This document shows, one piece after another, positions 1 to 64,000 of a stretch of 64,000 nucleotides of DNA; within the stretch, counting starts at the first letter, position 1, and each line of letters begins with the position of its first letter. This DNA comes from a virus (taxonomy: Duplodnaviria > Heunggongvirae > Uroviricota > Caudoviricetes). The stretch spans positions 253,368 to 317,367 of IMG/VR virus record IMGVR_UViG_3300042009_000026. The stretch is one strand, 5' to 3'. The notes below the pieces were generated by a model, which saw only the letters and a list, made by a program, of their open reading frames with translations, had not been told where the DNA came from and did no database searches. The position numbers were made by a program, and so were the translations under genes.

Positions 1-113
1 GCTATACGTGCTGGTTCATGTGGACAATTAGGTTTTAGACAACCTTCAACATTAATGGCGAATTCACATCGATGTTTCCACCACCATTGCTTTAACAACG
101 TAAACAAACTCAT
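1..113 (-). CDS. Small Cys-containing hypothetical protein, runs off window edge
   Basis: ATG at 113 overlaps the upstream stop (ATGA); reads MSLFTLLKQWWWKHRCEFAINVEGCLKPNCPHEP... Confidence 0.55.
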   Translation of the reverse strand, partial: MSLFTLLKQWWWKHRCEFAINVEGCLKPNCPHEPARI

Positions 114-313
114 TTGGTTTCCTCTTGGCGCGCTGCGCGATATCTACGGATGAACTCTTCACCCCTAGTCGGATTTCTTTTGCATTTAGGATGTTCACAA
201 TGAAACGTAGCAGGTGCATTCACATTACACCTACAAATGCCAGAGAAAGCATCAGGCACAATAAGTGCCCTCAGCGTAATTACGTCCCAGACACGCCAAA
301 GGAAATTACCCAT
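110..313 (-). CDS. Small Cys-rich hypothetical protein
   Basis: 67 aa; start overlaps the end of uvsX, GAGG SD; CRC...CEHPKC. Confidence 0.6.
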   Translation of the reverse strand: MGNFLWRVWDVITLRALIVPDAFSGICRCNVNAPATFHCEHPKCKRNPTRGEEFIRRYRAARQEETK

Positions 314-1724
314 TGGTTACTTCCAGAGGAACGATCTTGGCTTTGTCTTCTTTAGACATCCAGTAAGGTTTGTACTCGAAGCGCAACATGCGGATCAAGT
401 CCATAGTTGACAAGAACTTCTTCTCGCACAGGTGTTCTTCTTCTTTAACCATCCAATAGCCACGAGTACCCAACAGGACTTCCCAATCGTAGCCCATCTT
501 CACCAAGCCTTCATACAGAGCCGCTGGAGTAGGTACGTCGAGTTTACGTTGGAACTGGATGAGTTGTAGCATCTCAGATTGAATCTCTACTGCACGACGC
601 AGGAGAGGATCACCGTTAAGCTTCTGCCGTACTTTGGTACGAGACAGAGCGACGTTAGGACGCAGTTCAACGAAATAGTTCTGTACGTTACCACCGATAC
701 CGAAACCATTCTCTTTGCAGTAGTGGAATTCAGTCAGTGCTGGCAGTACGCCTTCGGATTGCGCAACGATGATCGGGAACAACAAATCAGAGATGCCGCC
801 TTTCGAACGCAGGTTCTTAACTTCCAAAATACGGAGGTCCGAGTCACCCTGCATTGCGGTAGCGTTGTCTAATGGATAGACAGGCATCTTATCATTGTTC
901 AGTAGTACCTTGTTCGATACGACGTCCCACACGTTGTTAGGCAGCGAATAGAAACCAGACGATACGCCTTTCAACACGGTATCTTTCTTCATACCGGTCA
1001 AGTTACGTTTATCGGTAGGGTACATGTCCATGTTGATGATGTCACCAACGTGAGCTGTCAAGATGAAATGCGTACCAGTTTTAGCAGCTACCTGAGGCAG
1101 TTGGTTAAACAGTTGGTTCTTCGCCTTACCGTTCGTCATTGCATCGGTGTTGTTCTTGCCATCACCGATCTTGTTCTTGGCGTACATGTCATCAACAGCA
1201 GACACGATAAACTTAGAGAAGCTATCGATGAATGCAGTGGTTGGCTGTAAGCAGACTTTATGCTTCTTGTCTTTATCAACAAACGGAGTAGTTCTGATGT
1301 GCTTCTTCGGATCTTTAGCCTTCTCGTCTAGAGACTTACGAAGTTGGAAAAAGAACTCATCGCCAGTGTACTGAGACAAGTCAGTAAACATGAATTGTGG
1401 ATCATCGTTGAAATCAATTGCTGCGATCTCATCGAAGTGTTTAGCTACAGCAGAGAAGCGTGCAACTGGATTCAATGTACCTTCTGTGTCATAGACCATC
1501 GAGTGGGAACCAGGCATTGCCCGTCGGACCATCGATAACATGTAAACACCAATAGCCGTTTTGAAGTTGTTTGGTCGAGATACAATCCCATTCAAAGCCC
1601 CCAGACCACCGTTGAGGATCATCTCCCCGTGTTCACCCTCTTCATAATGACCAGACGAAATGTCCATCAAACAGCCGACGTTTACCGCCGGTCGGAATGA
1701 CGGCTTCTTAAACTCTTGAAACAT
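306..1724 (-). CDS. uvsX: UvsX/RecA-like recombinase (phiKZ gp152-like)
   Basis: Divergent Walker A (SRPNNFKT), YDTEG, Walker B FIDS, ILTAH, KNLRSK; SD AGAGGA; synteny. Confidence 0.85.
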   Translation of the reverse strand: MFQEFKKPSFRPAVNVGCLMDISSGHYEEGEHGEMILNGGLGALNGIVSRPNNFKTAIGVYMLSMVRRAMPGSHSMVYDTEGTLNPVARFSAVAKHFDEIAAIDFNDDPQFMFTDLSQYTGDEFFFQLRKSLDEKAKDPKKHIRTTPFVDKDKKHKVCLQPTTAFIDSFSKFIVSAVDDMYAKNKIGDGKNNTDAMTNGKAKNQLFNQLPQVAAKTGTHFILTAHVGDIINMDMYPTDKRNLTGMKKDTVLKGVSSGFYSLPNNVWDVVSNKVLLNNDKMPVYPLDNATAMQGDSDLRILEVKNLRSKGGISDLLFPIIVAQSEGVLPALTEFHYCKENGFGIGGNVQNYFVELRPNVALSRTKVRQKLNGDPLLRRAVEIQSEMLQLIQFQRKLDVPTPAALYEGLVKMGYDWEVLLGTRGYWMVKEEEHLCEKKFLSTMDLIRMLRFEYKPYWMSKEDKAKIVPLEVTNG

Positions 1725-1824
1725 GGTATTTCCTCTTTGATGTTATAGTACAATCACTTAATTGAGTTCAAGCGTAATTTTATGTCTAGACTTCAAGAAT
1801 CATTAACACAACAAGGTAGCTACC

Positions 1825-2691
1825 ATGTCCCTCTTTACTCGTTATGGCGACAACGCAGTTGTATCCAATGAATCAGTCGGTGCTCCAACCGTTGATCCGA
1901 TCCGTCAGTTTTATTTCGCTTGTGAAAGCATTTCCATGGAAGCTGCCGAGATGGGTTCCATTGCCGGTTGGTTTGCTCGCATGGGTTCCAACGTATCAAT
2001 GGCAGTTAAACGTGGCTTCGAATTGATGACCACTTATGACTGGGCGCCACTGACCACTCTCTATCCTTCCAACATGAACACAGTAATGCGTTCACTGGAT
2101 TACATGGAGATCCAATCTAAGCCTGTGTCACAACCACGTGGGTTCTCTGGTAACCTGCATGACTACGTGATTGGTTTAGCTCCTCGTATTCAATTGGCAT
2201 GTGCTATCAAAGCAAATGTTATTGATCCAGCTATTCAACGGTTAGGTCACTATGTTACCAATCCAGGTGAACGTGGCGATCGTCGTGACTTCCCAGGTGG
2301 TGCAGCTGATATCGGCCAATTGGCTAAACTGTTAGCAGAAGAAGCAAAGTACTTTAAAGGTGGTTCTGATGCTACTGCTTCGTTTGGTCAACTGTTCTCA
2401 AACAATGCTGAATTCGTTAAAGCTGAATTCCAAATGGTCGAGTATGGCAAACTGTTAGCTCAGACGCCTCCATCGGCTGTTAAAGCATCGGTAGAACAAT
2501 TGTCAGCCGTTGCCCAAGGTTTGTTTAAATCGTTGTCCTCAGAGCGTGACCCTGCGTCTAAGCAACTGATCCAGACAATCGGTAATGAACTGGTAGCCGT
2601 AGCTAAGTGGGTTGAATGGTATGCTGTTCAAATCACTCGCTTAACTGAAACCAATGCTGTGTTCGCACAGCTTGAGCGTGAACTCCGCTGA
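1825..2691 (+). CDS. Virion head protein (phiKZ gp153-like) with N-terminal propeptide
   Basis: N-terminal S/A-x-E motifs (VSNE, ACE, SME); TATG late motif at 1781; synteny next to uvsX. Confidence 0.7.
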   Translation: MSLFTRYGDNAVVSNESVGAPTVDPIRQFYFACESISMEAAEMGSIAGWFARMGSNVSMAVKRGFELMTTYDWAPLTTLYPSNMNTVMRSLDYMEIQSKPVSQPRGFSGNLHDYVIGLAPRIQLACAIKANVIDPAIQRLGHYVTNPGERGDRRDFPGGAADIGQLAKLLAEEAKYFKGGSDATASFGQLFSNNAEFVKAEFQMVEYGKLLAQTPPSAVKASVEQLSAVAQGLFKSLSSERDPASKQLIQTIGNELVAVAKWVEWYAVQITRLTETNAVFAQLERELR

Positions 2692-2700
2692 AGGCATAAA

Positions 2701-2720
2701 GGCTTCCCCTAGGGGAAGCC
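2701..2720. terminator. Bidirectional hairpin between convergent genes
   Basis: GGCTTCCCC-TA-GGGGAAGCC flanked by GGCATA and TATGTCGT. Confidence 0.8.
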
Positions 2721-2729
2721 AATATGTCG

Positions 2730-3143
2730 TTATGCGATAACTACAGGAGACGCACAGATTGCAAACACCCGTTGAATATCATTGCGGAAAGTATCTTCAT
2801 CAGAGTAACGCAGCCAGCAAGGGATTGCCTTACGAATGCGATTCCATCCACAGTCCGGGGAGCTTTTGGCTTCATTTAGACTTGGGATGTCCCTTAAACA
2901 ATGATCCGCAATGCAAGTAGGAAACTTCAATGCATTACCATCACGTACGAGGCACATCTGATCATTCAGTGCCATGGCTTTGCCGTACCGTTCACGAACG
3001 ACATCACCGCCGACCCACTTAGAGTGGATGATGGCTAACACACACATCCGTTTAAAATCATTGTCAAGCTTGGCGCAGAAGCGCAACCCGATTCTTGTGA
3101 AGAACCGAGCAATGACTTTCTGGAGATAGGTTAGTAGTTTCAT
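2730..3143 (-). CDS. Hypothetical protein
   Basis: ORF; start moved to MKLLTY (ATG 3143), just after the RNase H stop. Confidence 0.65.
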   Translation of the reverse strand: MKLLTYLQKVIARFFTRIGLRFCAKLDNDFKRMCVLAIIHSKWVGGDVVRERYGKAMALNDQMCLVRDGNALKFPTCIADHCLRDIPSLNEAKSSPDCGWNRIRKAIPCWLRYSDEDTFRNDIQRVFAICASPVVIA

Positions 3144-3153
3144 GGAATACCCG

Positions 3154-4602
3154 CTATTTAGGTAGAATGAACTGCGTATACGGACTCTGGTAAATTGCAG
3201 ACCCTTCATCCGTCATGAACACAGTCGCGTATGTGTAGGCACGAGGCCCAACAGCAATGACCAACACTTCTACCTTCGTAAACCCAGCACCAATTCGATT
3301 AAGCTGGTTGCGAGTTGGAATGTCCAACCCTAGGCACAGCTTAAGTTCCACGTCTTGCCCGCGAAACTTAATCTTCGGATTAATCGACTCAGTGTTCTGA
3401 GTAATCGATTTCAGAAGTTGTCGGATCTCTTTTTTCCCAGACGAGACCTGTTCGAAAAATGCGGATGTAATTTCATATGTTTCAACCCCATCACCTAAGT
3501 TCCCTGTTAGGTAATCATCCAGTTGTCGCTGGAGCTGCTGGAATGTCGCTACGGCATCGTTTGCCCGTCGCGGAGGGTTGAGGGTACGGCTAACCAATTT
3601 ATAATCGGCAGTCGACAATACCATGATGTCTGTATGCTTCGACAACAGATCCGCGCTAGCCGATTCAATACGGTTACGGATTTGTGCGTTGAACACGTTC
3701 GACAGATTGAGAATCCCCAATTCAGGATTATCACTCGGGAAACATGTTGCATGCATATTGATTACTGATTCCAGATAGGTATCTGGTTCGTAAGCTTTAT
3801 AGACACCAAAGGTTGCTTCGCTGATAGGTCGTCCGATCAACAGATCAGCTTTCGCTAATTTATCTTTCGGTGTATCCTGCGGTTTAAAACCGTAGTTATG
3901 CATACGACCCAGGCTGTACATGTAATAGTAACCGTCTGGTTCTTCACCTGTATTAAACCCGAACAACAAACGTGATTCCAATACTAATGGATTCACTGGT
4001 TGTTTCTTCAGCTTGTTGACTTTCTCGCCTTCTTGTTTGATTTCTACCGGCGCGGATTTGACTTCATGTCCTGCACCCAATAAAGCATTCGCATCAGCTT
4101 TATCGTTACCCATGTCGCCGGAATGACCTTTAACCCAAAAGAGGTCAAGCTTACGCTTAGGTTCTTCCCACGACGTCTTCAGTTCAACCAGACGTTTCCA
4201 ATAGTCAACGTTTGCAACTGGCATCCCATCAGATTTCACCCAATCATTTTTCGCCCACTTCGGAACGTACTGCGTCAGACCCTTACGAACATATTCGCTG
4301 TCCATTAACATGACCATCGATTTCGCAGGTGTCTTTAGTGCATATTCAAATGCACCAATCACAGCCCCTAGTTCACCCGTGTTATTCGTAGGGTTCTTCT
4401 CGATTGCACCATAAGCATCGATATACTCGATAACCGAAACTGTTTCGGCAGCTGGTACATCTTTATACCCTTTCGCTGTCGGTTGTTGTTTCGTCGCTGC
4501 TTTAGACGTCATGGCAACGTTGCTATAGGTGTAACCGTGAATACCCCAACCTGCTTTATTCTGGCGGAATGAACCGTCAGTATAAAGAACAATACCATCC
4601 AT
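3154..4602 (-). CDS. rnhA: Ribonuclease HI with long C-terminal extension (phiKZ gp155-like)
   Basis: YTDGS, TNNTGEL, DSEYV, WVKGHSG..GNDKAD catalytic motifs; SD GAGG. Confidence 0.92.
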   Translation of the reverse strand: MDGIVLYTDGSFRQNKAGWGIHGYTYSNVAMTSKAATKQQPTAKGYKDVPAAETVSVIEYIDAYGAIEKNPTNNTGELGAVIGAFEYALKTPAKSMVMLMDSEYVRKGLTQYVPKWAKNDWVKSDGMPVANVDYWKRLVELKTSWEEPKRKLDLFWVKGHSGDMGNDKADANALLGAGHEVKSAPVEIKQEGEKVNKLKKQPVNPLVLESRLLFGFNTGEEPDGYYYMYSLGRMHNYGFKPQDTPKDKLAKADLLIGRPISEATFGVYKAYEPDTYLESVINMHATCFPSDNPELGILNLSNVFNAQIRNRIESASADLLSKHTDIMVLSTADYKLVSRTLNPPRRANDAVATFQQLQRQLDDYLTGNLGDGVETYEITSAFFEQVSSGKKEIRQLLKSITQNTESINPKIKFRGQDVELKLCLGLDIPTRNQLNRIGAGFTKVEVLVIAVGPRAYTYATVFMTDEGSAIYQSPYTQFILPK

Positions 4603-4658
4603 TATGACGTCCTCTGAAGTAATAAAACTGTACTAGATAATTAACCAGTCCAGTGTTT

Positions 4659-5063
4659 TTACTTACAGGACCTTTTCCATTCCTGATGAGCTTCAAAAAT
4701 ATCCTTGCGTTCTTGCTCGGCATACTTTTCTAAAGCTTTAATATGCGCTGTCAAAATCGCATCTTCATCAGGTTCACCGTTCGCTAAAGCTTCAGGACTA
4801 CTGAATTTTGGACGTGATGGCATTTCACCAGCGGGGGGTAGAACGAAAGCCGCACATTTTGTACTTGGGGTTTGTACGGTCTTTCGCTTAACTACCTTGG
4901 CTGGTTTTTTAGCAGGGGTCTCTTTTATTGTTTTCGTTGACACTCTAGGAGTATTGGAGACTTTGCTGTCGTGAGTCTCAGTGATAAACACGAAACTTTT
5001 CGGCTGATTTAAAACACAACCACTACTCATTACAAGTAGCAAAAATAATAAAACATAACGCAT
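4659..5063 (-). CDS. Outer-membrane lipoprotein, probable o-spanin
   Basis: Signal peptide with lipobox (LLLVMSSGC), Pro-rich segment; directly downstream of an i-spanin-like gene. Confidence 0.65.
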   Translation of the reverse strand: MRYVLLFLLLVMSSGCVLNQPKSFVFITETHDSKVSNTPRVSTKTIKETPAKKPAKVVKRKTVQTPSTKCAAFVLPPAGEMPSRPKFSSPEALANGEPDEDAILTAHIKALEKYAEQERKDIFEAHQEWKRSCK

Positions 5064-5083
5064 GATATACTCCCATTGGTATT

Positions 5084-5371
5084 TTACTTGAGAAGCTCAT
5101 CTAATCGCCGACGCCGGGCGTCGACATCAGGAGTGCTGTGAGTAGCCTTGAGGTCCTCCAGTTCCCGAACGATTGCATGTTTCTCAGCTTTAACAGCATC
5201 CAACTCGGAACTTACCCAGAAGATCGTAGCAAGCATAAGCATGATACAGAACAACATGAAAGTAATGTGCCGGTTTTCCAGCATAACCTCTTTAACAGCA
5301 CGCTCACCGAAGATTGCACGCTTGAGGAAAGGCCACAAGGAGAGCAAGGCTTGAGTAGTTAGGGCGACCAT
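5084..5371 (-). CDS. Inner-membrane protein, probable i-spanin
   Basis: One TM helix (ITFMLFCIMLMLATIFWV) followed by coiled coil; paired with a lipoprotein. Confidence 0.6.
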   Translation of the reverse strand: MVALTTQALLSLWPFLKRAIFGERAVKEVMLENRHITFMLFCIMLMLATIFWVSSELDAVKAEKHAIVRELEDLKATHSTPDVDARRRRLDELLK

Positions 5372-5569
5372 AATAACCTCTAGTCAATATACTAAACTAC
5401 GCCTACCCGTTAACGCACTAACAGCGTTTCTATCGCAAGACAGCTTTTAAAACGGTAGACAATCTTCCCGTGGGAACTCCCCACTCTACCATGACGTTTA
5501 TCGTTAACACAAGCGGGACTATCAATTTTATAGATGGCTTTACCATCGCCCGCTCATGAGGACCGTTAA

Positions 5570-6883
5570 ATGTATAACTTGAAAGGTTTCATTGGATACC
5601 CTTCCCTGGTCAGTAACGTACCTGACCAAGTCGCGAAATTTGGAGAACTGTCCAAGAACAGCTCCACTTACGCAAAAGATGTAACGACCCACACCAGCAC
5701 GTCAGTACCGAATACGGTGTTCTTTTCCTTTCATAGCGTAAGGGATGAAACTCCAGCAGATGTAGATCCAGCAACCAAGGACCTGGTCCTCAAGCTGTCT
5801 AAATATCTGTTGGATCAGGCAATTGCTGGTGCGATTACACAAGATCCACAAGTCGTAAGACAAATGGTGCTGGCCGAATTCGGTCCACTGCTAGAAAGCT
5901 TCTCTACTGGTAAGATGCTTACTAACAACACAATCTGGTTACCAGAGTTTGTTGTCTTTGAGATGTCTGCCCCTACTGAATCAAACCGCGTTCAGTTGTG
6001 GTATGCCGATGATAGCTTCTCTGGTCAGTATGACGAATACGTCATTGAGATTGTTCATCCCCTGATTCCTTACGATGATTTCTTCAATGATCCTCTCGTT
6101 GTGATTCAAGCACTGAAAGATTACAACTTCGATGAGAAGCTGGAAGAAGCACAGGTCATTCGTGCACAGTACCCGTACACCAACTTACGGTCGATGACTT
6201 ACGATTACGTCCACCCGACTAATCCTACTATCCGACAACCTGCTCGTTGGCTTGCATTGCTCTATGGTATTGCTGCCGATAACCAAGACTTTATTAATGA
6301 CAAGATCATTGCTGAGCTCTTGGCGAATTCTACCCATACTCGTGAAGAGTGGGAAAAGATCTTACCTGACTTGTTCAAGAAGACTGAGTTCATCATTACC
6401 CCGTTCTGGGAAAACTATTCTGTACCGACTGGTATTCTAGGTGCTGGTTTCTATAGCCCTACAATTGATCCACGGAAAGAACTACCGTTGCTCCGTCGTA
6501 CTGCTCGTGGTCCTGGCTATACACAAGCCTGGGTTGATGCACAATACGAATTGTCTTCGCACACTTATAAGTCATTGGCATTCGGTGTACTGGGTAACCC
6601 ACAGAACCGTGAAGGCGTTGTAAGATTTTCTGCTAAGTTCCCTGACTATCTATTGGTAACTAACGGCACTGCTGACTTTGACCGAGTCGATCCTTTGACT
6701 ACTGGTGAATGGATGGTGTTGTTTGCTAAGTTGCTGAAAGAAGCAGAGACTATGGATCGCTACACTTCAGTACCTCTTGGTATTTCCCGTATGATTCGTG
6801 ATGGTGTCGTTTACGCTACCGCCATGTTCCAACGTGTGAACTATCTGGTTGTTACTAAGTCTTCCGTAGAAGAGTATACGTAA
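5570..6883 (+). CDS. Virion structural protein (phiKZ gp157-like)
   Basis: 437 aa, SD GAGGA; synteny. Confidence 0.65.
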   Translation: MYNLKGFIGYPSLVSNVPDQVAKFGELSKNSSTYAKDVTTHTSTSVPNTVFFSFHSVRDETPADVDPATKDLVLKLSKYLLDQAIAGAITQDPQVVRQMVLAEFGPLLESFSTGKMLTNNTIWLPEFVVFEMSAPTESNRVQLWYADDSFSGQYDEYVIEIVHPLIPYDDFFNDPLVVIQALKDYNFDEKLEEAQVIRAQYPYTNLRSMTYDYVHPTNPTIRQPARWLALLYGIAADNQDFINDKIIAELLANSTHTREEWEKILPDLFKKTEFIITPFWENYSVPTGILGAGFYSPTIDPRKELPLLRRTARGPGYTQAWVDAQYELSSHTYKSLAFGVLGNPQNREGVVRFSAKFPDYLLVTNGTADFDRVDPLTTGEWMVLFAKLLKEAETMDRYTSVPLGISRMIRDGVVYATAMFQRVNYLVVTKSSVEEYT

Positions 6884-6905
6884 GGGGCCTTCGGGCTCCT
6901 TTATG
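6882..6905 (+). terminator. UUCG hairpin followed by TATG
   Basis: AAGGGGCC-TTCG-GGCTCCTT-TATG right after a stop codon. Confidence 0.7.
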
Positions 6906-6944
6906 CCCAATCTGATGATCCCCTAATTAACAAAAGGCTGAGTC

Positions 6945-7568
6945 ATGGCTAGCGTAATCCCGCAAATCGGAATTAAAGGTCGATGGGAAGTCCGGAGTCC
7001 CTTCTCTACGAAACCAGGCCTTCTATATACCCTCGGTGCGATTCGTTCATTCATCGATATCGAGAACAACGGCGTAAACGTATTTGAAACGTATTACGGT
7101 TCCGTAGCTCTTACCCAGGCACAGTACAGTGAAGATCGCCGTAATGGTGTAATGCTCCTTACTCTGCTTTCCGACACAGATGCACCGCTATACATTCCAT
7201 CGTCATTCATTACTGCATTTCCTTCATTGGACTCGGTAGCGTATCATCATTTGGTTTTGTCTGCATCCTGTGGCGCTTTACCCGTTACAATGTCATTAGA
7301 TTTCTTGACGACCCAAGTCGCTAAAGTAATCTCTGATACCATCGGTGTGGTCCCAACTATTAATATTGGGATTGTACCTTTGTTAAGTGTTGTTACTCCT
7401 GAACAGCATGAAACAAATGAAGCGTTGCGTGAGGCGGCAATTTCTAACCGTACTACCGACTACGCTCGTCTCGCTGAAGAACAGCGTAAAAACGCTTTGC
7501 TTTCTCAACGCTTGGCAGTTGCCGAGAGTATCATCAAGAAACTTAAAGACGAAGGTCTTATCCCTTAA
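6945..7568 (+). CDS. Probable virion protein
   Basis: 207-aa ORF in the structural operon; C-terminal coiled coil. Confidence 0.65.
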   Translation: MASVIPQIGIKGRWEVRSPFSTKPGLLYTLGAIRSFIDIENNGVNVFETYYGSVALTQAQYSEDRRNGVMLLTLLSDTDAPLYIPSSFITAFPSLDSVAYHHLVLSASCGALPVTMSLDFLTTQVAKVISDTIGVVPTINIGIVPLLSVVTPEQHETNEALREAAISNRTTDYARLAEEQRKNALLSQRLAVAESIIKKLKDEGLIP

Positions 7569-7580
7569 CGGAGTTTAATA

Positions 7581-8144
7581 ATGTCTTATCTGAATCCGAA
7601 TAAACTTAAAGCTTTCATGGCCAGCCTGGAAGATAGCGATGGTGTAGCGCGTCAAGTAGACGTTACCAATGCTAGTGCTTCAGCAACCAAAGATCATCCT
7701 GCCTCACCAGAAGCAGAAGCTAACTCTAATGGTGAAGCAGCTACTGCTGCCGATACCGTGAAGGTTGGTGATGGCGACGGCGTTACTCCAACTATTCAAG
7801 ACGCCATCAATGCAGGTGTACAAGTTGGTGAAGACATCACTAAGATGGAAGAAGCCAAAGCAGCTTGTGAACATCACATTGGTGAAGTAGCTAACTACAT
7901 CGACCGTAATGAATCTGTTCCACCATCGTTGGCTGAAGTAATCAAAGTAAGCTTGGCTCGTCATGACCGCAAGTTCTTTGCTCAGACTGTTCCAGCACTG
8001 GAAGCTTTCTCAGCACACACTGGTCGTATGACTACTTCCATTGATCTGTTGAAACGACTGAAGTCTGGCGTTGATACCATCAGCCGTGGTCTGGATGCAG
8101 CCCGCGAACAAAAAGCTCGACTGGAGGCAATTGCACATGGCTAA
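7581..8144 (+). CDS. Inner-head protein family member (propeptide module only)
   Basis: SD GGAG; ASLE and PALE sites; shares the LAEVIKVSL..HDRKFF..VPALE.F block with ORFs 8137 and 9075. Confidence 0.75.
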   Translation: MSYLNPNKLKAFMASLEDSDGVARQVDVTNASASATKDHPASPEAEANSNGEAATAADTVKVGDGDGVTPTIQDAINAGVQVGEDITKMEEAKAACEHHIGEVANYIDRNESVPPSLAEVIKVSLARHDRKFFAQTVPALEAFSAHTGRMTTSIDLLKRLKSGVDTISRGLDAAREQKARLEAIAHG

Positions 8145-8673
8145 GGTAAAACTTTCTAAACTGTTGCCTTCATTGGAATCGGAAGACGGTACCGCGGAAG
8201 TAGTAGAAGCTAAAGAAGTTAGTGCTGAACTGGGCAAAGCCGAAGTTCAACAAGTAGCTGACGATGGTTCGGGTAAAGGCGACGTAGCTGAAGCTGCTCA
8301 AGAAGTAGAAGTTGATGGCAAGGATTATACCGCTATCGATGAAGCTTCTAAACGTCAAGGTGAGATCATTCACAAGCAACTCGAACGTCTACAGGAAACC
8401 GAAGTATCAGTTGAAGCGTATATCGGTGTATTGCATACAGCTGCCGCTGCCAGTGATACTATTGGTTCTGGTGCTGCAGCAGTTATCAAATACGATCTGA
8501 CTTCGCGTTATCCAAAATTCTTTAGTAAGGTTGTTCCATCTGTAGAGTCTTTCGATGGTGAACATGGTCCTGCTCGTACTACTCGACTAGAACGGGTCCT
8601 GCTTGGTAAACTGGGCGAGATCAAAACCAGTATTGCTAAGAAACAAGAACAGTTGACAAAGCTAAAAAAGTAG
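8137..8673 (+). CDS. Inner-head protein family member ending in a -1 slippery site
   Basis: ATG 8137 with GGAGG SD; PSLE, VSVE, PSVE sites; ends CTA AAA AAG TAG. Confidence 0.75.
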   Translation: MAKVKLSKLLPSLESEDGTAEVVEAKEVSAELGKAEVQQVADDGSGKGDVAEAAQEVEVDGKDYTAIDEASKRQGEIIHKQLERLQETEVSVEAYIGVLHTAAAASDTIGSGAAAVIKYDLTSRYPKFFSKVVPSVESFDGEHGPARTTRLERVLLGKLGEIKTSIAKKQEQLTKLKK

Positions 8674-8690
8674 CAGTCTCGAAAGAGACT
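8664..8690 (+). other. Predicted programmed -1 frameshift signal (A_AAA_AAG plus GNRA hairpin)
   Basis: In-frame heptamer 8664-8670, 4-nt spacer, AGTCTC-GAAA-GAGACT at 8675-8690; -1 frame open 8640-9008. Confidence 0.75.
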
Positions 8691-9008
8691 TATCTAGAAG
8701 GTCCTGATAGTACGTTCACGCATCAAGGTAAAACCTACAGCGTAGATCGGTTGTTAGAACTAACCCGTGATCTCCCAGTTGTTCAATTCGACATTACTGA
8801 ACTCGGATGGATGATCGATGATGATTACGATTTAAAAAGAATGAAGGCTGCCGATACGTCGGTTCCTATTTGTGTCTATCAACTACCGAAGTCTGGGGCT
8901 TGGGTAACAATGGATGGTTATCATCGTGTTATCAAAGCACTCTACGTTGAGAAGCGTAAAACGATACCAGCCAAGATTGTTACAGAACAGCTACGTAAAC
9001 AGCTTTAA
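8670..9008 (+). CDS. ParB/Sulfiredoxin-like domain, probably the -1 frameshift extension of ORF 8137
   Basis: PICV...WVTMDGYHRV.KA motif; frame open from 8640 with no ATG/GTG/TTG before TTG 8751, which lacks a clear SD. Confidence 0.7.
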   Translation, partial: VAVSKETYLEGPDSTFTHQGKTYSVDRLLELTRDLPVVQFDITELGWMIDDDYDLKRMKAADTSVPICVYQLPKSGAWVTMDGYHRVIKALYVEKRKTIPAKIVTEQLRKQL

Positions 9009-9019
9009 CTAAATCATTC

Positions 9020-9047
9020 GGTTGGTGCCTCTGGTACCAACCTTATG
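9020..9047 (+). terminator. Hairpin followed by TATG (possible late promoter for ORF 9075)
   Basis: GGTTGGTGCC-TCT-GGTACCAACC-T-TATG. Confidence 0.55.
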
Positions 9048-9074
9048 TAACTTTAATCCGCGGAGTAACACCAC

Positions 9075-10835
9075 ATGGCTAAGCCAGTAACTAAGAAACC
9101 AGCAGTCAAGCCTGCTGTCAAAAAACGTTTTCAAGATGCAATGGGCTTCCTGGCCTCAATGGAATCTGTAGCTATTGCTGAAGACAAGAATGTATCCGTT
9201 GACGCCCCTGTTCAAAAGGACGTCAAAATCGAAATCACTGATACCGTTAAACCTAACGATGAAGTTGGTGCTTCCGTAACGAACACCCAGACCAAAGAAC
9301 TGAAAGATACTACTCAGTCTGGTCTTGCCCAAACCCAAGACGTTGGTAAAGTCTCTGTTAAAGAAACTACCGATGCTGGTAATGCTGGCGAAGAAGATGC
9401 TGTAACTAACAAAACTCCTGATGCTGTCAAGGCAGGCGAGAAAGATCTGACCACTGGTGTTGTTTCCCAGGAAGATGCTATCGAAGCCAATGAAACAGAA
9501 CACCTTGAACCAAAAGAAGCTGATGATGCTGTAATGAACGTCGAGCATGCTGTTGAAGAACTCGAAGCTAATGGTATTACGGCTGGTTCCGATAACGCTT
9601 TGCAGAAAGCTGAATCGGTAGGGAACGACCTGGAGAATATCTCTAAAGTAGAAGCTGCTCTGGAACAATATCAAACTCTGTTGGTTGGTATGCGTAAGAA
9701 AGGTGTTAAGCCTACTCCCGAGCTGGCCCGCGCTATCAAGATCTCTCTGGAATCCCATGACCGCAATTTCTTCCGTCCTATCGTTAGCTCGCTAGAAGAC
9801 TTCGCCCGCCCTGATACCCGTCTGGTTGCTAGCCGTGGTTTGGAAGCAGCTATCGGTGACAAACTGAAAGACCTGGGTGCTGCTGCCGGTAATGCTCTGC
9901 AACGTCTGATCGAAATGCTGATCGATGCTTGGAACCACTTCACTCGTGACACTCCTAAGCTGATCGAAGAACTGGATAAGACCATCAAAGCTGTACAAGG
10001 TGCTGAACTTGCTGCTGGCGAAGACCTGCAAGTTAAGTCTGCTGGTCGTCTGATGATCAATGGTAACTTTGCTGGTGATTCTGTTGACGTTGTTAAGAAC
10101 GTTGAGAAGACCGCACAACAACTGCTGGTTGACTGGCCACAAGCTCTGATCCAACTCGTACAGACCATCGAAGCTTCCGGTAAGCAAGTAGCTGTGTCTA
10201 ACGAAGACTCTGCTGGCTCTGCCCATGGCGTTGAAGAAGCTGCACAGAAAGCTCTCGAAGCTACTTTCTCTCAGTTTACCCAAGTTGATTCCGGTGAAGC
10301 CCCTAGTTCGATGGGTGCCTATGAAATCGTAACTCGTTCGCCTGTCATGCCTGGTAACAAAGCCATGTTCATTGGTATTGGTTCCGGTACTAGTGCGGCT
10401 GAGAACGTTGCCGATAAGAACTTCATGAAGTTTGAATTCGCTTCTACTGGTGATGCTGAGTCTGGTGAAGCTGGTGTTAAGATCCCTTCGAAAGAACGTG
10501 CCGTTGCTGCTCTGAATGCTGTTAAAGGCATCGTTGCTAACCTGATCGGTAAAGATACTTCGATGGGTGCTCTGAAGAACCTACGTAAGACTATCACTTC
10601 TGGTAATCCTACCGCTAAGGGTGCTGTTCAAGCTGCTCTGATGCAACACCGGATGTTCATGGGTTATCTGACCACTCTGGTTAAATCCTACATCGCATTC
10701 TATGGTCAAGTGGCTGCTGAAAGTACTGGTAAAGGCGTTGCTGTTCGTGAGAACAACCAAGCTGCTCCAACTGACGGCAAAACTAAAGACCGTACCAAAG
10801 AAGCGGATGATGAATCCGTAGTCTCCGTACAGTAA
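9075..10835 (+). CDS. Inner-head/inner-body protein (phiKZ gp162-like, phiKZ_IP family)
   Basis: Acidic propeptide with many S/A/G-x-E sites; strongly biased codon usage; SD GGAG. Confidence 0.8.
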   Translation: MAKPVTKKPAVKPAVKKRFQDAMGFLASMESVAIAEDKNVSVDAPVQKDVKIEITDTVKPNDEVGASVTNTQTKELKDTTQSGLAQTQDVGKVSVKETTDAGNAGEEDAVTNKTPDAVKAGEKDLTTGVVSQEDAIEANETEHLEPKEADDAVMNVEHAVEELEANGITAGSDNALQKAESVGNDLENISKVEAALEQYQTLLVGMRKKGVKPTPELARAIKISLESHDRNFFRPIVSSLEDFARPDTRLVASRGLEAAIGDKLKDLGAAAGNALQRLIEMLIDAWNHFTRDTPKLIEELDKTIKAVQGAELAAGEDLQVKSAGRLMINGNFAGDSVDVVKNVEKTAQQLLVDWPQALIQLVQTIEASGKQVAVSNEDSAGSAHGVEEAAQKALEATFSQFTQVDSGEAPSSMGAYEIVTRSPVMPGNKAMFIGIGSGTSAAENVADKNFMKFEFASTGDAESGEAGVKIPSKERAVAALNAVKGIVANLIGKDTSMGALKNLRKTITSGNPTAKGAVQAALMQHRMFMGYLTTLVKSYIAFYGQVAAESTGKGVAVRENNQAAPTDGKTKDRTKEADDESVVSVQ

Positions 10836-10844
10836 GGTATTCCC

Positions 10845-12008
10845 ATGGCCGATATCACTCTAACACAGGTTGACGCTGACCTGGCCCGACTGAACCAGTA
10901 CAACCTGGCTCTCGAAGGTTTCCAGCGTGTGATGGAAGGTCGTGAGATCGTTACTGGTCCACTGGCGGTGGCAATGCGCATCGCCTTGGAGGACGCTGAA
11001 GTTGATCAGGATGATGACAAAGGCGTTACGGGTAAAGACATTGCGACTGGATTTAAGAAAGTAGCTATTACTGTTAAGAACATTATTCAGTGGCTATTGC
11101 GTACAATTGGTAAGCTGGTTGAGAAACTCGGCCTTGGGATGCAACGTCTGGGTGAGAAAGGCCGTAAGGTTAAACAAGCTCTAGCGGAAATGCCTGAAGC
11201 TGCCCGTGCCAGTCTGGGTAAAGGTGATGCTTCTGAGATTCCTCAGGACGTCTTACAACCAGAGATGCTTGCTATTGCTGGTGAATTTGTAGGCAATGAC
11301 ATTGAAGCAATTAACAACGTCATTAAGATGGGTACTTACATCAATGGAGATTTCCCTAAGATGTTTGACCAGATCATGGGCACTACTGAGCAATTAGCTC
11401 GTAAGCACATGAATGATGATACCTCTGAAGAATTCTTTAAAGCTTTGGCTGCAACACTTAGTACAGGTCTCAAACGCCCTACTGTTCCTTTCAGTGGTGA
11501 TCATTTTGCTGCTGCTGTAGCTAATGAAGAAGACACAATCAACACTGTTCCTTTGATGGGTGACCAAGGTTTCGTAATGCCTGATCCGAAAGGCTCCGGT
11601 ACACTAAACGAAAACAACCCTATTGAACAGCTGCGTGGTTATTTTGTATGGCACTTCGGTGACTACAATACTAAGAGCACAGGTTCTGTTGATATCCCAG
11701 TAGTTGACTTCGCAACAATCTCTAAGATTACCGATTTGATCGATAAGTCTATCAATGATAATATCGATAGTTCTAGTGAACTTAAGTCATTGATGGATAA
11801 ACGTGTAAGTGCAACTAATGCATTACTCGATGAAATGGCAAAAGGAGATGGCCCTGGTGCACGTGGTGAGATCGCTATGTGTGTCGGTGTAATGCTTCAA
11901 CGCTTCGCTGATTGCCTAACGAATATTCATGGTTGGTACGCACGTACATTGACACAAGAACTTGGTTATCTGAATACTTGCATCGATGTAGCCTCTAAAG
12001 GCAAATAA
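10845..12008 (+). CDS. Inner-head protein paralog (phiKZ gp163-like)
   Basis: Similar to ORF 9075 (LAVAMRIALE; MLAIAGEFVG vs LMINGNFAG; PLMGD vs PVMPGN). Confidence 0.8.
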   Translation: MADITLTQVDADLARLNQYNLALEGFQRVMEGREIVTGPLAVAMRIALEDAEVDQDDDKGVTGKDIATGFKKVAITVKNIIQWLLRTIGKLVEKLGLGMQRLGEKGRKVKQALAEMPEAARASLGKGDASEIPQDVLQPEMLAIAGEFVGNDIEAINNVIKMGTYINGDFPKMFDQIMGTTEQLARKHMNDDTSEEFFKALAATLSTGLKRPTVPFSGDHFAAAVANEEDTINTVPLMGDQGFVMPDPKGSGTLNENNPIEQLRGYFVWHFGDYNTKSTGSVDIPVVDFATISKITDLIDKSINDNIDSSSELKSLMDKRVSATNALLDEMAKGDGPGARGEIAMCVGVMLQRFADCLTNIHGWYARTLTQELGYLNTCIDVASKGK

Positions 12009-12017
12009 CGACATAGT

Positions 12018-12037
12018 GGCTTCCCTTGCGGGAAGCC
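12018..12037. terminator. Bidirectional hairpin between convergent genes
   Basis: GGCTTCCC-TTGC-GGGAAGCC flanked by ACGACATA and TATGCTGT. Confidence 0.8.
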
Positions 12038-12048
12038 TTTATGCTGTC

Positions 12049-12312
12049 TCATGCTGAGCACGTATGCTTAGGGTCACCAGTGGCTTCATGGTTACATGTA
12101 GCACGCATTCCCGCTAGCACTACGGGAATGCCATTGATTGTAAAGATCGCACTGCCTTGCGGCATTATAGCGCTTGCATGGGAACCACTACCATGTCCAG
12201 TTACACTTGCCCCCATCGTAGCGATAGGGACACCATTGATTGTAGCGATGGATTGGGTGGGTTGGATAATCCCACCTGCTGTATCAATACCTGCTCTTGC
12301 AATACCACTCAT
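12049..12312 (-). CDS. PAAR-like spike tip protein
   Basis: 87 aa; IARAG, INGVPIATMG and INGIPVVLAG repeats; His/Cys metal ligands; follows the spike gene. Confidence 0.85.
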   Translation of the reverse strand: MSGIARAGIDTAGGIIQPTQSIATINGVPIATMGASVTGHGSGSHASAIMPQGSAIFTINGIPVVLAGMRATCNHEATGDPKHTCSA

Positions 12313-12315
12313 ATG

Positions 12316-13182
12316 TCACCCTACGATTGCGAAACCACCAGATGCTTTAATCAAAACCTTACCGCCACCGATAGTGACGTCAGGAGCCGCTATGTTGACT
12401 GTTTGTGACGTACTGGTAACATTAGTCGTCTGAGTACTTACCGTGTCAGGAGTGAGCTTATAGACGGTCCCACCTACGGTTAACGTAATAGATTCTGCAG
12501 CAAACAATTCAATTGTCTTTCTTTCGATCTTAATGAAGGTACCATCGGCATTCTTCATTTGGATTCGGTTCTCACGGGAAACAATTTCGATCTCGTTATT
12601 GATATCATCCGTAATTGTGAATTCACCGGTATCTGTATTGAACTGTTGGGTATAAGCATACGGTTCACCGTTCGCTTTGGATGTACCAAAGGTAAAGTGT
12701 TTGTCATGTGCTGATACGGCCATGTAATAACACGTATTGAAGTCAACGCCTGCACCACCAGGAGTAGGAGAAGCATTCCAGGTATAGACAACAGATTCTA
12801 ATGCCCGTAGTTCGTTCTTTAAGGCCAGTGAGCGCCAATAGTATTTGTCTGAGTCTCCTAGTCGCCATACTTCTACGAGTTCGTTACGCATGATGTCAGG
12901 AGGTGTAGCACGGTTATCCTCAGAAGGTAACCATTCACAGGGAACAGATCGTTCAGCTGTTGTTTTGACTTGGTGAGTTGCTCCGCTAGTGTCTTGCCAT
13001 TCCCTTACGGTTTCTTTGGGATCAAATTTGATTTCCCCATCAGTAGCCATTGCCTTCTCGTTCATGAGAACGTTCAGTGTTTTAGACTTGCGGGGCTTGT
13101 TCTCTTTAGACGTACCGATAGAAACTAATCGGAACATGGATGCGGCTTGGCCGCTTATTGGTTTCTGTGAAGCTTGTTCCAT
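12316..13182 (-). CDS. Baseplate central spike protein (phiKZ gp164-like)
   Basis: ATG 13182 with AAGGA SD; beta-strand-rich C-terminus; adjacent PAAR gene. Confidence 0.7.
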   Translation of the reverse strand: MEQASQKPISGQAASMFRLVSIGTSKENKPRKSKTLNVLMNEKAMATDGEIKFDPKETVREWQDTSGATHQVKTTAERSVPCEWLPSEDNRATPPDIMRNELVEVWRLGDSDKYYWRSLALKNELRALESVVYTWNASPTPGGAGVDFNTCYYMAVSAHDKHFTFGTSKANGEPYAYTQQFNTDTGEFTITDDINNEIEIVSRENRIQMKNADGTFIKIERKTIELFAAESITLTVGGTVYKLTPDTVSTQTTNVTSTSQTVNIAAPDVTIGGGKVLIKASGGFAIVG

Positions 13183-13264
13183 TTTGATATCCTTGAAGAT
13201 TATACTCAAGAGCCAGATCTAATGTAGACAACGGCGCTAAGAATAAGGAAGGGGGCTTTTTACT

Positions 13265-15757
13265 GTGTATCTAAGTTTAGTAAAGTTAGAGCGATACAAA
13301 CGATTGATGTTATCGAACATCCAAAGTTTGGAATGGACACCAACAAAGAACCTGATGGTAATTATTGGTAGCAATGGTTCGGGTAAGTCCTCATTGCTTG
13401 ATGAGCTATCCCCACTACCTTCTCATCACTCTCAATTCGAGAAAGATGGCAGTAAGACAGTACACTGCATGCACCGTAATGCTCGGTATGTATTGCATTC
13501 ACATTACGATCGTGGTACAGGTCATCATTCATTTATCCGTGATGACATTGAACTGAATGAAGGTGGTACCTATCAAATTCAACTTGATCTCTGTAAGCAA
13601 GAGTTCGGGTTACAGCAAGACATCCAAGATTTGATGACTGGACGTACTAAGTTCTCTCAGCTCCCAGTTAACAAACGTCGTGATTGGTTGACTCGTGCAT
13701 CTCCAGTAGACCTGGGTTATGCGTTTAACATATTGTCCAAAGTTACAGATGCTGCCCGTGCACAGAAGAATGTTATCGATCACATGACTAAGCGTCTAGC
13801 GAATGAAAACATTGATATGCTGGATGACTCAGAGATTTCTCGACTGCGTCAAGAACGTCAGCGGTTGACTGATCGGGTTAACACATTGTTCCTGCATCGG
13901 AATCCTTCATCCAAACGTGGCTTTGCTCACAACGGACATGCTAAAGAAGAACTGGATGCACTCATCTACGATGCCAAGTGGCTACTGCGCCAATACCCAC
14001 GCCTGACTGATAACACTCGGGTTGTCAATAAAGGCGAGTATAACCAGATCGTTAACCAACGTCTGGCTAACGTACAAGCTGCGCAAGCAGTAATTGATCG
14101 GTTGTTAGAAGAACTTGAAACTATTCGTGCTACAACACCAGCACAGATGGATAAGATCTCACCTGAGGATCTAGCTGAGTTGAAAGAGAGATTGCAACAT
14201 CACTTAACAACTGCGAATGAACAAAGCAGTGTGATGAAAGCTTATCAAGGCTCGATCCCTTTGTGTCGTACAGGATTATTTGGTGATCAACATGCTCGGT
14301 TAGAAGATGCATTTGATCGTGCTTACGGTATTGTGATGTCCATCCCTAACAACGAAGATGGGGAAATGTCCACAGCCATTGCGCAAAACAAAAAAGAACA
14401 ACTGAAAGAGTTCAAACATAAACTGCGTAGCATCGAAGAGTTTATCTCCGAGACAATGCGTCGCATTGCTACATTAAAAGGATGCGACCATGTACAGTGT
14501 CCAAATTGCCAACACACATTCGCTCCTGGTGTAGATCCGAAAGATATACCGCAACTGGAAGAAAGACTGCGAAAAGCCTCCGAGGCAGAAGCTCATTTCC
14601 AACGTGAGATAAAAGCCATTGATGAGTACTTGGAACGGTATGTTGATTATGCTGGCTATGTACAGCAATTCCAACAAATTACCAGGGATCATCGTGACTA
14701 CGCGGCAGTATGGGAATGGATGGTCGGTGAAGGTAGACTGTTCCGTTCACCTAAGTCGATTGCCACAGATGTAATTAGCTGGCACACTGCACAACAGGCG
14801 ATGATCGAAACAGAAATCCAGATCGAACACAGTAAGCAGATAGAAGCTCGTTTGAAAGTTATCGAAGAGATTGACTTTGATGCTGCAGGTTACATGATGC
14901 AACGAGCTATAGACCTGGAAACAGAAGTCAATGTTAAACTGTTGCAACAACAATCTACTCGGGATGCAATCGAAGCATATATGCATTCGGGTAATGATGT
15001 TGATGTATTCATTGGTAAAGTGAATGGTTGTTTGGAATCATTTGCTAAATGGCGCGAACTGGCTCTGCAACATGCCGAGTGGTTGTTGGACCAAGCGTTT
15101 ACTTCTGAGATCGATGCTACTCACCAACAACTAGCCACTACTGGTAATCGTTTGCGTGAAGCAGAACGTCGGGATACAGAAATTCGTTTGCTGGAAGATA
15201 CGGTAGCTGATGCAGCTGATGCTTATACAGACTTACAACTCCTGGCTAAAGCGCTTTCCCCTAAAGGTGGATTGATTGGTCAGTACATGTTGGGGTTTTT
15301 GCAGGGGGTAACTAAATTGGTTAATACAGTCATCGAAGATGTCTGGACTTACCCAATGGAAGTATTGCCTTCGAAGATTGATAAAGAAGATCTGGATTAT
15401 AAGTTCCCATTGAACGTATCAAATGGTGCTGTGGAACCTACCGATATCGATTTGGGTTCTGATTCACAGAAAGAGATCGTTAACTTTGCCTTCCGTATTG
15501 CATTGTTAAAGTTCATGGGCTTTGACGACTTCCCTTTGATGCTGGATGAATTCGGTCGTACCTTCGATGAACAACATCGGGCTAACTTGATTCCATTCAT
15601 TTCACGCATGATTGAGATGGGGCAATACCAACAGATTTTTTATATCAGTCACTACCAGAACACACATGGTGCCTTCAACCAAGCTGAGATTGTTGTACTT
15701 GATCCAACTAACGTTACAGTGCCAGAGCAATTCAATAAAAACATGGTGATGACATGA
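13265..15757 (+). CDS. sbcC: SbcC/Rad50-like SMC ATPase (phiKZ gp165-like)
   Basis: Walker A GSNGSGKS, coiled coils, zinc hook CPNC, Walker B LMLDE, ISH switch. Confidence 0.9.
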   Translation: MYLSLVKLERYKRLMLSNIQSLEWTPTKNLMVIIGSNGSGKSSLLDELSPLPSHHSQFEKDGSKTVHCMHRNARYVLHSHYDRGTGHHSFIRDDIELNEGGTYQIQLDLCKQEFGLQQDIQDLMTGRTKFSQLPVNKRRDWLTRASPVDLGYAFNILSKVTDAARAQKNVIDHMTKRLANENIDMLDDSEISRLRQERQRLTDRVNTLFLHRNPSSKRGFAHNGHAKEELDALIYDAKWLLRQYPRLTDNTRVVNKGEYNQIVNQRLANVQAAQAVIDRLLEELETIRATTPAQMDKISPEDLAELKERLQHHLTTANEQSSVMKAYQGSIPLCRTGLFGDQHARLEDAFDRAYGIVMSIPNNEDGEMSTAIAQNKKEQLKEFKHKLRSIEEFISETMRRIATLKGCDHVQCPNCQHTFAPGVDPKDIPQLEERLRKASEAEAHFQREIKAIDEYLERYVDYAGYVQQFQQITRDHRDYAAVWEWMVGEGRLFRSPKSIATDVISWHTAQQAMIETEIQIEHSKQIEARLKVIEEIDFDAAGYMMQRAIDLETEVNVKLLQQQSTRDAIEAYMHSGNDVDVFIGKVNGCLESFAKWRELALQHAEWLLDQAFTSEIDATHQQLATTGNRLREAERRDTEIRLLEDTVADAADAYTDLQLLAKALSPKGGLIGQYMLGFLQGVTKLVNTVIEDVWTYPMEVLPSKIDKEDLDYKFPLNVSNGAVEPTDIDLGSDSQKEIVNFAFRIALLKFMGFDDFPLMLDEFGRTFDEQHRANLIPFISRMIEMGQYQQIFYISHYQNTHGAFNQAEIVVLDPTNVTVPEQFNKNMVMT

Positions 15758-15840
15758 CCGCTGCTGCTGTTGTTATTATCGGAGGTGGCCTTGTGGTCGC
15801 CTACCGACGGTTACAAAAATTAATGTCGTAATGCATTAAT

Positions 15841-15866
15841 TCTCAGATCTATATTACAACTGTGAA
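15841..15866 (+). promoter_or_regulatory. phiKZ-type early promoter
   Basis: TCTCAGATC-TATATTAC (core 15850-15857); one of five copies. Confidence 0.8.
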
Positions 15867-15887
15867 TCTGAACCCTTAAGGACCATC

Positions 15888-16397
15888 ATGTCTACTACCT
15901 ATTCACTGAAAGCATTCGCCTCAAGTTATTCCCTGTCAATCGAACAGTTGTTCGATCGTAGCTGGATGCTCTACGATGTTACGAAACTGCGGATACTTCA
16001 TCTGGGTAATCCGATCACGTTTATCCATGATGGCAATCAGATACCTGAGTTCTTTGAGTATCGTAAACCTGGCGTTAATGGACACCAAGTTCGTGGTTCG
16101 TTTATGAACCAGGTTCATGATTTGACAGTTAACAAACGTGATATCCAAGCATGGTTTGATGCAGCTACAGGCAATCGTGATCAACGTGCAACCAATCCCT
16201 ACCGATCAAAGGATCTTTGCACTTATGGACATACCTGGTTCGAAACCATTCTGGCTACGATGAAATCCCCGAACAGTTTGTTGTGCTGGCATATCACCAA
16301 CCGCAATCAACAAATCGAAGATATCAAGAATCCCCCTCCAACGAAAGAAGCTAAGCCGAGTTTCTTCGACAACATCAAGAAAAAGCTGTTCGCTTAA
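15888..16397 (+). CDS. Hypothetical early protein
   Basis: SD TAAGGA; downstream of an early promoter. Confidence 0.75.
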   Translation: MSTTYSLKAFASSYSLSIEQLFDRSWMLYDVTKLRILHLGNPITFIHDGNQIPEFFEYRKPGVNGHQVRGSFMNQVHDLTVNKRDIQAWFDAATGNRDQRATNPYRSKDLCTYGHTWFETILATMKSPNSLLCWHITNRNQQIEDIKNPPPTKEAKPSFFDNIKKKLFA

Positions 16398-16405
16398 GGT
16401 ATTAC

Positions 16406-16810
16406 ATGGAACGCGATTACTTCAAAGAAACCCTACCAGAATTCCGTACCCCTCGTGCCAATGGTGGACTGTGGCAAAAGGATGATGTTGCACGTCATGT
16501 GACAACATGGGTTTGTACCCTGACAAACTCGCTTGAACGTGACACTTGGTTCTTTGCCGTTAAGGTAAAGCATGTTGGTGGTGAACTCGATGGACAAGAG
16601 GAAGTGCATTTCTTTCTTGATGAACGAGATGCTTGGTTGTACCGTGCAGATCGAATGGGCTCTAAAGAAGTGCACTGGGTTTCCTATGAGCGCTTCATTA
16701 ACATGCAACGCAAAGTTGTAGAAGAAGGCGAAATCAAAACGATGGACTTTTCAGCCCGTACCCTGTGGGATGGCTATACGCTACAGGAAATCCGTAATCT
16801 AAAAGTGTGA
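16406..16810 (+). CDS. Hypothetical protein
   Basis: SD TAAGG; same operon. Confidence 0.7.
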   Translation: MERDYFKETLPEFRTPRANGGLWQKDDVARHVTTWVCTLTNSLERDTWFFAVKVKHVGGELDGQEEVHFFLDERDAWLYRADRMGSKEVHWVSYERFINMQRKVVEEGEIKTMDFSARTLWDGYTLQEIRNLKV

Positions 16811-16811
16811 G

Positions 16812-17033
16812 GTGGTTATGTTAACTGCTTATAAAGTCGCTGTACTGATGGTGGTATACGGTATGATCTTCTATCTGTTCTGGATTGATGATTATCGCCG
16901 TTTGCTGACGAAACTTGTTGATCACCGCCGTGACCAACTGGGTCACTACATCAACACAACCATGGGCTGTATCCATATCGCAATGGGTATCTACATCTTC
17001 GGCTGTGTTGTCCACTTAGTCTGGAATCTATAA
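16812..17033 (+). CDS. Small two-TM membrane protein
   Basis: Two hydrophobic segments; GAGG SD (true start may be ATG 16818). Confidence 0.6.
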   Translation: MVMLTAYKVAVLMVVYGMIFYLFWIDDYRRLLTKLVDHRRDQLGHYINTTMGCIHIAMGIYIFGCVVHLVWNL

Positions 17034-17240
17034 ATGACTGAAACAGCACGCATGTTAAAACTGGTTACAGAACAAGGTCGCAGTATATCTACGGATAAAC
17101 TGTCCCTGCTCTGTATTACTGCCGATTCAATAGCTGCCGCTAATCCAGAGATCGCCAAGCGGGTTACTTCATTTGAAATGGAATGGCGCGAGATCTCTGG
17201 TACCGTGGTGCCCTTCGTAAGAATGACATTCAATGGTTGA
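17034..17240 (+). CDS. Hypothetical protein
   Basis: 68 aa, abuts the previous stop. Confidence 0.55.
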   Translation: MTETARMLKLVTEQGRSISTDKLSLLCITADSIAAANPEIAKRVTSFEMEWREISGTVVPFVRMTFNG

Positions 17241-17249
17241 TTGAAACTT

Positions 17250-17276
17250 TTTAAACAGCTATATTACAATTGTGAA
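17250..17276 (+). promoter_or_regulatory. phiKZ-type early promoter
   Basis: AAACAGC-TATATTAC (core 17260-17267)-AATTGTGAA. Confidence 0.75.
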
Positions 17277-17302
17277 TCTAGCCTATTAAAAGGAATCCAA
17301 TC

Positions 17303-17470
17303 ATGTCGACGATCAAAATCGGTAAAGTTTCGCTCAACCTCAAAACCGGTAAAGTAAATATTGATCGCCGCACGATCAAGAAAGCTGATCCTTCTTGGCA
17401 TCATGCTGCATATGTAGTAATCGGTCTGGTGGCTACAGTTGTAGTTGCCGATTATATCCGCAACAAATAA
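17303..17470 (+). CDS. 55-aa basic protein with C-terminal TM helix (not in ORF track)
   Basis: SD AAAGGA; MSTIKIGKVSLNLKTGKVNIDRRTIKKADPSWHHAAYVVIGLVATVVVADYIRNK. Confidence 0.7.
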   Translation: MSTIKIGKVSLNLKTGKVNIDRRTIKKADPSWHHAAYVVIGLVATVVVADYIRNK

Positions 17471-17503
17471 ACTGAACCTCAAAAATCAAAACGGAGTAAC
17501 ACA

Positions 17504-17677
17504 ATGAAATTTTCTACCCTCGCTGCTGTAGCTGGTATCGGTGCTGTTGGTTTCCTGGCGTACCGCTTCCTGACTGGCAACGAAGTTCTTGAAGTTCCAA
17601 CTCCAGAAGAAGCTCTTCCGGAAACTCCAGTGCTGCTTCTGCCAGCACCGACCGTGGTTGAAACTCAAGCAGAGTGA
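17504..17677 (+). CDS. 57-aa protein with N-terminal TM helix and acidic Pro-rich tail (not in ORF track)
   Basis: SD GGAG; MKFSTLAAVAGIGAVGFLAYRFLTGNEVLEVPTPEEALPETPVLLLPAPTVVETQAE. Confidence 0.7.
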   Translation: MKFSTLAAVAGIGAVGFLAYRFLTGNEVLEVPTPEEALPETPVLLLPAPTVVETQAE

Positions 17678-17684
17678 CATACCA

Positions 17685-17706
17685 CCCCCTCCTTCACGGG
17701 AGGGGG
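17685..17706. terminator. Hairpin between convergent genes
   Basis: CCCCCTCCT-TCAC-GGGAGGGGG, preceded by GACATA. Confidence 0.7.
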
Positions 17707-17723
17707 CAGGTTCAATTTTCTTT

Positions 17724-18179
17724 TTATTCGTCTTGCTCTTGAGCTTCTCGGATTAGCTTCATGCGATCCTGGAATTGATCAGATGTTTCATTAACCAAAC
17801 CAATGTGTTCTTCACCCTCAGCATGTTCGAAATTACCCAGATCTTCAAGCTTGAGTTCTGGCACACGGCCTTCTGGTACATTGTGAATTTCGCCGGGTTG
17901 AATAGCAAACGGGTTCTGGTTCTTAGCTTGACGGATAATCTCAGCCATAGCGCCCAACAGATCGTTGTTAGACTTGTTGCCTTCTTGCTCGATCTGGTTA
18001 CGCTTAGCAGCAATAGCAGTTTGAGTATGGTCTTTTGTAGCTTTAAGGATAATGTCAATATCATCCTTGTCGCATACACCTAGGCCTTTGGACATCTTCT
18101 CGATTACGATGCTCTCACGGATCTCTTGACCCCAGGCTAATTGTTCGTCATATGTCATGGCTTGAGCGGCGTGACTCAT
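17724..18179 (-). CDS. Hypothetical protein
   Basis: 151 aa, SD AAGGA. Confidence 0.7.
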   Translation of the reverse strand: MSHAAQAMTYDEQLAWGQEIRESIVIEKMSKGLGVCDKDDIDIILKATKDHTQTAIAAKRNQIEQEGNKSNNDLLGAMAEIIRQAKNQNPFAIQPGEIHNVPEGRVPELKLEDLGNFEHAEGEEHIGLVNETSDQFQDRMKLIREAQEQDE

Positions 18180-18262
18180 GGTGTGCTTCCTTATTCTTTG
18201 CGAGTAATCAAATACTCAACTGATTAACAATATACCGTAAACGGCATTCTGGAGTTCATAAG

Positions 18263-18814
18263 ATGTTCTCGAAGATCATCAATAAATACAGGGCCTGGCG
18301 ATTAAATTCCAAGCTCGAACAATATGCGGAGATCCTCGAAGACATCGACGGGGCAAACTGCAAACCTGAAGACTACCCCGTAAAACTCAAAGAATTCTGG
18401 CGGTTGTTTGATATGTCACTGTTGGATGACCTAGTCATTCGTGATGTGATGGGGCACACCGGGCAGCTAAGGCACCGTAACTTCGCACAACTCCACCAGT
18501 TGTTGTTGGATGTAAACGATGCTATTGCCAACCAGCAAGACTCCCGGATTGAATACGTAAGTCGAACAGGCGTAATGCATCAAGCAGAAGTTGAGCTCGA
18601 TAATTACTTCTTCGATCCGATCCATGGTCACTTGAACATCAAAGAGTGCCTGGAGCAACTGCGTCAACTGTTACAAGCCCATTGTGGTATCCTAGAGAAC
18701 ATCGAAGATACGTATGGGCAGCGCAAGATGCTACATGTGTACTATGACATCTATACGTTGTCAGATTTGATCATTGATATCCTTCACGATAAAGGAGAAG
18801 CCTTATTCCACTAG
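18263..18814 (+). CDS. Hypothetical protein
   Basis: 183 aa, SD GGAG. Confidence 0.7.
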   Translation: MFSKIINKYRAWRLNSKLEQYAEILEDIDGANCKPEDYPVKLKEFWRLFDMSLLDDLVIRDVMGHTGQLRHRNFAQLHQLLLDVNDAIANQQDSRIEYVSRTGVMHQAEVELDNYFFDPIHGHLNIKECLEQLRQLLQAHCGILENIEDTYGQRKMLHVYYDIYTLSDLIIDILHDKGEALFH

Positions 18815-18856
18815 ACAGGTTTTAGCACTACCAAACCCTCTTAACATCCACCGTAG

Positions 18857-19615
18857 GTGAATAGCAACATGGAATCCGTAAAAGATCTACTGACTGATCC
18901 GCTTAAAGGTAAGAATCGTGCTCAAGGTGTATTGTGCTATCTCTTTCGAGAAGTACTGCTTTGGCGACGTGTGAATCAGATCGTTTGGAATAAGCGACTG
19001 AACGCATACTTTGAAAAACCACATAACCAAGAAAAGCCAGATAAAGGAAACTTGAATAAAGCTCTCCTGAATGATGACTTGCCTTGGGCTGGGTTTAAGA
19101 AGGCGATGGATTTCCTCTCACCACTTGAAGCTAAGCTGGTGATGGATTTTACTTGGCGTGATGGCAGTAGCACTTCGTACGAGATCGTGATCGATCCAGC
19201 TGGGGATGAGAAGCTCCAGTATAAAGACGTCTTCACGTATGAAGGTTGTGACGTATTCAACAAAGCCAAAAAACCGGTATCGACATTAGCGTATCTGTTC
19301 CGACATATCATCGCCCAAGAAGGAATAGATGAGACGCAATGGGAACAGTTGTTTAATGACTATGCTGAAAATCCTGTTAATCAAGTTGGGGTTAAGAAAT
19401 CCGAACTGAACGGCACCATCAGCATGATGAAGCGAGCACTCCTAGATGGGAAACTCTCGTGGAACGTGTTTAGACGTGGTGTACTGTTGCTGAAGCCACA
19501 AAAAGAAGTGTACACCTTGAAGTTGAAGTGGACCACAGACCCACACTTGATCAATAGCATGCCCGATCAAGAATGGTCAGCCACTATCGAAGACCCGTAC
19601 AGTGAGAAAGCGTAA
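18857..19615 (+). CDS. Hypothetical protein with internal domain duplication
   Basis: Two copies of L.YLFR..I/L...W...KA/RALL...L.W..F; start may be ATG 18869. Confidence 0.75.
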   Translation: MNSNMESVKDLLTDPLKGKNRAQGVLCYLFREVLLWRRVNQIVWNKRLNAYFEKPHNQEKPDKGNLNKALLNDDLPWAGFKKAMDFLSPLEAKLVMDFTWRDGSSTSYEIVIDPAGDEKLQYKDVFTYEGCDVFNKAKKPVSTLAYLFRHIIAQEGIDETQWEQLFNDYAENPVNQVGVKKSELNGTISMMKRALLDGKLSWNVFRRGVLLLKPQKEVYTLKLKWTTDPHLINSMPDQEWSATIEDPYSEKA

Positions 19616-19998
19616 TGCAAAAAGTTCTGAACCTGAGCACCATCTCCCGTGATAACCCTTTCTCGGTAGATAACCAAACTCCAAAACAAACTGCGACTGG
19701 TTTGAACTTCCGCACATACCGCGGACTCCGTATGTATCTCATCACGGGCTCTATGGAGCCTGGATGGCTTCGTGCTGTTTACCCTCATGACTTTGCTGCC
19801 CTACATCAGAAACAAGCCGCTTACGTGTTCGTACGCGATCTGAAGGAAATCATGAGTGGTGCTTTGCAACGTGACATCGCCACTCGACCAATGGTTGGAT
19901 TGATTGCTAATCGTAAAACGGAAGTAGTTACGGCTGGCAATACATCTTCTGATTATGAATGGCGCGATATTGTTAAAGAGGTTGTAGCAGGCTTGTAA
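19615..19998 (+). CDS. Hypothetical protein
   Basis: TAATG coupling with the upstream gene. Confidence 0.65.
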   Translation: MQKVLNLSTISRDNPFSVDNQTPKQTATGLNFRTYRGLRMYLITGSMEPGWLRAVYPHDFAALHQKQAAYVFVRDLKEIMSGALQRDIATRPMVGLIANRKTEVVTAGNTSSDYEWRDIVKEVVAGL

Positions 19999-20006
19999 CT
20001 CCAAAC

Positions 20007-20037
20007 AAGTGGCTTCCCTTCGGGGAAGCTGCTTATG
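20007..20037 (+). terminator. UUCG hairpin followed by TATG
   Basis: AAGTGGCTTCCC-TTCG-GGGAAGCTGCT-TATG. Confidence 0.7.
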
Positions 20038-20085
20038 CCAGATCTTATGATCCTCATATTTTTTTTTTACTTCAAGGTGAGCAAA

Positions 20086-21153
20086 ATGGCAGCAATTGCA
20101 CTTCCGTCTTTTCTGGGTACACCAGAAGACGCAACAAAAGTAGTAGACGCATACGGTGAAACTAGTTCAGAACTCCGTACACAACTCTCTTCTAAGATTA
20201 CATCGTTCTCTTCTGGCCTAGGTGGCGTGTTCGATAAGACGGTTGGTATTGCTAAAGGTATCGGTAATAAGCTCCGTACTAATGCCATCGACTTACCATC
20301 AGCCATGCGGCGCGTACAAGGGGCACTGAAGGGCTCTCGATCAGATATTACTAGGATTGCTAGCTCTACTGAAAAGATGATCATGAGTGAGCTCACAGGC
20401 TCTGATAAGAACACCAACTACATCAAGACTGTAACCGATGTAGCGAAGGGTTTAGAACTCATGGTAGGTGATGGTCGTCAAGTTATCGACTCCTTTAAGA
20501 ATGGGGGTTATAACCAAGTCAGTGCAATGGTTGGGTTTATCTCTGATCTAACCGATAGTCCTAACTTAAAGCTATTCGACTTAGGTGCAGAAGCGGCTAT
20601 CTTGCGTGGTGTAGTAGAAGAAGTATCTGCATGGGGCGTTCCTAGTCTGGTCGATAAGATCATGAAGGATCAACCAGATGCTACCAAGTATGCGGTAATC
20701 AAACGTTCTGCTGATCGTATCTCTTACACCAGTTCACTAGACGTATTATTGTCTTATGCCAATGTAGAGTCCAGCAAGAATATCGGCACCGAGCAAGATC
20801 CAAGATATGCTAACATTGGAGCTGGTGCACTTAATGCCAACACCCCTGACTTTGCTATTAAGGTATTGTCTAACTTTGCATTCGTTCAAGGAATTACCGT
20901 AGGGGATTATCCAACACAACTAGCTAAGCTTGTAGAACTAATGAACAAATTAAAACCTGATTGGTTCTGGACATTACGTGGACAACAGCAAGTGTGGAAC
21001 TTAGGTACTCTGGCGACAGCGTCAGAAGATGCAGTGAAGCTTTTCCTATCGTCCCCAGTATATCGGGATGCTATCTTAACCGCTCCATTCTATTCGCCAA
21101 TGCGCGTGGATGAATTAGTAGATACCATGTATCCTTTAACTACAACAGCATAA
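20086..21153 (+). CDS. Virion structural protein (phiKZ gp174-like)
   Basis: ATG 20086 with AAGGTG SD; TATG motifs upstream; convergent with the protease. Confidence 0.65.
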   Translation: MAAIALPSFLGTPEDATKVVDAYGETSSELRTQLSSKITSFSSGLGGVFDKTVGIAKGIGNKLRTNAIDLPSAMRRVQGALKGSRSDITRIASSTEKMIMSELTGSDKNTNYIKTVTDVAKGLELMVGDGRQVIDSFKNGGYNQVSAMVGFISDLTDSPNLKLFDLGAEAAILRGVVEEVSAWGVPSLVDKIMKDQPDATKYAVIKRSADRISYTSSLDVLLSYANVESSKNIGTEQDPRYANIGAGALNANTPDFAIKVLSNFAFVQGITVGDYPTQLAKLVELMNKLKPDWFWTLRGQQQVWNLGTLATASEDAVKLFLSSPVYRDAILTAPFYSPMRVDELVDTMYPLTTTA

Positions 21154-21162
21154 CGACATAAT

Positions 21163-21182
21163 GGCTACCCTTCGGGGTAGCC
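21163..21182. terminator. Bidirectional UUCG hairpin
   Basis: GGCTACCC-TTCG-GGGTAGCC flanked by ACGACATA and TATGCTGT. Confidence 0.8.
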
Positions 21183-21200
21183 TTATGCTGTATTTTTTTG

Positions 21201-22031
21201 TTACGACATGTAGCGAGGGCGCCGAGTAGCTGGACGACGTTCCCAACCCAGATTAGTAATCAGGTCAGATACATCGAGATGGCTAGCAGATTCCAAACCT
21301 TGAGCTTTACGCTTCTCAGCTTCATCTTGCAAGGCCCACAGAGTAGTCGGGTTAATCGTCATTTCTGTTTCAGCGAATGATTCTAGTGCAGGAGAGTTGT
21401 GCTTACCCGCTACATAGATACCACCTTCACCAACGAAGTCCCAGGTAGAGATTTCACGAGTGTACTTAATACCACGCATTACATCGTCTTGGGTAATCGA
21501 ACGTACTGAGCAATAAGTGTTGATGTGTGGATTGGTAATAGATGCTTCGAACTCTTTAGCGAAAGGACCGTAAGGTTTAACTTCAGCAATAACGAGTTTG
21601 CAAGGACGACCATTCTCATCTCGGCCATCGACAATAGTCAATGCACGGATGTGTGCGCAAACACGATCATCATCGATCTTACGGATACGACCCAGGTATT
21701 CCCGATCGTCCATATAGCGTTTGCATTTCTCACCATCTTTCAGAACCCATTCCCAAGGCTCAGGGTGTTTGAATTCCATGTACAGCACTTGCTTGAGCAA
21801 GCGGCGCATTAATGGAGAACCAGGTGTAAACATTGATACACCTGATGCGGCATCATAAAACATACCGGCAGAGTTTTGGGTGCCATAAGCGCCAACGCAG
21901 AGAGTGTAATACCCATCTGCGTCAGGAGTCAGGATGCCTTTCTTACCACCGGCAGTCAGAAGACTACCGCTAATACGTACTTGGTTACCGGCTTGCTTCT
22001 GGACACCAAAGTAATCTTGAGCTGTGCTCAT
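21201..22031 (-). CDS. Prohead (head maturation) serine protease (phiKZ gp175-like)
   Basis: EFKHP (His), YCSVRS (Ser), TWDFV (Asp) motifs; C-terminal ALE/GLE self-cleavage sites. Confidence 0.85.
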   Translation of the reverse strand: MSTAQDYFGVQKQAGNQVRISGSLLTAGGKKGILTPDADGYYTLCVGAYGTQNSAGMFYDAASGVSMFTPGSPLMRRLLKQVLYMEFKHPEPWEWVLKDGEKCKRYMDDREYLGRIRKIDDDRVCAHIRALTIVDGRDENGRPCKLVIAEVKPYGPFAKEFEASITNPHINTYCSVRSITQDDVMRGIKYTREISTWDFVGEGGIYVAGKHNSPALESFAETEMTINPTTLWALQDEAEKRKAQGLESASHLDVSDLITNLGWERRPATRRPRYMS

Positions 22032-22042
22032 AATGGTGTTCC

Positions 22043-22756
22043 TTACGTACGAAGAATTTCTTCAATCAGTTCTACAGACTCACTCGGGTTAACTACCGCT
22101 GTGTTGATAGCGTCAGCAAAGTAAGCACCGTTCAATCGGCTAGTGGTATCGGAGGTGTTCCAAACTACAGAGCGGAAAGGAATAACTTTAGGTGGGTTGG
22201 TGACAACATCCGAATGGTTATTCAGAATGTGTCGGTACAGTCGTGTCAGGTCGTCTTTATCACGAGCAGTTGTCGAGATAATCAGTTCCAAGATCGCACG
22301 TGAACCCAAGTTAACACCAGCATGCAGCGAAGCAGTGTCAAACATCTTGGCCATGTCGTAATAGTTCATGTACCACGGAATGTTCCCTTTAGCGACTAGT
22401 TCATCGTAAAGGTAATAAGTCAGTGTATCGTTCACTACGAGTTGGTTGTTCACAAATACCACATCACCAGGTTCAAAAGAGAACTCAAAGTAATCAGTAC
22501 CACGAACTGTAACTTTCTTAGTCGAGCTTGGACGGATCTGCATCATTGCAATTGTGTTATCAACACCGTAATATTGGTCATTCACAATGAGAGCATAGAA
22601 CCCAACGATAAAAACTTCAGAACCTAGGATCGCTAGGTCCTTATTCTGAAATCGTACAGGCACATGAATCTTAACAGGAGCATCTGTAACAGTGCTCCCA
22701 TTCTCTTGTAGATGTAGGTGTTGGAACACACGCTTTGCATCGCGTGTTAACTCCAT
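22043..22756 (-). CDS. Conserved phiKZ-like protein (gp176-like)
   Basis: 237 aa, SD AAGGGGA; synteny. Confidence 0.7.
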   Translation of the reverse strand: MELTRDAKRVFQHLHLQENGSTVTDAPVKIHVPVRFQNKDLAILGSEVFIVGFYALIVNDQYYGVDNTIAMMQIRPSSTKKVTVRGTDYFEFSFEPGDVVFVNNQLVVNDTLTYYLYDELVAKGNIPWYMNYYDMAKMFDTASLHAGVNLGSRAILELIISTTARDKDDLTRLYRHILNNHSDVVTNPPKVIPFRSVVWNTSDTTSRLNGAYFADAINTAVVNPSESVELIEEILRT

Positions 22757-23028
22757 TACTTGGTCCCCTTGATCTCTTTCTCAACCTTAGCTAAGTCAGC
22801 CTTAAATTGTTTCAGTGCTTCCGCAAGATCTTCCTCATCGGAGAGATACCAGGATTCACAGATACGATCATAAGCTTTCTCTTTCTTAGCATCACCATTG
22901 GTAGACGCATTCAGTACTTCCATGCGTGCAATCAATGGCTCCATTTCTTTAGGATACTTAGAAGCGAGGTTACGTACACGGGTTGACTGGCAACCCGCTT
23001 TATGAATACGTTGATCAAGGGTTAACGC
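22756..23028 (-). CDS. 90-aa domain, probable -1 frameshift extension of ORF 24647 (track calls 62 aa from ATG 22944)
   Basis: Frame open from 23049 to stop at 22756; entered through G_GGA_AAG; ATG 22944 has no clear SD. Confidence 0.6.
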   Translation of the reverse strand, partial: ALTLDQRIHKAGCQSTRVRNLASKYPKEMEPLIARMEVLNASTNGDAKKEKAYDRICESWYLSDEEDLAEALKQFKADLAKVEKEIKGTK

Positions 23029-24647
23029 TTTCCCGAGTGTGCCTCGAGACTAGCATCAGTATCTTCGTCTTCAGCATCCAGTTCATCGGCTTCATCAGTC
23101 TCTTCGACCAAAGGACCTTCACCGGTAGCTGCATCAGCGATAGCGCCTTCTGCTTCACCACCTGTAGGCTCCTCTAGTGCTGCTGGAGCTTGTTCGATAA
23201 CTTCAGGCTTGAACCGTTCGACTTGGATCTGACTGGCTGCCCAGACAGCGTACAGAGAGAACAGTGCGTTAGTGGACAGTTCACGACGAGAAGCTTCAGG
23301 AGCTTCTTGGCCAGCCTTATCCATCAGTTGCATATATTCCCAGTAAGTAGATTCAGGGAAGTAGATACGGCAGATCAGTTGACCGAAAGCAACGAACTCA
23401 TTGCACAGTTGTTCTGGACGAACAGCACGGATAGCATCAACGACTTTATCACGCAGACCATCTACTTGCATTTCAGCAAGAGTACCTTGACCAGCTTGAT
23501 TAACGAATGCTTCGATCATGTCTTGACGACGGGAACGTTCAGCATTGTCAGTAGCAGCTTGTTGGATCAGTGGATAGATAGCTTGGAACTTCTGAATGAA
23601 GTAGACCTTACGCTCTTCTAGTCGAGCTATGGTTTGGCTACCACTGTTTTCCAGAGCAGAACCCAGGACAGCAGACAGGTCGCCATTAGCAGCACGCCAT
23701 TGTGGTTCAACGTCACCATTCAGCCATACCACTAGACGACGGTTCTCGATTGCATTAGCTGCTTCAGCGCGGAGTACCAGCACGCCATTGCGCTGGTCTT
23801 CAGCACGACGCTGATAAGCACGCAACAGATAAGCACCAATCATCTCGTGAAGCATACGCATCACATGCATCCATTCTTCGTAGCCTACATTCATCTCGCC
23901 TACTGGTTCGCATGGGTTCTCACCCAGGTGACCACACAGGAAGTATGCCAGCAACAGACCATCAATGTTGAAAGGAGCATTAGTCCCAACAACGAAAGAA
24001 AGTTCACCAACAGTAAGAGCTTTGTTACGATTGAACAAGTCAGCATAAGTACGGCTGATGACTTCTGGATCTACACCCAGCAACCATTCGGTAATTTGTT
24101 CACGTTCAGCATGTGGGTTATTGATCGAGACCATTTCGATGATCTGTTCAACACCTTGAGCTGGGAGAATAAATGTACGGTATTGAGGTTGTGGATTTAC
24201 GTTTGCATAGTTCTGCAAATGAGAAGTCAAACGTGGTTCCGAATGGATAGCATTGTAACGGAAGATGTCAGCACGAATATCAGCAGAAGTAGAAGCTTGC
24301 TGACGTTCATTGAAGTCACGTACCATCGAGTCAATACCCGGAATAACAACGTTGGCTACATTGTACTGGATCTTACCCAGAGCAGCAGCAACCAGACTGA
24401 CCATATCCTTGTTGTCTTCTTCGACAGTGATAGGTTGTTCTTCGTTCATTTCGGTAAAGTGATCTTCAACCGATGCAACGAGTTCATCGGATACTTCTGG
24501 ACCGGCGGTAGGTTCATCTACAGCATAGCCGCTTGCGAACTGAGCAACAGGAAACTCAGGATTCGGAACGACCAGCACTTGACTCGATTCAGTCAGTTGT
24601 TGTGCAATCAGTTTTACAGACTGCACGGTGTTGGCGATATCAGACAT
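23022..24647 (-). CDS. Head-associated protein (phiKZ gp177-like) with acidic C-terminal tail
   Basis: ATG 24647 with AAAGGA SD; ASVE, AALE, ASLE protease-type motifs; synteny. Confidence 0.7.
   Translation of the reverse strand: MSDIANTVQSVKLIAQQLTESSQVLVVPNPEFPVAQFASGYAVDEPTAGPEVSDELVASVEDHFTEMNEEQPITVEEDNKDMVSLVAAALGKIQYNVANVVIPGIDSMVRDFNERQQASTSADIRADIFRYNAIHSEPRLTSHLQNYANVNPQPQYRTFILPAQGVEQIIEMVSINNPHAEREQITEWLLGVDPEVISRTYADLFNRNKALTVGELSFVVGTNAPFNIDGLLLAYFLCGHLGENPCEPVGEMNVGYEEWMHVMRMLHEMIGAYLLRAYQRRAEDQRNGVLVLRAEAANAIENRRLVVWLNGDVEPQWRAANGDLSAVLGSALENSGSQTIARLEERKVYFIQKFQAIYPLIQQAATDNAERSRRQDMIEAFVNQAGQGTLAEMQVDGLRDKVVDAIRAVRPEQLCNEFVAFGQLICRIYFPESTYWEYMQLMDKAGQEAPEASRRELSTNALFSLYAVWAASQIQVERFKPEVIEQAPAALEEPTGGEAEGAIADAATGEGPLVEETDEADELDAEDEDTDASLEAHSGKR
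23028..23034 (-). other. Predicted -1 slippery heptamer G_GGA_AAG
   Basis: Zero frame TCG GGA AAG CGT TAA; same heptamer as the lambda G/GT frameshift. Confidence 0.65.
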
Positions 24648-24657
24648 GATGTTTCCT

Positions 24658-24855
24658 TTAGATTGCGAGTTGTTTAGCAATACGGGCAGCCAGGGCTTCC
24701 TGGATGTCTTGCTTAGTTAGGAATACCCCGTTCAATGTGGACGAAGTATGTTCGGTGCCGAGGATGCGCAGAATTGCTTCTGCGCCCAGTTCGACAGCGG
24801 CAGACAGAATCGAAAGATTCTGCCCGTGTGCGACGTTGTTACTTAGATTTTGCAT
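24658..24855 (-). CDS. Small hypothetical protein
   Basis: ATG 24855 with GAGGA SD, overlapping the RNAP beta end. Confidence 0.6.
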   Translation of the reverse strand: MQNLSNNVAHGQNLSILSAAVELGAEAILRILGTEHTSSTLNGVFLTKQDIQEALAARIAKQLAI

Positions 24856-27800
24856 TTGCAGTTCCTCTGTAGACACCTACCAGGTGCTTTGACAATTCAG
24901 CAAGAAGGATAGTGGTTGTTCCGATCAGCTTAGGGCTCAGTACCATCCGTTCTTCAACGGAAGTGTTACCGAAGATAAGGTCGATATCCAATCCAGATTT
25001 AGTCTGGTTAACGCCACGCATCACACGAGAGAATACAGTCTTCATCTGGTTAGCAACTACACCTTTGTCACCGACACCACAAGGGATATCGTGATCGATG
25101 TAAACGTTGATTACCAATGACTGAGGTTCAAGACCATTACCACGGATGCGGTATTCATGATCCACTTCACCGGAGAAATATTCGTGACCGCGAGATTTAG
25201 CTTGCTTCTCACGTTCTTGGTCAGAAGCATAAGCTACTTGACGAAGGCTATCGGACATCTCATCACGATCGCCGTGATAGAAACATTCGATCTTGGATAC
25301 GTAACCAACAACCTTGGCACGTGGTGTATAGTTGGATAGTTTCGCGAGTGTTTCACGCGATACCTCATCAAACACTGAACTCTTACCCGAGTCGGAATCG
25401 ATAATCGTACATAGAATTGAATCCAAATCCACGTGATCCCCGATCTTCACCATGCCTTCGATGTTTTGATCAAAGCGTACAGAGATCGATTTGATCTTCG
25501 TAGTCTGGGTATTCATCTTAGCGGCACAGCTTTCGGAAATAACCGATCCGTCTTCCAGTGTGTCCAAGTTGTCACTAAATGCAACGACTGTGTTGACACC
25601 GGCTTTCCAGATTACTTGCCCAGGGGACATGCGATCGTTCTGGAAATACTTCTCATTATAAGCCAGTGTTTGCCCACGTTTAAATGAATCACCAGCTTTC
25701 AGGTCTGAGACGATTGAGTGCGGGTAATGTGTACCTGCAGCAGATCCGTGGATCTTACCCATTTGGTACGATGTAGTTTCACCATTCGCATACTCGACAG
25801 TAATCCCATGGTCATCAACGGCAACAACCTTACCGTCGTCTTCCGCCGCAGAAGCAAAGATGGAGCTAGTCCGCTGAGCAACAATCTGTTCATACCCAGT
25901 ACGGAGAGGAGTCGGTTCATATCCATCAGCATAAATCCCTTGTTGTTGTTGGATTGAGATAAAGTTGATACGCTTAGTATCGTCGTTCGTTGTAGCCACA
26001 CCCAACAGTGCACAAGTCGACAGTTGTCGAGCTGGACCATCGGTAGTAGGATCGAATGGACGAGTAGTACCACGCATCGTATTGAAGTTAGCATCTGGTG
26101 TCAGATAAGCAATAACGCCCACGTCACCGGAGTCAACTGTAGACTCAGATACTACACCTACGTCAGCTTCACCGTACACACGAGTACGAGCAACCATCGA
26201 TGTAGTTGAACGACCACCATCACCACGATAGGTCATGGATTCCTGTTCACGAATGTTAGCCAGTGGGTTAGAATCTTCCACCACCATTACGGTTGGATCT
26301 TGACAGATCTTCTTCCATACAACCGAAGGGTCCATCACGACTTGAACAGCAGCAGAACCAGTAGCGCCATTGAAACGCTTCACTGCTTTGTTGAGTTCAT
26401 TATAAACAGCACCCGCCATACGCTCGTAACCACGATAACGCATGTATGCACCATCTACTTCAGCAGGCGACCAGTCGATCAGTAACATATCAACAGCACG
26501 ATACAGCAAGCCGTCAAATGTAGTAGGTTCACCCATCTGCTTTAACAGACCTTCAGTAATCGGGTCCATCCAAGCTGCGAACAAAGCATCGATCTCTTTA
26601 GTGAATCGAGCAGTCATCCCAGTTTCTAACAAGAGACGCTGATAAACATCAGGCTTATCGAAATCATAGATCGAGAAGTTAGGTAACAGTTTAGCGTATT
26701 TCCGCATACCGCCAAGAATCAGTTGTGTACGGTAATCCCCACGATCAAACACCAGTACTTCGTCTTGGAAGGCGAGTACATAGTTGTCAGAAGAAAGAGG
26801 AATACGTTCACCACGACGGTGACGAGTGAACTTAGCATTCAAACGTTTCAGTGTTGCGGTCAAGCCATACCGGTAACCCAATACGAAAGCCAGTGGAAGA
26901 TCTTTCGAACCCACGTTCATGAAGGCGCCTTCGAGTGGAGCTTTGGCTTGATCTAAGCCCAGCATCTCTACAACCGATCCGAGTGGTTCAAGATTGTCCT
27001 GGCTCTTAATATAGAACTGACCTGTCTTGTCTACTAGGATTGGCGTCTTGCCGTTATGAACACCAACCATCGTGTACTGTTTTGTTTCGTGCTTGGTAGC
27101 ATCGATCTTGTACTTGGTCTGGAAGTATTCAATGTGGTCATCGAACTTGAAGTACAAGAACATAGGACCAGAAGTGAAACCACGGAAAGCAGAACCCAGT
27201 TGCGTGTAGACACGAGGCAGTGCATATTCGGATTGATCGAGTTCAGCGTAGAGTACGTGAGTAATGCGATCGTCTTCCGGATCTAGACCACGTTCACGAA
27301 TCTGACGAGTAATCCAAGCATCGTAGTTGTGGGCGGCCAAATGCGAACGAGTAATGAACGTCTTGTTGTAATACGATGTCATCGCTACTGTATCAGGCTT
27401 CACCTTACGGATAGGCAAGTCAGCGCGTTGCATACGCATCCGGTAAGTAACACCGTTAGACATGAATCGACCATCACGGTCAACCACAGGAATACGGAAA
27501 TAAATAACACCGGACTTACCACGTACAGGCTTCAATGTAACTTTGTGAATCTCGTAGTGGTTCATTGCGTTACGCACTTCTTCCACTTCGTAGTTCACTA
27601 CAGAAGTACCTTGTTTCTGTACCGAGAGTACAGCGTTAATCAAGTCCTTATTACGAAGGGAAGTCTGATACTTACGCTGCATCGCTTTTAGCTTAGAACC
27701 CAACATGGACTTGTCGAGTACTGTAGGCGAATCAGCTAATACCGTATCAGCAGGTAGTTCATAATCTTCTTGAGCATATTCCATCGCTTCTTCAAGAGAC

Positions 27801-29323
27801 TTGTTTGAACCGAATGGATCTTTGATGGTGCGATACGACTGTGCATCAGTCATGGCTTGTTCGAATGTACGTGGAGCAATGATACCCAACTTGTACAGAT
27901 CGTAAGCCGGTTGAGCAACGCCAGCTACAATGGGGACTGCTTCAGCCACTTCAGCAGGGATGGCATCGATTCGCTGAGTTTCGACCTTAAGCTCCCGTGG
28001 CCGATGAGCCAAGTCAGCATCACCTTCAATTTGGAGCTTCGTCGTGAAGAGCTCAGCATCCGGCGGTGTATAAGTTGCTCCATCTTCGGAGAAGTCAAGA
28101 GTGGGGAGACTAAAGGCCGGGAGATCGAGAGTGTCTTCGACGTGTGTACTGTCGACTTGACCATCCTCAGTTTCTGTTTCAACACCGTCTTCTTCTTGTT
28201 CCTCGTCCAGCTCATCTTTGTGCTTCCCGTTCTCATCCTCTTCAACATCTACTAATGAGGAGTGATCGATTACTGTGCTCATTACCTCAGCTTGATGACT
28301 ATATTCTGTCATCGCTGTAAGCAGAGATAATACTCGGCGTTGCATAACTGCTGGGGGGAAGAAAGCTTCCATACCCAGGGAATCTACAAAAGACTCAGTA
28401 GCAACTTGATTGGTCAAACCGTATTCTTGCATGACCCGATGGATGTGATTAAAAGCAGGTTGTTCTTCTGCTTTAATATCCTCGTAGCCGATATCAAAAA
28501 CTTCTTTACCGAAACGAGTGATAAACTCTTCAACCGATACTTCTACATCCGCATCTTTAGAACCATCACGCCATTCATCTAGTGCACCCATGTTCAAAAC
28601 AATGAACCGATCACGAGCACGGACCAAGAACCAGATCTTGCTGTACATATCCGGTTGAACTACCGACATCATCGACTGTTCACGGAATGGACCTAACCAA
28701 CGATACAGATCCCAAATAGAGAACTGTTGTGGCGTAGTAAACGTCTCCAGCATGGTTTGGTTCTGGTTATCCGACATCCGTTTAAAGGAAGCCAGATCAG
28801 GCATGTTCTCTGGAAGATGAATCTCTACGAACTGTTCCCAACCGAAACGACGGTGAGAAGCAGCAACGTTTTGCCAGAAGGTACGCTGGTTGTTAGACCA
28901 ACGCAGATACTGGGCTTTGAAGTTATTCTGATAGATCCACTGAGGGTCCAGCAGATTGTAGTTGAACACCATGACGTTGAGCGGGTTGATTGACAACGCC
29001 GCATCTTTAGTCAGGGGTTTGAAGAATGCATTCTGTTGACGGAACTCCGCCATCAGCTTAGTACCAGTCAATGCACTCTTACGTGGGTTGCCTTCTGTAG
29101 ATACCAGATGTGACACATGTTCGATGTAGACCTTACCCATCACGTTGTTAAACAACGGATCAGTTTGGCTAGGTCCACGAACAGCAGTGTTAGGATCAGA
29201 GAAGTGAACCACTGAACGATGAGGCAGGAATAGCTTGTTCAGTGGATGAAGCTTGGGGTTTTGAAGTTTGCCTTGTTCGAAGACAGTATACTGTTTCCGA
29301 AACTGTTCAATTGCTAAGCGCAT
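24839..29323 (-). CDS. Virion RNA polymerase beta-like subunit (phiKZ gp178-like)
   Basis: FMSNG..Y, EST.D.G.VG, NDD.KR, LEDG.VISE, VGDK....NQMK, GNTS beta motifs. Confidence 0.9.
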   Translation of the reverse strand: MRLAIEQFRKQYTVFEQGKLQNPKLHPLNKLFLPHRSVVHFSDPNTAVRGPSQTDPLFNNVMGKVYIEHVSHLVSTEGNPRKSALTGTKLMAEFRQQNAFFKPLTKDAALSINPLNVMVFNYNLLDPQWIYQNNFKAQYLRWSNNQRTFWQNVAASHRRFGWEQFVEIHLPENMPDLASFKRMSDNQNQTMLETFTTPQQFSIWDLYRWLGPFREQSMMSVVQPDMYSKIWFLVRARDRFIVLNMGALDEWRDGSKDADVEVSVEEFITRFGKEVFDIGYEDIKAEEQPAFNHIHRVMQEYGLTNQVATESFVDSLGMEAFFPPAVMQRRVLSLLTAMTEYSHQAEVMSTVIDHSSLVDVEEDENGKHKDELDEEQEEDGVETETEDGQVDSTHVEDTLDLPAFSLPTLDFSEDGATYTPPDAELFTTKLQIEGDADLAHRPRELKVETQRIDAIPAEVAEAVPIVAGVAQPAYDLYKLGIIAPRTFEQAMTDAQSYRTIKDPFGSNKSLEEAMEYAQEDYELPADTVLADSPTVLDKSMLGSKLKAMQRKYQTSLRNKDLINAVLSVQKQGTSVVNYEVEEVRNAMNHYEIHKVTLKPVRGKSGVIYFRIPVVDRDGRFMSNGVTYRMRMQRADLPIRKVKPDTVAMTSYYNKTFITRSHLAAHNYDAWITRQIRERGLDPEDDRITHVLYAELDQSEYALPRVYTQLGSAFRGFTSGPMFLYFKFDDHIEYFQTKYKIDATKHETKQYTMVGVHNGKTPILVDKTGQFYIKSQDNLEPLGSVVEMLGLDQAKAPLEGAFMNVGSKDLPLAFVLGYRYGLTATLKRLNAKFTRHRRGERIPLSSDNYVLAFQDEVLVFDRGDYRTQLILGGMRKYAKLLPNFSIYDFDKPDVYQRLLLETGMTARFTKEIDALFAAWMDPITEGLLKQMGEPTTFDGLLYRAVDMLLIDWSPAEVDGAYMRYRGYERMAGAVYNELNKAVKRFNGATGSAAVQVVMDPSVVWKKICQDPTVMVVEDSNPLANIREQESMTYRGDGGRSTTSMVARTRVYGEADVGVVSESTVDSGDVGVIAYLTPDANFNTMRGTTRPFDPTTDGPARQLSTCALLGVATTNDDTKRINFISIQQQQGIYADGYEPTPLRTGYEQIVAQRTSSIFASAAEDDGKVVAVDDHGITVEYANGETTSYQMGKIHGSAAGTHYPHSIVSDLKAGDSFKRGQTLAYNEKYFQNDRMSPGQVIWKAGVNTVVAFSDNLDTLEDGSVISESCAAKMNTQTTKIKSISVRFDQNIEGMVKIGDHVDLDSILCTIIDSDSGKSSVFDEVSRETLAKLSNYTPRAKVVGYVSKIECFYHGDRDEMSDSLRQVAYASDQEREKQAKSRGHEYFSGEVDHEYRIRGNGLEPQSLVINVYIDHDIPCGVGDKGVVANQMKTVFSRVMRGVNQTKSGLDIDLIFGNTSVEERMVLSPKLIGTTTILLAELSKHLVGVYRGTANAKSK

Positions 29324-29325
29324 GT

Positions 29326-30978
29326 TTAAGTCCTTGGTTTTGGATCGCCAGTCATATACCGGAGTACCAGGTTAACGGTGTGAATGGTTGAACTAAAAGC
29401 CAGACCACCCGTAGCATTCATGTAAGCAATGCGGGAGCGGAAGAAGTTATCCATTTCCTCGATAGACTCTTTACCGTAAACAATGTTCACCGATACCGTG
29501 TCACCGTCGAAGTCCGCACCCAGAGGGGAAAGGATAGAAGGCGATACAGAAGTCGAGTCGTGCCATTGTGCAGCCTTACCCACTTCAAGGATAGGGTACT
29601 CAAGAGCAGTAGGGGCATCAGGATCACGTTTAAAGTCTGGACCGAGTGGATAGCGTAGTTCACCTGTCACAGTAGTCTTCACGTAGATAGACACTGGGAT
29701 AGAACTGTTGTAGTTTTCTACGGGGTAACGAGTTACGAACCCACGCAGTTTATACCACATATTTAATCCGCTCAGGTAGATCAGCTCGGAGTAAGTAATC
29801 GGGCGTGCCCACTTCTGATCGAAACCAGGTGGGATATCGTTGATGTCTCGAATGATACGATAGTTCTTCTTATCATCCAAATACACCAAAGCTAGATAGT
29901 GATCAGCAACTTCAATAGGACGTGAACGTTTCTCGATAACTTCGAGTTCATTCATTACACGCTCCAAACCCTGAGGTGTAGACCATGTATCCATATCGTC
30001 AACCGATACATCCACCCATTCACGCACTAACGTCTTCTTGTTAACCAGTTCTACTCGGTTAGACATTGTATCGAAGATATCTCCGATCACTGAAGTACGC
30101 ATGCCATAGATCGTCTTAGGAGCTGCACCACGAGAAGCTTGGTGTAGGCCAATCACACAGTCTTTAAACTTAGGACGGTTAGGTTCACCCAAGTCAGCTG
30201 CGTTAGTATCCATAGAAGAGATAACGTTACGAGTGCCGTTGAACACTCGACGAGAAGCCCACTTAGATTGTACATAACCTGACTTACCAGAAATCAGTTT
30301 CTCGAAGTGGTCGTAGATCTCCTGTACCTTCAGCTGCATGGCTACACGACGGCGATCATACATCGACAGATCAGCCCCTTGACCGAAGTGTTCTGGGATA
30401 CCTGTAGACTGTTGCAGCAATACGCGATAGATGTCATTGATCTCATCGTATTCGATTCGACCATCGGGGTTAGGCTCAGCATCACGATAACCAGCAGGGA
30501 TAACCAACATGGAATCCATAGTGGAACGATCACGGTTCTCATTGACCAACTTCAAACGAACTCGACGAATATCAGAATCCGTTTCCTTAAATACTACACG
30601 CTTCCAATTATCAAAGAAGAACGTATAACCTGTTTGTCCATCCAACTCAGATGCTTTAACAAAATCTTTGGTCTCTTCATCGAATACGGCATAAGCACGA
30701 CCGAGCAAGATTTCCTCATAGAAGCCTTTCAGCTTCAGGATGTTACGATACACTAGGGGATGGATTACAGGGAGACCCAATTTGATGTAACCGAAGTTAC
30801 TCTCCCGTTCGTGACTGCCTGGCCGTCCGAAGATAGAAACGGAGAACAAGCCCTCTTCATGGAAGTTGCCCCCACTACCCACGAAGATCTCGTGTGAGGT
30901 TACTCGCCCTAAACGGGAGAGCATATTTCTGTCTGGGATTAGCAGAGCAATGTTGAAAGGTAATAACGCCTTTTTCAT
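29326..30978 (-). CDS. Virion RNA polymerase beta'-like catalytic subunit (phiKZ gp180-like)
   Basis: ADFDGD catalytic motif, GLFS..IFG, RNVIS, RYP; start at MKKALL. Confidence 0.92.
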   Translation of the reverse strand: MKKALLPFNIALLIPDRNMLSRLGRVTSHEIFVGSGGNFHEEGLFSVSIFGRPGSHERESNFGYIKLGLPVIHPLVYRNILKLKGFYEEILLGRAYAVFDEETKDFVKASELDGQTGYTFFFDNWKRVVFKETDSDIRRVRLKLVNENRDRSTMDSMLVIPAGYRDAEPNPDGRIEYDEINDIYRVLLQQSTGIPEHFGQGADLSMYDRRRVAMQLKVQEIYDHFEKLISGKSGYVQSKWASRRVFNGTRNVISSMDTNAADLGEPNRPKFKDCVIGLHQASRGAAPKTIYGMRTSVIGDIFDTMSNRVELVNKKTLVREWVDVSVDDMDTWSTPQGLERVMNELEVIEKRSRPIEVADHYLALVYLDDKKNYRIIRDINDIPPGFDQKWARPITYSELIYLSGLNMWYKLRGFVTRYPVENYNSSIPVSIYVKTTVTGELRYPLGPDFKRDPDAPTALEYPILEVGKAAQWHDSTSVSPSILSPLGADFDGDTVSVNIVYGKESIEEMDNFFRSRIAYMNATGGLAFSSTIHTVNLVLRYMTGDPKPRT

Positions 30979-31031
30979 CTTTCGGGTCCTTTTGGGGTTA
31001 ACGATATGAAGTTCATGTCTGGAGTTTGACC

Positions 31032-34000
31032 ATGGCAAGCAATAAAACAAAATTAGCAGAAGCTAGTAATAAGTCAGCATTTGATTTCGATGATGACTTT
31101 GGTGGCTTCGATGATGATCCGCTTGGTGGCAGTAAAAAGTCTCCTGTCCAGCAATTCATGTCCGGTTTTAAAGACGGGATCATCGATACAAGTAAAAATA
31201 AAAGTCTGTTAAAAGCATTTTTAACAAACGGCGCCCCTAAGGGTTATGACCGCTTATTCGGCATGTACGATTCAGCGAAGTCATCCGTAGGTTCTTTGAA
31301 AGATCACTTGGAGAGAACTAACCCAGGTGACCTGCAATACCTTTTCAAACGAGCAGAGTCTTTCTTGCCGTCAATGAAAGGTAAACTATCCGAGACAACT
31401 TACGATCGGATTAATACGGCTCTATCCAATAAGGCTGAGCAGTACAAATATCAAATTGAAGCGAACCAAGATCAGGGTCGTTTAGCTATCCGTCGTCAGA
31501 AGGTGGAAGACGAAGCAACGATCAAACAAGGCTTGGGTGAAGATCTTCGTAGTGCAGTAGACCAAGGGACTGTTGTTCAACGCAATTTGTTCAACATGGG
31601 TCAGGAAGCTGACCAGCGTCGCTGGGACCTCGAACGTATTGAACGTGGCCTACGTGACCAAGTCGATAACAAACACCAGCAGAACGTAGCACGTGGGCTT
31701 GCACAGGCAGTTGATGCACTGACTCGCACATCGTCTTACATGGAACAAGTAGATTACGATTTTAAACGTAAAGGTTTGGAATTACAGTTCCGTTCGTATC
31801 AAGCACTGCGTGATATGTCCAAGATGGCTGAAGCTTCTCTGCAAATGCAGAACAAAGCATTCCAAGCTCTGGTTCGTAACACTGGATTACCTGACCACTT
31901 AAAGTCTTCAATGAAAGACTTAGTCGGTATGAACGTACGTCAAGGCATGGCTAATGCCGGTACTTCGATGGTGGGTAGATCCCTATCGAGTTTCCTCGGT
32001 GGCTATGGCAGTGATGTACAGAATCGCGTTAATAGTAAAGCATCTGGTGCACTGAGTGGAATTGTACAGGGTCTACAAACTGGCGAGTCCATGTCAGGTA
32101 TGTGGGGTCAACGTTATCAACTGGCTGGTAACTTAGCAGCTGATGGTGTTCACAGTTTAGCTCGTAACACCATTGCACCGATCTTAGGACGTATGGCTCG
32201 TCCTGCTATGACCCGGATGTCTAATAAACACGGTAAGGGCAAACACAACCAAATCGGCTATATGGCTGATAACATGCCAGCCATGCTGCAAGAGTTCGTG
32301 AACAACTATCAGAACTCGTATGGCGCTAAAGGCGTACTGCAGGATATGCTGCGTCCATTCGCTCCGCAATTCGGTTTGGATCAATCTACCAAAGCAGGCA
32401 GCTATCAAACAATTGGCCAGCACACAGCCTTCAACCAATTGTCACAGCGTTCCCTGACTGAGATCCTCCCAGGATTCCAAGCTCGTATCTTACGTGAACT
32501 GCGTATGATGCGCACAGGTAAAGACGATGTTCCTTTAGAAGTGTTCGATATCACTAAAGGTATTTTCACTACTTCTAAAGATGCACAGAGTAGCATCAAA
32601 GATCGTATTGTCTCTAAAGGCGTTACGCGAATGGTATCTGGTCAGATCAACGATACCATGGACCATATCGACTCCGAAGGTAAGTTGTCACCTGGTGCCC
32701 GTAAGGCATTGAGCGAACGTCTGTTGCGGGATGCTTCTTCTAACAAACGTTTCGATCCAATGAAGTACGGGTCGAAGTATGGTTATAAAGAAGGGACTTC
32801 TAAGGAAACTTTACAAGAACTGGAAGACTTCTTTAATAGTCAGTTTGAAAAGGATTCGAAAGGTAAGTTTGCTGATACCGCTAAGAACCATGAGAAACGT
32901 AAAGGCATGTCGGACAAGTTCCTAGACATCCGTAACGTATCGCGTGATCCAGCACAAGAGATCCACCGTTTGATCGAAGCTGGTGATACTGGCCAACTCC
33001 GTGAATTGGGTATCTTGACGACTGAGCAAGGTGTCGATCGTATCAACTACCAGATGCTGTGGAAAATGATGTCAGCAGACGTCAGCATGAAACATGCTGG
33101 TACTGGTGCGAATTACCATGATGCAGCCAGTGACTCAAGTAATAAGAACTTTGTTGGTCCACACTTCCCTGGGGCTTTCTCGGCCCGTGCTCAGAATGGC
33201 GCTATCCAGTTCATGGATAAGAATGGCCAACGCATGAAAGATGGTGCTAAACGCATCGGTAGTGGCGCTCGTGATCTCATGGATCAGTTTAAGTCTGACC
33301 CAATGCAGTTTATGCGGGATCAGTACAATCAAGGTTCTACCGCTGTTAAAGGCCGGGTAGATAATCTACGTGATTCGGCTAGTGCCGCAGCTGCAGCAGC
33401 TCAAGCTGGTGGGCTCCCAGCGATTATGGAACACTTCTCTGCTCAAGAGAAACTTGACTTTGCTAAAGCTTTGCTGAACAACGTTATCGATAAAGAACCT
33501 CCAGCAATGAAGGAAGCTCGGTTGCAGATGGCTCAGGCTATTATCAACTCGATTTCGTCTGGTAAAGAAGCTGGTCAGAAATTGTTGGCAACTGAGGGTG
33601 GTCAGAAAGCATTAGCAGCAGGTAACAATGCTTTAGCTTTAGGTCATGACAAAATTGACCAAATCCGTCAGTCTCAGGCTATGGGTATTGTCGATCTTAA
33701 ACTAGAAGGTGCTAACGATACGCTTATTAAAGCTATCGACATTATCCAAGGTAAGTTGATTGACGTTAATACCGGTAAACTCATTGAGAAAGCTTCTGAC
33801 ATTACGGGTGAAGTTCGTAACCACTTAGGTCAACAAGTTGCATCCGCTGAAGAAGTAGCCCGTGGTCTTTATGACAACCGTGGCCAACTGATGGCGCAAG
33901 CCAAGTCAAAACTTGATGCAGTGCAGAAAGTTATTGCAGCCCATGCACAGAAAGGAGTAGACACAGCCAAAGCTAAGATGGATGACATGAAAGATTGGTG

Positions 34001-37000
34001 CCTTGAAGGTTCCGATAAAGTCATCATCAAAGCACGTGATCTGATCGAAGGTAATATCATCGATGAAGAAACTGGACAACCAATCTATTCGTTGGATGAC
34101 ATCAAAGGCAATATCACAGACAAATACGGTTTGTTGATTGCTACCGCTCAGGAACTGGGTCGCGGCTTGCGTTCCACTGATAATACCAAGTTCGATATGG
34201 CTGATGTCAAATCGAAAGCTGCTAAGATGGCTTCACAACTCTGGCGTGGGAATACCACACAGAACATCTTTGCTGGTATGAAAACAGCTGGGCGTGTGGC
34301 TTGGATGTTAGCCCGTAATACCGCTACTCGACTCATGGGTGATCGTGATGCTTATCTACCAGGTAAACTCAAGCCAGTCCTTACAGTTGAGAAACTGAAA
34401 GAAGGCGGGTACCTAGATGGTGATCATAAACCATACACTTCGTTCTCCGATATCAATGGTCCTGTATTTGATGCAGAATCTGGTGAACCTATCCTGGACA
34501 AAGATGAGTTGAAATTACTCGTTGAGTCCACAGGTAAGACACACAAGATCGCTAAGAATCGTGGTTTGATGCGTCGTGTGATGAAAGCGACTGTGGGTAA
34601 AGCTGCAGCCGGTTACTGGAACCTTACCAAGAAGTACTACGGTGCTTTGGGTCGTGAGATAGGTAATGAGGCTCACGCTCTAACTAAATCTGTTCTTGCT
34701 CCAATGGGCTCATTCTCTAAACGTCAACTGGCTAATCTGTCTACTACTGATCAAGTATTAGTACAGATCCGTGATGCTATCCGGGAAACCGTACCGAAGA
34801 AAAATCGGAAGGGTAGCTGGATGGATAAGAATGAACAGAAAACATCCGATGAAAAGAATAAGGATGCCAAGGAAGAAAAAGAACAGAAGGAATCCAAAGG
34901 TCTCTTCAGCAAAATGTCTATGGCCTTAGGTGGTTTGTGGGACAAGATGCGTGGTAAGAAGAAAGACGATGAGGAAGAGGGCGAAGGTGATGGCATCGGT
35001 TTAGGCGATGTTGCTGAAGGTGTACAAACTGCCAGTGATGTTAAAGACATGGCCAGAGGTTCACGAGGCAGACTGGGTAAGTGGGGCAGAAAGCTTGCTG
35101 GGTCGAAAGCAGGTAAGTTAGTTGGTAGACTGGGCAGTTCTACTATCGGGCGTGTAGCTGCTACCGCCGGTGGTCAAATGGCAATCCGTGGTTTAGCCAT
35201 GGCAGGTGCTGCACTAGCTGGTTTAATCTCTGCACCTGTACTGATCGGTGCCGCTGCAGTAGCAGGCGTTGGTATTGCTGGTTACTTTACTTACAAGTAC
35301 TTCGCTGGTGTTAAAGGCGAGTTCATGTCGGTCCGTATGTTGCAGTATGGTATTACGTCTACCCGTCAACGGCATAAAGTCCTAGAGCTTGAGAAACTCT
35401 TCGAGAAGTCTGCTGTACGTGGAGCTGAGCCTAAGCTAAACATTCGCGGCGATGATGGTGCTAAGATCATGGATATCATGGGCTTCACCAAAGACGATGA
35501 AGCATCTATTCATCGGTTCGCTCGTTGGGTGGATCTGCGTATGAAGCCAGTGTTCCTTACTTGGATGAAAGCGTTAAACACCGTAGGCAAAATGGACATT
35601 GCCATGAGTGATATCGAAGACAAGCTTGATGATAAGCTGAAGGGCACTCTGGTTAAAGAGATTACTCTGCCTTATAATGAAGGTTCTGTGTTCGGTATGC
35701 GTGATAACCCATTTGGTGATACTGAACCACTCGATGACACTGTTGCGGAAACCCAAGAACGTATCAAAGAACTGACTGAGAAATATAAGGTCGATAGTTC
35801 TAAAGATGCTGGGAAAGACAAGTTGCCTGGTGAGAAACCTAAAGGTACTGCAGAAGCTTCTAATAACAAAGAAGGAGCAGCTCTGGTAGGTGCCACAGCA
35901 GCCGCTGCCGCTAAGGTAGCTGTTGATGAAGCAAAGGCCATTGGTAAAGCATCTAACGATGGTAAAGCTGAAGCCGCTAAATCCGTATCACAACGGGTTA
36001 ATGAGATGGCTAAGGTTGCTGGAGTAGGTGCAGCTGGTGGCGCAATGTTGCTAGTTGGCCCTGTGCCGATCGCTTCGTCAGAACTAGCCGCTCTGGATTC
36101 TATTCGTGCCCGTGCCTACGGTATGGAAACACTGAACAAGAACCAGATGGAAGCTTTGATCGCAATGGAAACCCGTGTGGATCTACAATCCAAAACGGAT
36201 CAAGCTGGTCAAGTTAAGTTCAATGGCGATATGGAGAAATTCATTACCGCTGCCGGTGGGTTGTTCGGTATGAACACTGCTGACCATGGTCCTGATCGGG
36301 TGAAGTTTGTTCACTGGTTCATGGATCGATTCCTACCTATCTGCGAAACCTTCTTGACTAATGCGCGTATCACTTACAAAGGGAAACCCGGTAATGCTGC
36401 TACTGGTATTAAACTGGGTGATCAAGTTCGTGTAGCGAATGCGGTATTGGGTGCAGTAAGTCCTAATGGTACTAGTGTTTGGTCTAGTCCTTCCATCTTC
36501 GAGGTGAAAGGCAAACTGGAAGACCTGAAAGGGTTGGCTGATATCGACATGGCTTATCTCCAGAAGCAAGCTGATGCAGTGATGGCCTCTCCGACACAAT
36601 CAGCAGGTGCTCAAGCTCAAGGAGCCCAAGATGCAGCTGGTGGTAAGTCTTTCCTTGGTAGCGTTGCAGATAAGGTAGGTAATGCCTTTAATGCTGTTAC
36701 TGCGAGTATCGCTGATGCTGGTCGTTCTACTGGTGCTGCTTTAGGTAGCGCTGCTTCAACTGTGAAAGGTTGGGTTAGCGGTGCTGCTCGTGAAGTTGCT
36801 GCTACAGCAGTTACTGCTTACGGCGCTGCTTCTGAAGCTGTATCTGGTCAGTCGTATGGATATGTGTCAGGTGGTAACGGTGGTTCATGGGAACAGGTTC
36901 CAATGCCTACATCGAAAGATGCTAAAGGTTCCCGGAAGACTATGGAAGTTGTTGCTACAATGACAGGCGTTCCTGTTGAGTATCTGATGATCTTCTGTGC

Positions 37001-38018
37001 AATGGAATCCAATTTCGATTGGACTGCCAAAGCAGGAGCCGGTGGTTCTGCTACTGGTTGGTTCCAGTTCATCAACTCGACTTGGGATTGGATGGTCCAA
37101 CTGAATGGAGCCAAATATGGTTTCCCTCCAGACATGGGTCGTCGCCTACGGTTAGATCCACGGATGAACGCACTGATGGGTGCCGAGTACATGAAGTACT
37201 CAATGGGTGTGATTAAGAAAGGTACCGGCAAAGATCCGTCTGATGTCGATCTGTATCTTGCTCACTTCCTTGGTCCTGGTACCGCTGTGAAGTGGATCAA
37301 TATGGATAAGTCCATTATTGGTGCTTCGGCTTTCCCTAAAGAAGCTGCTGCCAACCCATCGATCTTTAAACCGAAAGGCCAACCACTCCGTACGTTGGGT
37401 CAGATTGAGAAATCATTCGATGACCGTATGGCTAGGTTCCGTACTCTTGCAACAGCAGGTACTGCGGCAGGCGCAGCTGTTCCTCTGAAAGTGGAGGACG
37501 TTGAGAAACAAGCAGCTGAAGCCAAGGCTAAAGAAGCAGAATCGGCAGCTAAGGCAGATGAGAAATTCATCCCTGGTGTATCGGCAATGCCTGGTGGTCC
37601 TTCGGCCACTGGTTCTACTCCGACCAATACTGGTACGGGTGGTCCTACATTGCCTGCGGCATCGGGTGCAGCTACTCAAGCTCCAGCGGGTGCATCTACT
37701 GCTCCGGTTGGTGTAACTGCTCCTACAGCTGCACAGGCAACTACACCTGCGGTATCGCAAGAGGTCAATCCTAGTACTCAAGCAGCGCAAGCGGCTTCCC
37801 TAGCGAAAGATCAACAACGTGCAATCCAAGTACAGCAGTCTACACAAAACGACACAGCGATCATGGGTGTTCAACAAGAACAACTCGTCACTCAGAAAGC
37901 CATGTTGGAAGTATTGAATAAACTGTTGCAAGCTCAAGGTGCTGGTGACCAGGGCAATAGTATGCCCAAGCCACAGACGCGCTCAGCTAACAAAGCTCAG
38001 TTCCCTGTTCCTGTCTAA
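31032..38018 (+). CDS. Giant tail-associated protein with lytic transglycosylase domain (phiKZ gp181-like)
   Basis: About 2328 aa; [30 protein letters not shown] motifs; hydrophobic segments; SD GGAG. Confidence 0.9.
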
Positions 38019-38023
38019 AAACT

Positions 38024-38052
38024 AGGGCTCACCTTCGGGTGGGCTTTATTTT
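38024..38052 (+). terminator. Intrinsic terminator
   Basis: AGGGCTCACC-TTCG-GGTGGGCTTT-ATTTT. Confidence 0.8.
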
Positions 38053-38068
38053 GTCTAAAGGTCCCAAT

Positions 38069-40048
38069 ATGGCAACTCCAACAGTTGATACACCAGTATG
38101 GCTTCGACAAGCATTCCTATTACCTACGTCACAAAATCAAGTGTCTTACGGTTCAGAGACTCGTCGTCGTTTTGCGAACTCCGCAGCCTTCAAGTTTACA
38201 AATACAACACCCGGTGGTAACTTTACCATCAACAACTTACCGCAATATACTCGCCATGCTGATATCCGTCAACCTGGCCGTGGGCGTGACCCCAAGAATA
38301 AGCGACTGGGTATGGGTCGTTACTACTCAGAAGCACATGATGACTTAGCACAAAAGTTGCACATGTCATTCGGTGTTCCGCGTTTCTCTAGCTGGGCTTC
38401 ATTCTTCACTAACTTCTACGATCGATCGGCTGCTACCTTTGCTAACTCTGGTAAAACAACAGACATGTGGTACCAACTCGGTAACACGTTATCGTTCGTT
38501 GTATCGTTACCAGTGCAGCCTTTCATCATTGGTATTACCGCAGTATCTCGGGTACTGTCGTTCTTGTCGAAGTCGTCCCCATCTAAATGGTTTTATTTCA
38601 AACCTACGATGCATGCTTATTGGTCTGCTGTTAACACGTTAGCAAACGAATTCGCAATTAACATGGGATTGCAACCTCGGCTATATACTGACCCTGATAC
38701 CCAAAACCAAATGGCAGATCCTGGTCAAACTGTGACAGTTGCAGATATGCAGCACTTCTCTACATTGATGCCTGGGTTGTTCTCGCCAAAAGGTGGTGTC
38801 GATGTAATGTCACTGGCCGGACGAGCTCAGCGTAAAGCAGATGAATCTAGAAAAGCTTGGGAAGCAATGGCTGAGAAGGCTAGGAATATAGAAGACCTTA
38901 AAGCAGGTCTGGCTACCCACATGGCCACATACAACCGTGATCCGAATAGCGAAGTATCGACTCGTGAATATTTCCTGAAGTATCTGGCAGCTGATCCAAT
39001 CGGTGAATCGGCAGTTATTGACTCGGAGAAGTTTACAGAATGGGGAGATCTGTCTAAGGTAATGAATTTCATTACTGGTGCTCAGCGGGATGGTATGCAG
39101 TTCGTAACACTACGTGCTGACTATAATGGTGAACAATCTGAATCCTTTACTAGTTCCACTACTTCGGTAGGTGTTGCACAAACACTGAATACCAAAGTAA
39201 CAGAAGGACGTACCGCACAATTCAACTTCATGGATGGTAACATCACGGAATTGACAGGTGCTGCATTCGGGGCCATCAAGAGTTTCGTTAACGGTGCACT
39301 GGACATGGTTAACATGTCGGGTCTAGCAACCCTAGCTGGTTCTGCTTTCGTAGACGTACCCGAGTACTGGGAGTCTTCAGTTGCATCGTTGCCAACTGCA
39401 TCTTACACGATTCCATTAATCTGTGCTCATGGTAACAAGATGTCTCGATTCTTAAACATCTATTTACCATTGGCAATGATCCTACCAATGGCTCTACCAC
39501 GTTCTGCTGGTCGGTCGGCGTATACTTCACCGTTTATCTGTCAGCTATTCCACCAAGGTCGTAACCATAAGCAACTAGCGATTGTTGATTCGTTAACAAT
39601 TCGACGTGGTACTGGTCATGTAGGTTGGAACGCTGATAACGAGATGCTGAACTGCGAAGTACAGATCTCTGTGAAAGACTTGTCTAAGATCATGCATATT
39701 CCACTGAAAGCTGGCTTTGCTTCTGCTAGCTGGTTGGGTACGGCTGCTCGTGGTGCTGCAGCTTCTGCTGCTGAAATGGTAGGTGAAACTACGCTCAATG
39801 CCACAGTAGCTTTGACCAACGGGGCAGTATGGGATGAACAGTCTTTGTTTAGTGACTACACTGCAACATTAACGTCCCAGGCCTGGTCCGATATTTATTA
39901 CTCCGGTAAACGGTTGAATCTAAATATCGCTAAACAAGTTCAGGCATTTCAAACTTGGCGTAGTCCGACTAACTTCATGTCGTGGGTATTGGATGGAGAG
40001 GTTGCACGTACCATGTCTGCATTTGCTCAAGCGACCGATAGATTCTAA
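38069..40048 (+). CDS. Baseplate/tail structural protein (phiKZ gp182-like)
   Basis: Follows the gp181-like gene; ATG 38069 with AAAGG SD. Confidence 0.7.
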
Positions 40049-40122
40049 TGAAGAAATACTTCGGGGTGTGATCTAATGTAGACACACCCGTGTCGTTTCG
40101 AAACCACAACTGGAGATTTACA

Positions 40123-40524
40123 ATGAGCATCCTCAAAAATATCGGTCTGTTCATCCTCGGTGATTCTGCTCTGGCAGAAATCAAGAATGAAGTAGTTGAA
40201 CTGACTACCCGTACCGTCCTTACCACCGAAGCACGAAAAGTTTTCACCGACCGTACTTCTTTTGGTGAACGTGAAGACTTCCTTCAGAATGAACTACATG
40301 AAACTGGCCGTCGGCGTCAAGTACAAGCTGCTCTTCTGACGCAATTGACCGGTAGTGGTGATAATGCTTTCACTGTAGCTGATGCTGCTCGTAAAGCAGA
40401 AGAATCTGGCGAAGGTTTCATGAAGAAGAAAGCAGCTGTTCTGAAAGTCGTCAAAGAACTAGGCCTGAGCAAGTCCAAGTCCCAGCTCGTGATCGAACTG
40501 GCTGTTCAGTTGATCAAAGACTAA
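40123..40524 (+). CDS. Hypothetical protein
   Basis: ATG 40123 with GGAG SD. Confidence 0.7.
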   Translation: MSILKNIGLFILGDSALAEIKNEVVELTTRTVLTTEARKVFTDRTSFGEREDFLQNELHETGRRRQVQAALLTQLTGSGDNAFTVADAARKAEESGEGFMKKKAAVLKVVKELGLSKSKSQLVIELAVQLIKD

Positions 40525-40531
40525 ACATAGT

Positions 40532-40557
40532 GGCTATCCTTCGGGATAGCCTTTATG
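40532..40557 (+). terminator. UUCG hairpin flanked by CATA/TATG
   Basis: AAACATAGT-GGCTATCC-TTCG-GGATAGCC-TTTATG. Confidence 0.75.
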
Positions 40558-40576
40558 ATGTGATAAGGAGAATTAC

Positions 40577-40852
40577 ATGAACCGATCACTGTCGCGATGG
40601 CTTAGTTCTAATGAACAAGTTCATTATGTAGAAGAAGAAATACAGGAACTGGTGAATAAACCATTAGATCCTCAAGCAGCAAAGATCCATGAAGATAATG
40701 AACAAGTGGCTAAAGGTGGAATGAGAACATTAATTTCTACTGCCGATCTACCTAAGAATCCTAAAGAGGGTGAAGGCTATCAAGTACGTGACCAATTCTG
40801 GACATGGGCTAATGGTCGGTGGATGACACTAGAAGGACTATACGGGCATTGA
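40577..40852 (+). CDS. Hypothetical protein
   Basis: SD TAAGGAG. Confidence 0.7.
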   Translation: MNRSLSRWLSSNEQVHYVEEEIQELVNKPLDPQAAKIHEDNEQVAKGGMRTLISTADLPKNPKEGEGYQVRDQFWTWANGRWMTLEGLYGH

Positions 40853-40878
40853 TTCCCTTCGGGGAATCTTTATGCCGT
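40851..40878 (+). terminator. UUCG hairpin followed by TATGCCGT
   Basis: GATTCCC-TTCG-GGGAATC-TT-TATGCCGT. Confidence 0.75.
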
Positions 40879-40890
40879 CACTGCAAAATA

Positions 40891-40916
40891 TTTCAAATCT
40901 ATATTACTGTAGTGAA
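40891..40916 (+). promoter_or_regulatory. phiKZ-type early promoter
   Basis: TTTCAAATC-TATATTAC (40900-40907). Confidence 0.8.
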
Positions 40917-40940
40917 TCCATCCAGCCGAAAGAGTTTGTT

Positions 40941-41768
40941 ATGCGTATTGACACACATACCTTGCAACGTATGTTCACTTCGATTCAAATGGGTCGTCCG
41001 ATTGGGCATGTCGATGGTTACTTGATCCAACATGAAACCATGTACAACGGTCAAGAAACCCGTTACTCGCTTCGCTGCATTGCTCCAACAACAAAGGGCC
41101 GATTAGTTTGGCAAGTGTGGATGATCCCTAACCGTAAACCAACGGTTGCAGATATCGATCTCACCTGTAAGAACCGTTCGTTCAATAAATCGCAACTGCG
41201 TGAACACGATGGTTTGTGGTTTTTCGATCCAAGTGAAGTTATCACATTTTCACCTGTTCTGGGCCATGGCGCCGGTTTCGGTGGCGTTATTGTCGGTGGC
41301 ATGTATCAACAACCACAAACCAATCAATCACAATACGGCGGATTGCAATTCGGTCAACCTGGTTTTATACCTAATCCCGGCATCAATCCACAGTTTGCTC
41401 CTCCAACTAATCCCTATTTTCAGCAACCACGTATGGATCAGATAGGTGGAGCACGTCAGAACACATTCACGTTCGATCCAAAGCATGTAGCTAAACAAAC
41501 ACGTACCTCTCTATTAACAGAAGACGGTATGATTGAGCTTAACCGCTTAGTAATAGCCTTTAACAAAGAACTTGTTACTAAGTCGAAGTGGGTTATCAAT
41601 GAAGACCGCAATGACTTGTTCAACACTTTCTATGGTGATCCACAGTTCGCTTCTGCTGCTGATCGTATCATCGCGTTCAAAATGCTGTTAGATATTCCGG
41701 TAGCACAAAGTTTCATTGTCGTAGCTTCTGACCTTGAAGAGTTCACCATCACTGTTCGTATGCCATAA
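40941..41768 (+). CDS. Early protein with central Q/P/G/N-rich low-complexity segment
   Basis: Start moved to ATG 40941, downstream of the early promoter. Confidence 0.7.
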   Translation: MRIDTHTLQRMFTSIQMGRPIGHVDGYLIQHETMYNGQETRYSLRCIAPTTKGRLVWQVWMIPNRKPTVADIDLTCKNRSFNKSQLREHDGLWFFDPSEVITFSPVLGHGAGFGGVIVGGMYQQPQTNQSQYGGLQFGQPGFIPNPGINPQFAPPTNPYFQQPRMDQIGGARQNTFTFDPKHVAKQTRTSLLTEDGMIELNRLVIAFNKELVTKSKWVINEDRNDLFNTFYGDPQFASAADRIIAFKMLLDIPVAQSFIVVASDLEEFTITVRMP

Positions 41769-41781
41769 GCAGTAGAATAAA

Positions 41782-41807
41782 ACTCAGATCTATATTACTG
41801 TACTGCA
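41782..41807 (+). promoter_or_regulatory. phiKZ-type early promoter
   Basis: ACTCAGATC-TATATTAC (41791-41798). Confidence 0.8.
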
Positions 41808-41839
41808 TCACCCCCAATCAATCAAAGGAAACAATTGCA

Positions 41840-42262
41840 ATGACCGACGTATCCAAAATCCAAGCTGCTGCCTATTCCGAAAAACATGGTCTGGGCGAAA
41901 AGATCACCATGTCCCCTCAGGGTATTTATGCTATCCCTACGGATCTGGCACAAGTATTGGTTCTCGATCCACTGAACGTATCTGCGGATACTTATAAGAA
42001 GATCGAAAAGGGTTTCGCTGAACTGAATGGCGGTGTGCTCTATACCACTGGTAATCTGGCAGTTGATCATTTCAAGAACAATGCCGATGCTCAGGAAGTT
42101 GGTTTCAATTATCAGCTGGGTTCGATGACTACCGTTAGCGGTATCTTCAATCGCGATGCTAAAGATCACACTGTTCTGGCAATCGAAACCAAGTATAAGA
42201 CTGCCGACATGAAGCGTGTCCTGTCTTATCTGGGTGATGAATTCGCAAACATCAACTCGTAA
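41840..42262 (+). CDS. Hypothetical early protein
   Basis: SD AAAGGA. Confidence 0.75.
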   Translation: MTDVSKIQAAAYSEKHGLGEKITMSPQGIYAIPTDLAQVLVLDPLNVSADTYKKIEKGFAELNGGVLYTTGNLAVDHFKNNADAQEVGFNYQLGSMTTVSGIFNRDAKDHTVLAIETKYKTADMKRVLSYLGDEFANINS

Positions 42263-42585
42263 TGACCACTGAGCAATATTCTGCCTATTTGGGAGTGATG
42301 GATCTCGTCCATAAAGCGAAGCGTAAACCAGAGGCCTATGTCTGGTTTACATTCACTCGCGTAGGTGATCGGATTAGTCTGAGCTGGCCTGTCCAGCCTT
42401 ACATTGATGGCCCTCGGCGATATGGACCAAATCCACGCTGGTATAAAGGTGTTCGTGATGCGTATTTACGCCTGAAGAAAAACCAAACTATTCACCATGT
42501 AAAAGTTGTTGGCCCAGTACCGACGATGCGCAGTCCGTACTTCAGGGGCGATAGCTATTACTTTGAAGAGATGCAAAAGAAATGA
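42262..42585 (+). CDS. Hypothetical protein (paralog of ORF 42582)
   Basis: TAATG coupling; WF...PV...V.V.GP pattern. Confidence 0.7.
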   Translation: MTTEQYSAYLGVMDLVHKAKRKPEAYVWFTFTRVGDRISLSWPVQPYIDGPRRYGPNPRWYKGVRDAYLRLKKNQTIHHVKVVGPVPTMRSPYFRGDSYYFEEMQKK

Positions 42586-43007
42586 AGTTACCAGATATCA
42601 GTGGCATGGAACGTGCTAGAGCGTGGGCGCGGATACAACATACCCTCAAACAAGAACAAAACCAATTGCCGCCAGGCCATGGTATCTGGTTCAACTGGTA
42701 TCATTATGCCGAAGAGAAGCGCCATTATATCTGCTGTCCTGTTAATTACAAGATCAAGAATTTTGGTGGCGGTACCGATGATGAACTCCGCAAGAAGCAG
42801 CTCGATGCATCTCGTCGGTTCAACCAACGTGGATTTACTGCTGTCCGTGTGACTGGACCAATCGCTAACAGTCACCAAGCACAATTCGCAAAGAAACGTG
42901 AAGCTGCGTTTTGGGAACAGAACCAACGCAATCTCGATGCTGAATGGGAAGCTAACCGCAAACGCGAAGGCTTTCGTATTCTAACACCAGAAGAAATTGA
43001 TTTTTGA
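42582..43007 (+). CDS. Hypothetical protein (paralog of ORF 42262)
   Basis: ATGA coupling; same pattern. Confidence 0.7.
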   Translation: MKLPDISGMERARAWARIQHTLKQEQNQLPPGHGIWFNWYHYAEEKRHYICCPVNYKIKNFGGGTDDELRKKQLDASRRFNQRGFTAVRVTGPIANSHQAQFAKKREAAFWEQNQRNLDAEWEANRKREGFRILTPEEIDF

Positions 43008-43021
43008 TTAAGGAACATGTA

Positions 43022-43183
43022 GTGGAAGGCGATGGCACTGTTCTCTCAGTATGTGAGTTGTGGCTAATCTGTACGTGCGCGTATGATACCCATACTTACA
43101 ATACAGCCCGCGACTTATGGGACCATGTCAGTAAATCAAATACCCTTGTATCAATCCGTGTAACGAAGAAGGAATCAAAATGA
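43022..43183 (+). CDS. 53-aa hypothetical protein (not in ORF track)
   Basis: TAAGGA SD, GTG start, ATGA coupling with the next gene. Confidence 0.5.
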   Translation: MEGDGTVLSVCELWLICTCAYDTHTYNTARDLWDHVSKSNTLVSIRVTKKESK

Positions 43184-43347
43184 ATTGCCGTACTCCTTAC
43201 CTGATGACTGATAAATTCGGTAGCATCTTGTGCAATGACTTGGGTGCACCATTCCATGTGCGTGAAGCTGCAGCGCAACGTCTGGAAACCCGTATTGAAC
43301 GCGGTACCATTCAGACCGTCACCGTCATGAAACGACGGATGCTCTAA
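43180..43347 (+). CDS. 55-aa hypothetical protein (not in ORF track), paralog of ORF 43347
   Basis: AAGGA SD; AAQRLETRIERGTIQTVTVMKRR. Confidence 0.65.
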   Translation: MNCRTPYLMTDKFGSILCNDLGAPFHVREAAAQRLETRIERGTIQTVTVMKRRML

Positions 43348-43571
43348 TGCAGGTAATCAATCCAATTTCTGAAAGTACTATCTTGGAATCTGTATTCATG
43401 ATTGATAACGAATGGACTGTGCTAGGTGGTTTCACTCCCTGTGCTATGAAAGCAGCTGATCGTTTGTCAGATCGAATTGATCGCGGCAATATCGTGAAGG
43501 TTCAAGTAAAGAAGCGCGCTGTAATTACAGCGAAGGAAGTATTCGATGCCCTCCCCGAACTCCTTTCGTGA
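43347..43571 (+). CDS. Small hypothetical protein
   Basis: TAATG coupling; AADRLSDRIDRGNIVKVQVKKR. Confidence 0.65.
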   Translation: MQVINPISESTILESVFMIDNEWTVLGGFTPCAMKAADRLSDRIDRGNIVKVQVKKRAVITAKEVFDALPELLS

Positions 43572-44001
43572 GCAGATGCTGTATTTGCCCGATGTCATTG
43601 ATAAGATAAAAAGGCAAGCACATCAGTGTCAAACAATGCTGTTGCGCCGTTCTACCGGCATTAAGAAGATCGTGGTGAGTCATAAGACTCAACCACTTTA
43701 TGCTTGGGCTGTTTACATACATGACAACAAAGGAGAACACGACGGCTTTCATGTAGAAGGCCGACATCCTTTGAAAAGGCTGTATGGTAACATCTATACC
43801 GTATCATTCGAAGTTCCTCGCGGAGCACCGGTAGAACTCATCGTACATTGGAATGGTGGGCATGTAATGCTCGCCTGTCCTGGTCGTCCTTGGAAAGTTC
43901 ATGCGCAGATCGGAAAGTACCATCCTGAAGAAATGGAAACAGTTGGAAGACCAGACTACGGAAGAGAAAGCAATCCGGAGATCGTTGATCAAGCTACGTG
44001 A
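43546..44001 (+). CDS. Hypothetical protein
   Basis: AAGGA SD; same operon. Confidence 0.6.
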   Translation: MPSPNSFREQMLYLPDVIDKIKRQAHQCQTMLLRRSTGIKKIVVSHKTQPLYAWAVYIHDNKGEHDGFHVEGRHPLKRLYGNIYTVSFEVPRGAPVELIVHWNGGHVMLACPGRPWKVHAQIGKYHPEEMETVGRPDYGRESNPEIVDQAT

Positions 44002-44362
44002 ACACCTACGGGCTGAATCACGTAGCACTACAGGTGCTGTTACTCGTAAGGCACTGGTCGGTGGTCATCGGTTAGTCGTAATGATTACCAAGTCTGGTTG
44101 GGTGACAGTTGAATACCAGAATGGACGTATGCATTATTACGTTCGCATGGTTGATGATCGGATTGATTACCTGCATTTCAAATACGTTAAGCGTGATAAT
44201 AATTTCTATGCTGATCCAACCCAAGATGCGCTAGTAGAGGCATTGAAGAAAGGATTCAAGATCTGTTATCCACTGTACAACGTGAAAGCGAAAACAACTT
44301 CGGTAGCGACAACGACAAAACGTCTCTTGCCATCTGGCTACTCGGCAACAATTAATAGTTAA
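43901..44362 (+). CDS. Hypothetical protein (paralog of ORF 44373)
   Basis: LIKLREHL...G.VTR block shared with the next ORF. Confidence 0.65.
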   Translation: MRRSESTILKKWKQLEDQTTEEKAIRRSLIKLREHLRAESRSTTGAVTRKALVGGHRLVVMITKSGWVTVEYQNGRMHYYVRMVDDRIDYLHFKYVKRDNNFYADPTQDALVEALKKGFKICYPLYNVKAKTTSVATTTKRLLPSGYSATINS

Positions 44363-44372
44363 GGAAAGCTCC

Positions 44373-44801
44373 ATGAGTTCTCGTGAAAACCTGGCTGTAG
44401 AAAAGCTCCTGTTGAAACTGCGTCAGCACTTGTGGTGGGTGACCAAAGGTACCTCTGGTAATGTTACTCGTAACCTGACCCTCGATGGTCGGGTATACAA
44501 AATCAAAGTAACTGGTGCTGGTGCAATCAGGGTCGATATTACTCTTGGTACTACTGTGATCTACGGTTCGTGGAATGGTCGCGATAGCCTGGTGTATGGT
44601 GGTAGTGAACGTTTGATCGATGTTCGTGGTGAACGATCAGCTGTTACCAAACGAATTGATGACACTGTCGTTCTGCTATTGTTGCGTACGAACATCAAGC
44701 GTGCTTTCCCGGACTACAATAAGTCGTCTATCGCTTATGTGAAACCTAACACAAAGAAAGGTCGTCACCGTATGTTGTTCGGTGAGATCGTGTCTTACTA
44801 A
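44373..44801 (+). CDS. Hypothetical protein (paralog of ORF 43901)
   Basis: SD TAAGGA; LLKLRQHL...G.VTR. Confidence 0.7.
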   Translation: MSSRENLAVEKLLLKLRQHLWWVTKGTSGNVTRNLTLDGRVYKIKVTGAGAIRVDITLGTTVIYGSWNGRDSLVYGGSERLIDVRGERSAVTKRIDDTVVLLLLRTNIKRAFPDYNKSSIAYVKPNTKKGRHRMLFGEIVSY

Positions 44802-44851
44802 TAAAGAAATACCTATTCTGATAATAGAATAGGAACACTGCTGCAAAGTAC

Positions 44852-44885
44852 GGGTCCTTCGGGACCCAGTACCCAATTCTTTTTT
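44852..44885 (+). terminator. UUCG hairpin with T-rich tail
   Basis: GGGTCC-TTCG-GGACCC...TTCTTTTTT. Confidence 0.65.
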
Positions 44886-44904
44886 ATTCCAGAGGTTGTA
44901 CCCA

Positions 44905-45930
44905 ATGACTCAAGATGTTCAGTTCGTTGCTCCATTTGTTGTTCTCGAAGGTGATGAAGGTACTGGTAAAGGTACTGTTGCTAAGTTGGTCTGTGCTCAG
45001 CTCGCTGCTAAGAACATTCCGCACATCCATACCCGTGAACCAGGTGGTACTCAGCTCGGTGAACTCATCCGTGAACAACTGCTGCTGAAGCGTGACGAAC
45101 CACTCGAAAAGGTTACTCACATCCTGCTGCATCAAGCTTACCGTAAAGAACACATCGAGAAAGTAATTCAGCCTGCATTGCAATCCGGTGTCGTTGTTGT
45201 CTGCGAACGTTTCTTCATGTCTACTCTGGCACTTAACATCATGCCGTACATGGAAACGAACCAGGAACTGTATCAACTGTTCATGGATACCATGCCCCAC
45301 ATCGCTGGTGGTATCGTTGAACCTGTAACCTTCCTGCTCGATATCGAAGACGATGAAGTTCGTAAACTCCGTCTGGTAGGTCGTCATCTGGATGCATACG
45401 AATCTCGTACTCCGGAAGAACTGGCGGCTACTACCGCTGCCTACAAAATGTTCCAGAAGCATCCAACCGCTATTACTTTGGATGCCACCAAGAACCCAGA
45501 AGAACTGGCAGACCACATCGTTGCCCAGATCGAAGCTCAACTGGAACTGGCTAAGAAACAAGCTGCTGACTTTGCTGAACAAGAAGCCCGCGCCGGTTCT
45601 GAAGAACCGGTTGCTGAAGTTCCTGCTGAATTGGCTGTACTTGAACCACAAGAAGAGACTAAGCCTTTCGATCTGGTCCAAGCTGTAGAAGCCTTCTTGG
45701 CTGAAAACCTGGTACCAGCTCTGTTCAACCATGATGCTGATCAGGTAGCTAAGCACCTACCACTCGCTCGTAGCTATATCCTGTCGATCTATGGTCAAGT
45801 ACAAGACCCAAGTATCTTCGAAGGACATAGCCGTCAACAACTCCGTACCAACATGCACAGCATCTTCCACTACGGTCATCAAATGGACCTGCTCCGTGAG
45901 AAGATGGAAGCCACTCCAGCTGCCGAATAA
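44905..45930 (+). CDS. tmk: Thymidylate kinase with C-terminal extension
   Basis: EGDEGTGKGT P-loop, TREPGGT, CERF; ATG 44905 with GAGG SD. Confidence 0.9.
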   Translation: MTQDVQFVAPFVVLEGDEGTGKGTVAKLVCAQLAAKNIPHIHTREPGGTQLGELIREQLLLKRDEPLEKVTHILLHQAYRKEHIEKVIQPALQSGVVVVCERFFMSTLALNIMPYMETNQELYQLFMDTMPHIAGGIVEPVTFLLDIEDDEVRKLRLVGRHLDAYESRTPEELAATTAAYKMFQKHPTAITLDATKNPEELADHIVAQIEAQLELAKKQAADFAEQEARAGSEEPVAEVPAELAVLEPQEETKPFDLVQAVEAFLAENLVPALFNHDADQVAKHLPLARSYILSIYGQVQDPSIFEGHSRQQLRTNMHSIFHYGHQMDLLREKMEATPAAE

Positions 45931-45943
45931 CTAAGGAAACTCA

Positions 45944-46195
45944 ATGCAAGTCAGTAAGAAAACGATTGCTGTTCCAGTGTCCGCTACCGAGGACCTGGAC
46001 CAATACATCGGTCGTACATTCAGTACCAAGAAGAACGGCCAGGAAACTTTAGTCACTCTGGAGAAAGTCAAACGGCGTGACGTATACCTGTCTTACACCA
46101 AGGCAGATCGACAAGACCGTTTCACAGAGACACAAGCTAAGTTCCGTAAGTACTACTGCTTGTTGAAGACCGATAAGGTTGTAAGCGAAGTGTGA
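45944..46195 (+). CDS. Hypothetical protein
   Basis: SD TAAGGA. Confidence 0.7.
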   Translation: MQVSKKTIAVPVSATEDLDQYIGRTFSTKKNGQETLVTLEKVKRRDVYLSYTKADRQDRFTETQAKFRKYYCLLKTDKVVSEV

Positions 46196-46206
46196 CAAAC
46201 ATAAGT

Positions 46207-46230
46207 CCTCCCTTCGGGGAGGCTTTATTT
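46207..46230 (+). terminator. Intrinsic terminator
   Basis: CCTCCC-TTCG-GGGAGG-CTTTATTT. Confidence 0.75.
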
Positions 46231-46244
46231 CGTTAGGAGTTAAC

Positions 46245-46481
46245 ATGACTACAGAATTAGAACTAGATAAGACCTACGGTGTTTGGTACATTGCTAGCCG
46301 TACCAATAGGCTTATTACTACAACTACATGGTACCCTCCTTTGGCTACCGACTATGAGCAAATGGAGAAAGCAGGCTGGACGATTTATGCTTCACCAGCT
46401 CAAGCTATTGATGGCCATGGCAAACTGAAATGGTTTACTACCTTCCAACGAATTCCTATGGACCCTCCACATGCCTCTTAA
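46245..46481 (+). CDS. Hypothetical protein
   Basis: SD TAGGAG. Confidence 0.65.
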   Translation: MTTELELDKTYGVWYIASRTNRLITTTTWYPPLATDYEQMEKAGWTIYASPAQAIDGHGKLKWFTTFQRIPMDPPHAS

Positions 46482-46866
46482 CTGTACCCCCGTTCAAAAG
46501 CTTTATGAAGAAGTCATCGCAAGCTTTAATAAGCGACTGATTGAAAATGATAGCATCAGCTATTATATCACCGACCGTGGTTATAAGTTCATTTCTGACC
46601 TAGATCGGCGTTGCGTCAGTATGACACCTGCTAATCAACTGGGCAAGGTCGTATTTGAATTTGCTGATGGTGAAGCCAGCTGGGTACACAACATCCTCTG
46701 TGTTTGGGGTATGGATGAACCGGCTGAACGAATCGCTGATCGCATGCATATGTGGTTCTTCCAGGACGATGGCTTTATGTTCAACGTTCCGAAGAATGGC
46801 GAATTGGTTGCCCACTCTGTTAGTCGCCTAAAGGGAATGCATTCCCGTGGCCCAGTTAAGGAATAA
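46471..46866 (+). CDS. Hypothetical protein
   Basis: Start overlaps the previous gene; same operon. Confidence 0.65.
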   Translation: MPLNCTPVQKLYEEVIASFNKRLIENDSISYYITDRGYKFISDLDRRCVSMTPANQLGKVVFEFADGEASWVHNILCVWGMDEPAERIADRMHMWFFQDDGFMFNVPKNGELVAHSVSRLKGMHSRGPVKE

Positions 46867-46869
46867 AAC

Positions 46870-47541
46870 GTGTATCGCTTAATCGCATTGTTAGTTCTGT
46901 TGTTCTCCTTTGGTGTACAGGCTGCTGAGCCATTGCGTTATGTTGGCGTACCTGTATTTTACTCGAAGTTCGTACCGAAACTTGCACCGTGTACATTCAA
47001 TCCAGGATCAAGTTATGGTTTCTGTGGTTGGATGTTATACCCGGAAGAAGGTGAAGTCGGTGTAGCTACCATGGACAACAAAGTAAAGGAAGCATTCTTT
47101 ATTCGCCTTTACGATGAAGTTGTTTGTGTCAATGCGGTATGTGCAACCAATTACGGGGAACCTCGTGGAGCTATCGATGGTAAAGGGACTTCGTATTGGT
47201 ACGTACCAAAAGGGTTCTATTTGGTTAAACTAGCTGGGGCTATCAATGCGGTTAAATATGGTAATGGTCCGTTAGCTGATAAGTATCCCATCAGGGCTGT
47301 TAAAATCCTCCCTGAGTACAATGACATGCCTGATGGTAAGTATGTACCGGAAGATGAAGATAGTCTCTCCTATGACGTCTGGTGCAATGCTGGTAATGAA
47401 TGTAGTTACATGGGCCGAATCATGACCTTTACTGACCTTCGGAAATATATACCCCCTCGCATGACTCTATACTGCGATAAACGCTTCTGCTTTAATGAAG
47501 ACCAGCGCATTGCTGGGATCAATCCAAAATCGACTCTCTAG
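46870..47541 (+). CDS. Exported Cys-rich protein
   Basis: Sec signal peptide MYRLIALLVLLFSFGVQA; eight Cys in four close pairs. Confidence 0.7.
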   Translation: MYRLIALLVLLFSFGVQAAEPLRYVGVPVFYSKFVPKLAPCTFNPGSSYGFCGWMLYPEEGEVGVATMDNKVKEAFFIRLYDEVVCVNAVCATNYGEPRGAIDGKGTSYWYVPKGFYLVKLAGAINAVKYGNGPLADKYPIRAVKILPEYNDMPDGKYVPEDEDSLSYDVWCNAGNECSYMGRIMTFTDLRKYIPPRMTLYCDKRFCFNEDQRIAGINPKSTL

Positions 47542-47550
47542 AGAACCCAA

Positions 47551-48216
47551 GTGATCTGTGTCTACACAATTCGCCACCCCTTTACGGGGGTGTTTTATAT
47601 CGGTTGCACCGATGACTTTATCAGAAGACGAAGTCAGCATCTATCACTCCTACGTCGAGGACTTCATGTAAACTGCCTCTTGCAATATGCTTTTAATATG
47701 GACAGGGCATTGATTTGGGAAACAATCGAAGTAGAGACTATCGTAGAAGGACATGCTCTAGAAAGACGACTTATTCAGGATAATAAGAATAATCCAAAGA
47801 TAGCTAACCAAATAGGTGTAACAGGCCACACTGAGGAAACGAAAAATAAGATATCTCAAGCTCACATTGGTATAGGTCATACTGCCGAAACTAGGCAGCG
47901 TCTATCTGAGGCCCATAAAGGAGTAGCTAAATCTCCTGAGCATTGCAAGGCGATATCCGATGGAAGAATAGGTATATCCTTCACCGATTCCCATCGCGAA
48001 GCATTGTCAGTGTCGGCCATAGGAAGAATGAGAACATCAGAAAGCATTCAAAAGTCTGCTGAAGGCAATATGAAAAAGGTGATGATTGGAGATACCACTT
48101 ATAAAAGTATTGGCGATGCAGCAACTGCTAATAAGGTCAGTTTTAAAACTGTGGCGAGGCGTATTCGAAGTAGAGATGTAAAATGGAACCACTGGAAATA
48201 TGTAACTTCATCATAA
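47551..48216 (+). mobile_element. Free-standing GIY-YIG homing endonuclease with NUMOD3-like repeats
   Basis: CVY...FYIG..R..H; repeats GHTEETKNKIS, GHTAETRQRLS, KSPEHCKAIS; C-terminal HTH-like YKSIGDAA. Confidence 0.85.
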
Positions 48217-48239
48217 CGCTCCAAAAAGGAATTCCCTTA

Positions 48240-48587
48240 ATGGTACCTTGGCTTGAGCTTTTCTTCCTGTTGTGCATCGGTCATGCTTTTGCAGATTACC
48301 CAGTGCAAAGCGACTTCATCGCTAACGCTAAGAACCACACAACAGAACTCGGGCGAGTATTCTGGAAATGGGTTCTTCCTTCGCATGGCTTGATCCATGC
48401 AATGCCTGTGTACATAGTGACTGGATCTTTTGCATTGGCTTTTGCAGAGTTCCTAGCTCACTCGGTAATTGATTACCTGAAGTGCGATGGTAAGATTGGT
48501 TTCAATACCGACCAACTATTACATATCGGATGCAAGGTTCTGTGGGTAGTGCTGTTAGCTTTAGAGCTACCTTTCCTAATGGAATAA
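48240..48587 (+). CDS. DUF3307-like membrane protein
   Basis: GHAFADYPVQ, H..IH, H..ID..K, DQLLH motifs; AAGGA SD. Confidence 0.8.
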   Translation: MVPWLELFFLLCIGHAFADYPVQSDFIANAKNHTTELGRVFWKWVLPSHGLIHAMPVYIVTGSFALAFAEFLAHSVIDYLKCDGKIGFNTDQLLHIGCKVLWVVLLALELPFLME

Positions 48588-48593
48588 ACATAA

Positions 48594-48632
48594 AGCCTCC
48601 CTTCGGGGAGGCTCCTCTATTCTTTTTTTTTT
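48594..48632 (+). terminator. Intrinsic terminator
   Basis: AGCCTCCC-TTCG-GGGAGGCT then T-tract; preceded by ACATA. Confidence 0.75.
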
Positions 48633-48679
48633 GTTCAATCTCATGTAGCACATAAGAAACCCCATAAAAGGAGGGGGTC

Positions 48680-49162
48680 ATGGTTATCACGCACAATACC
48701 GTTGCAGAGATTGATGAGCAAACACTCAAAGGTCTCCCAATTGGATATTACGGAAAAGCAGACGATCTAACTGCGATTCCGCGGATGCTTGGCGATTGGA
48801 ACATTCGCACTATTGGAGATACACGTTGCCCAGGTACTGGGTACATTGTCTCTGTGCCATCAAATGCTAGGACTCGTGTGATCTACACGGAAGGGCGGAT
48901 GACATGGCTTAAAGCGCTGGGGTTTTCACAGGAGCTTGCAGCACGATATATCAGAGCCGGTATGGTTGTGAGTCGAAAGTGGGACCACGAAGTAGCGTTG
49001 TTTGTTTTAAACAACATCAAAATGGACGAGTTTGTGTTGGATCTAATGTTGCATAGTAACAACCCTAAAAAGGTTGGCGAGCAACATGACATCTTTACAC
49101 GAAGCCCTCGTGGGAAAGTGTTGGCCGGATGTCAGATCTTGAAGAACATACTGTCATTGTAA
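48680..49162 (+). CDS. Hypothetical protein
   Basis: SD AAGGAGG. Confidence 0.7.
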   Translation: MVITHNTVAEIDEQTLKGLPIGYYGKADDLTAIPRMLGDWNIRTIGDTRCPGTGYIVSVPSNARTRVIYTEGRMTWLKALGFSQELAARYIRAGMVVSRKWDHEVALFVLNNIKMDEFVLDLMLHSNNPKKVGEQHDIFTRSPRGKVLAGCQILKNILSL

Positions 49163-49164
49163 TT

Positions 49165-49191
49165 GAGCCTCCCTTTGGGGAGGTTTTATTT
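49165..49191 (+). terminator. Intrinsic terminator
   Basis: GAGCCTCCC-TTTG-GGGAGGTTT-TATTT. Confidence 0.7.
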
Positions 49192-49232
49192 CGCCTTATT
49201 AGTATGATCAATATTTTATCAAGAGAACCCAA

Positions 49233-49667
49233 ATGGCCAACCACTTCATAGATTGTGAATTCGAAGACTCTACCCGTACGCTGTTGTCCCTCGCTATTGT
49301 AAGTGAGTGTGGACAACGTGAATTCTACGAGGTTTTGCCTTACACCCAAGTACAAGAACAATGGGTACGTGAAAACGTAATTCCTATATTGCAGAAAGCA
49401 CCAATCTCATACGAACAGTTCCAAGCGAAACTGGAAACATACATGCTGCAGTTTCCTGGTATGACGATCATTGCTGACCATATAAATGACATTGCTTACT
49501 TTAGTCGTGCTTTAGATAAAGGCATGGGTAAGCGCATTCGAATCCAACCATTAATAATGATTGTTGACGACGAACTGTCTGCTAAGAAATCCAAGATTTT
49601 GCACAATGCCCTTTTCGATGCTCGAGCTATCCGTGATAGTTTTCTTGCCCGCGAAGGTCTGACTTAA
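49233..49667 (+). CDS. DEDDh-family 3'-5' exonuclease (RNase AS-like)
   Basis: FIDCEF (ExoI), ADH..D, HNALFDA (ExoIII). Confidence 0.8.
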   Translation: MANHFIDCEFEDSTRTLLSLAIVSECGQREFYEVLPYTQVQEQWVRENVIPILQKAPISYEQFQAKLETYMLQFPGMTIIADHINDIAYFSRALDKGMGKRIRIQPLIMIVDDELSAKKSKILHNALFDARAIRDSFLAREGLT

Positions 49668-49686
49668 CACCTACTGGAAGTATCAC

Positions 49687-50340
49687 ATGTCTAAAAATTA
49701 TAGCCGCATGACATCTCGCCCAAATCGAAAGAACCGTCCTGAGACACTCTTACGTTTGCTGATGTCTACGTCATACCCACATTCTACATTAGCTGATCTG
49801 ATGTTTGCTTTCTCTCGTCATTCTGGTCCTAAAGACCAAGAAGAAGAAGATGGTATTGCTGATGAAATGACTGCAGTGGAACGTCAATTCGGTATGACTG
49901 ATTTCATTCGTACTGTCGAAGTACTCCGTAATAAAGATCAAGTTACCATTGTTATTCGCACTCTCGATTTCGATCCTAGTGTACGTGAGATCATTGATAA
50001 CAATCAAACCCATGTCGAACTAGCACGTGTTGCATTCTATCTACCTTCAGCCGAAACGCAATTGAATGATCTGGATGCTTTGGCTGAACTGTTGATTACA
50101 ATGTTCCGCAAAGCACAACAAGACAATGTGCGTACTGATCGTAAGTGGCGTTTACGTCAACGCCCTACCACGAAGGGCAATGCTAAACTGGGTAATTCAG
50201 AAGTACCTGCGGTTGAAGAGTCTATTGATCATCGTACAGCGGTGGCCTTACTGACTGCCTCGTTAAGTAAGCAACGGTTCCATGTCGTGTTGACACATAA
50301 CACCATTCTACTGTTCGACCAGCAACGCAGCTTGAAATGA
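49687..50340 (+). CDS. Hypothetical protein
   Basis: 217-aa ORF in operon. Confidence 0.7.
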   Translation: MSKNYSRMTSRPNRKNRPETLLRLLMSTSYPHSTLADLMFAFSRHSGPKDQEEEDGIADEMTAVERQFGMTDFIRTVEVLRNKDQVTIVIRTLDFDPSVREIIDNNQTHVELARVAFYLPSAETQLNDLDALAELLITMFRKAQQDNVRTDRKWRLRQRPTTKGNAKLGNSEVPAVEESIDHRTAVALLTASLSKQRFHVVLTHNTILLFDQQRSLK

Positions 50341-50347
50341 CATAAAC

Positions 50348-50367
50348 GGCTTCCCCTTAGGGAAGCC
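50348..50367. terminator. Bidirectional hairpin between convergent genes
   Basis: GGCTTCCC-CTTA-GGGAAGCC flanked by ATGACATA and TATGCCGT. Confidence 0.8.
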
Positions 50368-50376
50368 AATATGCCG

Positions 50377-52266
50377 TTATACAAGGGTAGTACTGTTCGC
50401 ACCAATAACCCATGTACCGGTACCACGCTTATCAACAACTTTTCGTCCTTGATAAAAGAATGCTGCAGCTTTACTGGTATTAGTTACCCATGAACCTATT
50501 CCGTCTTTTATCCACCAAGTGTAAACATTATTGTTATCTGCTTGGATTACCGTATCCGCCTCTACTGGGTTAACTGGTTTATTAGCGGCCCAGTCTGCGG
50601 CATTAGTAGCTATCCATAAATTACAAGAACCAGGGATACCCTTCAGAGCACGATCGATACGAGTTAGCACACGTGGCCAGATACCATAAACATTACCTGT
50701 GGACTCGCTTGTATCACGATACAATAGATTCGAATATTCCCATAGTTGTTTTATTGCATTCTTTTTCCCCATGCCGGTATAATCTGGTGTTGCAAGTAAG
50801 GCAGTGCCTAATCCAGCGACCCTGGTCCAAGAGGCATTTACCATAGATACATCTAACGCTTGGATGGTTGTTTCCATGGTGTAAATAAAAGGCACTTCAA
50901 TAGCGAATCCGATACGGTCAGTAGGTAGGTAATTAAACGTACTATCCGTACCAGAACACATCTTTAAAGTCATGACATTATTAGACAACATGAACGTACC
51001 GTGTGGTTCGCCATTACGCAGTACCCGTCCAGTCATAGTTGGTGGGCTAGCCATGTTGTAAAAGACATGCAAATCAAATCCACGTTTGACTGTCTGCAGG
51101 GTTGGACCTGTTACACGATCGCGTGCATCACGCAGCATCAGATCCGAGGGATCAATTAAGTCGTAACGATACGGTCGGACAAATACTGTTCCATCCTCCA
51201 TCTGTACAAGTACGTTAAGACGCTTGACCCCAGCACTATCATAGAAATACGAATGTGTAACCAATGGGTCTACTTGAGATGAAGCATATGTCTCAACCAT
51301 AACCAACGATTCCGAACCACCAGCATAAATTGAATCAGTGTCGGCCATGTTGTTTAACAACGGATGATCACCGGGTCCTCCATTCAATGCCAATTGGCTT
51401 TTTATCTCACTGACTAAGACAGGTGCTCTGTCTACGTTACCAGAGAAATAAGTCCCGTAGTACTGAGATACTTTAGTAGCATCCCCACCAAAGATGCTGC
51501 CATTAGCTACAGCATCTGCCAGGTTGGTATAGATTCGATCACAGTGGTCAGTGATGATCATTACGCCACCACCTCCAGCACGGTATGAAGCTAGTTCCTG
51601 ACTGAACTGTGTTGTAATGTTAGTTTGACCCACTGCTAGGTTAGCCCCACACATTACCACCACACAGCTGTACTGATTGAATGTTGTCAAAGTACCATCA
51701 ATCTTACCCAGGCCACCGAAATCACTTACATTACGAATATCGTAAGTGAATCCAGCTAACCCTGCCACCAATTCAAAAGTATCTCTGAATCCTTCAGCAC
51801 CATACGTATTACCTGCAATCAAAGAAGCTTTAGTATCATACGGTGATCCAGTTGCAGTATTCCCAATAAATAGGATCTTCCTAGTTACGTTGGGTTTAGC
51901 AATGAAGTTCAGGGCATTGTACAAATACTTCATTGCAGCCGTAAGCATAGCGAATGTAGTAGGTCTTGGAGAAGGCATTGTCCCATTGTAATACTTAGGG
52001 AAGCCAGCATCATAAACAACATTGCCCCGACCATCTTGCGTAACTGCCATAAATGGTCGGGCTACAATATCTCCTGGCGGTACACCAGTATGTGGTGGCG
52101 CATTGGGATAAAGTGGCCCTTGATCATAAGCCAAAACTTCTGAGAGGACCGGGGCTACGTCGTCTTGCGTAATGATAGCTTTTCGTACATCTGGTGGGAA
52201 AGTAACTACTACAGTCTGTTCCCCACCATAATACCCAGGTTGTGGGCTTACTGTAACATCAGCCAT
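50377..52266 (-). CDS. Probable virion structural (tail/fibre-associated) protein
   Basis: 629 aa, T/G/N-rich; co-oriented with the virion helicase; SD TAAGGTGA. Confidence 0.6.
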   Translation of the reverse strand: MADVTVSPQPGYYGGEQTVVVTFPPDVRKAIITQDDVAPVLSEVLAYDQGPLYPNAPPHTGVPPGDIVARPFMAVTQDGRGNVVYDAGFPKYYNGTMPSPRPTTFAMLTAAMKYLYNALNFIAKPNVTRKILFIGNTATGSPYDTKASLIAGNTYGAEGFRDTFELVAGLAGFTYDIRNVSDFGGLGKIDGTLTTFNQYSCVVVMCGANLAVGQTNITTQFSQELASYRAGGGGVMIITDHCDRIYTNLADAVANGSIFGGDATKVSQYYGTYFSGNVDRAPVLVSEIKSQLALNGGPGDHPLLNNMADTDSIYAGGSESLVMVETYASSQVDPLVTHSYFYDSAGVKRLNVLVQMEDGTVFVRPYRYDLIDPSDLMLRDARDRVTGPTLQTVKRGFDLHVFYNMASPPTMTGRVLRNGEPHGTFMLSNNVMTLKMCSGTDSTFNYLPTDRIGFAIEVPFIYTMETTIQALDVSMVNASWTRVAGLGTALLATPDYTGMGKKNAIKQLWEYSNLLYRDTSESTGNVYGIWPRVLTRIDRALKGIPGSCNLWIATNAADWAANKPVNPVEADTVIQADNNNVYTWWIKDGIGSWVTNTSKAAAFFYQGRKVVDKRGTGTWVIGANSTTLV

Positions 52267-52275
52267 GGTATCACC

Positions 52276-52623
52276 TTACTTCTTAACAGGTGTAATGAAT
52301 TTGGCATAGTACTTGAGAGACGTGGTATGCTTGTTGGTAATTGTCAGGATGCCCGTTGCTGGAGCAATTGAATAGTCCATCAATCCATAGGCCGGGATAA
52401 TTGGTTTTGGGTTGGCAGCAGACTCAGGATCATCGATTTTGATGTCTACAATAGTCGATGAAATATTGTAATCAGCTAATACGAAACCTAATAGGGTCGG
52501 TAAATTAACTGTAACAGAATTTCCTGTGTTAATCGTACCTTCTTGGTATTTACTGATACTGAGCTGATTATATACTTTATCAAAATACCCAGTGATATTT
52601 GTGATCATTTGTGCAAGTGTCAT
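52276..52623 (-). CDS. Probable small virion protein
   Basis: SD AAGGAG; same operon. Confidence 0.6.
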   Translation of the reverse strand: MTLAQMITNITGYFDKVYNQLSISKYQEGTINTGNSVTVNLPTLLGFVLADYNISSTIVDIKIDDPESAANPKPIIPAYGLMDYSIAPATGILTITNKHTTSLKYYAKFITPVKK

Positions 52624-52634
52624 GGTTCACTCCT

Positions 52635-54752
52635 TTATCGCATCCACCCAGGAACACGATTGATTTGTTTAGGGAATTCAAATTGCTTACGATCTACATC
52701 GAGATCAAACTGCTCGAAAGATTTCTGGAGAGTACCAAGCATTAAACGGTGCTCATCGAATTCATTTGGATTTTCTTGACTGAAGGATTCAAATGCTTCC
52801 TTCTGTTCAAATGGGGATTTGATTCCGGTTATCTCCTCTACCATGGCCTGCGACCAGGCTAAGATGTCAGCTGAGCGTGTAGAGATGTTAGGAGAATCAC
52901 CCGTGTCTAACACAGCGGTAAAGACTACGGTTTGTGAATCCTGTCCCATCCGATAGATACGGGCAATAGCCTGTTCTAAGATATAGCTACGGAAAGGTGA
53001 ATTCAGAATCAACATTGTATCGGCCATAGTCAAACGCACAGCTGTTGCTAGAGACGCGTAAGTAGCCAAGAGTGGATTCAGTTTAGGTTCTTTATCGAAA
53101 CGGTTCACAATGGAAGCCAGTTCGTTAGAAGTCTTACCGTAGACTGCAATCGGAGTCATACCGAGTTTGCGAACATGGATGTCAGATGCTTCTAATGCTT
53201 CCACGAATGAAGTAAACATGATAGTCTTCTTTTCAGTTGACTCTACAATACCTACCCAATCTACGTGTGGAACCATAGCAACATGACATTCAATACGTTT
53301 ACCCCCTAAGATACGACCTAAGGTTTCACCTTGGATCTTCAGCATGACATACTTAATGGCTGATTTAACATCTCGGAATTCATGAATCATTGACTGTGGT
53401 AACGAAGGACCGAATACTGTCTTCTCGTATTTGTTAGTGGCCTTGATCTCTTCACCAGTAAAGCGTGGATCAGGGTTAGCAATAACGATTTTCAGTACAC
53501 GTCGATATTCCTTATAAGCAGCTATCTGATCTTTCGTACGCAATTGTGATTCATGGATACGTAAGTACTCTGCCCATAATTTCTCATCATGTGGCTTACG
53601 TTCTTTATAGAACTTAACTCGTTCACGGATGAATGCTTCCATTACCACCTTAATAGCATCGAGTGTAAAGTCTTTGCCATTCGGTACTTGGATCTTGTAT
53701 GGTTTCATGATTGGTGGTTTGAGGCCAGTAGACTTCTCTGTCTTATCAATAAAGAAAGACATAAAACCCATCCGATGACGAATGATATCTAAACCTTTAC
53801 CACCTTCTTTACCGAAGATCAAACGGAAGCGCGCTTCTACTTCTGGAGTAAATAATGGATCAGCCACAGACATCAGAGTAATGAGTTCAGCACCTAGTGC
53901 TTTAACAGGCGTACCCGAAGCTAACACATTGTCTTGTGAACCTAGTGCTTTAACACAAGCAATATAGAGCTGCGTCTGTAGGGACTTGCCGTCGTTCATG
54001 TTGTGGCATTCATCAAGTGCCGTGTAAGTCTTCTTACCTTTAAACACACCCGATTGGATAATGTCTAGGAAGTTCGCTAACCATTGGTAATGCACAATAA
54101 TGATCCGTTCACCACGATAAGGCTTACCGGAAGCAGAGGACCAAACGGTTTGTTTCTTTTTATACATCTCGTCCATCGATGGAACCCAAACAGTATCCAC
54201 TGCTCGTTTCTCACAGAAGATCACGATATGGTCAGCATTCAGCATTTCGCCAATGGCTGTGGCCATAAATGTCTTGCCCGTACCAGGAAGGGCATGCAAC
54301 AGATCCCCTACTAGGCCCCACTTATCCAGTCGTGTATCGTAAGACTTGAAGTAAGCTAGTTGATCTGGTTCTGGTGTGAACTTCAGATTGTTTAGGTTAT
54401 CAAAATCCAGACGACCGATTGCGTCAGGGTCTGGCTTAGCGAAAGCTTTGCCTACCCAGGTCGATTCCAGCATGGCTGCACGGATAGCGGCAGCTGTCTT
54501 TACTGAGATGTACCGAGAACGGTATTGCATTACGCTATCGAGAATATAAAGGAAGTCTGGCGCAAAGAACTTATAGAAGCGCAGCTCTGTACCAGAAGCA
54601 TGGTTAAAAATGTTTGCAGCAATACGTGTCGTTTTCCAATGCTTGGAAATATCTCGAACAAGGTGGTTTCCGTTTACTCCGGAAATGATGATTTCGTTGC
54701 CTTGTTCTTTAGCAGTCACAACGCCCATCAAACGTCGGAAATAGCTTTGCAT
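52635..54752 (-). CDS. SF2 (SNF2-like) DExH helicase (phiKZ gp203-like)
   Basis: PGTGKT, LDECH, SGTP, QAIARIYRMGQ motifs; C-terminal AFE/SQE sites; TATG upstream on the minus strand. Confidence 0.9.
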   Translation of the reverse strand: MQSYFRRLMGVVTAKEQGNEIIISGVNGNHLVRDISKHWKTTRIAANIFNHASGTELRFYKFFAPDFLYILDSVMQYRSRYISVKTAAAIRAAMLESTWVGKAFAKPDPDAIGRLDFDNLNNLKFTPEPDQLAYFKSYDTRLDKWGLVGDLLHALPGTGKTFMATAIGEMLNADHIVIFCEKRAVDTVWVPSMDEMYKKKQTVWSSASGKPYRGERIIIVHYQWLANFLDIIQSGVFKGKKTYTALDECHNMNDGKSLQTQLYIACVKALGSQDNVLASGTPVKALGAELITLMSVADPLFTPEVEARFRLIFGKEGGKGLDIIRHRMGFMSFFIDKTEKSTGLKPPIMKPYKIQVPNGKDFTLDAIKVVMEAFIRERVKFYKERKPHDEKLWAEYLRIHESQLRTKDQIAAYKEYRRVLKIVIANPDPRFTGEEIKATNKYEKTVFGPSLPQSMIHEFRDVKSAIKYVMLKIQGETLGRILGGKRIECHVAMVPHVDWVGIVESTEKKTIMFTSFVEALEASDIHVRKLGMTPIAVYGKTSNELASIVNRFDKEPKLNPLLATYASLATAVRLTMADTMLILNSPFRSYILEQAIARIYRMGQDSQTVVFTAVLDTGDSPNISTRSADILAWSQAMVEEITGIKSPFEQKEAFESFSQENPNEFDEHRLMLGTLQKSFEQFDLDVDRKQFEFPKQINRVPGWMR

Positions 54753-54829
54753 GGTTGAGCCCTTGTTCTTTATTAAAAGTCATAAGATTAGCCTTAGTGG
54801 GAAAATAATACACGGCATATCCAATACTA

Positions 54830-54990
54830 TAGACGAGGGTACGTGCGGAATGCACATATCACGAGGAGGTGATCCAGTCGTTAATCCCAACCAGGTGATA
54901 CGCCAACTATAGCTGTGAAGCTACAGAGACCTAACTACGAGCCTTGTCTACTTCAGACCTCTATTGGCTACCTGCGGGTGGCCATTATGT
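54830..54990 (+). ncRNA. Candidate small RNA or 20-codon ORF with extended complementarity to the 16S rRNA 3' end
   Basis: AGGAGGTGATCCAGTCG at 54864-54880; ORF 54850-54912 MHISRGGDPVVNPNQVIRQL; closing hairpin 54965-54984. Boundaries are approximate. Confidence 0.4.
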
Positions 54991-55004
54991 CCTAATCCAC
55001 AAAA

Positions 55005-55030
55005 TCTCAAATCTATATTACTATCATGCA
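55005..55030 (+). promoter_or_regulatory. phiKZ-type early promoter
   Basis: TCTCAAATC-TATATTAC (55014-55021). Confidence 0.8.
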
Positions 55031-55048
55031 CTCAAACAGGAGAATCAA

Positions 55049-55552
55049 ATGTCCCATAATCCGATCCATCCTACTCAACAAGCTTGGGTAGATGCAATTG
55101 CTAAACAAACGAAAGAGAACAATGAAAACAAAACCATTGTCGTATCTCGACCACTAAACGTTACTGCACGTCTGGGCGTGGATAGTGATCCTGATGCTAC
55201 TTACGCTCCATGGCCTAAGCGCTTTACAGTAATCGATTCGATTGCGTTCATTACCTACGAACAAGTGTTGGCTGCATTCACTGATGAAGTAGCTTTTTAT
55301 CAGTTGCAGGGTGTAGTGAACATCACTGGTGAGAACCAGCGTTATATGGGCCCTGTGGTTGATCCTGACACAAACAAAGAAGTAGAAGCTATCTGTATTA
55401 CCCTTCCAGGTATCGCCTCTGCAGATGTCATGCTGGCGCTTTATACACAGGTACAAACTGCTGGGCATGTAATGCTCCCTGCTCAACGTCATGGTGTCAG
55501 TGGAAATACATTCACACTGTTTACAGTTATCCCCAACTACGGCATTGTTTAA
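55049..55552 (+). CDS. Hypothetical early protein
   Basis: ATG 55049 with CAGGAG SD after the promoter. Confidence 0.7.
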   Translation: MSHNPIHPTQQAWVDAIAKQTKENNENKTIVVSRPLNVTARLGVDSDPDATYAPWPKRFTVIDSIAFITYEQVLAAFTDEVAFYQLQGVVNITGENQRYMGPVVDPDTNKEVEAICITLPGIASADVMLALYTQVQTAGHVMLPAQRHGVSGNTFTLFTVIPNYGIV

Positions 55553-55992
55553 TGACCGAAGAACTAGAGCTTGAAGCGATTGCGCCATTAGCCACACGTA
55601 TCAAATTGATCGCACATGCCGCTAAGTTGGCCAACGAAACTTTCATGGAGCGTGTCTGGATCGAGAATGATCCAGATGGCTTTACTGGATGGCGTTGGGA
55701 TAAATTCAGTGTACAACCTTACATCGTTTGTGCTGCTAACCGTTACAAAGATTTCATTGTTACCGGTAGTCGTCACCACTCTGTTCCAATGATGATGATC
55801 ACTGAATTGGTAGGGATGGATGCACTGCATGCTTATGCAGGTAGTCGCGACAATGAAGAACAAGGTTTCATCGATCAGTATGGTAAATTTTGGAATCGCC
55901 GCGATGCATATGAACTATGTATAAAGCAAGGGCGACCATTGCTAGAAGATGGTGCTTCTAAAACACAACTGTTTTCTGAACATCTTTATTGA
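55552..55992 (+). CDS. Phage hypothetical protein
   Basis: IVCAA, G.RH, QGFIDQYG.F..R, LFSE.LY pattern recognised from other phages. Confidence 0.75.
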   Translation: MTEELELEAIAPLATRIKLIAHAAKLANETFMERVWIENDPDGFTGWRWDKFSVQPYIVCAANRYKDFIVTGSRHHSVPMMMITELVGMDALHAYAGSRDNEEQGFIDQYGKFWNRRDAYELCIKQGRPLLEDGASKTQLFSEHLY

Positions 55993-55999
55993 GACAGGT

Positions 56000-56542
56000 A
56001 TGGCTAAAAAGAAAAAGCAGGACTTAGTGACTGTTCAGTTTGAAGGCACTGATTTCATAATGAATGAAGTGATCTACAAACAGGTTGACCTAGAATCAGG
56101 TGGCAAACATTTCATGCACCTGGAGAAGAAAGGTAATCGTTGGTTGCTGTTGCATACCACAGGCATGTTGTTCGATACTCTGCCTGACCAATATCACATG
56201 TCGTACATGCATCCCAAGTCGACCAAAGAAAAGCCGATGATCAATGCATTTGACCGGGACATCATAATCAGTCGTTATACCTGCATTACTTTGTTCAATG
56301 GCAATCCATTCTATCACCTCGATGAACTGGATGATGACACCTGGCGTATTACGCATGCGACTAAGTTCTTCAAAGGCGACCACAAAGATATTACTTGGTT
56401 CCGTATATGGGATGAGTCAGCCGATATTCCAACTGTTGAAGTACCCGGCGTGGTAGAACCAGTCTGTGGTCCTTCGCGTATAGGTCAGCAGTTGCTCGCT
56501 GATCGCAATGCAGATAAAGTAACTTTCGATGACACCATCTAA
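56000..56542 (+). CDS. Hypothetical protein
   Basis: Start at MAKKKK (ATG 56000). Confidence 0.65.
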   Translation: MAKKKKQDLVTVQFEGTDFIMNEVIYKQVDLESGGKHFMHLEKKGNRWLLLHTTGMLFDTLPDQYHMSYMHPKSTKEKPMINAFDRDIIISRYTCITLFNGNPFYHLDELDDDTWRITHATKFFKGDHKDITWFRIWDESADIPTVEVPGVVEPVCGPSRIGQQLLADRNADKVTFDDTI

Positions 56543-56612
56543 GGAATAACAATGCCCGTATACGAACAAGTGTGGATACGATTTTATACTGTTAACCCTT
56601 GGAGGGTAAATC

Positions 56613-56783
56613 ATGTCAAAATCGTACCGCACCTGCTATTTCCGCAATCAAAAAGATCTCTGGTCCCCACGACCAATGCGCTTCTGGCCCTCGAACAAAT
56701 GGACGAAGGTTAAAAGCCATCGTATCGAACGGGCACAGAAACTCCAGTTGATCTATAAAGAACTGCAAGAGTTGCATCGCTAG
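56613..56783 (+). CDS. 56-aa basic protein (not in ORF track)
   Basis: GGAGG SD; MSKSYRTCYFRNQKDLWSPRPMRFWPSNKWTKVKSHRIERAQKLQLIYKELQELHR; ends at a terminator. Confidence 0.6.
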   Translation: MSKSYRTCYFRNQKDLWSPRPMRFWPSNKWTKVKSHRIERAQKLQLIYKELQELHR

Positions 56784-56806
56784 TCCTTCGGGACTAGCTT
56801 TATTTC
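56779..56806 (+). terminator. Intrinsic terminator
   Basis: GCTAGTCC-TTCG-GGACTAGC-TTTATTT. Confidence 0.8.
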
Positions 56807-56821
56807 CCAATAGGAGTTTTC

Positions 56822-57955
56822 ATGTTATTCAAGATGGGTGAAACTTTCATACACACTGTTACGGTATTGCGTTTTGTTGATGGTTCGATGGCTATCGATC
56901 GCGCTACACACGAAGAAGCCAAGCAAGTCGCCAAGTGGTTTGAAGAAGGCGTGTTGTCCTTCGATGTAGCGAATAAGATGTTTGTTATCAATAGCACCGG
57001 TTCTACCAAGATGCTTGGTACAAATATCAACGTCACCTATATCACATGGCATCGCACCAACCTGGTTCCATTCTTCGGTACTCGTGACGTCGGCGAAGAT
57101 ACAGGCTTTACACCGATGTGCAGCCCATTGACTGCAGTTTATTCATTGTTGGACGGTAAACTAGCTTACGAAGGTCCACGTGTTTGTGATCATCGGTATG
57201 AAGATTGGATGCTGAATAATTTCGCAACGCGTCCTAATCCAGATGCCATTCCTTCTATTCCAGAAGAACTGGACGTAGAAAAGGATGAACAACCCAAGAT
57301 TGTTGAAAAGAACTGGCCTTCGTTCATGCCTAATGGCGTGTACAACCGTGAACTACACATTGCAAACTGTAATGAATTGGCCCAAATGTACCCAACATCT
57401 GTACGCGCAGTGTCCCCGTTTGAAGATAAAGGACATGTTGATGAAGACGGTTTAGCTGTTCGGCGGAAGGATACAGTTGAAGCATTCAGGGCATTAATCA
57501 GGGAACACTGTAGTAGTAACTGGTTAGATAACCTGTTTGGTGGTTGGACATTTTATCCTTGGGCTAAAAAGGAACCTGAACCAGATCCTATTTCCAAGCA
57601 AATGCTGAAAGCCCATGAACCTGAGCATTTGGTTGAGATCATTGATCCGCGTGATGAACTAGTGCAACCGTCATTCAAGCAATTCGCGATACTCGATTCG
57701 ATGGTTAGTCGTTACGTTACATTGATCAAGACCCAGAGAGATTCTCTTAGCTTTGAACTCGATCGGTTTGGTAATAAGACTAGCCTAGCACATCTGTTGA
57801 CCATGCTGGGTACAGTCAATGATCGTGAAGTTAAAATGACTATCGGTAAGCGGCAGCGTTGGTTGGGTTATGTGCAAGGTATGTTGGTGGCACACCAGCT
57901 TATTGGTGTTGATACAGAACGTGATGCCACTCGTGAGATATTGAACGGCCAATAA
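56822..57955 (+). CDS. Hypothetical protein
   Basis: SD TAGGAG; C-terminal KRQRWLGYVQG motif. Confidence 0.7.
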   Translation: MLFKMGETFIHTVTVLRFVDGSMAIDRATHEEAKQVAKWFEEGVLSFDVANKMFVINSTGSTKMLGTNINVTYITWHRTNLVPFFGTRDVGEDTGFTPMCSPLTAVYSLLDGKLAYEGPRVCDHRYEDWMLNNFATRPNPDAIPSIPEELDVEKDEQPKIVEKNWPSFMPNGVYNRELHIANCNELAQMYPTSVRAVSPFEDKGHVDEDGLAVRRKDTVEAFRALIREHCSSNWLDNLFGGWTFYPWAKKEPEPDPISKQMLKAHEPEHLVEIIDPRDELVQPSFKQFAILDSMVSRYVTLIKTQRDSLSFELDRFGNKTSLAHLLTMLGTVNDREVKMTIGKRQRWLGYVQGMLVAHQLIGVDTERDATREILNGQ

Positions 57956-57994
57956 TGTGTAAGGTACATCGGGTATCTTCAATAAAGGAATGTA

Positions 57995-58312
57995 ATGATG
58001 AGTGAATTTGATACAGAACCCCATGGTGCAGGTAGCGGTGATCTCCCAGATATCGTAACCCCAGAAATTTTCATGGATCGTTATACGCATAACCAAGCGT
58101 TCTACGGTATCATGAAAATTGAAGCAGCTTTGGAAGATGCTAAGCCATTGCCTTCAGTGGTGGGTAGTTACGTAGAGGTCAGAGTATCGGCTATCTTTAA
58201 TGGCCGTGTGGGTGACATCATCAAACAACAATATCTGGATAAAGGTTGGGCAACCATTACTCTTATTGAAGTAGATGCAACCACTACCGCTGTTAAGCTC
58301 GTCTTCCCTTAA
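57995..58312 (+). CDS. Hypothetical protein
   Basis: SD AAAGGA. Confidence 0.65.
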   Translation: MMSEFDTEPHGAGSGDLPDIVTPEIFMDRYTHNQAFYGIMKIEAALEDAKPLPSVVGSYVEVRVSAIFNGRVGDIIKQQYLDKGWATITLIEVDATTTAVKLVFP

Positions 58313-58959
58313 TGCATGTAGGGGTGGTGGCGGGAGTTGGTTCTCGTACAGTTCCAGAATGGGCATTAGAGCTCATAATCCGGTTGGGTCGTACCTATAC
58401 GGATCTAGGTTATCAAATGTCATCAGGGGACGCATGGGACTCGGACCGTGCGTTCCTTTATGGCGCTGCACAGTCACACCGATACCAAGAGATTGGCGCC
58501 AGAGTCTTTCTAGCGAAGGACGGAGCTAACGGTAGATGGATTAAAGACAATCCATTTTACTACGACGGAACAACCGTAGATGCAACTACCATGGCAACTG
58601 CGCAATCAATGGCCGCCTTAGCACGTGGTGGTTTCTACGGATTAAATCCACACGGAATTGCTCTACATACCCGTAATGTGTTTCAGATTCATGGCATGGG
58701 GTTAGATGAGCTTGTAGGTGCCATCTACTTCTATGCCGAGCCTAATGGACGAACCAAGGTCCATGGTGGAACTAATACTGCGTTGCAACTCTGTAAAAAA
58801 GCCGGTGTACCTATAATCAAGAACCTGTATTATCAGGAGATTGTGGATGAAATAACTGAATGGCTTAATACCCATGAGTTGGATTATCCCTACATCGATA
58901 TTGATTGGCACCAAATACACAAACCCAATGATCCCCGTTTAAAGGAATTTGAAGAATGA
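58312..58959 (+). CDS. SLOG/DprA-like nucleotide-binding protein
   Basis: AGVGSR, SSGDA..SD, RN..QI.G, GGT..A motifs. Confidence 0.7.
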   Translation: MHVGVVAGVGSRTVPEWALELIIRLGRTYTDLGYQMSSGDAWDSDRAFLYGAAQSHRYQEIGARVFLAKDGANGRWIKDNPFYYDGTTVDATTMATAQSMAALARGGFYGLNPHGIALHTRNVFQIHGMGLDELVGAIYFYAEPNGRTKVHGGTNTALQLCKKAGVPIIKNLYYQEIVDEITEWLNTHELDYPYIDIDWHQIHKPNDPRLKEFEE

Positions 58960-59579
58960 CACTGTGGCAACGTATTAAAAGCTGGTTCGGTTTCAAACCA
59001 AAAGCGGCACCATCGCAATTTGGTAGTAGCTATGACTTCCATGATAACATGGGTTTCAGTTCTGGTACGCAGGGTATTCGTAATGCCTCTACCAAGGATC
59101 AACCAGCAACCGAAAAGAACGGGGTGTTCGTCAAAGACGGTATTCTGTCAGCTGGCTCCCAACGAGACAATTGGGTCGATAAAAAATCAGTTCGTCGTAA
59201 TACGCCTATTCGCTCTTATGGAGAATCAGAATGTCGTTATGACCATGGTGCCAGGATTGGTGGTGTTACTACATCCTCTCTTCGTCCCGATGGTAGTTTC
59301 GTTGATGGTCTAGTGACGGGCTACATGGTCGGCGAAGTACTGGAAGCAGTTGGTGACATGATCTCCGATGACCATACACCAAGTGTCACAGAAACTCGTT
59401 CTGCACCTGAACCAGTATGGCAAGAGCCAGCCCCTGTGGTTGATGTACAATCCACTTGGCAAGAACCCGCTTCTACTAGCTGGAATGAACCAGCCTCTAC
59501 CAGTTTCGGCGGCAGTGACAATAGCAGTAGTTGGGTCAGCGACGTAGCTGATTCTGTAAGTTCTGTCTTCTCCGACTGA
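58956..59579 (+). CDS. Hypothetical protein with WQEPA repeats and Ser/Asp-rich tail
   Basis: ATGA coupling; WQEPA twice, WNEPA once. Confidence 0.65.
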   Translation: MTLWQRIKSWFGFKPKAAPSQFGSSYDFHDNMGFSSGTQGIRNASTKDQPATEKNGVFVKDGILSAGSQRDNWVDKKSVRRNTPIRSYGESECRYDHGARIGGVTTSSLRPDGSFVDGLVTGYMVGEVLEAVGDMISDDHTPSVTETRSAPEPVWQEPAPVVDVQSTWQEPASTSWNEPASTSFGGSDNSSSWVSDVADSVSSVFSD

Positions 59580-59580
59580 G

Positions 59581-59763
59581 GTGGCAATGAATAAAGGTTT
59601 TCGTAGACTGTATTCTAGTTTACATCGAACCGACCGTAAACGATCTGCACGACAACACGAGCTGGCTCCAAGCCAGCTTATGTCCGAGATACCCGGTTGG
59701 CGTAAATGCACCACAATCAAGCCCATGGAGGAATTAAATGTCCCAACTCGAAACGCTGCGTGA
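59581..59763 (+). CDS. Small hypothetical protein
   Basis: GAGG SD; likely start ATG 59587. Confidence 0.45.
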   Translation: MAMNKGFRRLYSSLHRTDRKRSARQHELAPSQLMSEIPGWRKCTTIKPMEELNVPTRNAA

Positions 59764-60487
59764 GCACATCGAGATCATGAAAAGCATGGCGCAGCCAGTG
59801 CGACATAATCCGATAATCATCGCTCCAAGGATATCACCCAGTGAGATGCTATATCTGCGTCGTACTGATGGCTCTTACGCTAGAGACGAACGTGGTTTTT
59901 TAATGCACGATCAGATGGCTACCTACAAAGCAAACAGATCCGCGACCCCTCCAGATTACTCATTGGACGATCTGAAGTTTACAGATTATGTGAAAGTGCT
60001 GACTGAACTCCCTGTGTCTGATTTCCCGAGACGTCAGATCCCAATGTCAAGGAGACGTAGCCCATATGAATCAGCCAAGTGGCAAGGATTCCGGTGGGGT
60101 GGTCGCACTAATGCTTCGGCAACAGAGTGGGCAATACGTCGCGCGATACAGAAAACCTTCCCTAAGGCTAAACCGTATCTGGTGAAGTCGCGCTATCCAA
60201 GAATGCTTCTTGGGAAGAGTATTGCCATGTCTAACCTTTGCCATGAATTGTTCGGCACTGGTAACTATTATGGACTGACCGTACAACAACGTAAACAACA
60301 GGAAATAATTGATGCTCGGTTCAATGTTGACTTTGTTCGACTATCCACCCAACTTGCTGCGTCCTATCCCCAGCTCCCAATCGACGGAAGATTTACACCG
60401 TCTTATGAAACGCTTGAGAAGTTTTACGTCCCGGAACAAAGTAGTGTTTATCACTCCACGGGCCACTGGGACAAAAGAAAGTACTGA
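59738..60487 (+). CDS. Hypothetical protein
   Basis: GGAGG SD. Confidence 0.65.
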   Translation: MSQLETLREHIEIMKSMAQPVRHNPIIIAPRISPSEMLYLRRTDGSYARDERGFLMHDQMATYKANRSATPPDYSLDDLKFTDYVKVLTELPVSDFPRRQIPMSRRRSPYESAKWQGFRWGGRTNASATEWAIRRAIQKTFPKAKPYLVKSRYPRMLLGKSIAMSNLCHELFGTGNYYGLTVQQRKQQEIIDARFNVDFVRLSTQLAASYPQLPIDGRFTPSYETLEKFYVPEQSSVYHSTGHWDKRKY

Positions 60488-60522
60488 CCGCTACAATGTA
60501 ATATCTAACCAGGAGTTTGACA

Positions 60523-61149
60523 ATGTCAGTACTATCAGACAAAACTATTCGCCGGCTGAGCGAAGAATCCAAGACACCAATGATTCAACCTTTCTTTGGT
60601 CGTTCAGTAAAGACACTAAACGGGCAGAAGGTAGCAAGTTACGGCTTGTCCACAGGCGGATACGACATCCGAGCAGCGAGGGAATTCAAGGTCTTCAAGC
60701 CTATCAAATATTCCCTATGGGAACGTTTGAAGTTTCTGTTCACAGGTAAACCGAAACCGGTTAATCCACTGAGCTATAAAGAAATCACTGAAGACATGTT
60801 CGATTCTGTCAATGGTGATTTCGTTGTAGTTCCTCCGGGTGGCTTCTTGCTGGCCCGTAGTATGGAATACGTCAACATGCCTCGTGATGTGTTGGCTCTG
60901 TGTATCGGTAAGTCAACTATCGCTCGTGCTGGTTGGAATTGCCTGTGCACTCCGATAGAACCTGAATGGGATGGTTATATCACTCTGGAATTCCAGAACA
61001 CAACTGATCGTCCGAATATCTTCTATGCTGGTGAAGGTTGCCTGCAATTGGTATTCATGCGTCTGGATAAAGAGCCTGAAACTTCCTACCTCGATCGTGG
61101 TGGCAAGTATAACAATCAAGCTGCAAGCATCGTTCTACCACGCGTATAA
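60523..61149 (+). CDS. dcd: dCTP deaminase
   Basis: SYGLSTGGYD, GKSTIARAG, PIEPEWDGYITLE, GEG..Q, Y..RGGKY..Q. Confidence 0.93.
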   Translation: MSVLSDKTIRRLSEESKTPMIQPFFGRSVKTLNGQKVASYGLSTGGYDIRAAREFKVFKPIKYSLWERLKFLFTGKPKPVNPLSYKEITEDMFDSVNGDFVVVPPGGFLLARSMEYVNMPRDVLALCIGKSTIARAGWNCLCTPIEPEWDGYITLEFQNTTDRPNIFYAGEGCLQLVFMRLDKEPETSYLDRGGKYNNQAASIVLPRV

Positions 61150-61150
61150 A

Positions 61151-61179
61151 AGTGAGCCTTCGGGCTCACTCTTTATTTT
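61151..61179 (+). terminator. Intrinsic terminator
   Basis: AGTGAGCC-TTCG-GGCTCACT-CTTTATTTT. Confidence 0.8.
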
Positions 61180-61194
61180 CTTTTTGGAGGTTTC

Positions 61195-63736
<2,542 letters not shown>

Positions 63737-63741
63737 TCCAA

Positions 63742-64000
63742 ATGGAAATACCTTTAATTAGCGGTATCCTAAAAAGATACCGTAAACGTAAGTTTGTTAG
63801 CAGACTTACACGTCGTCGTGACACCGTTGTATTGAATGCCGTATCGCAGGGGATCTACTTCAATCAAGAGTCAGAGAAGTTTCTGTGTCCTTGCTGTGAT
63901 CAACGCATGTGTAACAAGAAGACTAATGGTTACAGAATACCCATTATAAAACAGTTCCAACTGGATTATGATGTATTAACTGCCCAGATAGCTTCTGTAC
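63742..64000 (+). CDS. Hypothetical protein (partial) with CPCC motif
   Basis: Open from ATG 63742 to the window end. Confidence 0.5.
   Translation, partial: MEIPLISGILKRYRKRKFVSRLTRRRDTVVLNAVSQGIYFNQESEKFLCPCCDQRMCNKKTNGYRIPIIKQFQLDYDVLTAQIASV

Follow-up and report, generated by a model that had tools for sequence, protein, structure and literature searches.

Results

The 64,000-nucleotide stretch of DNA analysed here (the window) belongs to a 317-kb phiKZ-like phage with ~78% identity to Pseudomonas phage Psa21. On its plus strand, two short internal-head-protein (IP) paralogs sharing 27% identity, one of 187 aa (7581-8144; PF12699, E 2e-6) and one of 178 aa (8137-8673; phrog_8282, E 3e-7), precede two full-length phiKZ_IP internal head protein genes encoding 586 and 387 aa (9075-12008; PF12699, E 1.5e-50 and 5e-15). 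The 178-aa protein (carrier 1) consists of the N-terminal module only, its residues 1-159 being 74% identical to the N-terminal part of a full-length IP (471 aa) of the relative L008, and a site of the P-S-V-E-S-F type is conserved and common to the IP paralogs. On the minus strand, carrier 2 (23022-24647) is a 541-aa homolog of phiKZ gp177 with an acidic C-terminal tail (phrog_3841, E 1e-98; 43% identity to PHIKZ177 by tblastn), and the KTN4 and Churi records give PHIKZ177 the name 'structural head protein'. A previous sequence-only reading of this DNA had described the carriers as non-homologous head proteins and had placed a protease gene at 21201-22031. Both assignments are borne out: the carriers fall into separate families (phrog_8282 versus phrog_3841), and the gene at 21201-22031 (minus strand) encodes a prohead protease of the phiKZ gp175 type (Peptidase_S80, PF20034, E 1.7e-88; MEROPS S80; phrog_3014, E 8e-80). 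The minus strand also carries a gp176-like virion structural protein gene (22043-22756; phrog_2926, E 7.5e-93).

The carrier 1 gene ends with CTA AAA AAG TAG, where the slippery heptamer A_AAA_AAG (8664-8670, plus strand) is in phase and directly followed by TAG (8671-8673). At this site 1, the -1 frame is free of stops from 8640 to 9008 and would yield a 112-codon extension (8670-9008), made of a V-A-V-S-K-E linker and a ParB/Srx-fold domain with a D-G-Y-H-R motif (phrog_17560, E 4e-21). The S-K-E codons of the linker (8679-8687) encode a candidate prohead-protease site, and a 6-bp hairpin with a GAAA loop (8675-8690) begins 4 nt past the heptamer. The carrier 2 gene ends with TCG GGA AAG CGT TAA, in which G_GGA_AAG (23034-23028, minus strand) is in phase one codon ahead of TAA (23024-23022), GGA representing only 11% of the Gly codons in this genome. 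At this site 2, ~1 kb from the protease gene, the S-L-E codons (23051-23043) lie in the zero frame, 5 residues upstream of the slip. The -1 frame extends for 90 codons plus a stop (23028-22756) that shares bases with the ATG of the gp176-like gene (TAATG), and an interrupted hairpin of 6 bp and 8 bp (23011-22972, RNAalifold consensus) starts 16 nt past the heptamer, a spacer exceeding the usual length. The earliest ATG, GTG or TTG in the -1 frame is TTG 8751 at site 1 (27 codons past the slip) and ATG 22944 at site 2 (28 codons in), with Shine-Dalgarno (SD) pairing of 0.0 and -0.8 kcal/mol against a gene median of -4.7. All this agrees with the sequence-only reading, which had noticed the phased heptamers within two codons of the stops, the long -1 frames without a convincing start and the S-x-E motifs within a few residues of the junctions.

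Such a layout exceeds chance. In the whole genome, 156 of 98,285 codon positions hold an in-phase X_XXY_YYZ and only 10 an in-phase X_XXA_AAG. Of these 10, just sites 1 and 2 lie beside a stop, and no other one opens a long -1 frame: theirs span 112 and 90 codons, versus at most 23 codons for the remaining eight. The distribution of XXXAAAG over the three codon phases (9, 41 and 5) indicates that the in-phase form is avoided. A long -1 continuation without a start in its first 15 codons follows 8 of 399 genes, and the other six are ordinary intergenic spacers leading to an SD and an ATG. Besides sites 1 and 2, none of the 399 genes pairs a near-stop slip motif with a long start-less -1 ORF. 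By rough arithmetic from the genome-wide rates of heptamers and -1 continuations, ~0.0014 genes per genome are expected to combine both properties, or ~0.03 if any X_XXY_YYZ is allowed, for two observed.

Site 1 recurs in related lineages, with a short IP (~180 aa) as carrier in some and a full-length one (~460 aa) in others. The arrangement NNA_AAR with a directly adjoining stop is present in 15 of 17 lineages (one codon earlier in L017). Eight of them have a perfect heptamer, of four kinds at one and the same spot (A_AAA_AAG, G_GGA_AAG, C_CCA_AAG and A_AAA_AAA), and one more is near-perfect (G_GGG_AAG); site 1 is conserved as a slip site rather than as a sequence. Five lineages, including Psa21, only display NNA_AAG and a stop; since the P-site tRNA re-pairs poorly in this context, frameshift efficiency may be low in these phages. 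Psa21 has a hairpin at the matching place, with two compensatory pair changes relative to the window, and most other lineages have none, nor is any downstream RNA structure common to all. The site 1 hairpin would therefore be a lineage-specific stimulator at best.

Coding selection runs across the site 1 junction. Over the 19 codons past the slip, pairwise differences by codon position amount to 250/243/704, and within the E-G-P-D-S-T-F-T-H block to 36/24/354. Past the slip, the ratio of synonymous to non-synonymous codon changes is 489:347 in the -1 frame, compared with 100:761 and 54:807 when the codons are read in either of the other frames. Protein-level selection starts at the slip site, upstream of every annotated start. 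The S-x-E motif is invariant in the 14 aligned lineages of the frameshift type, with a variable x. The related lineages share neither a conserved start nor a conserved SD for extension 1: the ATG annotated in GenBank (T-H-M-G-K) is replaced by Q, E or L in 6 of 15 frameshift-type lineages. An ATG lies 17 codons past the stop in most lineages and earlier in a few. In some, an ATG, GTG or TTG is found 3-7 codons past the stop, so that independent initiation may occasionally occur there. Finally, L011 and L023 have an upstream SD and ATG, and are devoid of A_AAG, S-x-E and an IP neighbour.

At site 2, Psa21 and two IMG/VR relatives have exactly the same G_GGA_AAG heptamer, and G_GGA_AAG-N3-TAA is kept together with the hairpin in four lineages. 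Conservation of the slip motifs at both sites and selection from the site 1 junction onwards are the opposite of two outcomes that the sequence-only reading had listed as damaging, namely non-conserved heptamers and independently initiated downstream ORFs. The motif S-[LT]-E-A-[HY]-S-G-K occurs in 4/4 lineages carrying extension 2, and S-x-E is absent from the tail of the D6 gp177 homolog, which has no extension 2; the entire cassette is missing in D6, RVTF4 and two further relatives (G002 and G004). In extension 2, identity at third codon positions reaches 0.87 over the first 22 codons versus 0.59 over the remaining ORF; synonymous change is suppressed over the hairpin. Variation in this hairpin is confined to its loop or to G-C to G-U changes, and no covariation was detected in the RNAalifold consensus because the hairpin hardly varies. 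Besides, the search extended to relatives revealed a third site of like design in G001 and G002 (G_GGA_AAG, one codon and a stop, preceded by S-N-E). The transframe junction predicted there can be aligned, with 70% identity over 81 aa (E 3e-38) and no gap, to a single continuous ORF of 600 aa in this genome (65466-67268 in genome coordinates, G000), which has the in-frame layout with A-N-E.

Regarding the appended parts, the AF2 model of cargo 1 (pLDDT 83.7) places S-K-E in a low-pLDDT linker, its top Foldseek matches are all sulfiredoxin, SbnI, ParB, Noc or KorB, and its family profile matches SbnI (E 7e-5), which identifies cargo 1 as a ParB/Srx-fold domain. The family phrog_17560 is part of a PA5oct virion protein detected by MS, and is fused in P0059 to a portal/MuF-type minor head protein. 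Packaging of ParB-like domains in phage heads has been described (PMC5512222). Cargo 2 is modelled as a small helical protein of five helices (pLDDT 89.8). Its most conserved block, L-D-Q-R-x-H-x-A-G-C-x-S-T-R-V-R, lies upstream of the first ATG, and the free-standing homolog P0022 begins with M-A-Q-S-L-D-Q-R, exactly at the junction position; free-standing homologs of cargo 1 begin just past the S-x-E position.

Discussion

We propose that the extreme 3' ends of the two head-protein genes are -1 programmed ribosomal frameshift sites. Most ribosomes would terminate and release the plain carrier; a fraction would slip back one base on X_XXA_AAG, with the zero-frame stop in or beside the A site, and continue into a domain lacking its own start codon. 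The predicted fusions are a 290-aa protein at site 1 (the 178-aa IP N-terminal module and a 106-aa ParB/Srx-fold domain) and a 630-aa protein at site 2 (the gp177 homolog and the 90-codon helical protein). The linker S-x-E of each fusion corresponds to the recognition motif of phiKZ-type prohead proteases, although [SAG]-x-E is short and designates candidate cleavage sites only. The carrier would take the fusion into the prohead, where the protease would cut after E; the freed domain would remain in the head at low copy, and we infer its probable ejection with the DNA. The ejection of processed head proteins, which the sequence-only reading had invoked, is documented for phiKZ, whose gp177 and inner-body proteins gp93/95/97 are virion proteins cut at (L)S-x-E and injected (PMC10449902), and long N-terminal propeptides have an apparent role as head-targeting signals (PMC5694885). 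The comparative data argue strongly for frameshifting at both sites; packaging and cleavage of the fusions are plausible. The analysis lends support to the interpretation first drawn from the sequence, and we give the full reading, i.e. frameshift-appended cargo packaged and released by the prohead protease, a probability of about 70%.

The most serious competitor, which we hold to be fairly improbable, accepts the frameshift and considers the extended proteins as uncleaved C-terminal variants, as in T7 10B or Ig-like capsid extensions, or as unpackaged products, S-x-E being kept for another reason. The frameshift evidence fits it equally well, the motif is short, and cleavage and packaging are predictions; moreover, the S-L-E of site 2 belongs to the zero-frame tail and is thus also present in the unshifted protein. 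However, S-x-E is invariant in 14 site 1, 4/4 site 2 and 2/2 third-site lineages while neighbouring residues vary, lineages whose ORF starts on its own have lost it, the model puts it in a low-confidence linker right where free-standing homologs begin, and the phiKZ homologs of both carriers are cut at such a motif. A somewhat less probable view takes the downstream ORFs for independent, ordinary genes using an internal ATG/TTG or a non-canonical start, the heptamers being coincidental. Indeed, they are annotated as separate CDSs in the GenBank records of Psa21, D6 and RVTF4, distant homologs are free-standing genes (Erwinia Huxley, Serratia PCH45, Viktualia and P0022), and most site 1 lineages offer the ATG 17 codons past the stop, a few also an earlier one. 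Against this, coding selection begins upstream of every annotated start, this ATG is not conserved, the candidate starts in the window have no SD, initiation at ATG 22944 would deprive cargo 2 of its most conserved 30 residues, and a slip motif maintained while its sequence changes is not expected by chance. Finally, the layout might be a decaying fusion that lost its frame through a 1-nt indel, or an artefact of homopolymer sequencing, to which the run of six A at site 1 and the in-frame third cassette of this genome might point. This view is very improbable and effectively refuted by the comparative data: at least 15 lineages, each assembled independently, show the identical frame relation, with heptamers that are not homopolymers (GGGAAAG, CCCAAAG) and with both sides under purifying selection.

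The proposed system of frameshift-appended, protease-released cargo combines elements known separately. G_GGA_AAG is the frameshift heptamer of lambda G/GT. Site 2 and the third site share it, and have in common with lambda G/GT and the -1 shifts of other tailed-phage tail-assembly chaperones a slip towards the 3' end of a morphogenetic gene, a start-less downstream domain and an expected fixed short-to-long ratio. However, GT is an assembly chaperone absent from the virion, whereas the present carriers are head-internal proteins of the ejected type, and their appended parts are unrelated domains separated from the carrier by a protease site. In T7 gene 10A/10B and frameshifted Ig-like capsid domains, a head gene is likewise extended C-terminally by near-stop -1 slippage, but there the extension is kept on the protein and decorates the shell, with no sign of protease release or host delivery. 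The A_AAA_AAG of site 1, with a hairpin after it, is also that of E. coli dnaX and IS3-family elements; unlike in dnaX, where the shift shortens the product, it lengthens it here, and the feature common to site 1 lineages is the adjacent stop codon rather than a conserved hairpin or upstream SD.

Further related systems are T4 IPI-III and Alt, and the inner-body or ejection proteins of phiKZ/SPN3US, whose long propeptides are cut by the S80 protease (gp175). They also have an N-terminal targeting module and are cleaved at a short motif with a final E, which is S/A/G-x-E in phiKZ. In proteins of this type, the C-terminal part is retained and injected after propeptide cleavage (PMC5694885, PMC10449902). 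The uninterrupted 600-aa ORF of this genome has the same in-frame propeptide-type layout. However, their cargo and targeting module share one reading frame, while here the cargo would be reached only by recoding, and one gene would give rise to the carrier alone and to a minority carrier-cargo fusion. In the same vein, head-packaged ParB/Srx domains of polyvalent and MuF-fused proteins, such as P1 DdrB (PMC5512222), resemble cargo 1 at the superfamily level, without ParA or HTH, and in their association with head proteins and predicted injection, but they are part of in-frame multidomain proteins.

Frameshifting goes unmentioned in the papers on Psa21 and D6, which report no mass spectrometry of virions either. 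If the proposed reading is true, these phages would use a previously undescribed route for loading small amounts of cargo protein into the phage head.

Results

The window is the final 64 kb of a single-contig phage genome of 317,367 bp (G000), and its segment 8000-24800 is ∼78% identical to the Pseudomonas phages Psa21 and D6 and ∼79% identical to phage RVTF4, the latter match covering 16% of the query (megablast). Its genes include a run encoding phiKZ-type internal head proteins (phiKZ_IP; 7581-12008), a Peptidase_S80 prohead protease (21201-22031; E 1.7e-88), a gp176-like virion protein (22043-22756) and, on the minus strand, a homolog of phiKZ gp177 (24647-23022; 43% identity to PHIKZ177 over 86% of its length). 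Beyond lies a 1494-aa ORF (24839-29323); the gene that it matches in Psa21 and D6 carries the annotation RNA polymerase beta subunit. The gene order RNA polymerase beta, small ORF, gp177-like, gp176-like and protease is the same in Psa21, D6 and phage Viktualia.

The sequence-only reading had proposed that two head-protein genes of this region end in a correctly phased X_XXY_YYZ heptamer near the stop, open into a long −1 frame devoid of a convincing start, and carry S-x-E, a candidate protease motif, near the junction. Its coordinates were all correct, and each of these elements was recovered. At site 1, the plus-strand gene 8137-8673 (carrier 1) terminates CTA AAA AAG TAG, with A_AAA_AAG (8664-8670) in zero-frame phase and 0 codons from the stop. 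At site 2, the gp177 homolog (carrier 2) terminates TCG GGA AAG CGT TAA, with G_GGA_AAG (23034-23028) also in zero-frame phase and one codon away. The −1 frame is open over 8640-9008 at site 1 and extends to 22756 at site 2, which gives extensions of 112 and 90 codons (cargo 1 and cargo 2). The earliest candidate starts, TTG 8751 and ATG 22944, lie 27–28 codons in and have no Shine-Dalgarno (SD) sequence: their anti-SD pairing of 0.0 and −0.8 kcal/mol is essentially none, with median values of −4.7 kcal/mol for genes and −2.0 kcal/mol for random positions. S-K-E stands just after junction 1 and S-L-E just before junction 2. At 22756-22758, extension 2 and the gp176-like gene share bases, the stop of the one running into the ATG of the other (TAATG). 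Ribosomes that had shifted would thus end translation on the start of the gp176-like gene, which may affect translational coupling.

As that reading had assumed, homology places both carriers in head-protein families, carrier 1 with the internal head proteins and carrier 2 with phiKZ gp177, the latter by full-length homology and by synteny beside the protease and virion RNA polymerase genes. Carrier 1 matches the internal head protein family phrog_8282 (E 3e-7) and shares 74% identity with residues 1-159 of a full-length internal head protein of 471 aa, whose counterparts in other relatives carry PF12699; the Pfam PF12699 model gives no hit on the 178-aa carrier 1 because it spans the N-terminal part alone. 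The gene upstream of site 1 encodes a full-length internal head protein of ∼460 aa in most lineages and a 178- to 183-aa protein in the window, Psa21 and contig L025. To judge from the 74% identity, the short carrier appears to be a copy that has kept the N-terminal module and lost the body. Two such short paralogs stand in tandem (7581-8144 and 8137-8673, overlapping by 8 nt); both are reduced to the N-terminal module as far as a conserved [PS]-[SA]-x-E-x-F site, and the frameshift cassette is found in the second only. Carrier 2 has no significant Pfam match.

Across 399 greedily called ORFs covering 93% of G000, an in-phase X_XXY_YYZ occurs at 156 of 98,285 codon positions, and an in-phase X_XXA_AAG only 10 times in the whole genome. 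Counts of XXXAAAG by codon phase are 9, 41 and 5, the slippery phase being that with 9; it is ∼4–8 times rarer than one other phase (41), the third standing at 5, which suggests that in-phase XXXAAAG is avoided and would fit selection against accidental slip sites. Eight of the 10 X_XXA_AAG would give at most 23 −1 codons, and the remaining two are sites 1 and 2. A −1 continuation of at least 80 codons past the stop is common (96 of 399 ORFs), because the next gene often lies in the −1 frame; it lacks a start codon in its first 15 codons in just eight of the 399. The six start-less continuations other than sites 1 and 2 are nonsense-translated intergenic spacers, each ending in a clear SD and ATG. 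A relaxed genome scan for slippery tetramers near stops gave no further site of the same kind, the other long −1 continuations having a start within 0–2 codons and one at 12. A candidate third heptamer, A_AAG_GGC (genome 41719-42129), proved ordinary, with the ATG of the next gene three codons beyond. The scan for stop-adjacent heptamers followed by start-less −1 ORFs, suggested in the sequence-only reading, returned sites 1 and 2 alone in G000.

Site 1 was compared among Psa21, D6, RVTF4, four IMG/VR contigs and ten further metagenomic contigs, which represent 17 distinct lineages. The slip motif is widely kept: the upstream gene ends in NNA_AAR with a stop codon (TAA or TAG) directly after it in 15 of the 17, the slip site lying one codon earlier in one of the 15. 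The last codon is AAG in 14 of these and AAA in L021/22, and the preceding codon ends in A in all 15; in G000, A-ending codons make up 23% of all codons, and GGA 11% of Gly codons. Perfect heptamers are of four kinds across lineages. The sequence is A_AAA_AAG in the window and L025, G_GGA_AAG in D6, L019 and L017, C_CCA_AAG in RVTF4 and L026/27, A_AAA_AAA in L021/22 and G_GGG_AAG in L015, while five lineages (Psa21, L008, L009, L010 and L024) are slippery at the A_AAG tetramer only.

Beyond the slip, the −1 frame of these lineages reads K-V-x-x-S-x-E-x-Y-x-E-G-P-D-S-T-F-T-H, in which S, E, Y, E-G, D-S and F are invariant in 14 of 14 aligned lineages. Changes are concentrated at third codon positions, with pairwise differences of 250/243/704 by codon position (13 lineages, L017 being excluded for an indel) and of 36/24/354 in the last nine codons of the stretch. 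Synonymous to non-synonymous codon changes number 489:347 in the −1 frame versus 100:761 and 54:807 in the other two. Upstream of K-V, the −1 frame is unconserved and opens just 3–21 codons before the stop.

Independent initiation of the downstream ORFs is the alternative embodied in the public records of Psa21, D6 and RVTF4, which annotate the ORFs from internal ATGs, and a few site 1 lineages do have an ATG, GTG or TTG within the conserved post-slip stretch. Six lineages, the window included, have Q, E or L in place of the annotated ATG of site 1 (T-H-M-G-K), and coding selection operates from the slip onward. Codon-level selection with no conserved start indicates that the post-slip stretch is translated, in most lineages (again including the window) with no canonical start upstream. 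The two lineages outside the frameshift type, L011 and L023, belong to a divergent subclade whose gene surroundings differ. Their ParB/Srx-like genes (L011:2474-2839 and L023:2001-2348) have AAGAGG or AAGGGG and an ATG directly upstream (M-S-G-S-K-T-V-Y-T-E-G), and lack both A_AAG and S-x-E; the three features therefore come and go together. The surrounding genes of this subclade are not head genes, and an acetyltransferase gene is a neighbour in L023.

Extension 2 is present in the window, Psa21 and two IMG/VR phages, and absent from D6, RVTF4 and the related genomes G002 and G004; D6 has neither the carrier 2 tail nor the −1 ORF. Where the cassette occurs, the slip motif is retained (4/4), the carriers ending S-[LT]-E-A-[HY]-S-G-K-x-stop with TCG GGA AAG. 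Pairwise identity averages 91% between the heptamer and +65 nt versus 72% beyond, and third-position identity is 0.87 in that stretch versus 0.59 further on. The post-heptamer sequence folds into a conserved 6+8-bp hairpin after a 16-nt spacer, with suppressed synonymous change; what little variation there is lies in the loop or converts a G-C to a G-U pair, with no covariation. At site 1, hairpins are found in some lineages only. The shared element is the adjacent stop codon. No conserved upstream SD-like stimulator of the dnaX type was seen by eye at either site, and no phage-encoded tRNA-Lys or tRNA-Gly bearing on slippage was found in the genome. Transcriptional slippage is unlikely as a general mechanism, because in most lineages the heptamer has just three A.

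The most conserved block of cargo 2, L-D-Q-R-x-H-x-A-G-C-x-S-T-R-V-R, precedes its first ATG. A free-standing metagenomic homolog with 53% identity (P0022), adjoining a ThiF-like gene, begins M-A-Q-S-L-D-Q-R, exactly at the junction position, and in Viktualia a free-standing copy occupies the same place in the genome. Free-standing 89-aa homologs (P0022 and P0023; L032:2501-2770, L033:546-815 and L034:131-400) lie on short metagenomic contigs with a ThiF-like gene (PF00899) alongside, and L033 also encodes a protein with Sel1/TPR hits nearby; these neighbours may hint at the function of cargo 2.

The same scan, applied to two complete relatives, detected a third site in both. The gene in G001 (G001:C1:211554-213479, minus strand, 641 aa) ends TTG GGA AAG CAT TAA and that in G002 (G002:C1:121342-124032, plus strand, 896 aa) ends GTG GGA AAG CTC TGA. 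Each has S-N-E six residues before the slip and ∼250 −1 codons, the first 27–32 of which contain no start. The predicted transframe junction, V-S-N-E-D-F-G-S-L-G-K/A-L-S-G-L-F-R-G-K-P-K-D-L, aligns without gaps to a continuous 600-aa ORF of G000 (G000:C1:65466-67268, minus strand; L069:2469-4268:-), at 70% identity over 81 aa (E 3e-38); this ORF reads V-A-N-E-N-F-S-S-L-E-S-K-L-G-G-F-F-R-H-K-P-K-D-L. In G000, the third-cassette domain is thus fused in frame behind A-N-E, in an ORF with an N-terminal match to a virion structural protein PHROG. The gapless alignment provides independent support that, in this clade, G_GGA_AAG, one codon and a stop join the two frames. The predicted joined product shows the usual head-protein layout of N-terminal module, S/A-x-E and body.

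Neither cargo domain has a significant Pfam match. Cargo 1 belongs to phrog_17560, and an exhaustive search gave 436 relatives at E up to 0.001, most of them of ∼110–125 aa and beginning near x-Y-x-E-G, just past the proposed cleavage site; in the others the domain is at the C-terminus of longer proteins. Its AF2 model (69-sequence alignment, pLDDT 83.7) has a disordered stretch of ∼14 residues at the start, and S-x-E falls in this low-pLDDT linker. The Foldseek matches, at least the top 40, are all Srx, SbnI, ParB, Noc, KorB or PadC (best E 9e-4; TM 0.45–0.55), the family profile hits SbnI (E 7e-5), and D83, H86 and R87 (D-G-x-H-R) are invariant in the 69 family sequences. Pfam ParB_N (PF02195) gave no hit for the query and hit one of the 69 members (E 0.003); cargo 1 has no helix-turn-helix and no ParA partner. 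The family is a distant, minimal branch of the ParB/Srx superfamily. In phage PA5oct, the domain forms the C-terminal part of a 249-aa protein (gp343; L004:2138-2887) labelled structural and detected by ESI-MS/MS in its GenBank record, while in-frame fusions join it to a portal/MuF-type minor head protein in P0059 (907 aa) and to a cytidyltransferase-containing protein in P0104 (919 aa). These occurrences suggest a recurrent virion-delivered module. The domain is also matched in 15 separate stretches of the 1401-aa P0024, an unusual tandem array.

Cargo 2 is confidently modelled as a five-helix protein (AF2 pLDDT 89.8). A Foldseek search of PDB found nothing at E 0.001 or better, and a wide VIA-align search gave generic helical bundles only (Z of 7 or less). 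A helix-turn-helix reading of A-G-C-x-S-T-R-V-R, proposed from its appearance, found no support and was dropped.

Discussion

Proteases of the phiKZ gp175 type cleave after S/A/G-x-E. This motif stands at the domain boundary in the window (S-K-E and S-L-E) and is invariant in the relatives. The inner-body proteins and gp177 of phiKZ are cleaved and injected (PMC10449902), and the long propeptides at the N-terminus of head proteins in giant phages appear to serve as targeting signals (PMC5694885). Against this protease and propeptide background, the scheme of the sequence-only reading is the most economical one, and from it we infer slip, rate, packaging, cleavage and ejection. A minority of ribosomes would slip into the −1 frame at the slippery site beside the stop, the carrier would convey the fusion into the prohead, and the S80 protease would release the ParB/Srx domain (106 aa) and the helical protein (95 aa). 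The comparisons among relatives establish the sequence logic and its conservation. On these grounds, frameshifting at both sites is probably real (we would put it at about 0.85), and release by the protease inside the head is somewhat favoured.

More tentatively, Psa21-like jumbo phages might possess a portable recoding cassette made of S-x-E, X_XXA_AAG, a stop and a start-less ORF, by which unrelated effectors could be plugged behind any head-targeted protein, dosed by frameshift efficiency and freed by the prohead protease for injection with the DNA. Among close relatives the cassette is gained, lost, turned in-frame or free-standing, as expected of accessory cargo, possibly for counter-defence. 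Head-packaged ParB-like domains have been predicted to act as NTP-regulated DNases (PMC5512222).

Searches of the literature on frameshifting in phiKZ-like and jumbo phages, the Psa21 and D6 papers included, found no prior description of a frameshift extension combined with a protease-removed head-targeting propeptide, nor of any programmed frameshift in phiKZ-like phages. Taken singly, both ingredients are well known: phage structural proteins extended by frameshifting, and head-targeting propeptides that a protease removes.

To conclude, our results correct the annotation of a whole clade, in which the current internal-ATG calls truncate conserved sequence, and single out a minimal ParB/Srx domain and a small helical protein as candidate injected effectors. 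They also suggest a natural design for putting foreign proteins into jumbo-phage capsids. To our knowledge, how giant phages select and dose their many low-copy ejected proteins is poorly understood. If the proposed scheme is true, a frameshift that links the head-targeting carrier to an effector lacking its own start would offer a simple means of setting stoichiometry, and the loading of head cargo would join the known uses of phage frameshifting.

Follow-up and report, generated by a model that had tools for sequence, protein, structure and literature searches.

How is a protein domain made when its reading frame lies in the -1 register behind another gene and offers no evident start codon? 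The question arises in a 64,000-nucleotide stretch of a tailed-phage genome (positions 253,368 to 317,367 of IMG/VR record IMGVR_UViG_3300042009_000026; hereafter the window), where ORF 8137, which resembles an internal head protein gene, ends in CTA AAA AAG TAG and overlaps a long -1 frame (Table 1). The original prediction had proposed that ribosomes slip on the terminal A_AAA_AAG, and when the sequence was re-read the ending of the ORF, the heptamer and the hairpin 4 nt later were all found as described. With a probability of roughly 0.78, we read the locus as one of programmed -1 ribosomal frameshifting, conserved among relatives and placed at the final sense codon of a gene for an internal head protein; the fusion product would be packaged and cleaved. 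In the window and 14 relatives the slip appears to be the only route to a complete ParB/sulfiredoxin (Srx)-like protein; the slip itself and its efficiency are what we infer from the sequence.

Table 1. Features of the frameshift locus and the associated protease gene (positions in the window)
Feature	Position	Strand	Basis or remark
0-frame ORF, 178 aa	ATG 8137 to TAG 8671-8673	+	N-terminal (propeptide/targeting) part of a phiKZ-type internal head protein
Slippery heptamer A_AAA_AAG	8664-8670	+	In phase, A / AAA / AAG = Lys177, Lys178
Transframe linker V-A-V-S-K-E, predicted prohead-protease site (S-x-E, cut after Glu)	8670-8687	+	Conservation
0-frame stop TAG, "shifty stop" context	8671-8673	+	Directly 3' of the slip codon
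Hairpin AGUCUC-GAAA-GAGACU, possible lineage-specific stimulator	8675-8690	+	4 nt past the heptamer; 6-bp stem (AGTCTC 8675-8680, GAAA 8681-8684, GAGACT 8685-8690)
ParB/Srx-like domain, 106 aa (TYLEGPDSTF...DGYHR...KQL) + stop	8688-9008	+	Profile, fold, alignment
CAA (Gln), position of the annotated ATG start of Psa21, D6 and RVTF4	8724-8726	+	Codon alignment
TTG, first canonical start in the -1 frame, unlikely used	8751-8753	+	SD duplex -0.1 kcal/mol
Head maturation (prohead) protease, expected to cut at S-x-E	21201-22031	-	PHROG 3014, E 8e-80

The 317-kb genome has 418 ORFs that reach 100 aa or more; only 2 of these have an in-phase X_XXY_YYZ heptamer directly before the stop, and ORF 8137 is the only one of the two with a long -1 frame (112 codons) beyond the heptamer. 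The sequence AAAAAAG is itself under-represented in the window (6 found, 12.8 ± 3.3 expected). Given these counts, and the presence of a corresponding site in 15 of 15 related loci (see below), the arrangement is more than chance. The 30 nt past the stop fold with an MFE of -8.0 kcal/mol (z = -2.6 against shuffles). The hairpin was also considered as an intrinsic terminator and rejected, since its score as such comes from the A-run and applies to the minus strand only, and there is no converging gene at this point. A single tRNA-Lys(UUU) underlies the shiftiness of AAG in E. coli; the phage genome encodes no tRNA-Lys.

The -1 frame is open from 8640 to 9008 and reads ...KKVAVSKETYLEGPDSTFTHQGKTYSVDRLLELT...DGYHR.... 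From 8640 to the conserved His codon it contains no ATG, GTG, TTG, CTG or ATH, and the codons from there to TTG 8751 (CAA GGT AAA ACC TAC AGC GTA GAT CGG) likewise include no start; codon inspection thus confirms both the extent of the frame and the statement that no start lies ahead of this TTG. The lengths predicted for the products (178, 290 and 106 aa) follow from the coordinates. The small ORF might nevertheless be an ordinary separate gene, translated from TTG 8751 (85 aa), from ATG 8811 (65 aa) or, in relatives, from the ATG of an H-M-G motif, with the slippery ending incidental. It is annotated as such in Psa21, D6 and RVTF4, the gene call of this genome itself is the 65-aa product, and the family occurs most often as free-standing homologs of 110-125 aa. 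The candidate starts, however, have no Shine-Dalgarno (SD) sequence: the duplex energy at TTG 8751 compares with -3.2 to -9.3 kcal/mol for real starts, and that of the annotated ATG in relatives is +0.4 to -3.3 kcal/mol, with no SD in any locus. The codon at the position of that ATG is Gln in four loci (the window, L014, L016 and L025) and Glu in L020. Moreover, the products would miss strands 1 and 2 of the domain and the invariant E4 and near-invariant Y2, and a start at TTG 8751 would remove Y17 as well, whereas the true free-standing homologs (L013, EL and Huxley) begin just ahead of Y-x-E with a good SD (-7.0 kcal/mol in L013). The case that had been set against the frameshift, in which TTG 8751 is the real start and homology begins only at LLELT, therefore fails.

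Selection on the codons upstream of the annotated ATG points the same way. Over the 12 codons AY..TH on its 5' side, pN/pS is 0.07 in the -1 frame as against 3.6 and 2.7 in the other two frames, a difference that a separate gene leaves unexplained, together with the S-x-E motif and the NNA_AAG-stop arrangement, and we regard that account as improbable. The low pN/pS, the missing start codons and the missing SD sequences together indicate that the -1 frame codes from the shift site onward without an initiation signal of its own.

The comparison covered 15 Psa21-like jumbo-phage loci, namely the window and 14 relatives, which belong to one clade, so that the counts are not independent events. 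In all 15, a slip site lies at the stop, or one codon before it, at the end of a phiKZ-type internal-head-protein gene. The site is NNA_AAG in 13 loci, A_AAA_AAA in L020 and G_GGG_AAG in L014. Nine loci have full X_XXY_YYZ heptamers of different kinds (A_AAA_AAG, G_GGA_AAG, C_CCA_AAG and A_AAA_AAA), which suggests repeated origin or maintenance of the site, and in four the minimal A_AAG stands alone. The penultimate codon, whether it specifies Ala, Gly, Pro, Ser, Glu or Lys, keeps an A in its third position. Thirteen of the 15 loci have the stop directly behind the slip codon, and in L016 and L025 it follows one codon farther on; in L010, L003 and L012 the overlap available for a shift shrinks to 10-16 nt. 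In each locus the -1 frame then reads [V/I]-x-x-S-x-E-x-Y-x-E-G-P-D-S-T-F-T-H.

This geometry also bears on whether the small ORF is a decaying pseudogene with a lost start, or one half of a continuous ORF that an assembly error in the A-run has broken. The window does lack the ATG of its relatives, it comes from a metagenome assembly, and the break falls in a run of six A's. Against either account, none of the 15 loci has a broken frame, pN/pS is 0.31 in the domain body and 0.07 in the extension, and the same -1 geometry recurs in 11 further assemblies and in three phages that were cultured and sequenced independently. The sequencing indel that had been named as a possible refutation is countered by the 14 relatives: all keep the frame geometry, and in 13 the site contains no more than three or four A's. 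We consider both accounts very improbable. The same 13 of 14 relatives led us to reject transcriptional slippage as a general mechanism; the slip site of L020 has seven A's.

Termination-reinitiation, or a non-canonical start beside the stop (for example GUA, or an ATG or GTG after S-x-E), would also account for -1-frame translation ahead of the annotated ATG; either would yield an unfused protein that begins with a very short leader. The stop overlaps conserved -1 codons, an arrangement that favours coupling, and start-like codons lie at or near the first residues of the domain in L020 (ATG), L016 and L025 (GTG) and L018 (ATG), where some independent initiation may occur. Yet 11 of the 15 loci have no ATG, GTG or TTG near the stop, and GUA is no known initiator. 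Neither the conserved third-position A of the penultimate codon nor the nine full heptamers would be explained, and it is hard to see what a leader of six residues with a terminal S-x-E would do without the targeting part. We therefore judge reinitiation to be as improbable as the separate gene.

With the programmed frameshift as the preferred reading, the label "dnaX-type" in the original prediction holds for the heptamer and not for its surroundings. E. coli dnaX (tau/gamma) has the identical A_AAA_AAG with a stem-loop a few nt downstream (PMC5009743). Unlike dnaX, to which it is not homologous, the window has no SD-like stimulator in the 25 nt 5' of the heptamer, and its 6-bp stem, set off by a 4-nt spacer, is not conserved. 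Psa21 has, in register with it, a stem of equal length (6 bp, UGCCUC/GAGGCA) in which two pairs are compensatory, L014 and L020 have different stems, and D6, L010, L012, L016 and L018 have no hairpin. As a clade-wide conserved stimulator the hairpin was consequently rejected; it is shared only by the window and Psa21. The conserved 3' feature is the adjacent 0-frame stop, and the conserved signal is A_AAG plus that stop, not the dnaX ensemble. Frameshift efficiency may be low, since the hairpin is unconserved across the clade and an upstream SD-like stimulator is missing. The outcome differs as well: a shifted ribosome terminates early on dnaX and yields a shorter product, whereas here the adjacent stop would be bypassed and a 112-aa extension added.

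The most shift-prone motifs in E. coli include A_AAG, A_AAA_AAG, G_GGA_AAG and C_CCA_AAG (PMC5009743). The A_AAG core seen in the 15 loci, in many of them as part of G_GGA_AAG or C_CCA_AAG, is also that of IS1222 (G_CGA_AAG), Bacillus cdd (A_CGA_AAG) and lambda G-T (G_GGA_AAG) (PMC5009743). As in "shifty stop" contexts, a stop occupies the next position here, where it presumably has a role of its own. Unlike known minimal A_AAG sites, the present ones close a gene for a jumbo-phage internal head protein, which is a new gene context.

The assignment of ORF 8137 to an inner-head protein is supported in part. The ORF shares 60% identity with residues 4-165 of the D6 internal head protein (468 aa) and 59% with Psa21 gp218, and matches PHROG 8282 "internal head protein" (E 3e-7). 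It has no Pfam hit itself, hence none to phiKZ_IP (PF12699), a domain that is carried by the orthologous upstream ORFs of L014, L016 and L018. Across the 15 loci the upstream phiKZ_IP paralogs span 178-468 aa, with divergent C-termini and a pN/pS of 1.06. As aligned, ORF 8137 is an N-terminal fragment of a phiKZ_IP-type internal head protein family member, comprising the propeptide part only, and the carrier in the window and Psa21 is one without its own mature domain. ORF 8137 also contains the protease-type motifs SLE-14 and SVE-137. In T4 internal proteins and in the internal head proteins of phiKZ, 201phi2-1 and SPN3US, an N-terminal propeptide directs the protein to the prohead, and the prohead protease then removes it by a cut after Glu (PMC5694885, PMC10052503); SLE-14 is comparable to SLE-13 of phiKZ gp93. 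Whereas the cargo of these T4/phiKZ-type proteins is in frame with the propeptide, here it would be reached only by recoding.

All 15 loci carry [V/I]-x-x-S-x-E in the segment that joins the slip site to the domain, with synonymous changes in its Ser and Glu codons. The linker VAVSKE closely resembles motifs elsewhere in this phage, as had been noted, namely VAVSNE in ORF 9075 and AVVSNE in ORF 1825. The protease expected here is of the T4 gp21/phiKZ gp175 type, which cuts after S/A/G-x-E, and the motif of the phiKZ protease is S/A/G-X-E (PMC5694885). Since the linker carries such a motif where processing is expected, and the window encodes a prohead protease, it is predicted to be a protease substrate, and the proposal of an S-x-E cleavage site thereby gains support. 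Distant N-terminally extended homologs have [SAG]-x-E just ahead of the domain in 6 of 33 cases against roughly 1 expected (our own estimate), which is suggestive only.

The domain released by such a cut matches PHROG 17560 (E 4e-21). Its AF2 model (pLDDT 85.6; strand 1 STFT, strand 2 KTYS) retrieves with Foldseek, among the 50 best PDB matches, only Srx, ParB, Noc, KorB, PadC, SbnI, SerK or close ParB-like structures (probability up to 1.0; TM 0.35-0.49). The family profile matches SbnI (E 3e-5), with the DGxHR-type motif aligned to DGVHR of SbnI. Pfam and NCBIfam give no significant family for the domain, the Pfam ParB_N model (PF02195) does not reach threshold (best of 64 family members E 0.0034, in one member), and a single-sequence PDB search with the domain returned nothing. 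In the 64-sequence alignment E4, D76, H79 and R80 are invariant and Y2 and G77 nearly so, and homology begins at the Tyr of Y-x-E in almost all of the best 150 of 425 family representatives. Conservation of homologs from YxEGPDSTF, upstream of TTG 8751, had been put forward as a test of the frameshift, and both the alignment and the purifying selection in the -1 frame agree with it. By modelled fold and active-site motif, the domain is a member of the ParB/Srx superfamily, as originally assigned; its activity, we infer, is NTP binding and possibly nicking.

Taken as a sequence of events, the programmed frameshift would begin with AAG (8668-8670) in the P site and TAG in the A site, where tRNA-Lys would slip back by a single base to pair with AAA. 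For the window itself, A_AAA_AAG would also permit a tandem slip, perhaps helped by the downstream hairpin. A minority of ribosomes would thereby enter the -1 frame and produce the 290-aa protein, composed of the head-targeting propeptide, VAVSKE and the ParB/Srx-fold domain. The internal-head-protein part would bring the fusion into the prohead, the prohead protease would cut past S-x-E to free the domain inside the capsid, and the freed domain would probably be ejected with the DNA.

In retroviral and totiviral Gag-Pol, too, a low-frequency -1 shift ends a capsid-interior gene and appends an enzyme that is co-packaged and released by protease (PMC5009743). The logic there is a fixed packaging ratio; here packaging and cleavage are predicted from sequence features. 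The present system differs in belonging to a dsDNA tailed phage and in its phiKZ_IP propeptide carrier, ParB/Srx cargo and unrelated protease. Phage "polyvalent proteins" (P1 DdrB-like ParB) likewise tie a ParB/Srx-fold domain to virion-packaged proteins (PMC5512222); the family described here is that of PHROG 17560, which is marked by a signature of its own, Y-x-E-G...D-G-x-H-R, and lacks a Pfam model.

In-frame fusions of the domain are found in other phages. It is joined to a PA5oct virion protein detected by mass spectrometry and, in Ralstonia phage FLC4-3B, follows A-V-E directly in a fusion to an RNA-polymerase subunit homolog. The window encodes a homolog of this fusion partner in an RNA-polymerase subunit gene that adjoins the head-gene cluster, a position that we take to be that of the virion-polymerase gp180 in phiKZ. 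Further homologs are fused to portal, InPase, ART-PolyVal, NUDIX and RNAP modules. A homolog search for longer proteins found no close in-frame fusion of an internal head protein to ParB, which is weak evidence. The literature yielded no published frameshift in phiKZ-like internal head protein genes and no ParB in the inner body; no virion proteome for the clade turned up either, and neither the Psa21 paper nor that on D6 contains virion mass spectrometry.

A second site built in the same way lies on the minus strand of the window, where G_GGA_AAG (23034-23028) follows S-L-E at the end of a gp177-like head gene. It suggests that loading of low-copy ejection proteins by "frameshift, package, cleave" may be general. 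The wider reading, in which nucleus-forming jumbo phages of the Psa21 group would use a Gag-Pol-like slip to dose a packaged, protease-released and injected ParB/Srx-type enzyme, and in which the carrier of the window and Psa21 has been reduced to a targeting propeptide that mainly delivers cargo, is tentative and, on balance, slightly doubtful.

If the frameshift is true, a recoding event has been overlooked by every annotation of the Psa21 group, and the databases give truncated "hypothetical proteins" of 65-98 aa in its place. The loci would offer a natural series of slip sites (A_AAG alone, several kinds of heptamer, with and without hairpins) for the tuning of efficiency beside a stop, and the 178-aa propeptide is a candidate portable capsid-targeting tag. 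It would also be the first case found of a tailed phage that packages a non-structural enzyme by the Gag-Pol strategy, and would give the nucleus-forming jumbo phages, in which the earliest minutes of infection are being actively studied, a likely ejected protein of the ParB/Srx fold.

The virus record is complete, at 317,367 bp, and carries terminal repeats; the window represents its final 64 kb and shares about 75% DNA identity with Psa21 and D6, jumbo phages of Pseudomonas syringae. These two and RVTF4, which is also related, are phiKZ-like, nucleus-forming phages. ORF 8137 ends in CTA AAA AAG TAG, which places an A_AAA_AAG heptamer in phase. The sequence facts behind the original prediction of a dnaX-type –1 frameshift are all correct: this 3' end, the hairpin, the open –1 frame (translated as P0001) with TTG as its earliest canonical start codon, and the motifs VAVSNE (ORF 9075) and AVVSNE (ORF 1825). 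Among the genome's 418 ORFs of 100 aa or more, only two have an in-phase heptamer abutting the stop, and of these ORF 8137 alone is followed by a long –1 frame; AAAAAAG is rarer than expected in the window (6 vs 12.8). The 10 tRNA genes of the whole genome (Thr, Cys, Ser, two Leu, Trp, Asn, Ile, Asp, and His) include no tRNA-Lys, so the slip codons are read by host tRNA-Lys.

Fourteen further loci were chosen by the same synteny, i.e., three cultured phages (Psa21, D6, and RVTF4; L001–L003), three IMG/VR contigs (L010–L012), four Logan/ENA contigs (L014, L016, L018, and L020), and four metagenome contigs (L025–L028), which with the window make 15 loci of one clade. In all 15, a slip site adjoins the stop of the upstream internal head protein (IHP) paralog (178 to 468 aa), whose C-terminal residues show no other conservation (pN/pS 1.06). 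The most shift-prone motifs reported in E. coli are A_AAG, A_AAA_AAG, G_GGA_AAG, and C_CCA_AAG (PMC5009743). An A precedes AAG in every locus with an A_AAG site, whatever the codon (Ala, Gly, Pro, Ser, Glu, or Lys). The two frames overlap, from the upstream stop of the –1 frame to the 0-frame stop, by as little as 10–16 nt, which confines the shift to the slip codon. Past the slip site, the –1 frame of every locus reads [V/I]-x-x-S-x-E-[A/T/V/E/D/M]-Y-x-E-G-P-D-S-T-F-T-H.

Features discussed in the text (window coordinates unless stated) and slip sites of the 15 loci
Feature	Position	Description	Locus
IHP paralog, propeptide only	7581–8144	187 aa	window
ORF 8137, propeptide only	8137–8673	178 aa	window
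–1 frame	8640–9008	open; encodes ParB/Srx-like domain	window
Slip site	8664–8670 (heptamer)	A_AAA_AAG TAG	window
Slip site		G_GGA_AAG TAA	D6, L018, L026
Slip site		G_GGA_AAG AAG TAA	L016, L025
Slip site		C_CCA_AAG TAA	RVTF4, L028
Slip site		A_AAA_AAA TAA	L020
Slip site		G_GGG_AAG TAA	L014
Slip site		only A_AAG TAA	Psa21, L010, L011, L012, L027
Hairpin	8675–8690	6 bp, GAAA loop	window
Earliest start codon of –1 frame	8751	TTG	window
Stem-loop 3' of small ORF	9021–9043	GGTTGGTGCC-TCT-GGTACCAACC	window
phiKZ-type prohead protease gene	21201–22031		window
Second candidate –1 site, region	22756–23060	minus strand	window
Second candidate –1 site, Psa21	L023:340–700		Psa21
Second candidate –1 site, heptamer	23034–23028	G_GGA_AAG	window
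gp177-like head gene	24680..23022		window
tRNA genes	G000 57763–63717 (whole genome)	10 genes

Several results argue that translation of the small gene begins upstream of its annotated start, an ATG (H-M-G-K-T-Y) about 50 nt past the upstream stop in Psa21, D6, and RVTF4. The 12 codons preceding this ATG have a pN/pS of 0.07 in the –1 frame, and of 3.6 and 2.7 when the same bases are read in the remaining two frames; the domain body gives 0.31. Upstream of the ATG the –1 frame contains no ATG, GTG, or TTG, and the "start" Met itself is replaced by Gln (window, L014, L016, and L025) or Glu (L020). SD pairing energies are +0.4 to –3.3 kcal/mol at the annotated ATG and –0.1 at TTG 8751, compared with –3.2 to –9.3 at real starts in the window. 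The distant relative L013 (66% identity, other gene context) carries a free-standing gene with AAGAGG-N7-ATG (–7.0 kcal/mol) and the N-terminus MSGSKTVYTEGSDSTF, and the homologs of EL, Huxley, and Xoo-sp14, likewise free-standing, start 1–5 residues ahead of Y-x-E. As the original prediction had anticipated, homology begins upstream of TTG 8751, at the Tyr of Y-x-E in nearly all of the best 150 of 425 family representatives. Strands 1 and 2 of the structural model are STFT and KTYS, and a product begun at the annotated codons would have an incomplete fold and lack invariant residues. On these comparisons, the two alternatives, TTG 8751 as the true start and a sequencing indel in the A-run, both fail. 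Four loci have ATG or GTG at the first residues of the domain, where independent initiation could occur to some extent.

The small domain matches no Pfam or NCBIfam model, and matches PHROG 17560 (E 4e-21); E4, D76, H79, and R80 (Y-x-E-G...D-G-x-H-R) are invariant in a 64-sequence alignment. Its proposed ParB/Srx-like nature is supported because its profile matches the ParB/Srx-fold kinase SbnI (E 3e-5) and the best 50 Foldseek PDB matches of its AlphaFold model (pLDDT 85.6) are sulfiredoxin, ParB, Noc, KorB, PadC, SbnI, a serine kinase, and closely related ParB-like entries. The metagenomic protein P0022 (1401 aa) has about 15 tandem matches to the domain, an unusual architecture for the family. 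Directly 3' of the small ORF's stop lies a strong, GC-rich stem-loop, kept in Psa21, D6, and RVTF4 (ggttggtgcc/ggttggtacc); it probably serves transcript ending or processing between the genes.

Of the dnaX-type label, the heptamer stands, but hairpin conservation and an upstream SD-like element do not. The hairpin is common to the window and Psa21 only, in equal register with differing sequence and two compensatory pairs. After the slip site, different stable stems occur in L014 and L020 and a weak one in RVTF4, and D6, L010, L012, L016, and L018 have no stem. The window also lacks an SD-like element upstream of the slip site, and what is conserved on the 3' side is the stop codon next to it; A_AAG or heptamer "shifty-stop" is therefore a better description of the site. 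We note that the L014 and L020 stems (8 bp, in the 30 nt that follow the 0-frame stop; z –4.4 and –3.3) pair CCUCU, in the Ser-codon region, with GAGGG, in the Glu-Gly codons of Y-x-E-G. The slip site of L014 (G_GGG_AAG) is the weakest; a stronger structure may offset a poorer heptamer.

In sequence comparisons, ORF 8137 corresponds to the N-terminal 165 residues of a phiKZ-type IHP: it shares 60% identity with the beginning of the 468-aa IHP of D6 and matches PHROG 8282, and its orthologs in L014, L016, and L018 carry PF12699. The mature part (~300 aa) is lost in the window and Psa21, leaving essentially the propeptide, whose SLE-14 resembles SLE-13 of phiKZ gp93 (PMC5694885). Two propeptide-only paralogs lie side by side in the window; at the corresponding place the genes are full-length (~460 aa) in D6, RVTF4, and most metagenomic relatives, and L018 pairs a short gene with a long one, which suggests stepwise deletion of mature domains.

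A further –1 candidate of like design lies at the end of the gp177-like head gene (D-A-S-L-E-A-H-S-G-K-R*), where the heptamer is one codon ahead of the stop and is followed by an 8-bp stem (–11.5 kcal/mol). The –1 frame has 92 codons (P0170), and its stop overlaps the start codon (ATG) of the virion gene that follows. In Psa21 the identical heptamer follows S-T-E, transframe residues 1–21 are identical, and DNA identity is 84% over the first 33 codons and 67% beyond; only a 60-aa ORF is annotated there, whose ATG is TTG in the window.

The invariant S-x-E between slip site and domain fits the phiKZ-type prohead protease, which is specific for S/A/G-X-E (PMC5694885). Fused in frame, the same domain makes up the C-terminal end of PA5oct gp343, whose annotation is that of a structural protein detected by ESI-MS/MS, and in Ralstonia phage FLC4-3B it ends an RNA-polymerase subunit, immediately following A-V-E. 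In the window's head-gene cluster, the homolog of this subunit adjoins the gene of the large polymerase beta subunit, a pair that we take to correspond to the phiKZ virion-polymerase genes gp178 and gp180. Further fusions of the domain (portal-InPase, ART-PolyVal, NUDIX, and RNAP) fit the "polyvalent protein" pattern, in which effectors, ParB/Srx domains among them, are packaged and injected (PMC5512222).

A literature search found no publication describing a frameshift in phiKZ-like IHP genes or ParB in the inner body. Conserved slip sites, selection in the –1 frame, and homology from Y-x-E support the predicted interpretation, and we put the probability of –1 frameshifting at the slip site at about 0.85. 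Packaging and cleavage included, the full model is likely, if less firmly so. A minority of IHP translation would shift –1 and append the ParB-like cargo, which the IHP part would bring inside the prohead, where it would be cut free. Like Gag-Pol, a small translated fraction of the IHP would thus bear a cargo that is later released, and the comparisons support a –1 PRF with a probable Gag-Pol-like use in a jumbo phage.

Follow-up and report, generated by a model that had tools for sequence, protein, structure and literature searches.

The window analyzed here, a 64-kb stretch of DNA, comes from the 317-kb genome of a Psa21-like jumbo (giant) Pseudomonas phage of the phiKZ type; the genome of Psa21 itself has been published as an announcement (PMC6544186). 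An ORF on the minus strand extends from an ATG at 24647 to a TAA at 23024-23022 (positions 23022 to 24647) and encodes a protein of 541 amino acids. It is followed on the same strand by a virion structural protein gene resembling gp176 (phrog_2926; 22043 to 22756) and by a gp175-like head maturation protease gene (21201 to 22031), the latter assigned by synteny and from the annotation of Psa21, D6, RVTF4, and phiKZ. The 541-aa protein matched phrog_3841, the phiKZ gp177 family, with an E value of 1e-98 and was 43% identical to PHIKZ177, with similarity over the full length. The gene order at the locus (virion RNA polymerase beta, a 66-aa ORF, gp177, gp176, and gp175) is the same as in phiKZ. 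Based on this similarity and synteny, we identify the 541-aa gene as a gp177 homologue, as had been predicted.

The phiKZ head protein gp177 is injected and undergoes cleavage at SVE-60; processing at S/A/G-x-E is the rule for the head proteins of this phage (PMC5694885, PMC10449902). A C-terminally 3×FLAG-tagged phiKZ gp177 was packaged and injected (PMC10449902). The protein studied here shares with its phiKZ homologue a conserved N-terminal S-V-E (residues 59 to 61; 24465 to 24473, minus strand), homologous to the prohead protease site mapped in PMC5694885, and from this homology we infer that it is cleaved there as well. A second motif, S-L-E at residues 533 to 535 (23043 to 23051, minus strand), sits behind the acidic tail and three residues ahead of the slippery site described below, in agreement with the original prediction. 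As a candidate prohead protease site it is suggestive only, because the motif is short and the tail is acidic. The gp175-like protease is presumed to be the enzyme acting at S-x-E sites, the specificity of the prohead protease being taken from the literature as quoted in PMC10449902.

The 541-aa ORF ends in ...D-A-S-L-E-A-H-S-G-K-R-stop, the last codons being TCG GGA AAG CGT TAA. This places a G_GGA_AAG heptamer at 23034-23028 on the minus strand, correctly phased as X_XXY_YYZ and one codon ahead of the 0-frame stop (TAA, 23022 to 23024). The −1 frame (GGG AAA GCG TTA ACC ...) opens five codons upstream, behind a TAG, and from the heptamer it remains open for 92 sense codons, ending in a TAA at 22758-22756 (22756 to 23034, minus strand). 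The 62-aa ORF that begins at ATG 22944 is thus the tail of this longer frame, and the product lengths calculated earlier, 541 aa and 630 aa (540 + 90), are correct. Bare GGGAAAG occurred eight times in the window, compared to 6.05 expected, and is therefore not above chance, but among the 373 ORFs of the genome this was the only in-frame G_GGA_AAG. A genome-wide scan of the same 373 ORFs for genes that have both an efficient heptamer at the stop codon and a −1 frame of ≥50 codons without any start for ≥25 codons returned only two, the gp177-like gene and a sibling considered further below. Transcriptional slippage was rejected as an explanation, given that the A-run is just 3 nt long.

The domain-encoding extension, referred to here as the module, is carried by four phages (the studied phage, Psa21, L012, and L013), all with the same arrangement of heptamer, TAA, and open −1 frame. 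G_GGA_AAG and the TAA were kept in all four, while the codon between them differs (CGT, CGC, or TTC), and an S-x-E motif occurs at the position of S-L-E 533-535 in each of them. The layout is common to four independent assemblies, and an assembly error was therefore dismissed. Because these close genomes share a single heptamer type, the gp177-like site offers no independent heptamer variation. The four phages straddle the basal split of the Psa21/D6 clade, and the module is missing from D6, RVTF4, and four IMG/VR relatives. It is therefore dispensable and patchy, having been lost or exchanged within the clade, and the gp177-gp176 intergenic site is a variable hot spot. Unlike the studied gene, phiKZ gp177 has no extension and is followed by a 147-nt gap. 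IMG/VR scans with P0005, P0017, P0021, and a gp177 alignment revealed no further loci of the frameshift type; the metagenome scan returned only L010, which is of the bacterial 505-aa type. A frameshift at the gp177-like gene is annotated in no public record.

Codons 3 to 30 of the −1 frame (22945 to 23028, minus strand) contain no ATG, GTG, or TTG, and we refer to these 28 codons as the start-less bridge. Several observations support the conclusion that the bridge is coding. It aligns with the N-terminal part of the domain in P0005, a called protein of 89 aa, with a 107-aa CDS of phage Viktualia at the same syntenic position, and with about 25 representatives of a small domain family. Within this family it is the best conserved part, accounting for 11 of the 26 invariant columns, so that the segment upstream of ATG 22944, whose lack of conservation would have counted against the original prediction, proved to be the most conserved of all. 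Among the four phages, four of six codon changes in the bridge are synonymous in the −1 frame, and codons 3 to 21 have a dN of 0 to 0.075 and a dS of 0.07 to 0.46. The match to phrog_1034, weak as it is, improved from an E value of 0.068 with 62 aa to 1.6e-4 with 92 aa. Conservation at synonymous sites of the bridge is less telling: it was 13/17 relative to a background of 45%, a level that 6.4% of windows in neighboring genes match. At the nucleotide level the conserved block of the bridge is not exceptional either. Of its 60 positions 52 are invariant, but in the 8-kb neighborhood another 12 blocks of 60 nt reach or exceed this score. The block occurs only once in the window, and no promoter, terminator, or repeated regulatory element was found in the bridge.

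The extension encoded by the −1 frame was modeled with AF2 as five confidently predicted helices (pLDDT 90.9, pTM 0.80), indicative of a compact five-helix domain in which the bridge supplies helices 1 and 2. A domain profile search yielded 26 matches, 17 of them at an E value of ≤1e-10, with the family signature AGCxS...CESWY; the match includes an N-terminal LxxR-x3-AGCxSTR. The domain had no match in Pfam, and comparison of its fold with PDB and BFVD gave nothing beyond generic helical bundles. In the family search it appeared mostly as a C-terminal module of larger proteins. The bacterial 505-aa forms retain a methionine at the corresponding position, so that some of the 89-aa proteins called as stand-alone may in fact be the ends of longer proteins.

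The module's dispensability, its patchy distribution with loss or exchange in the clade, and its location in a variable hot spot would also fit a decaying remnant, namely, a formerly stand-alone or in-frame gene that lost its start or frame in an ancestor and is no longer fully expressed. Its conservation would then reflect a short divergence time or recombination. We consider such a history highly improbable. The 92 codons are free of stops and indels in all four genomes, despite a dS of >1 in the distal part, and dN/dS of the −1 frame is well below 1. Moreover, far from being the most degraded segment, the bridge is the best conserved, and an exact canonical heptamer lies at the frame junction.

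We then considered whether the domain might instead be expressed from an internal start as an independent small gene of 59 to 62 aa, with the 28 codons forming an untranslated leader kept for some other reason and the heptamer being fortuitous. Gene callers do predict a short ORF (P0003, P0004, P0012, and the Psa21 CDS), and each of the four phages has an ATG at either codon 31 or codon 34. The ATG at codon 31 (22942 to 22944, minus strand) was said to lack a clear Shine-Dalgarno sequence, and its duplex energy of −0.8 kcal/mol is indeed weaker than the median for random positions (−2.4 kcal/mol), the median for the 373 ORFs being −5.6 kcal/mol. In Psa21 and L012 codon 31 is GTT, and the first ATG, three codons later, has a random-level energy of −2.3 kcal/mol. 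Near TTG 22935, a GGAG gives −5.2 kcal/mol; however, this GGAG is only 3 nt away and is not conserved. Non-canonical initiation within the bridge was also discarded: only ATT/ATC at codon 10 is available, with no Shine-Dalgarno sequence and downstream of conserved residues. Thus, the −1 frame of the four phages contains neither a conserved internal start nor a start with a Shine-Dalgarno sequence. The product of such a small gene would lack 11 of the 26 invariant residues and two of the five helices, and the changes in its supposed leader are phased by codon and mostly synonymous, in a segment with clear homology at the protein level. Taken together, we regard a separate small gene as unlikely.

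A combination of both routes, in which a packaged frameshift fusion coexists with an internally initiated short form in the cytoplasm, would draw on the same evidence as the frameshift itself and on the methionine retained near codons 31 to 34. The internal methionine lacks a Shine-Dalgarno sequence, though, and the short form is unlikely to fold, because helix 3 is truncated and helices 1 and 2 are missing. Of the alternatives weighed here, dual expression strikes us as the least probable.

The original prediction also pointed to RNA pairing downstream of the heptamer. The CGGGTTG/CAACCCG hairpin exists, is conserved, and extends to a 14-bp stem-loop (23011-22972, minus strand; a 6-bp outer and an 8-bp inner stem) with a folding energy of −15.9 kcal/mol. 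The evidence for a stimulatory role was not convincing. The stem-loop begins 16 nt past the heptamer and its inner stem 30 nt past it, compared to a spacing of 5 to 9 nt for stimulators, and the z-score of −1.88 is marginal. Among the four phages, one G-C pair becomes G-U and the loop varies, with no compensatory pair and no covariation; Rfam contained no match to the stem-loop. The alternative pairing of TAACCC with GGGTTG is possible but weak (−5.0 kcal/mol), and the GAGG upstream of the heptamer is not conserved. Similarly, the TAA of the −1 frame does overlap the gp176-like ATG at 22756 (TAATG), as had been noted, but the proposed tuning of gp176-like expression did not hold up. The overlap is unique to the studied phage, because relatives have gaps of 3 to 16 nt, which led us to reject translational coupling, and the gp176-like gene has a strong Shine-Dalgarno sequence of its own (−7.6).

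Natural fusions of the domain provide a further line of evidence. P0017, a single metagenomic prediction of 695 aa, is a distant gp177 homologue (35% identity, E value of 1e-103; phrog_3841, E value of 9e-102) that has this domain at its C terminus in the same reading frame (40% identity, E value of 4e-20), directly after S-L-E. An S-L-E immediately precedes the domain in the in-frame fusion P0009 as well. The conserved bridge and the in-frame fusion in P0017 both favor the core of the original prediction, a −1 slip that yields a 630-aa extended protein through 28 coding codons. We therefore consider it likely, on the basis of comparative sequence evidence, that G_GGA_AAG at the gp177-like gene directs programmed −1 ribosomal frameshifting. 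A minor, longer gp177 is probably made, because a slip is the only evident route to the complete domain.

According to this model, most ribosomes would stop at TAA 23024-23022 and release the 541-aa head protein. A minority would slip back by one base at 23034-23028, where tRNA-Gly and tRNA-Lys would re-pair from GGA-AAG to GGG-AAA, and would read on from GCG to add 90 residues, so that in a 630-aa protein the acidic C-terminal tail of gp177 would be followed by the five-helix domain. The fusion would bring the domain into the capsid, presumably at low copy number, because gp177 homologues are head-packaged and injected. The gp175-like prohead protease could then cut at S-L-E and free the domain as a 95-residue fragment.

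Among tailed phages, tail chaperones are the textbook case of programmed frameshifting, which is also known for the T7 capsid. In lambda G/GT, ribosomes slip into the −1 frame a few codons ahead of the stop and make a minor product with a C-terminal extension, with no need for a strong downstream structure; this tail assembly chaperone frameshift, associated with Levin et al. 1993 and Xu et al. 2004, is reportedly conserved in dsDNA phages. The studied site resembles lambda G/GT in its identical G_GGA_AAG, in the position of the slip near the stop, and in the minor extended product expected from it. The designation "lambda G/GT-type" thus fits the heptamer and the mechanism but not the gene class. 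With its upstream protein in phrog_3841 (gp177) and not in gpG/gpT, and its position among the virion RNA polymerase beta, gp176-like, and head protease genes instead of between major tail and tape measure genes, the locus was excluded as a tail assembly chaperone pair: the genes are non-homologous head genes, the extension belongs to a family that also stands alone and is not T-like, and a protease motif lies at the junction. In T7 gene 10A/10B, ribosomes shift to the −1 frame close to the end of a head gene and make a minor head protein with a C-terminal extension; 10B adds a short tail with no independent family to the major capsid protein, whereas the studied phage would add a folded module to an injected head protein. 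In retroviral and totiviral Gag-Pol, a packaged structural protein is occasionally extended to carry a low-copy passenger that the maturation protease releases. The logic proposed for gp177 is similar, with packaging and cleavage of the fusion as predicted steps, but it concerns a bacterial system with another heptamer context, no demonstrated pseudoknot, and a helical passenger of 90 residues. No frameshift in a phiKZ-like gene for a head, inner-body, or injected protein was found reported in the searchable literature.

The second gene identified in the genome-wide scan encodes an internal head protein (8095-8673) and ends in A_AAA_AAG TAG. Behind it lies a −1 ORF, start-less and ParB-like, whose homology to a family that stands alone elsewhere begins at the very first residues. 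Like the gp177-like gene, this sibling is a head gene with a slippery site at its stop, a start-less −1 ORF, and an S-x-E motif at the junction, although here the motif follows the junction, whereas S-L-E precedes it in the gp177-like gene. The upstream and downstream proteins of the two sites are unrelated, and the sibling heptamer varies among relatives (G_GGA_AAG in D6, C_CCA_AAG in RVTF4, and also NCA_AAG). We tentatively propose, as a possibility suggested by these sequence parallels, that Psa21-like jumbo phages possess a general system to frameshift-fuse, package, and cleave, acting on two or more unrelated proteins of the head or injected class, each joined to an otherwise free-standing small passenger across an S-x-E prohead protease site. 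The gp177-like protein and the internal head protein would act as carriers, and the helical domain and the ParB/Srx-like protein would be the passengers, loaded in few copies and, once released, probably injected along with the DNA into the next host.

If the frameshift is real, a 62-aa "hypothetical protein" would have to be reannotated as part of a 630-aa trans-frame product, and slippage would provide a concrete mechanism setting passenger copy number in a giant capsid. The domain would represent a new small family, occurring on its own or fused, either in frame or through a frameshift, and would be likely packaged or injected cargo. Together with the ParB-like sibling site, this would make the choice of injected cargo by jumbo phages directly testable. 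Should the general system also hold, it would amount to a Gag-Pol equivalent in bacterial viruses and offer a new delivery route for early-acting effector proteins.

The window comes from a 317-kb IMG/VR virus record that carries terminal repeats, and in this region it shares ~82% identity with two phiKZ-type jumbo phages, Pseudomonas phage Psa21 (Tepukevirus) and D6. On the minus strand, the gene for virion RNA polymerase beta (24839-29323) is followed by a small ORF of ~66-72 codons that is annotated in Psa21, D6, RVTF4, and phiKZ, the gene for a 541-aa gp177-like protein (24647-23022), a small ORF with a helical module, and the genes for a gp176-like virion protein (22756-22043) and a gp175-like head maturation protease (22031-21201). 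The annotations of Psa21, D6, RVTF4, and phiKZ show the same arrangement. The 541-aa protein matched phrog_3841 (E 1e-98), is 43% identical to PHIKZ177, and is a gp177 homologue by sequence. The gp177 of phiKZ is a component of the head; the prohead protease cuts it at SVE-60, and it interacts with the inner body and enters the host by injection (PMC5694885, PMC10449902). The S-V-E homologous to this cleavage site is found at residue 61 of the window protein. In the protease gene itself, 59 of 60 nucleotides at 21940-21999 (minus strand, within codons 2-30) are invariant in four phages, and ~95% of synonymous sites do not vary; no other block in the 8-kb neighborhood is as strong, and an RNA or DNA element may be embedded in the coding sequence here.

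The candidate slippery heptamer G_GGA_AAG spans 23034-23028 in the reading phase of the preceding ORF and is followed in the 0 frame by a single codon (CGT) and TAA. The -1 frame opens five codons before the heptamer and stays open to 22756, giving 92 sense codons, and the product lengths of 541 and 630 aa put forward in the original prediction are correct, as are its other sequence statements. An S-L-E precedes the shift (residues 533-535). By itself, the heptamer is not above chance in the window (8 copies versus 6.05 expected); among the 373 ORFs of the genome, the gp177-like copy is the only one in frame, and an efficient heptamer at a stop combined with a long start-less -1 frame occurs in only two genes. 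The site had been described as lambda G/GT-type, which holds for the heptamer but not for the gene family. The literature searched contained no report of a frameshift at this site.

The main alternative is that the module is translated from ATG 22944, the start of a 62-aa ORF. As predicted, this ATG has no Shine-Dalgarno sequence (-0.8 kcal/mol, versus a genome median of -5.6). A lack of conservation in the 28 codons between the heptamer and this ATG (the bridge) had been named as an outcome that would refute the frameshift; we found the bridge to be both conserved and homologous to the domain family. The module is shared by Psa21 and two IMG/VR relatives (3300046692_000091 and 3300041405_000060), all three of which have the same heptamer, TAA, and open frame. 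Across the module-bearing phages, four of the six codon changes in -1 frame codons 3 to 21 are synonymous (dN 0-0.075, dS 0.07-0.46). Synonymous-site conservation in the bridge (13/17 versus 45%) is raised but not exceptional. The bridge aligns with called proteins of 87-94 aa, whose Met falls at or within one residue of the heptamer's AAA codon, with a 107-aa CDS of Viktualia at the same syntenic position, and with the module at the C terminus of numerous longer proteins. Including it improved the PHROG match 400-fold. Of the 26 columns that are invariant in the family alignment, 11 fall within the bridge, and a confident five-helix AlphaFold2 model (7-sequence alignment; pLDDT 90.9, pTM 0.80) places helices 1 and 2 inside it, with helix 3 beginning before Met31. 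Initiation at 22944 would therefore yield a truncated piece of this fold.

Starts within the bridge fare no better, as it contains no ATG, GTG, or TTG; its sole near-cognate codon, ATT (ATC in one relative), lacks a Shine-Dalgarno sequence and is preceded by conserved residues. Two phages have their first -1 frame ATG at codon 31; in the other two it is at codon 34, with Shine-Dalgarno energies at random level. Codons 31 and 34 (22933-22944, minus strand) co-vary, pairing as ATG...TTG in two phages but as GTT...ATG in the others; an ATG is thus retained in every case close to where helix 3 begins.

A family profile search of 1.8 billion representatives returned 26 members, 11 of which carry the domain at the C terminus of a larger protein (192-695 aa). 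One, P0017 (695 aa, on a 24.8-kb Logan contig), is itself a gp177 homologue (35% identity over 535 residues, E 1e-103; phrog_3841, E 9e-102) with the domain fused in frame (40% identity, E 4e-20) and an S-L-E immediately before it; S-L-E also stands ahead of the domain in P0009, another database representative. In Pseudomonas chromosomes and ~1-Mb megaplasmids (L037-L040, match 4001-4260), the domain ends a family of ~505-aa proteins that has no Pfam or PHROG match. Thus, the architecture proposed to arise by frameshifting also occurs elsewhere as a plain fusion. No fold or family match assigns the domain a function. A conserved Met just before the domain was seen in the ~505-aa family and likewise in the 89-aa called proteins.

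Downstream of the heptamer, the predicted hairpin corresponds to a conserved stem-loop (23011-22972, -15.9 kcal/mol) whose loop varies. It shows no compensatory change, its folding z-score is -1.88, and because it begins 16 nt past the heptamer it is not a demonstrated stimulator. The alternative pairing of TAACCC with GGGTTG is possible but weak, and the TAATG overlap, through which shifting was suggested to tune gp176-like expression, is not conserved.

A genome-wide control revealed the second frameshift-type junction, on the plus strand (8095-9008), where an internal head protein gene (8095-8673) terminates in A_AAA_AAG TAG (heptamer 8664-8670, stop 8671-8673). Its 114-codon -1 frame, with the first canonical start 29 codons in, encodes a ParB-like (ParB/Srx-like) protein (phrog_17560, E 3e-21, match from residue 7). 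The heptamer varies among relatives (G_GGA_AAG in D6, C_CCA_AAG in RVTF4, NCA_AAG in three others), whereas that of the gp177 site does not, and in each of the six phages examined a stop comes next and the new frame then contains S-x-E. This sibling site, with its heptamer variation, raises the prior for frameshifting in this phage lineage. At the gp177-like site the S-x-E motif is short and lies in an acidic tail, which makes its recurrence only suggestive. PhiPA3-like and Viktualia-like gp177 homologues (loci L031, L033-L036, and L004) all have a long acidic tail and then a conserved terminal Pro-Leu-(Ala/Thr/Val).

The module is entirely absent from D6, RVTF4, and four IMG/VR relatives, and in the gp177 tree phages with the module occur on either side of the clade's basal split. 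This patchy distribution indicates that the module is accessory; it is either an ancient element that was lost several times or one passed between phages by recombination. The slot between the gp177 and gp176 genes (L004:3598-4255, L014:4022-4168, L015:4289-5297) is a variable hot spot also in phiKZ, PhiPA3, and Viktualia. D6 and RVTF4 have nothing there, phiKZ has a 147-nt gap, PhiPA3 has a 228-aa gene, and Viktualia has two small genes, homologues of which are fused in frame in P0024 and P0026.

We consider it probable that the gp177-like site is a real programmed frameshift. Tandem -1 slippage at G_GGA_AAG would yield a minor, extended gp177 of 630 aa, which would ride into the prohead with gp177, where the gp175-like protease could cut after S-L-E and free a 95-residue fragment. 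A C-terminal 3×FLAG on phiKZ gp177 is tolerated, and the tagged protein reaches the virion and the next cell (PMC10449902), which supports the feasibility of a packaged C-terminal extension. In its logic, the proposed gp177 frameshift would be closest to that of Gag-Pol.
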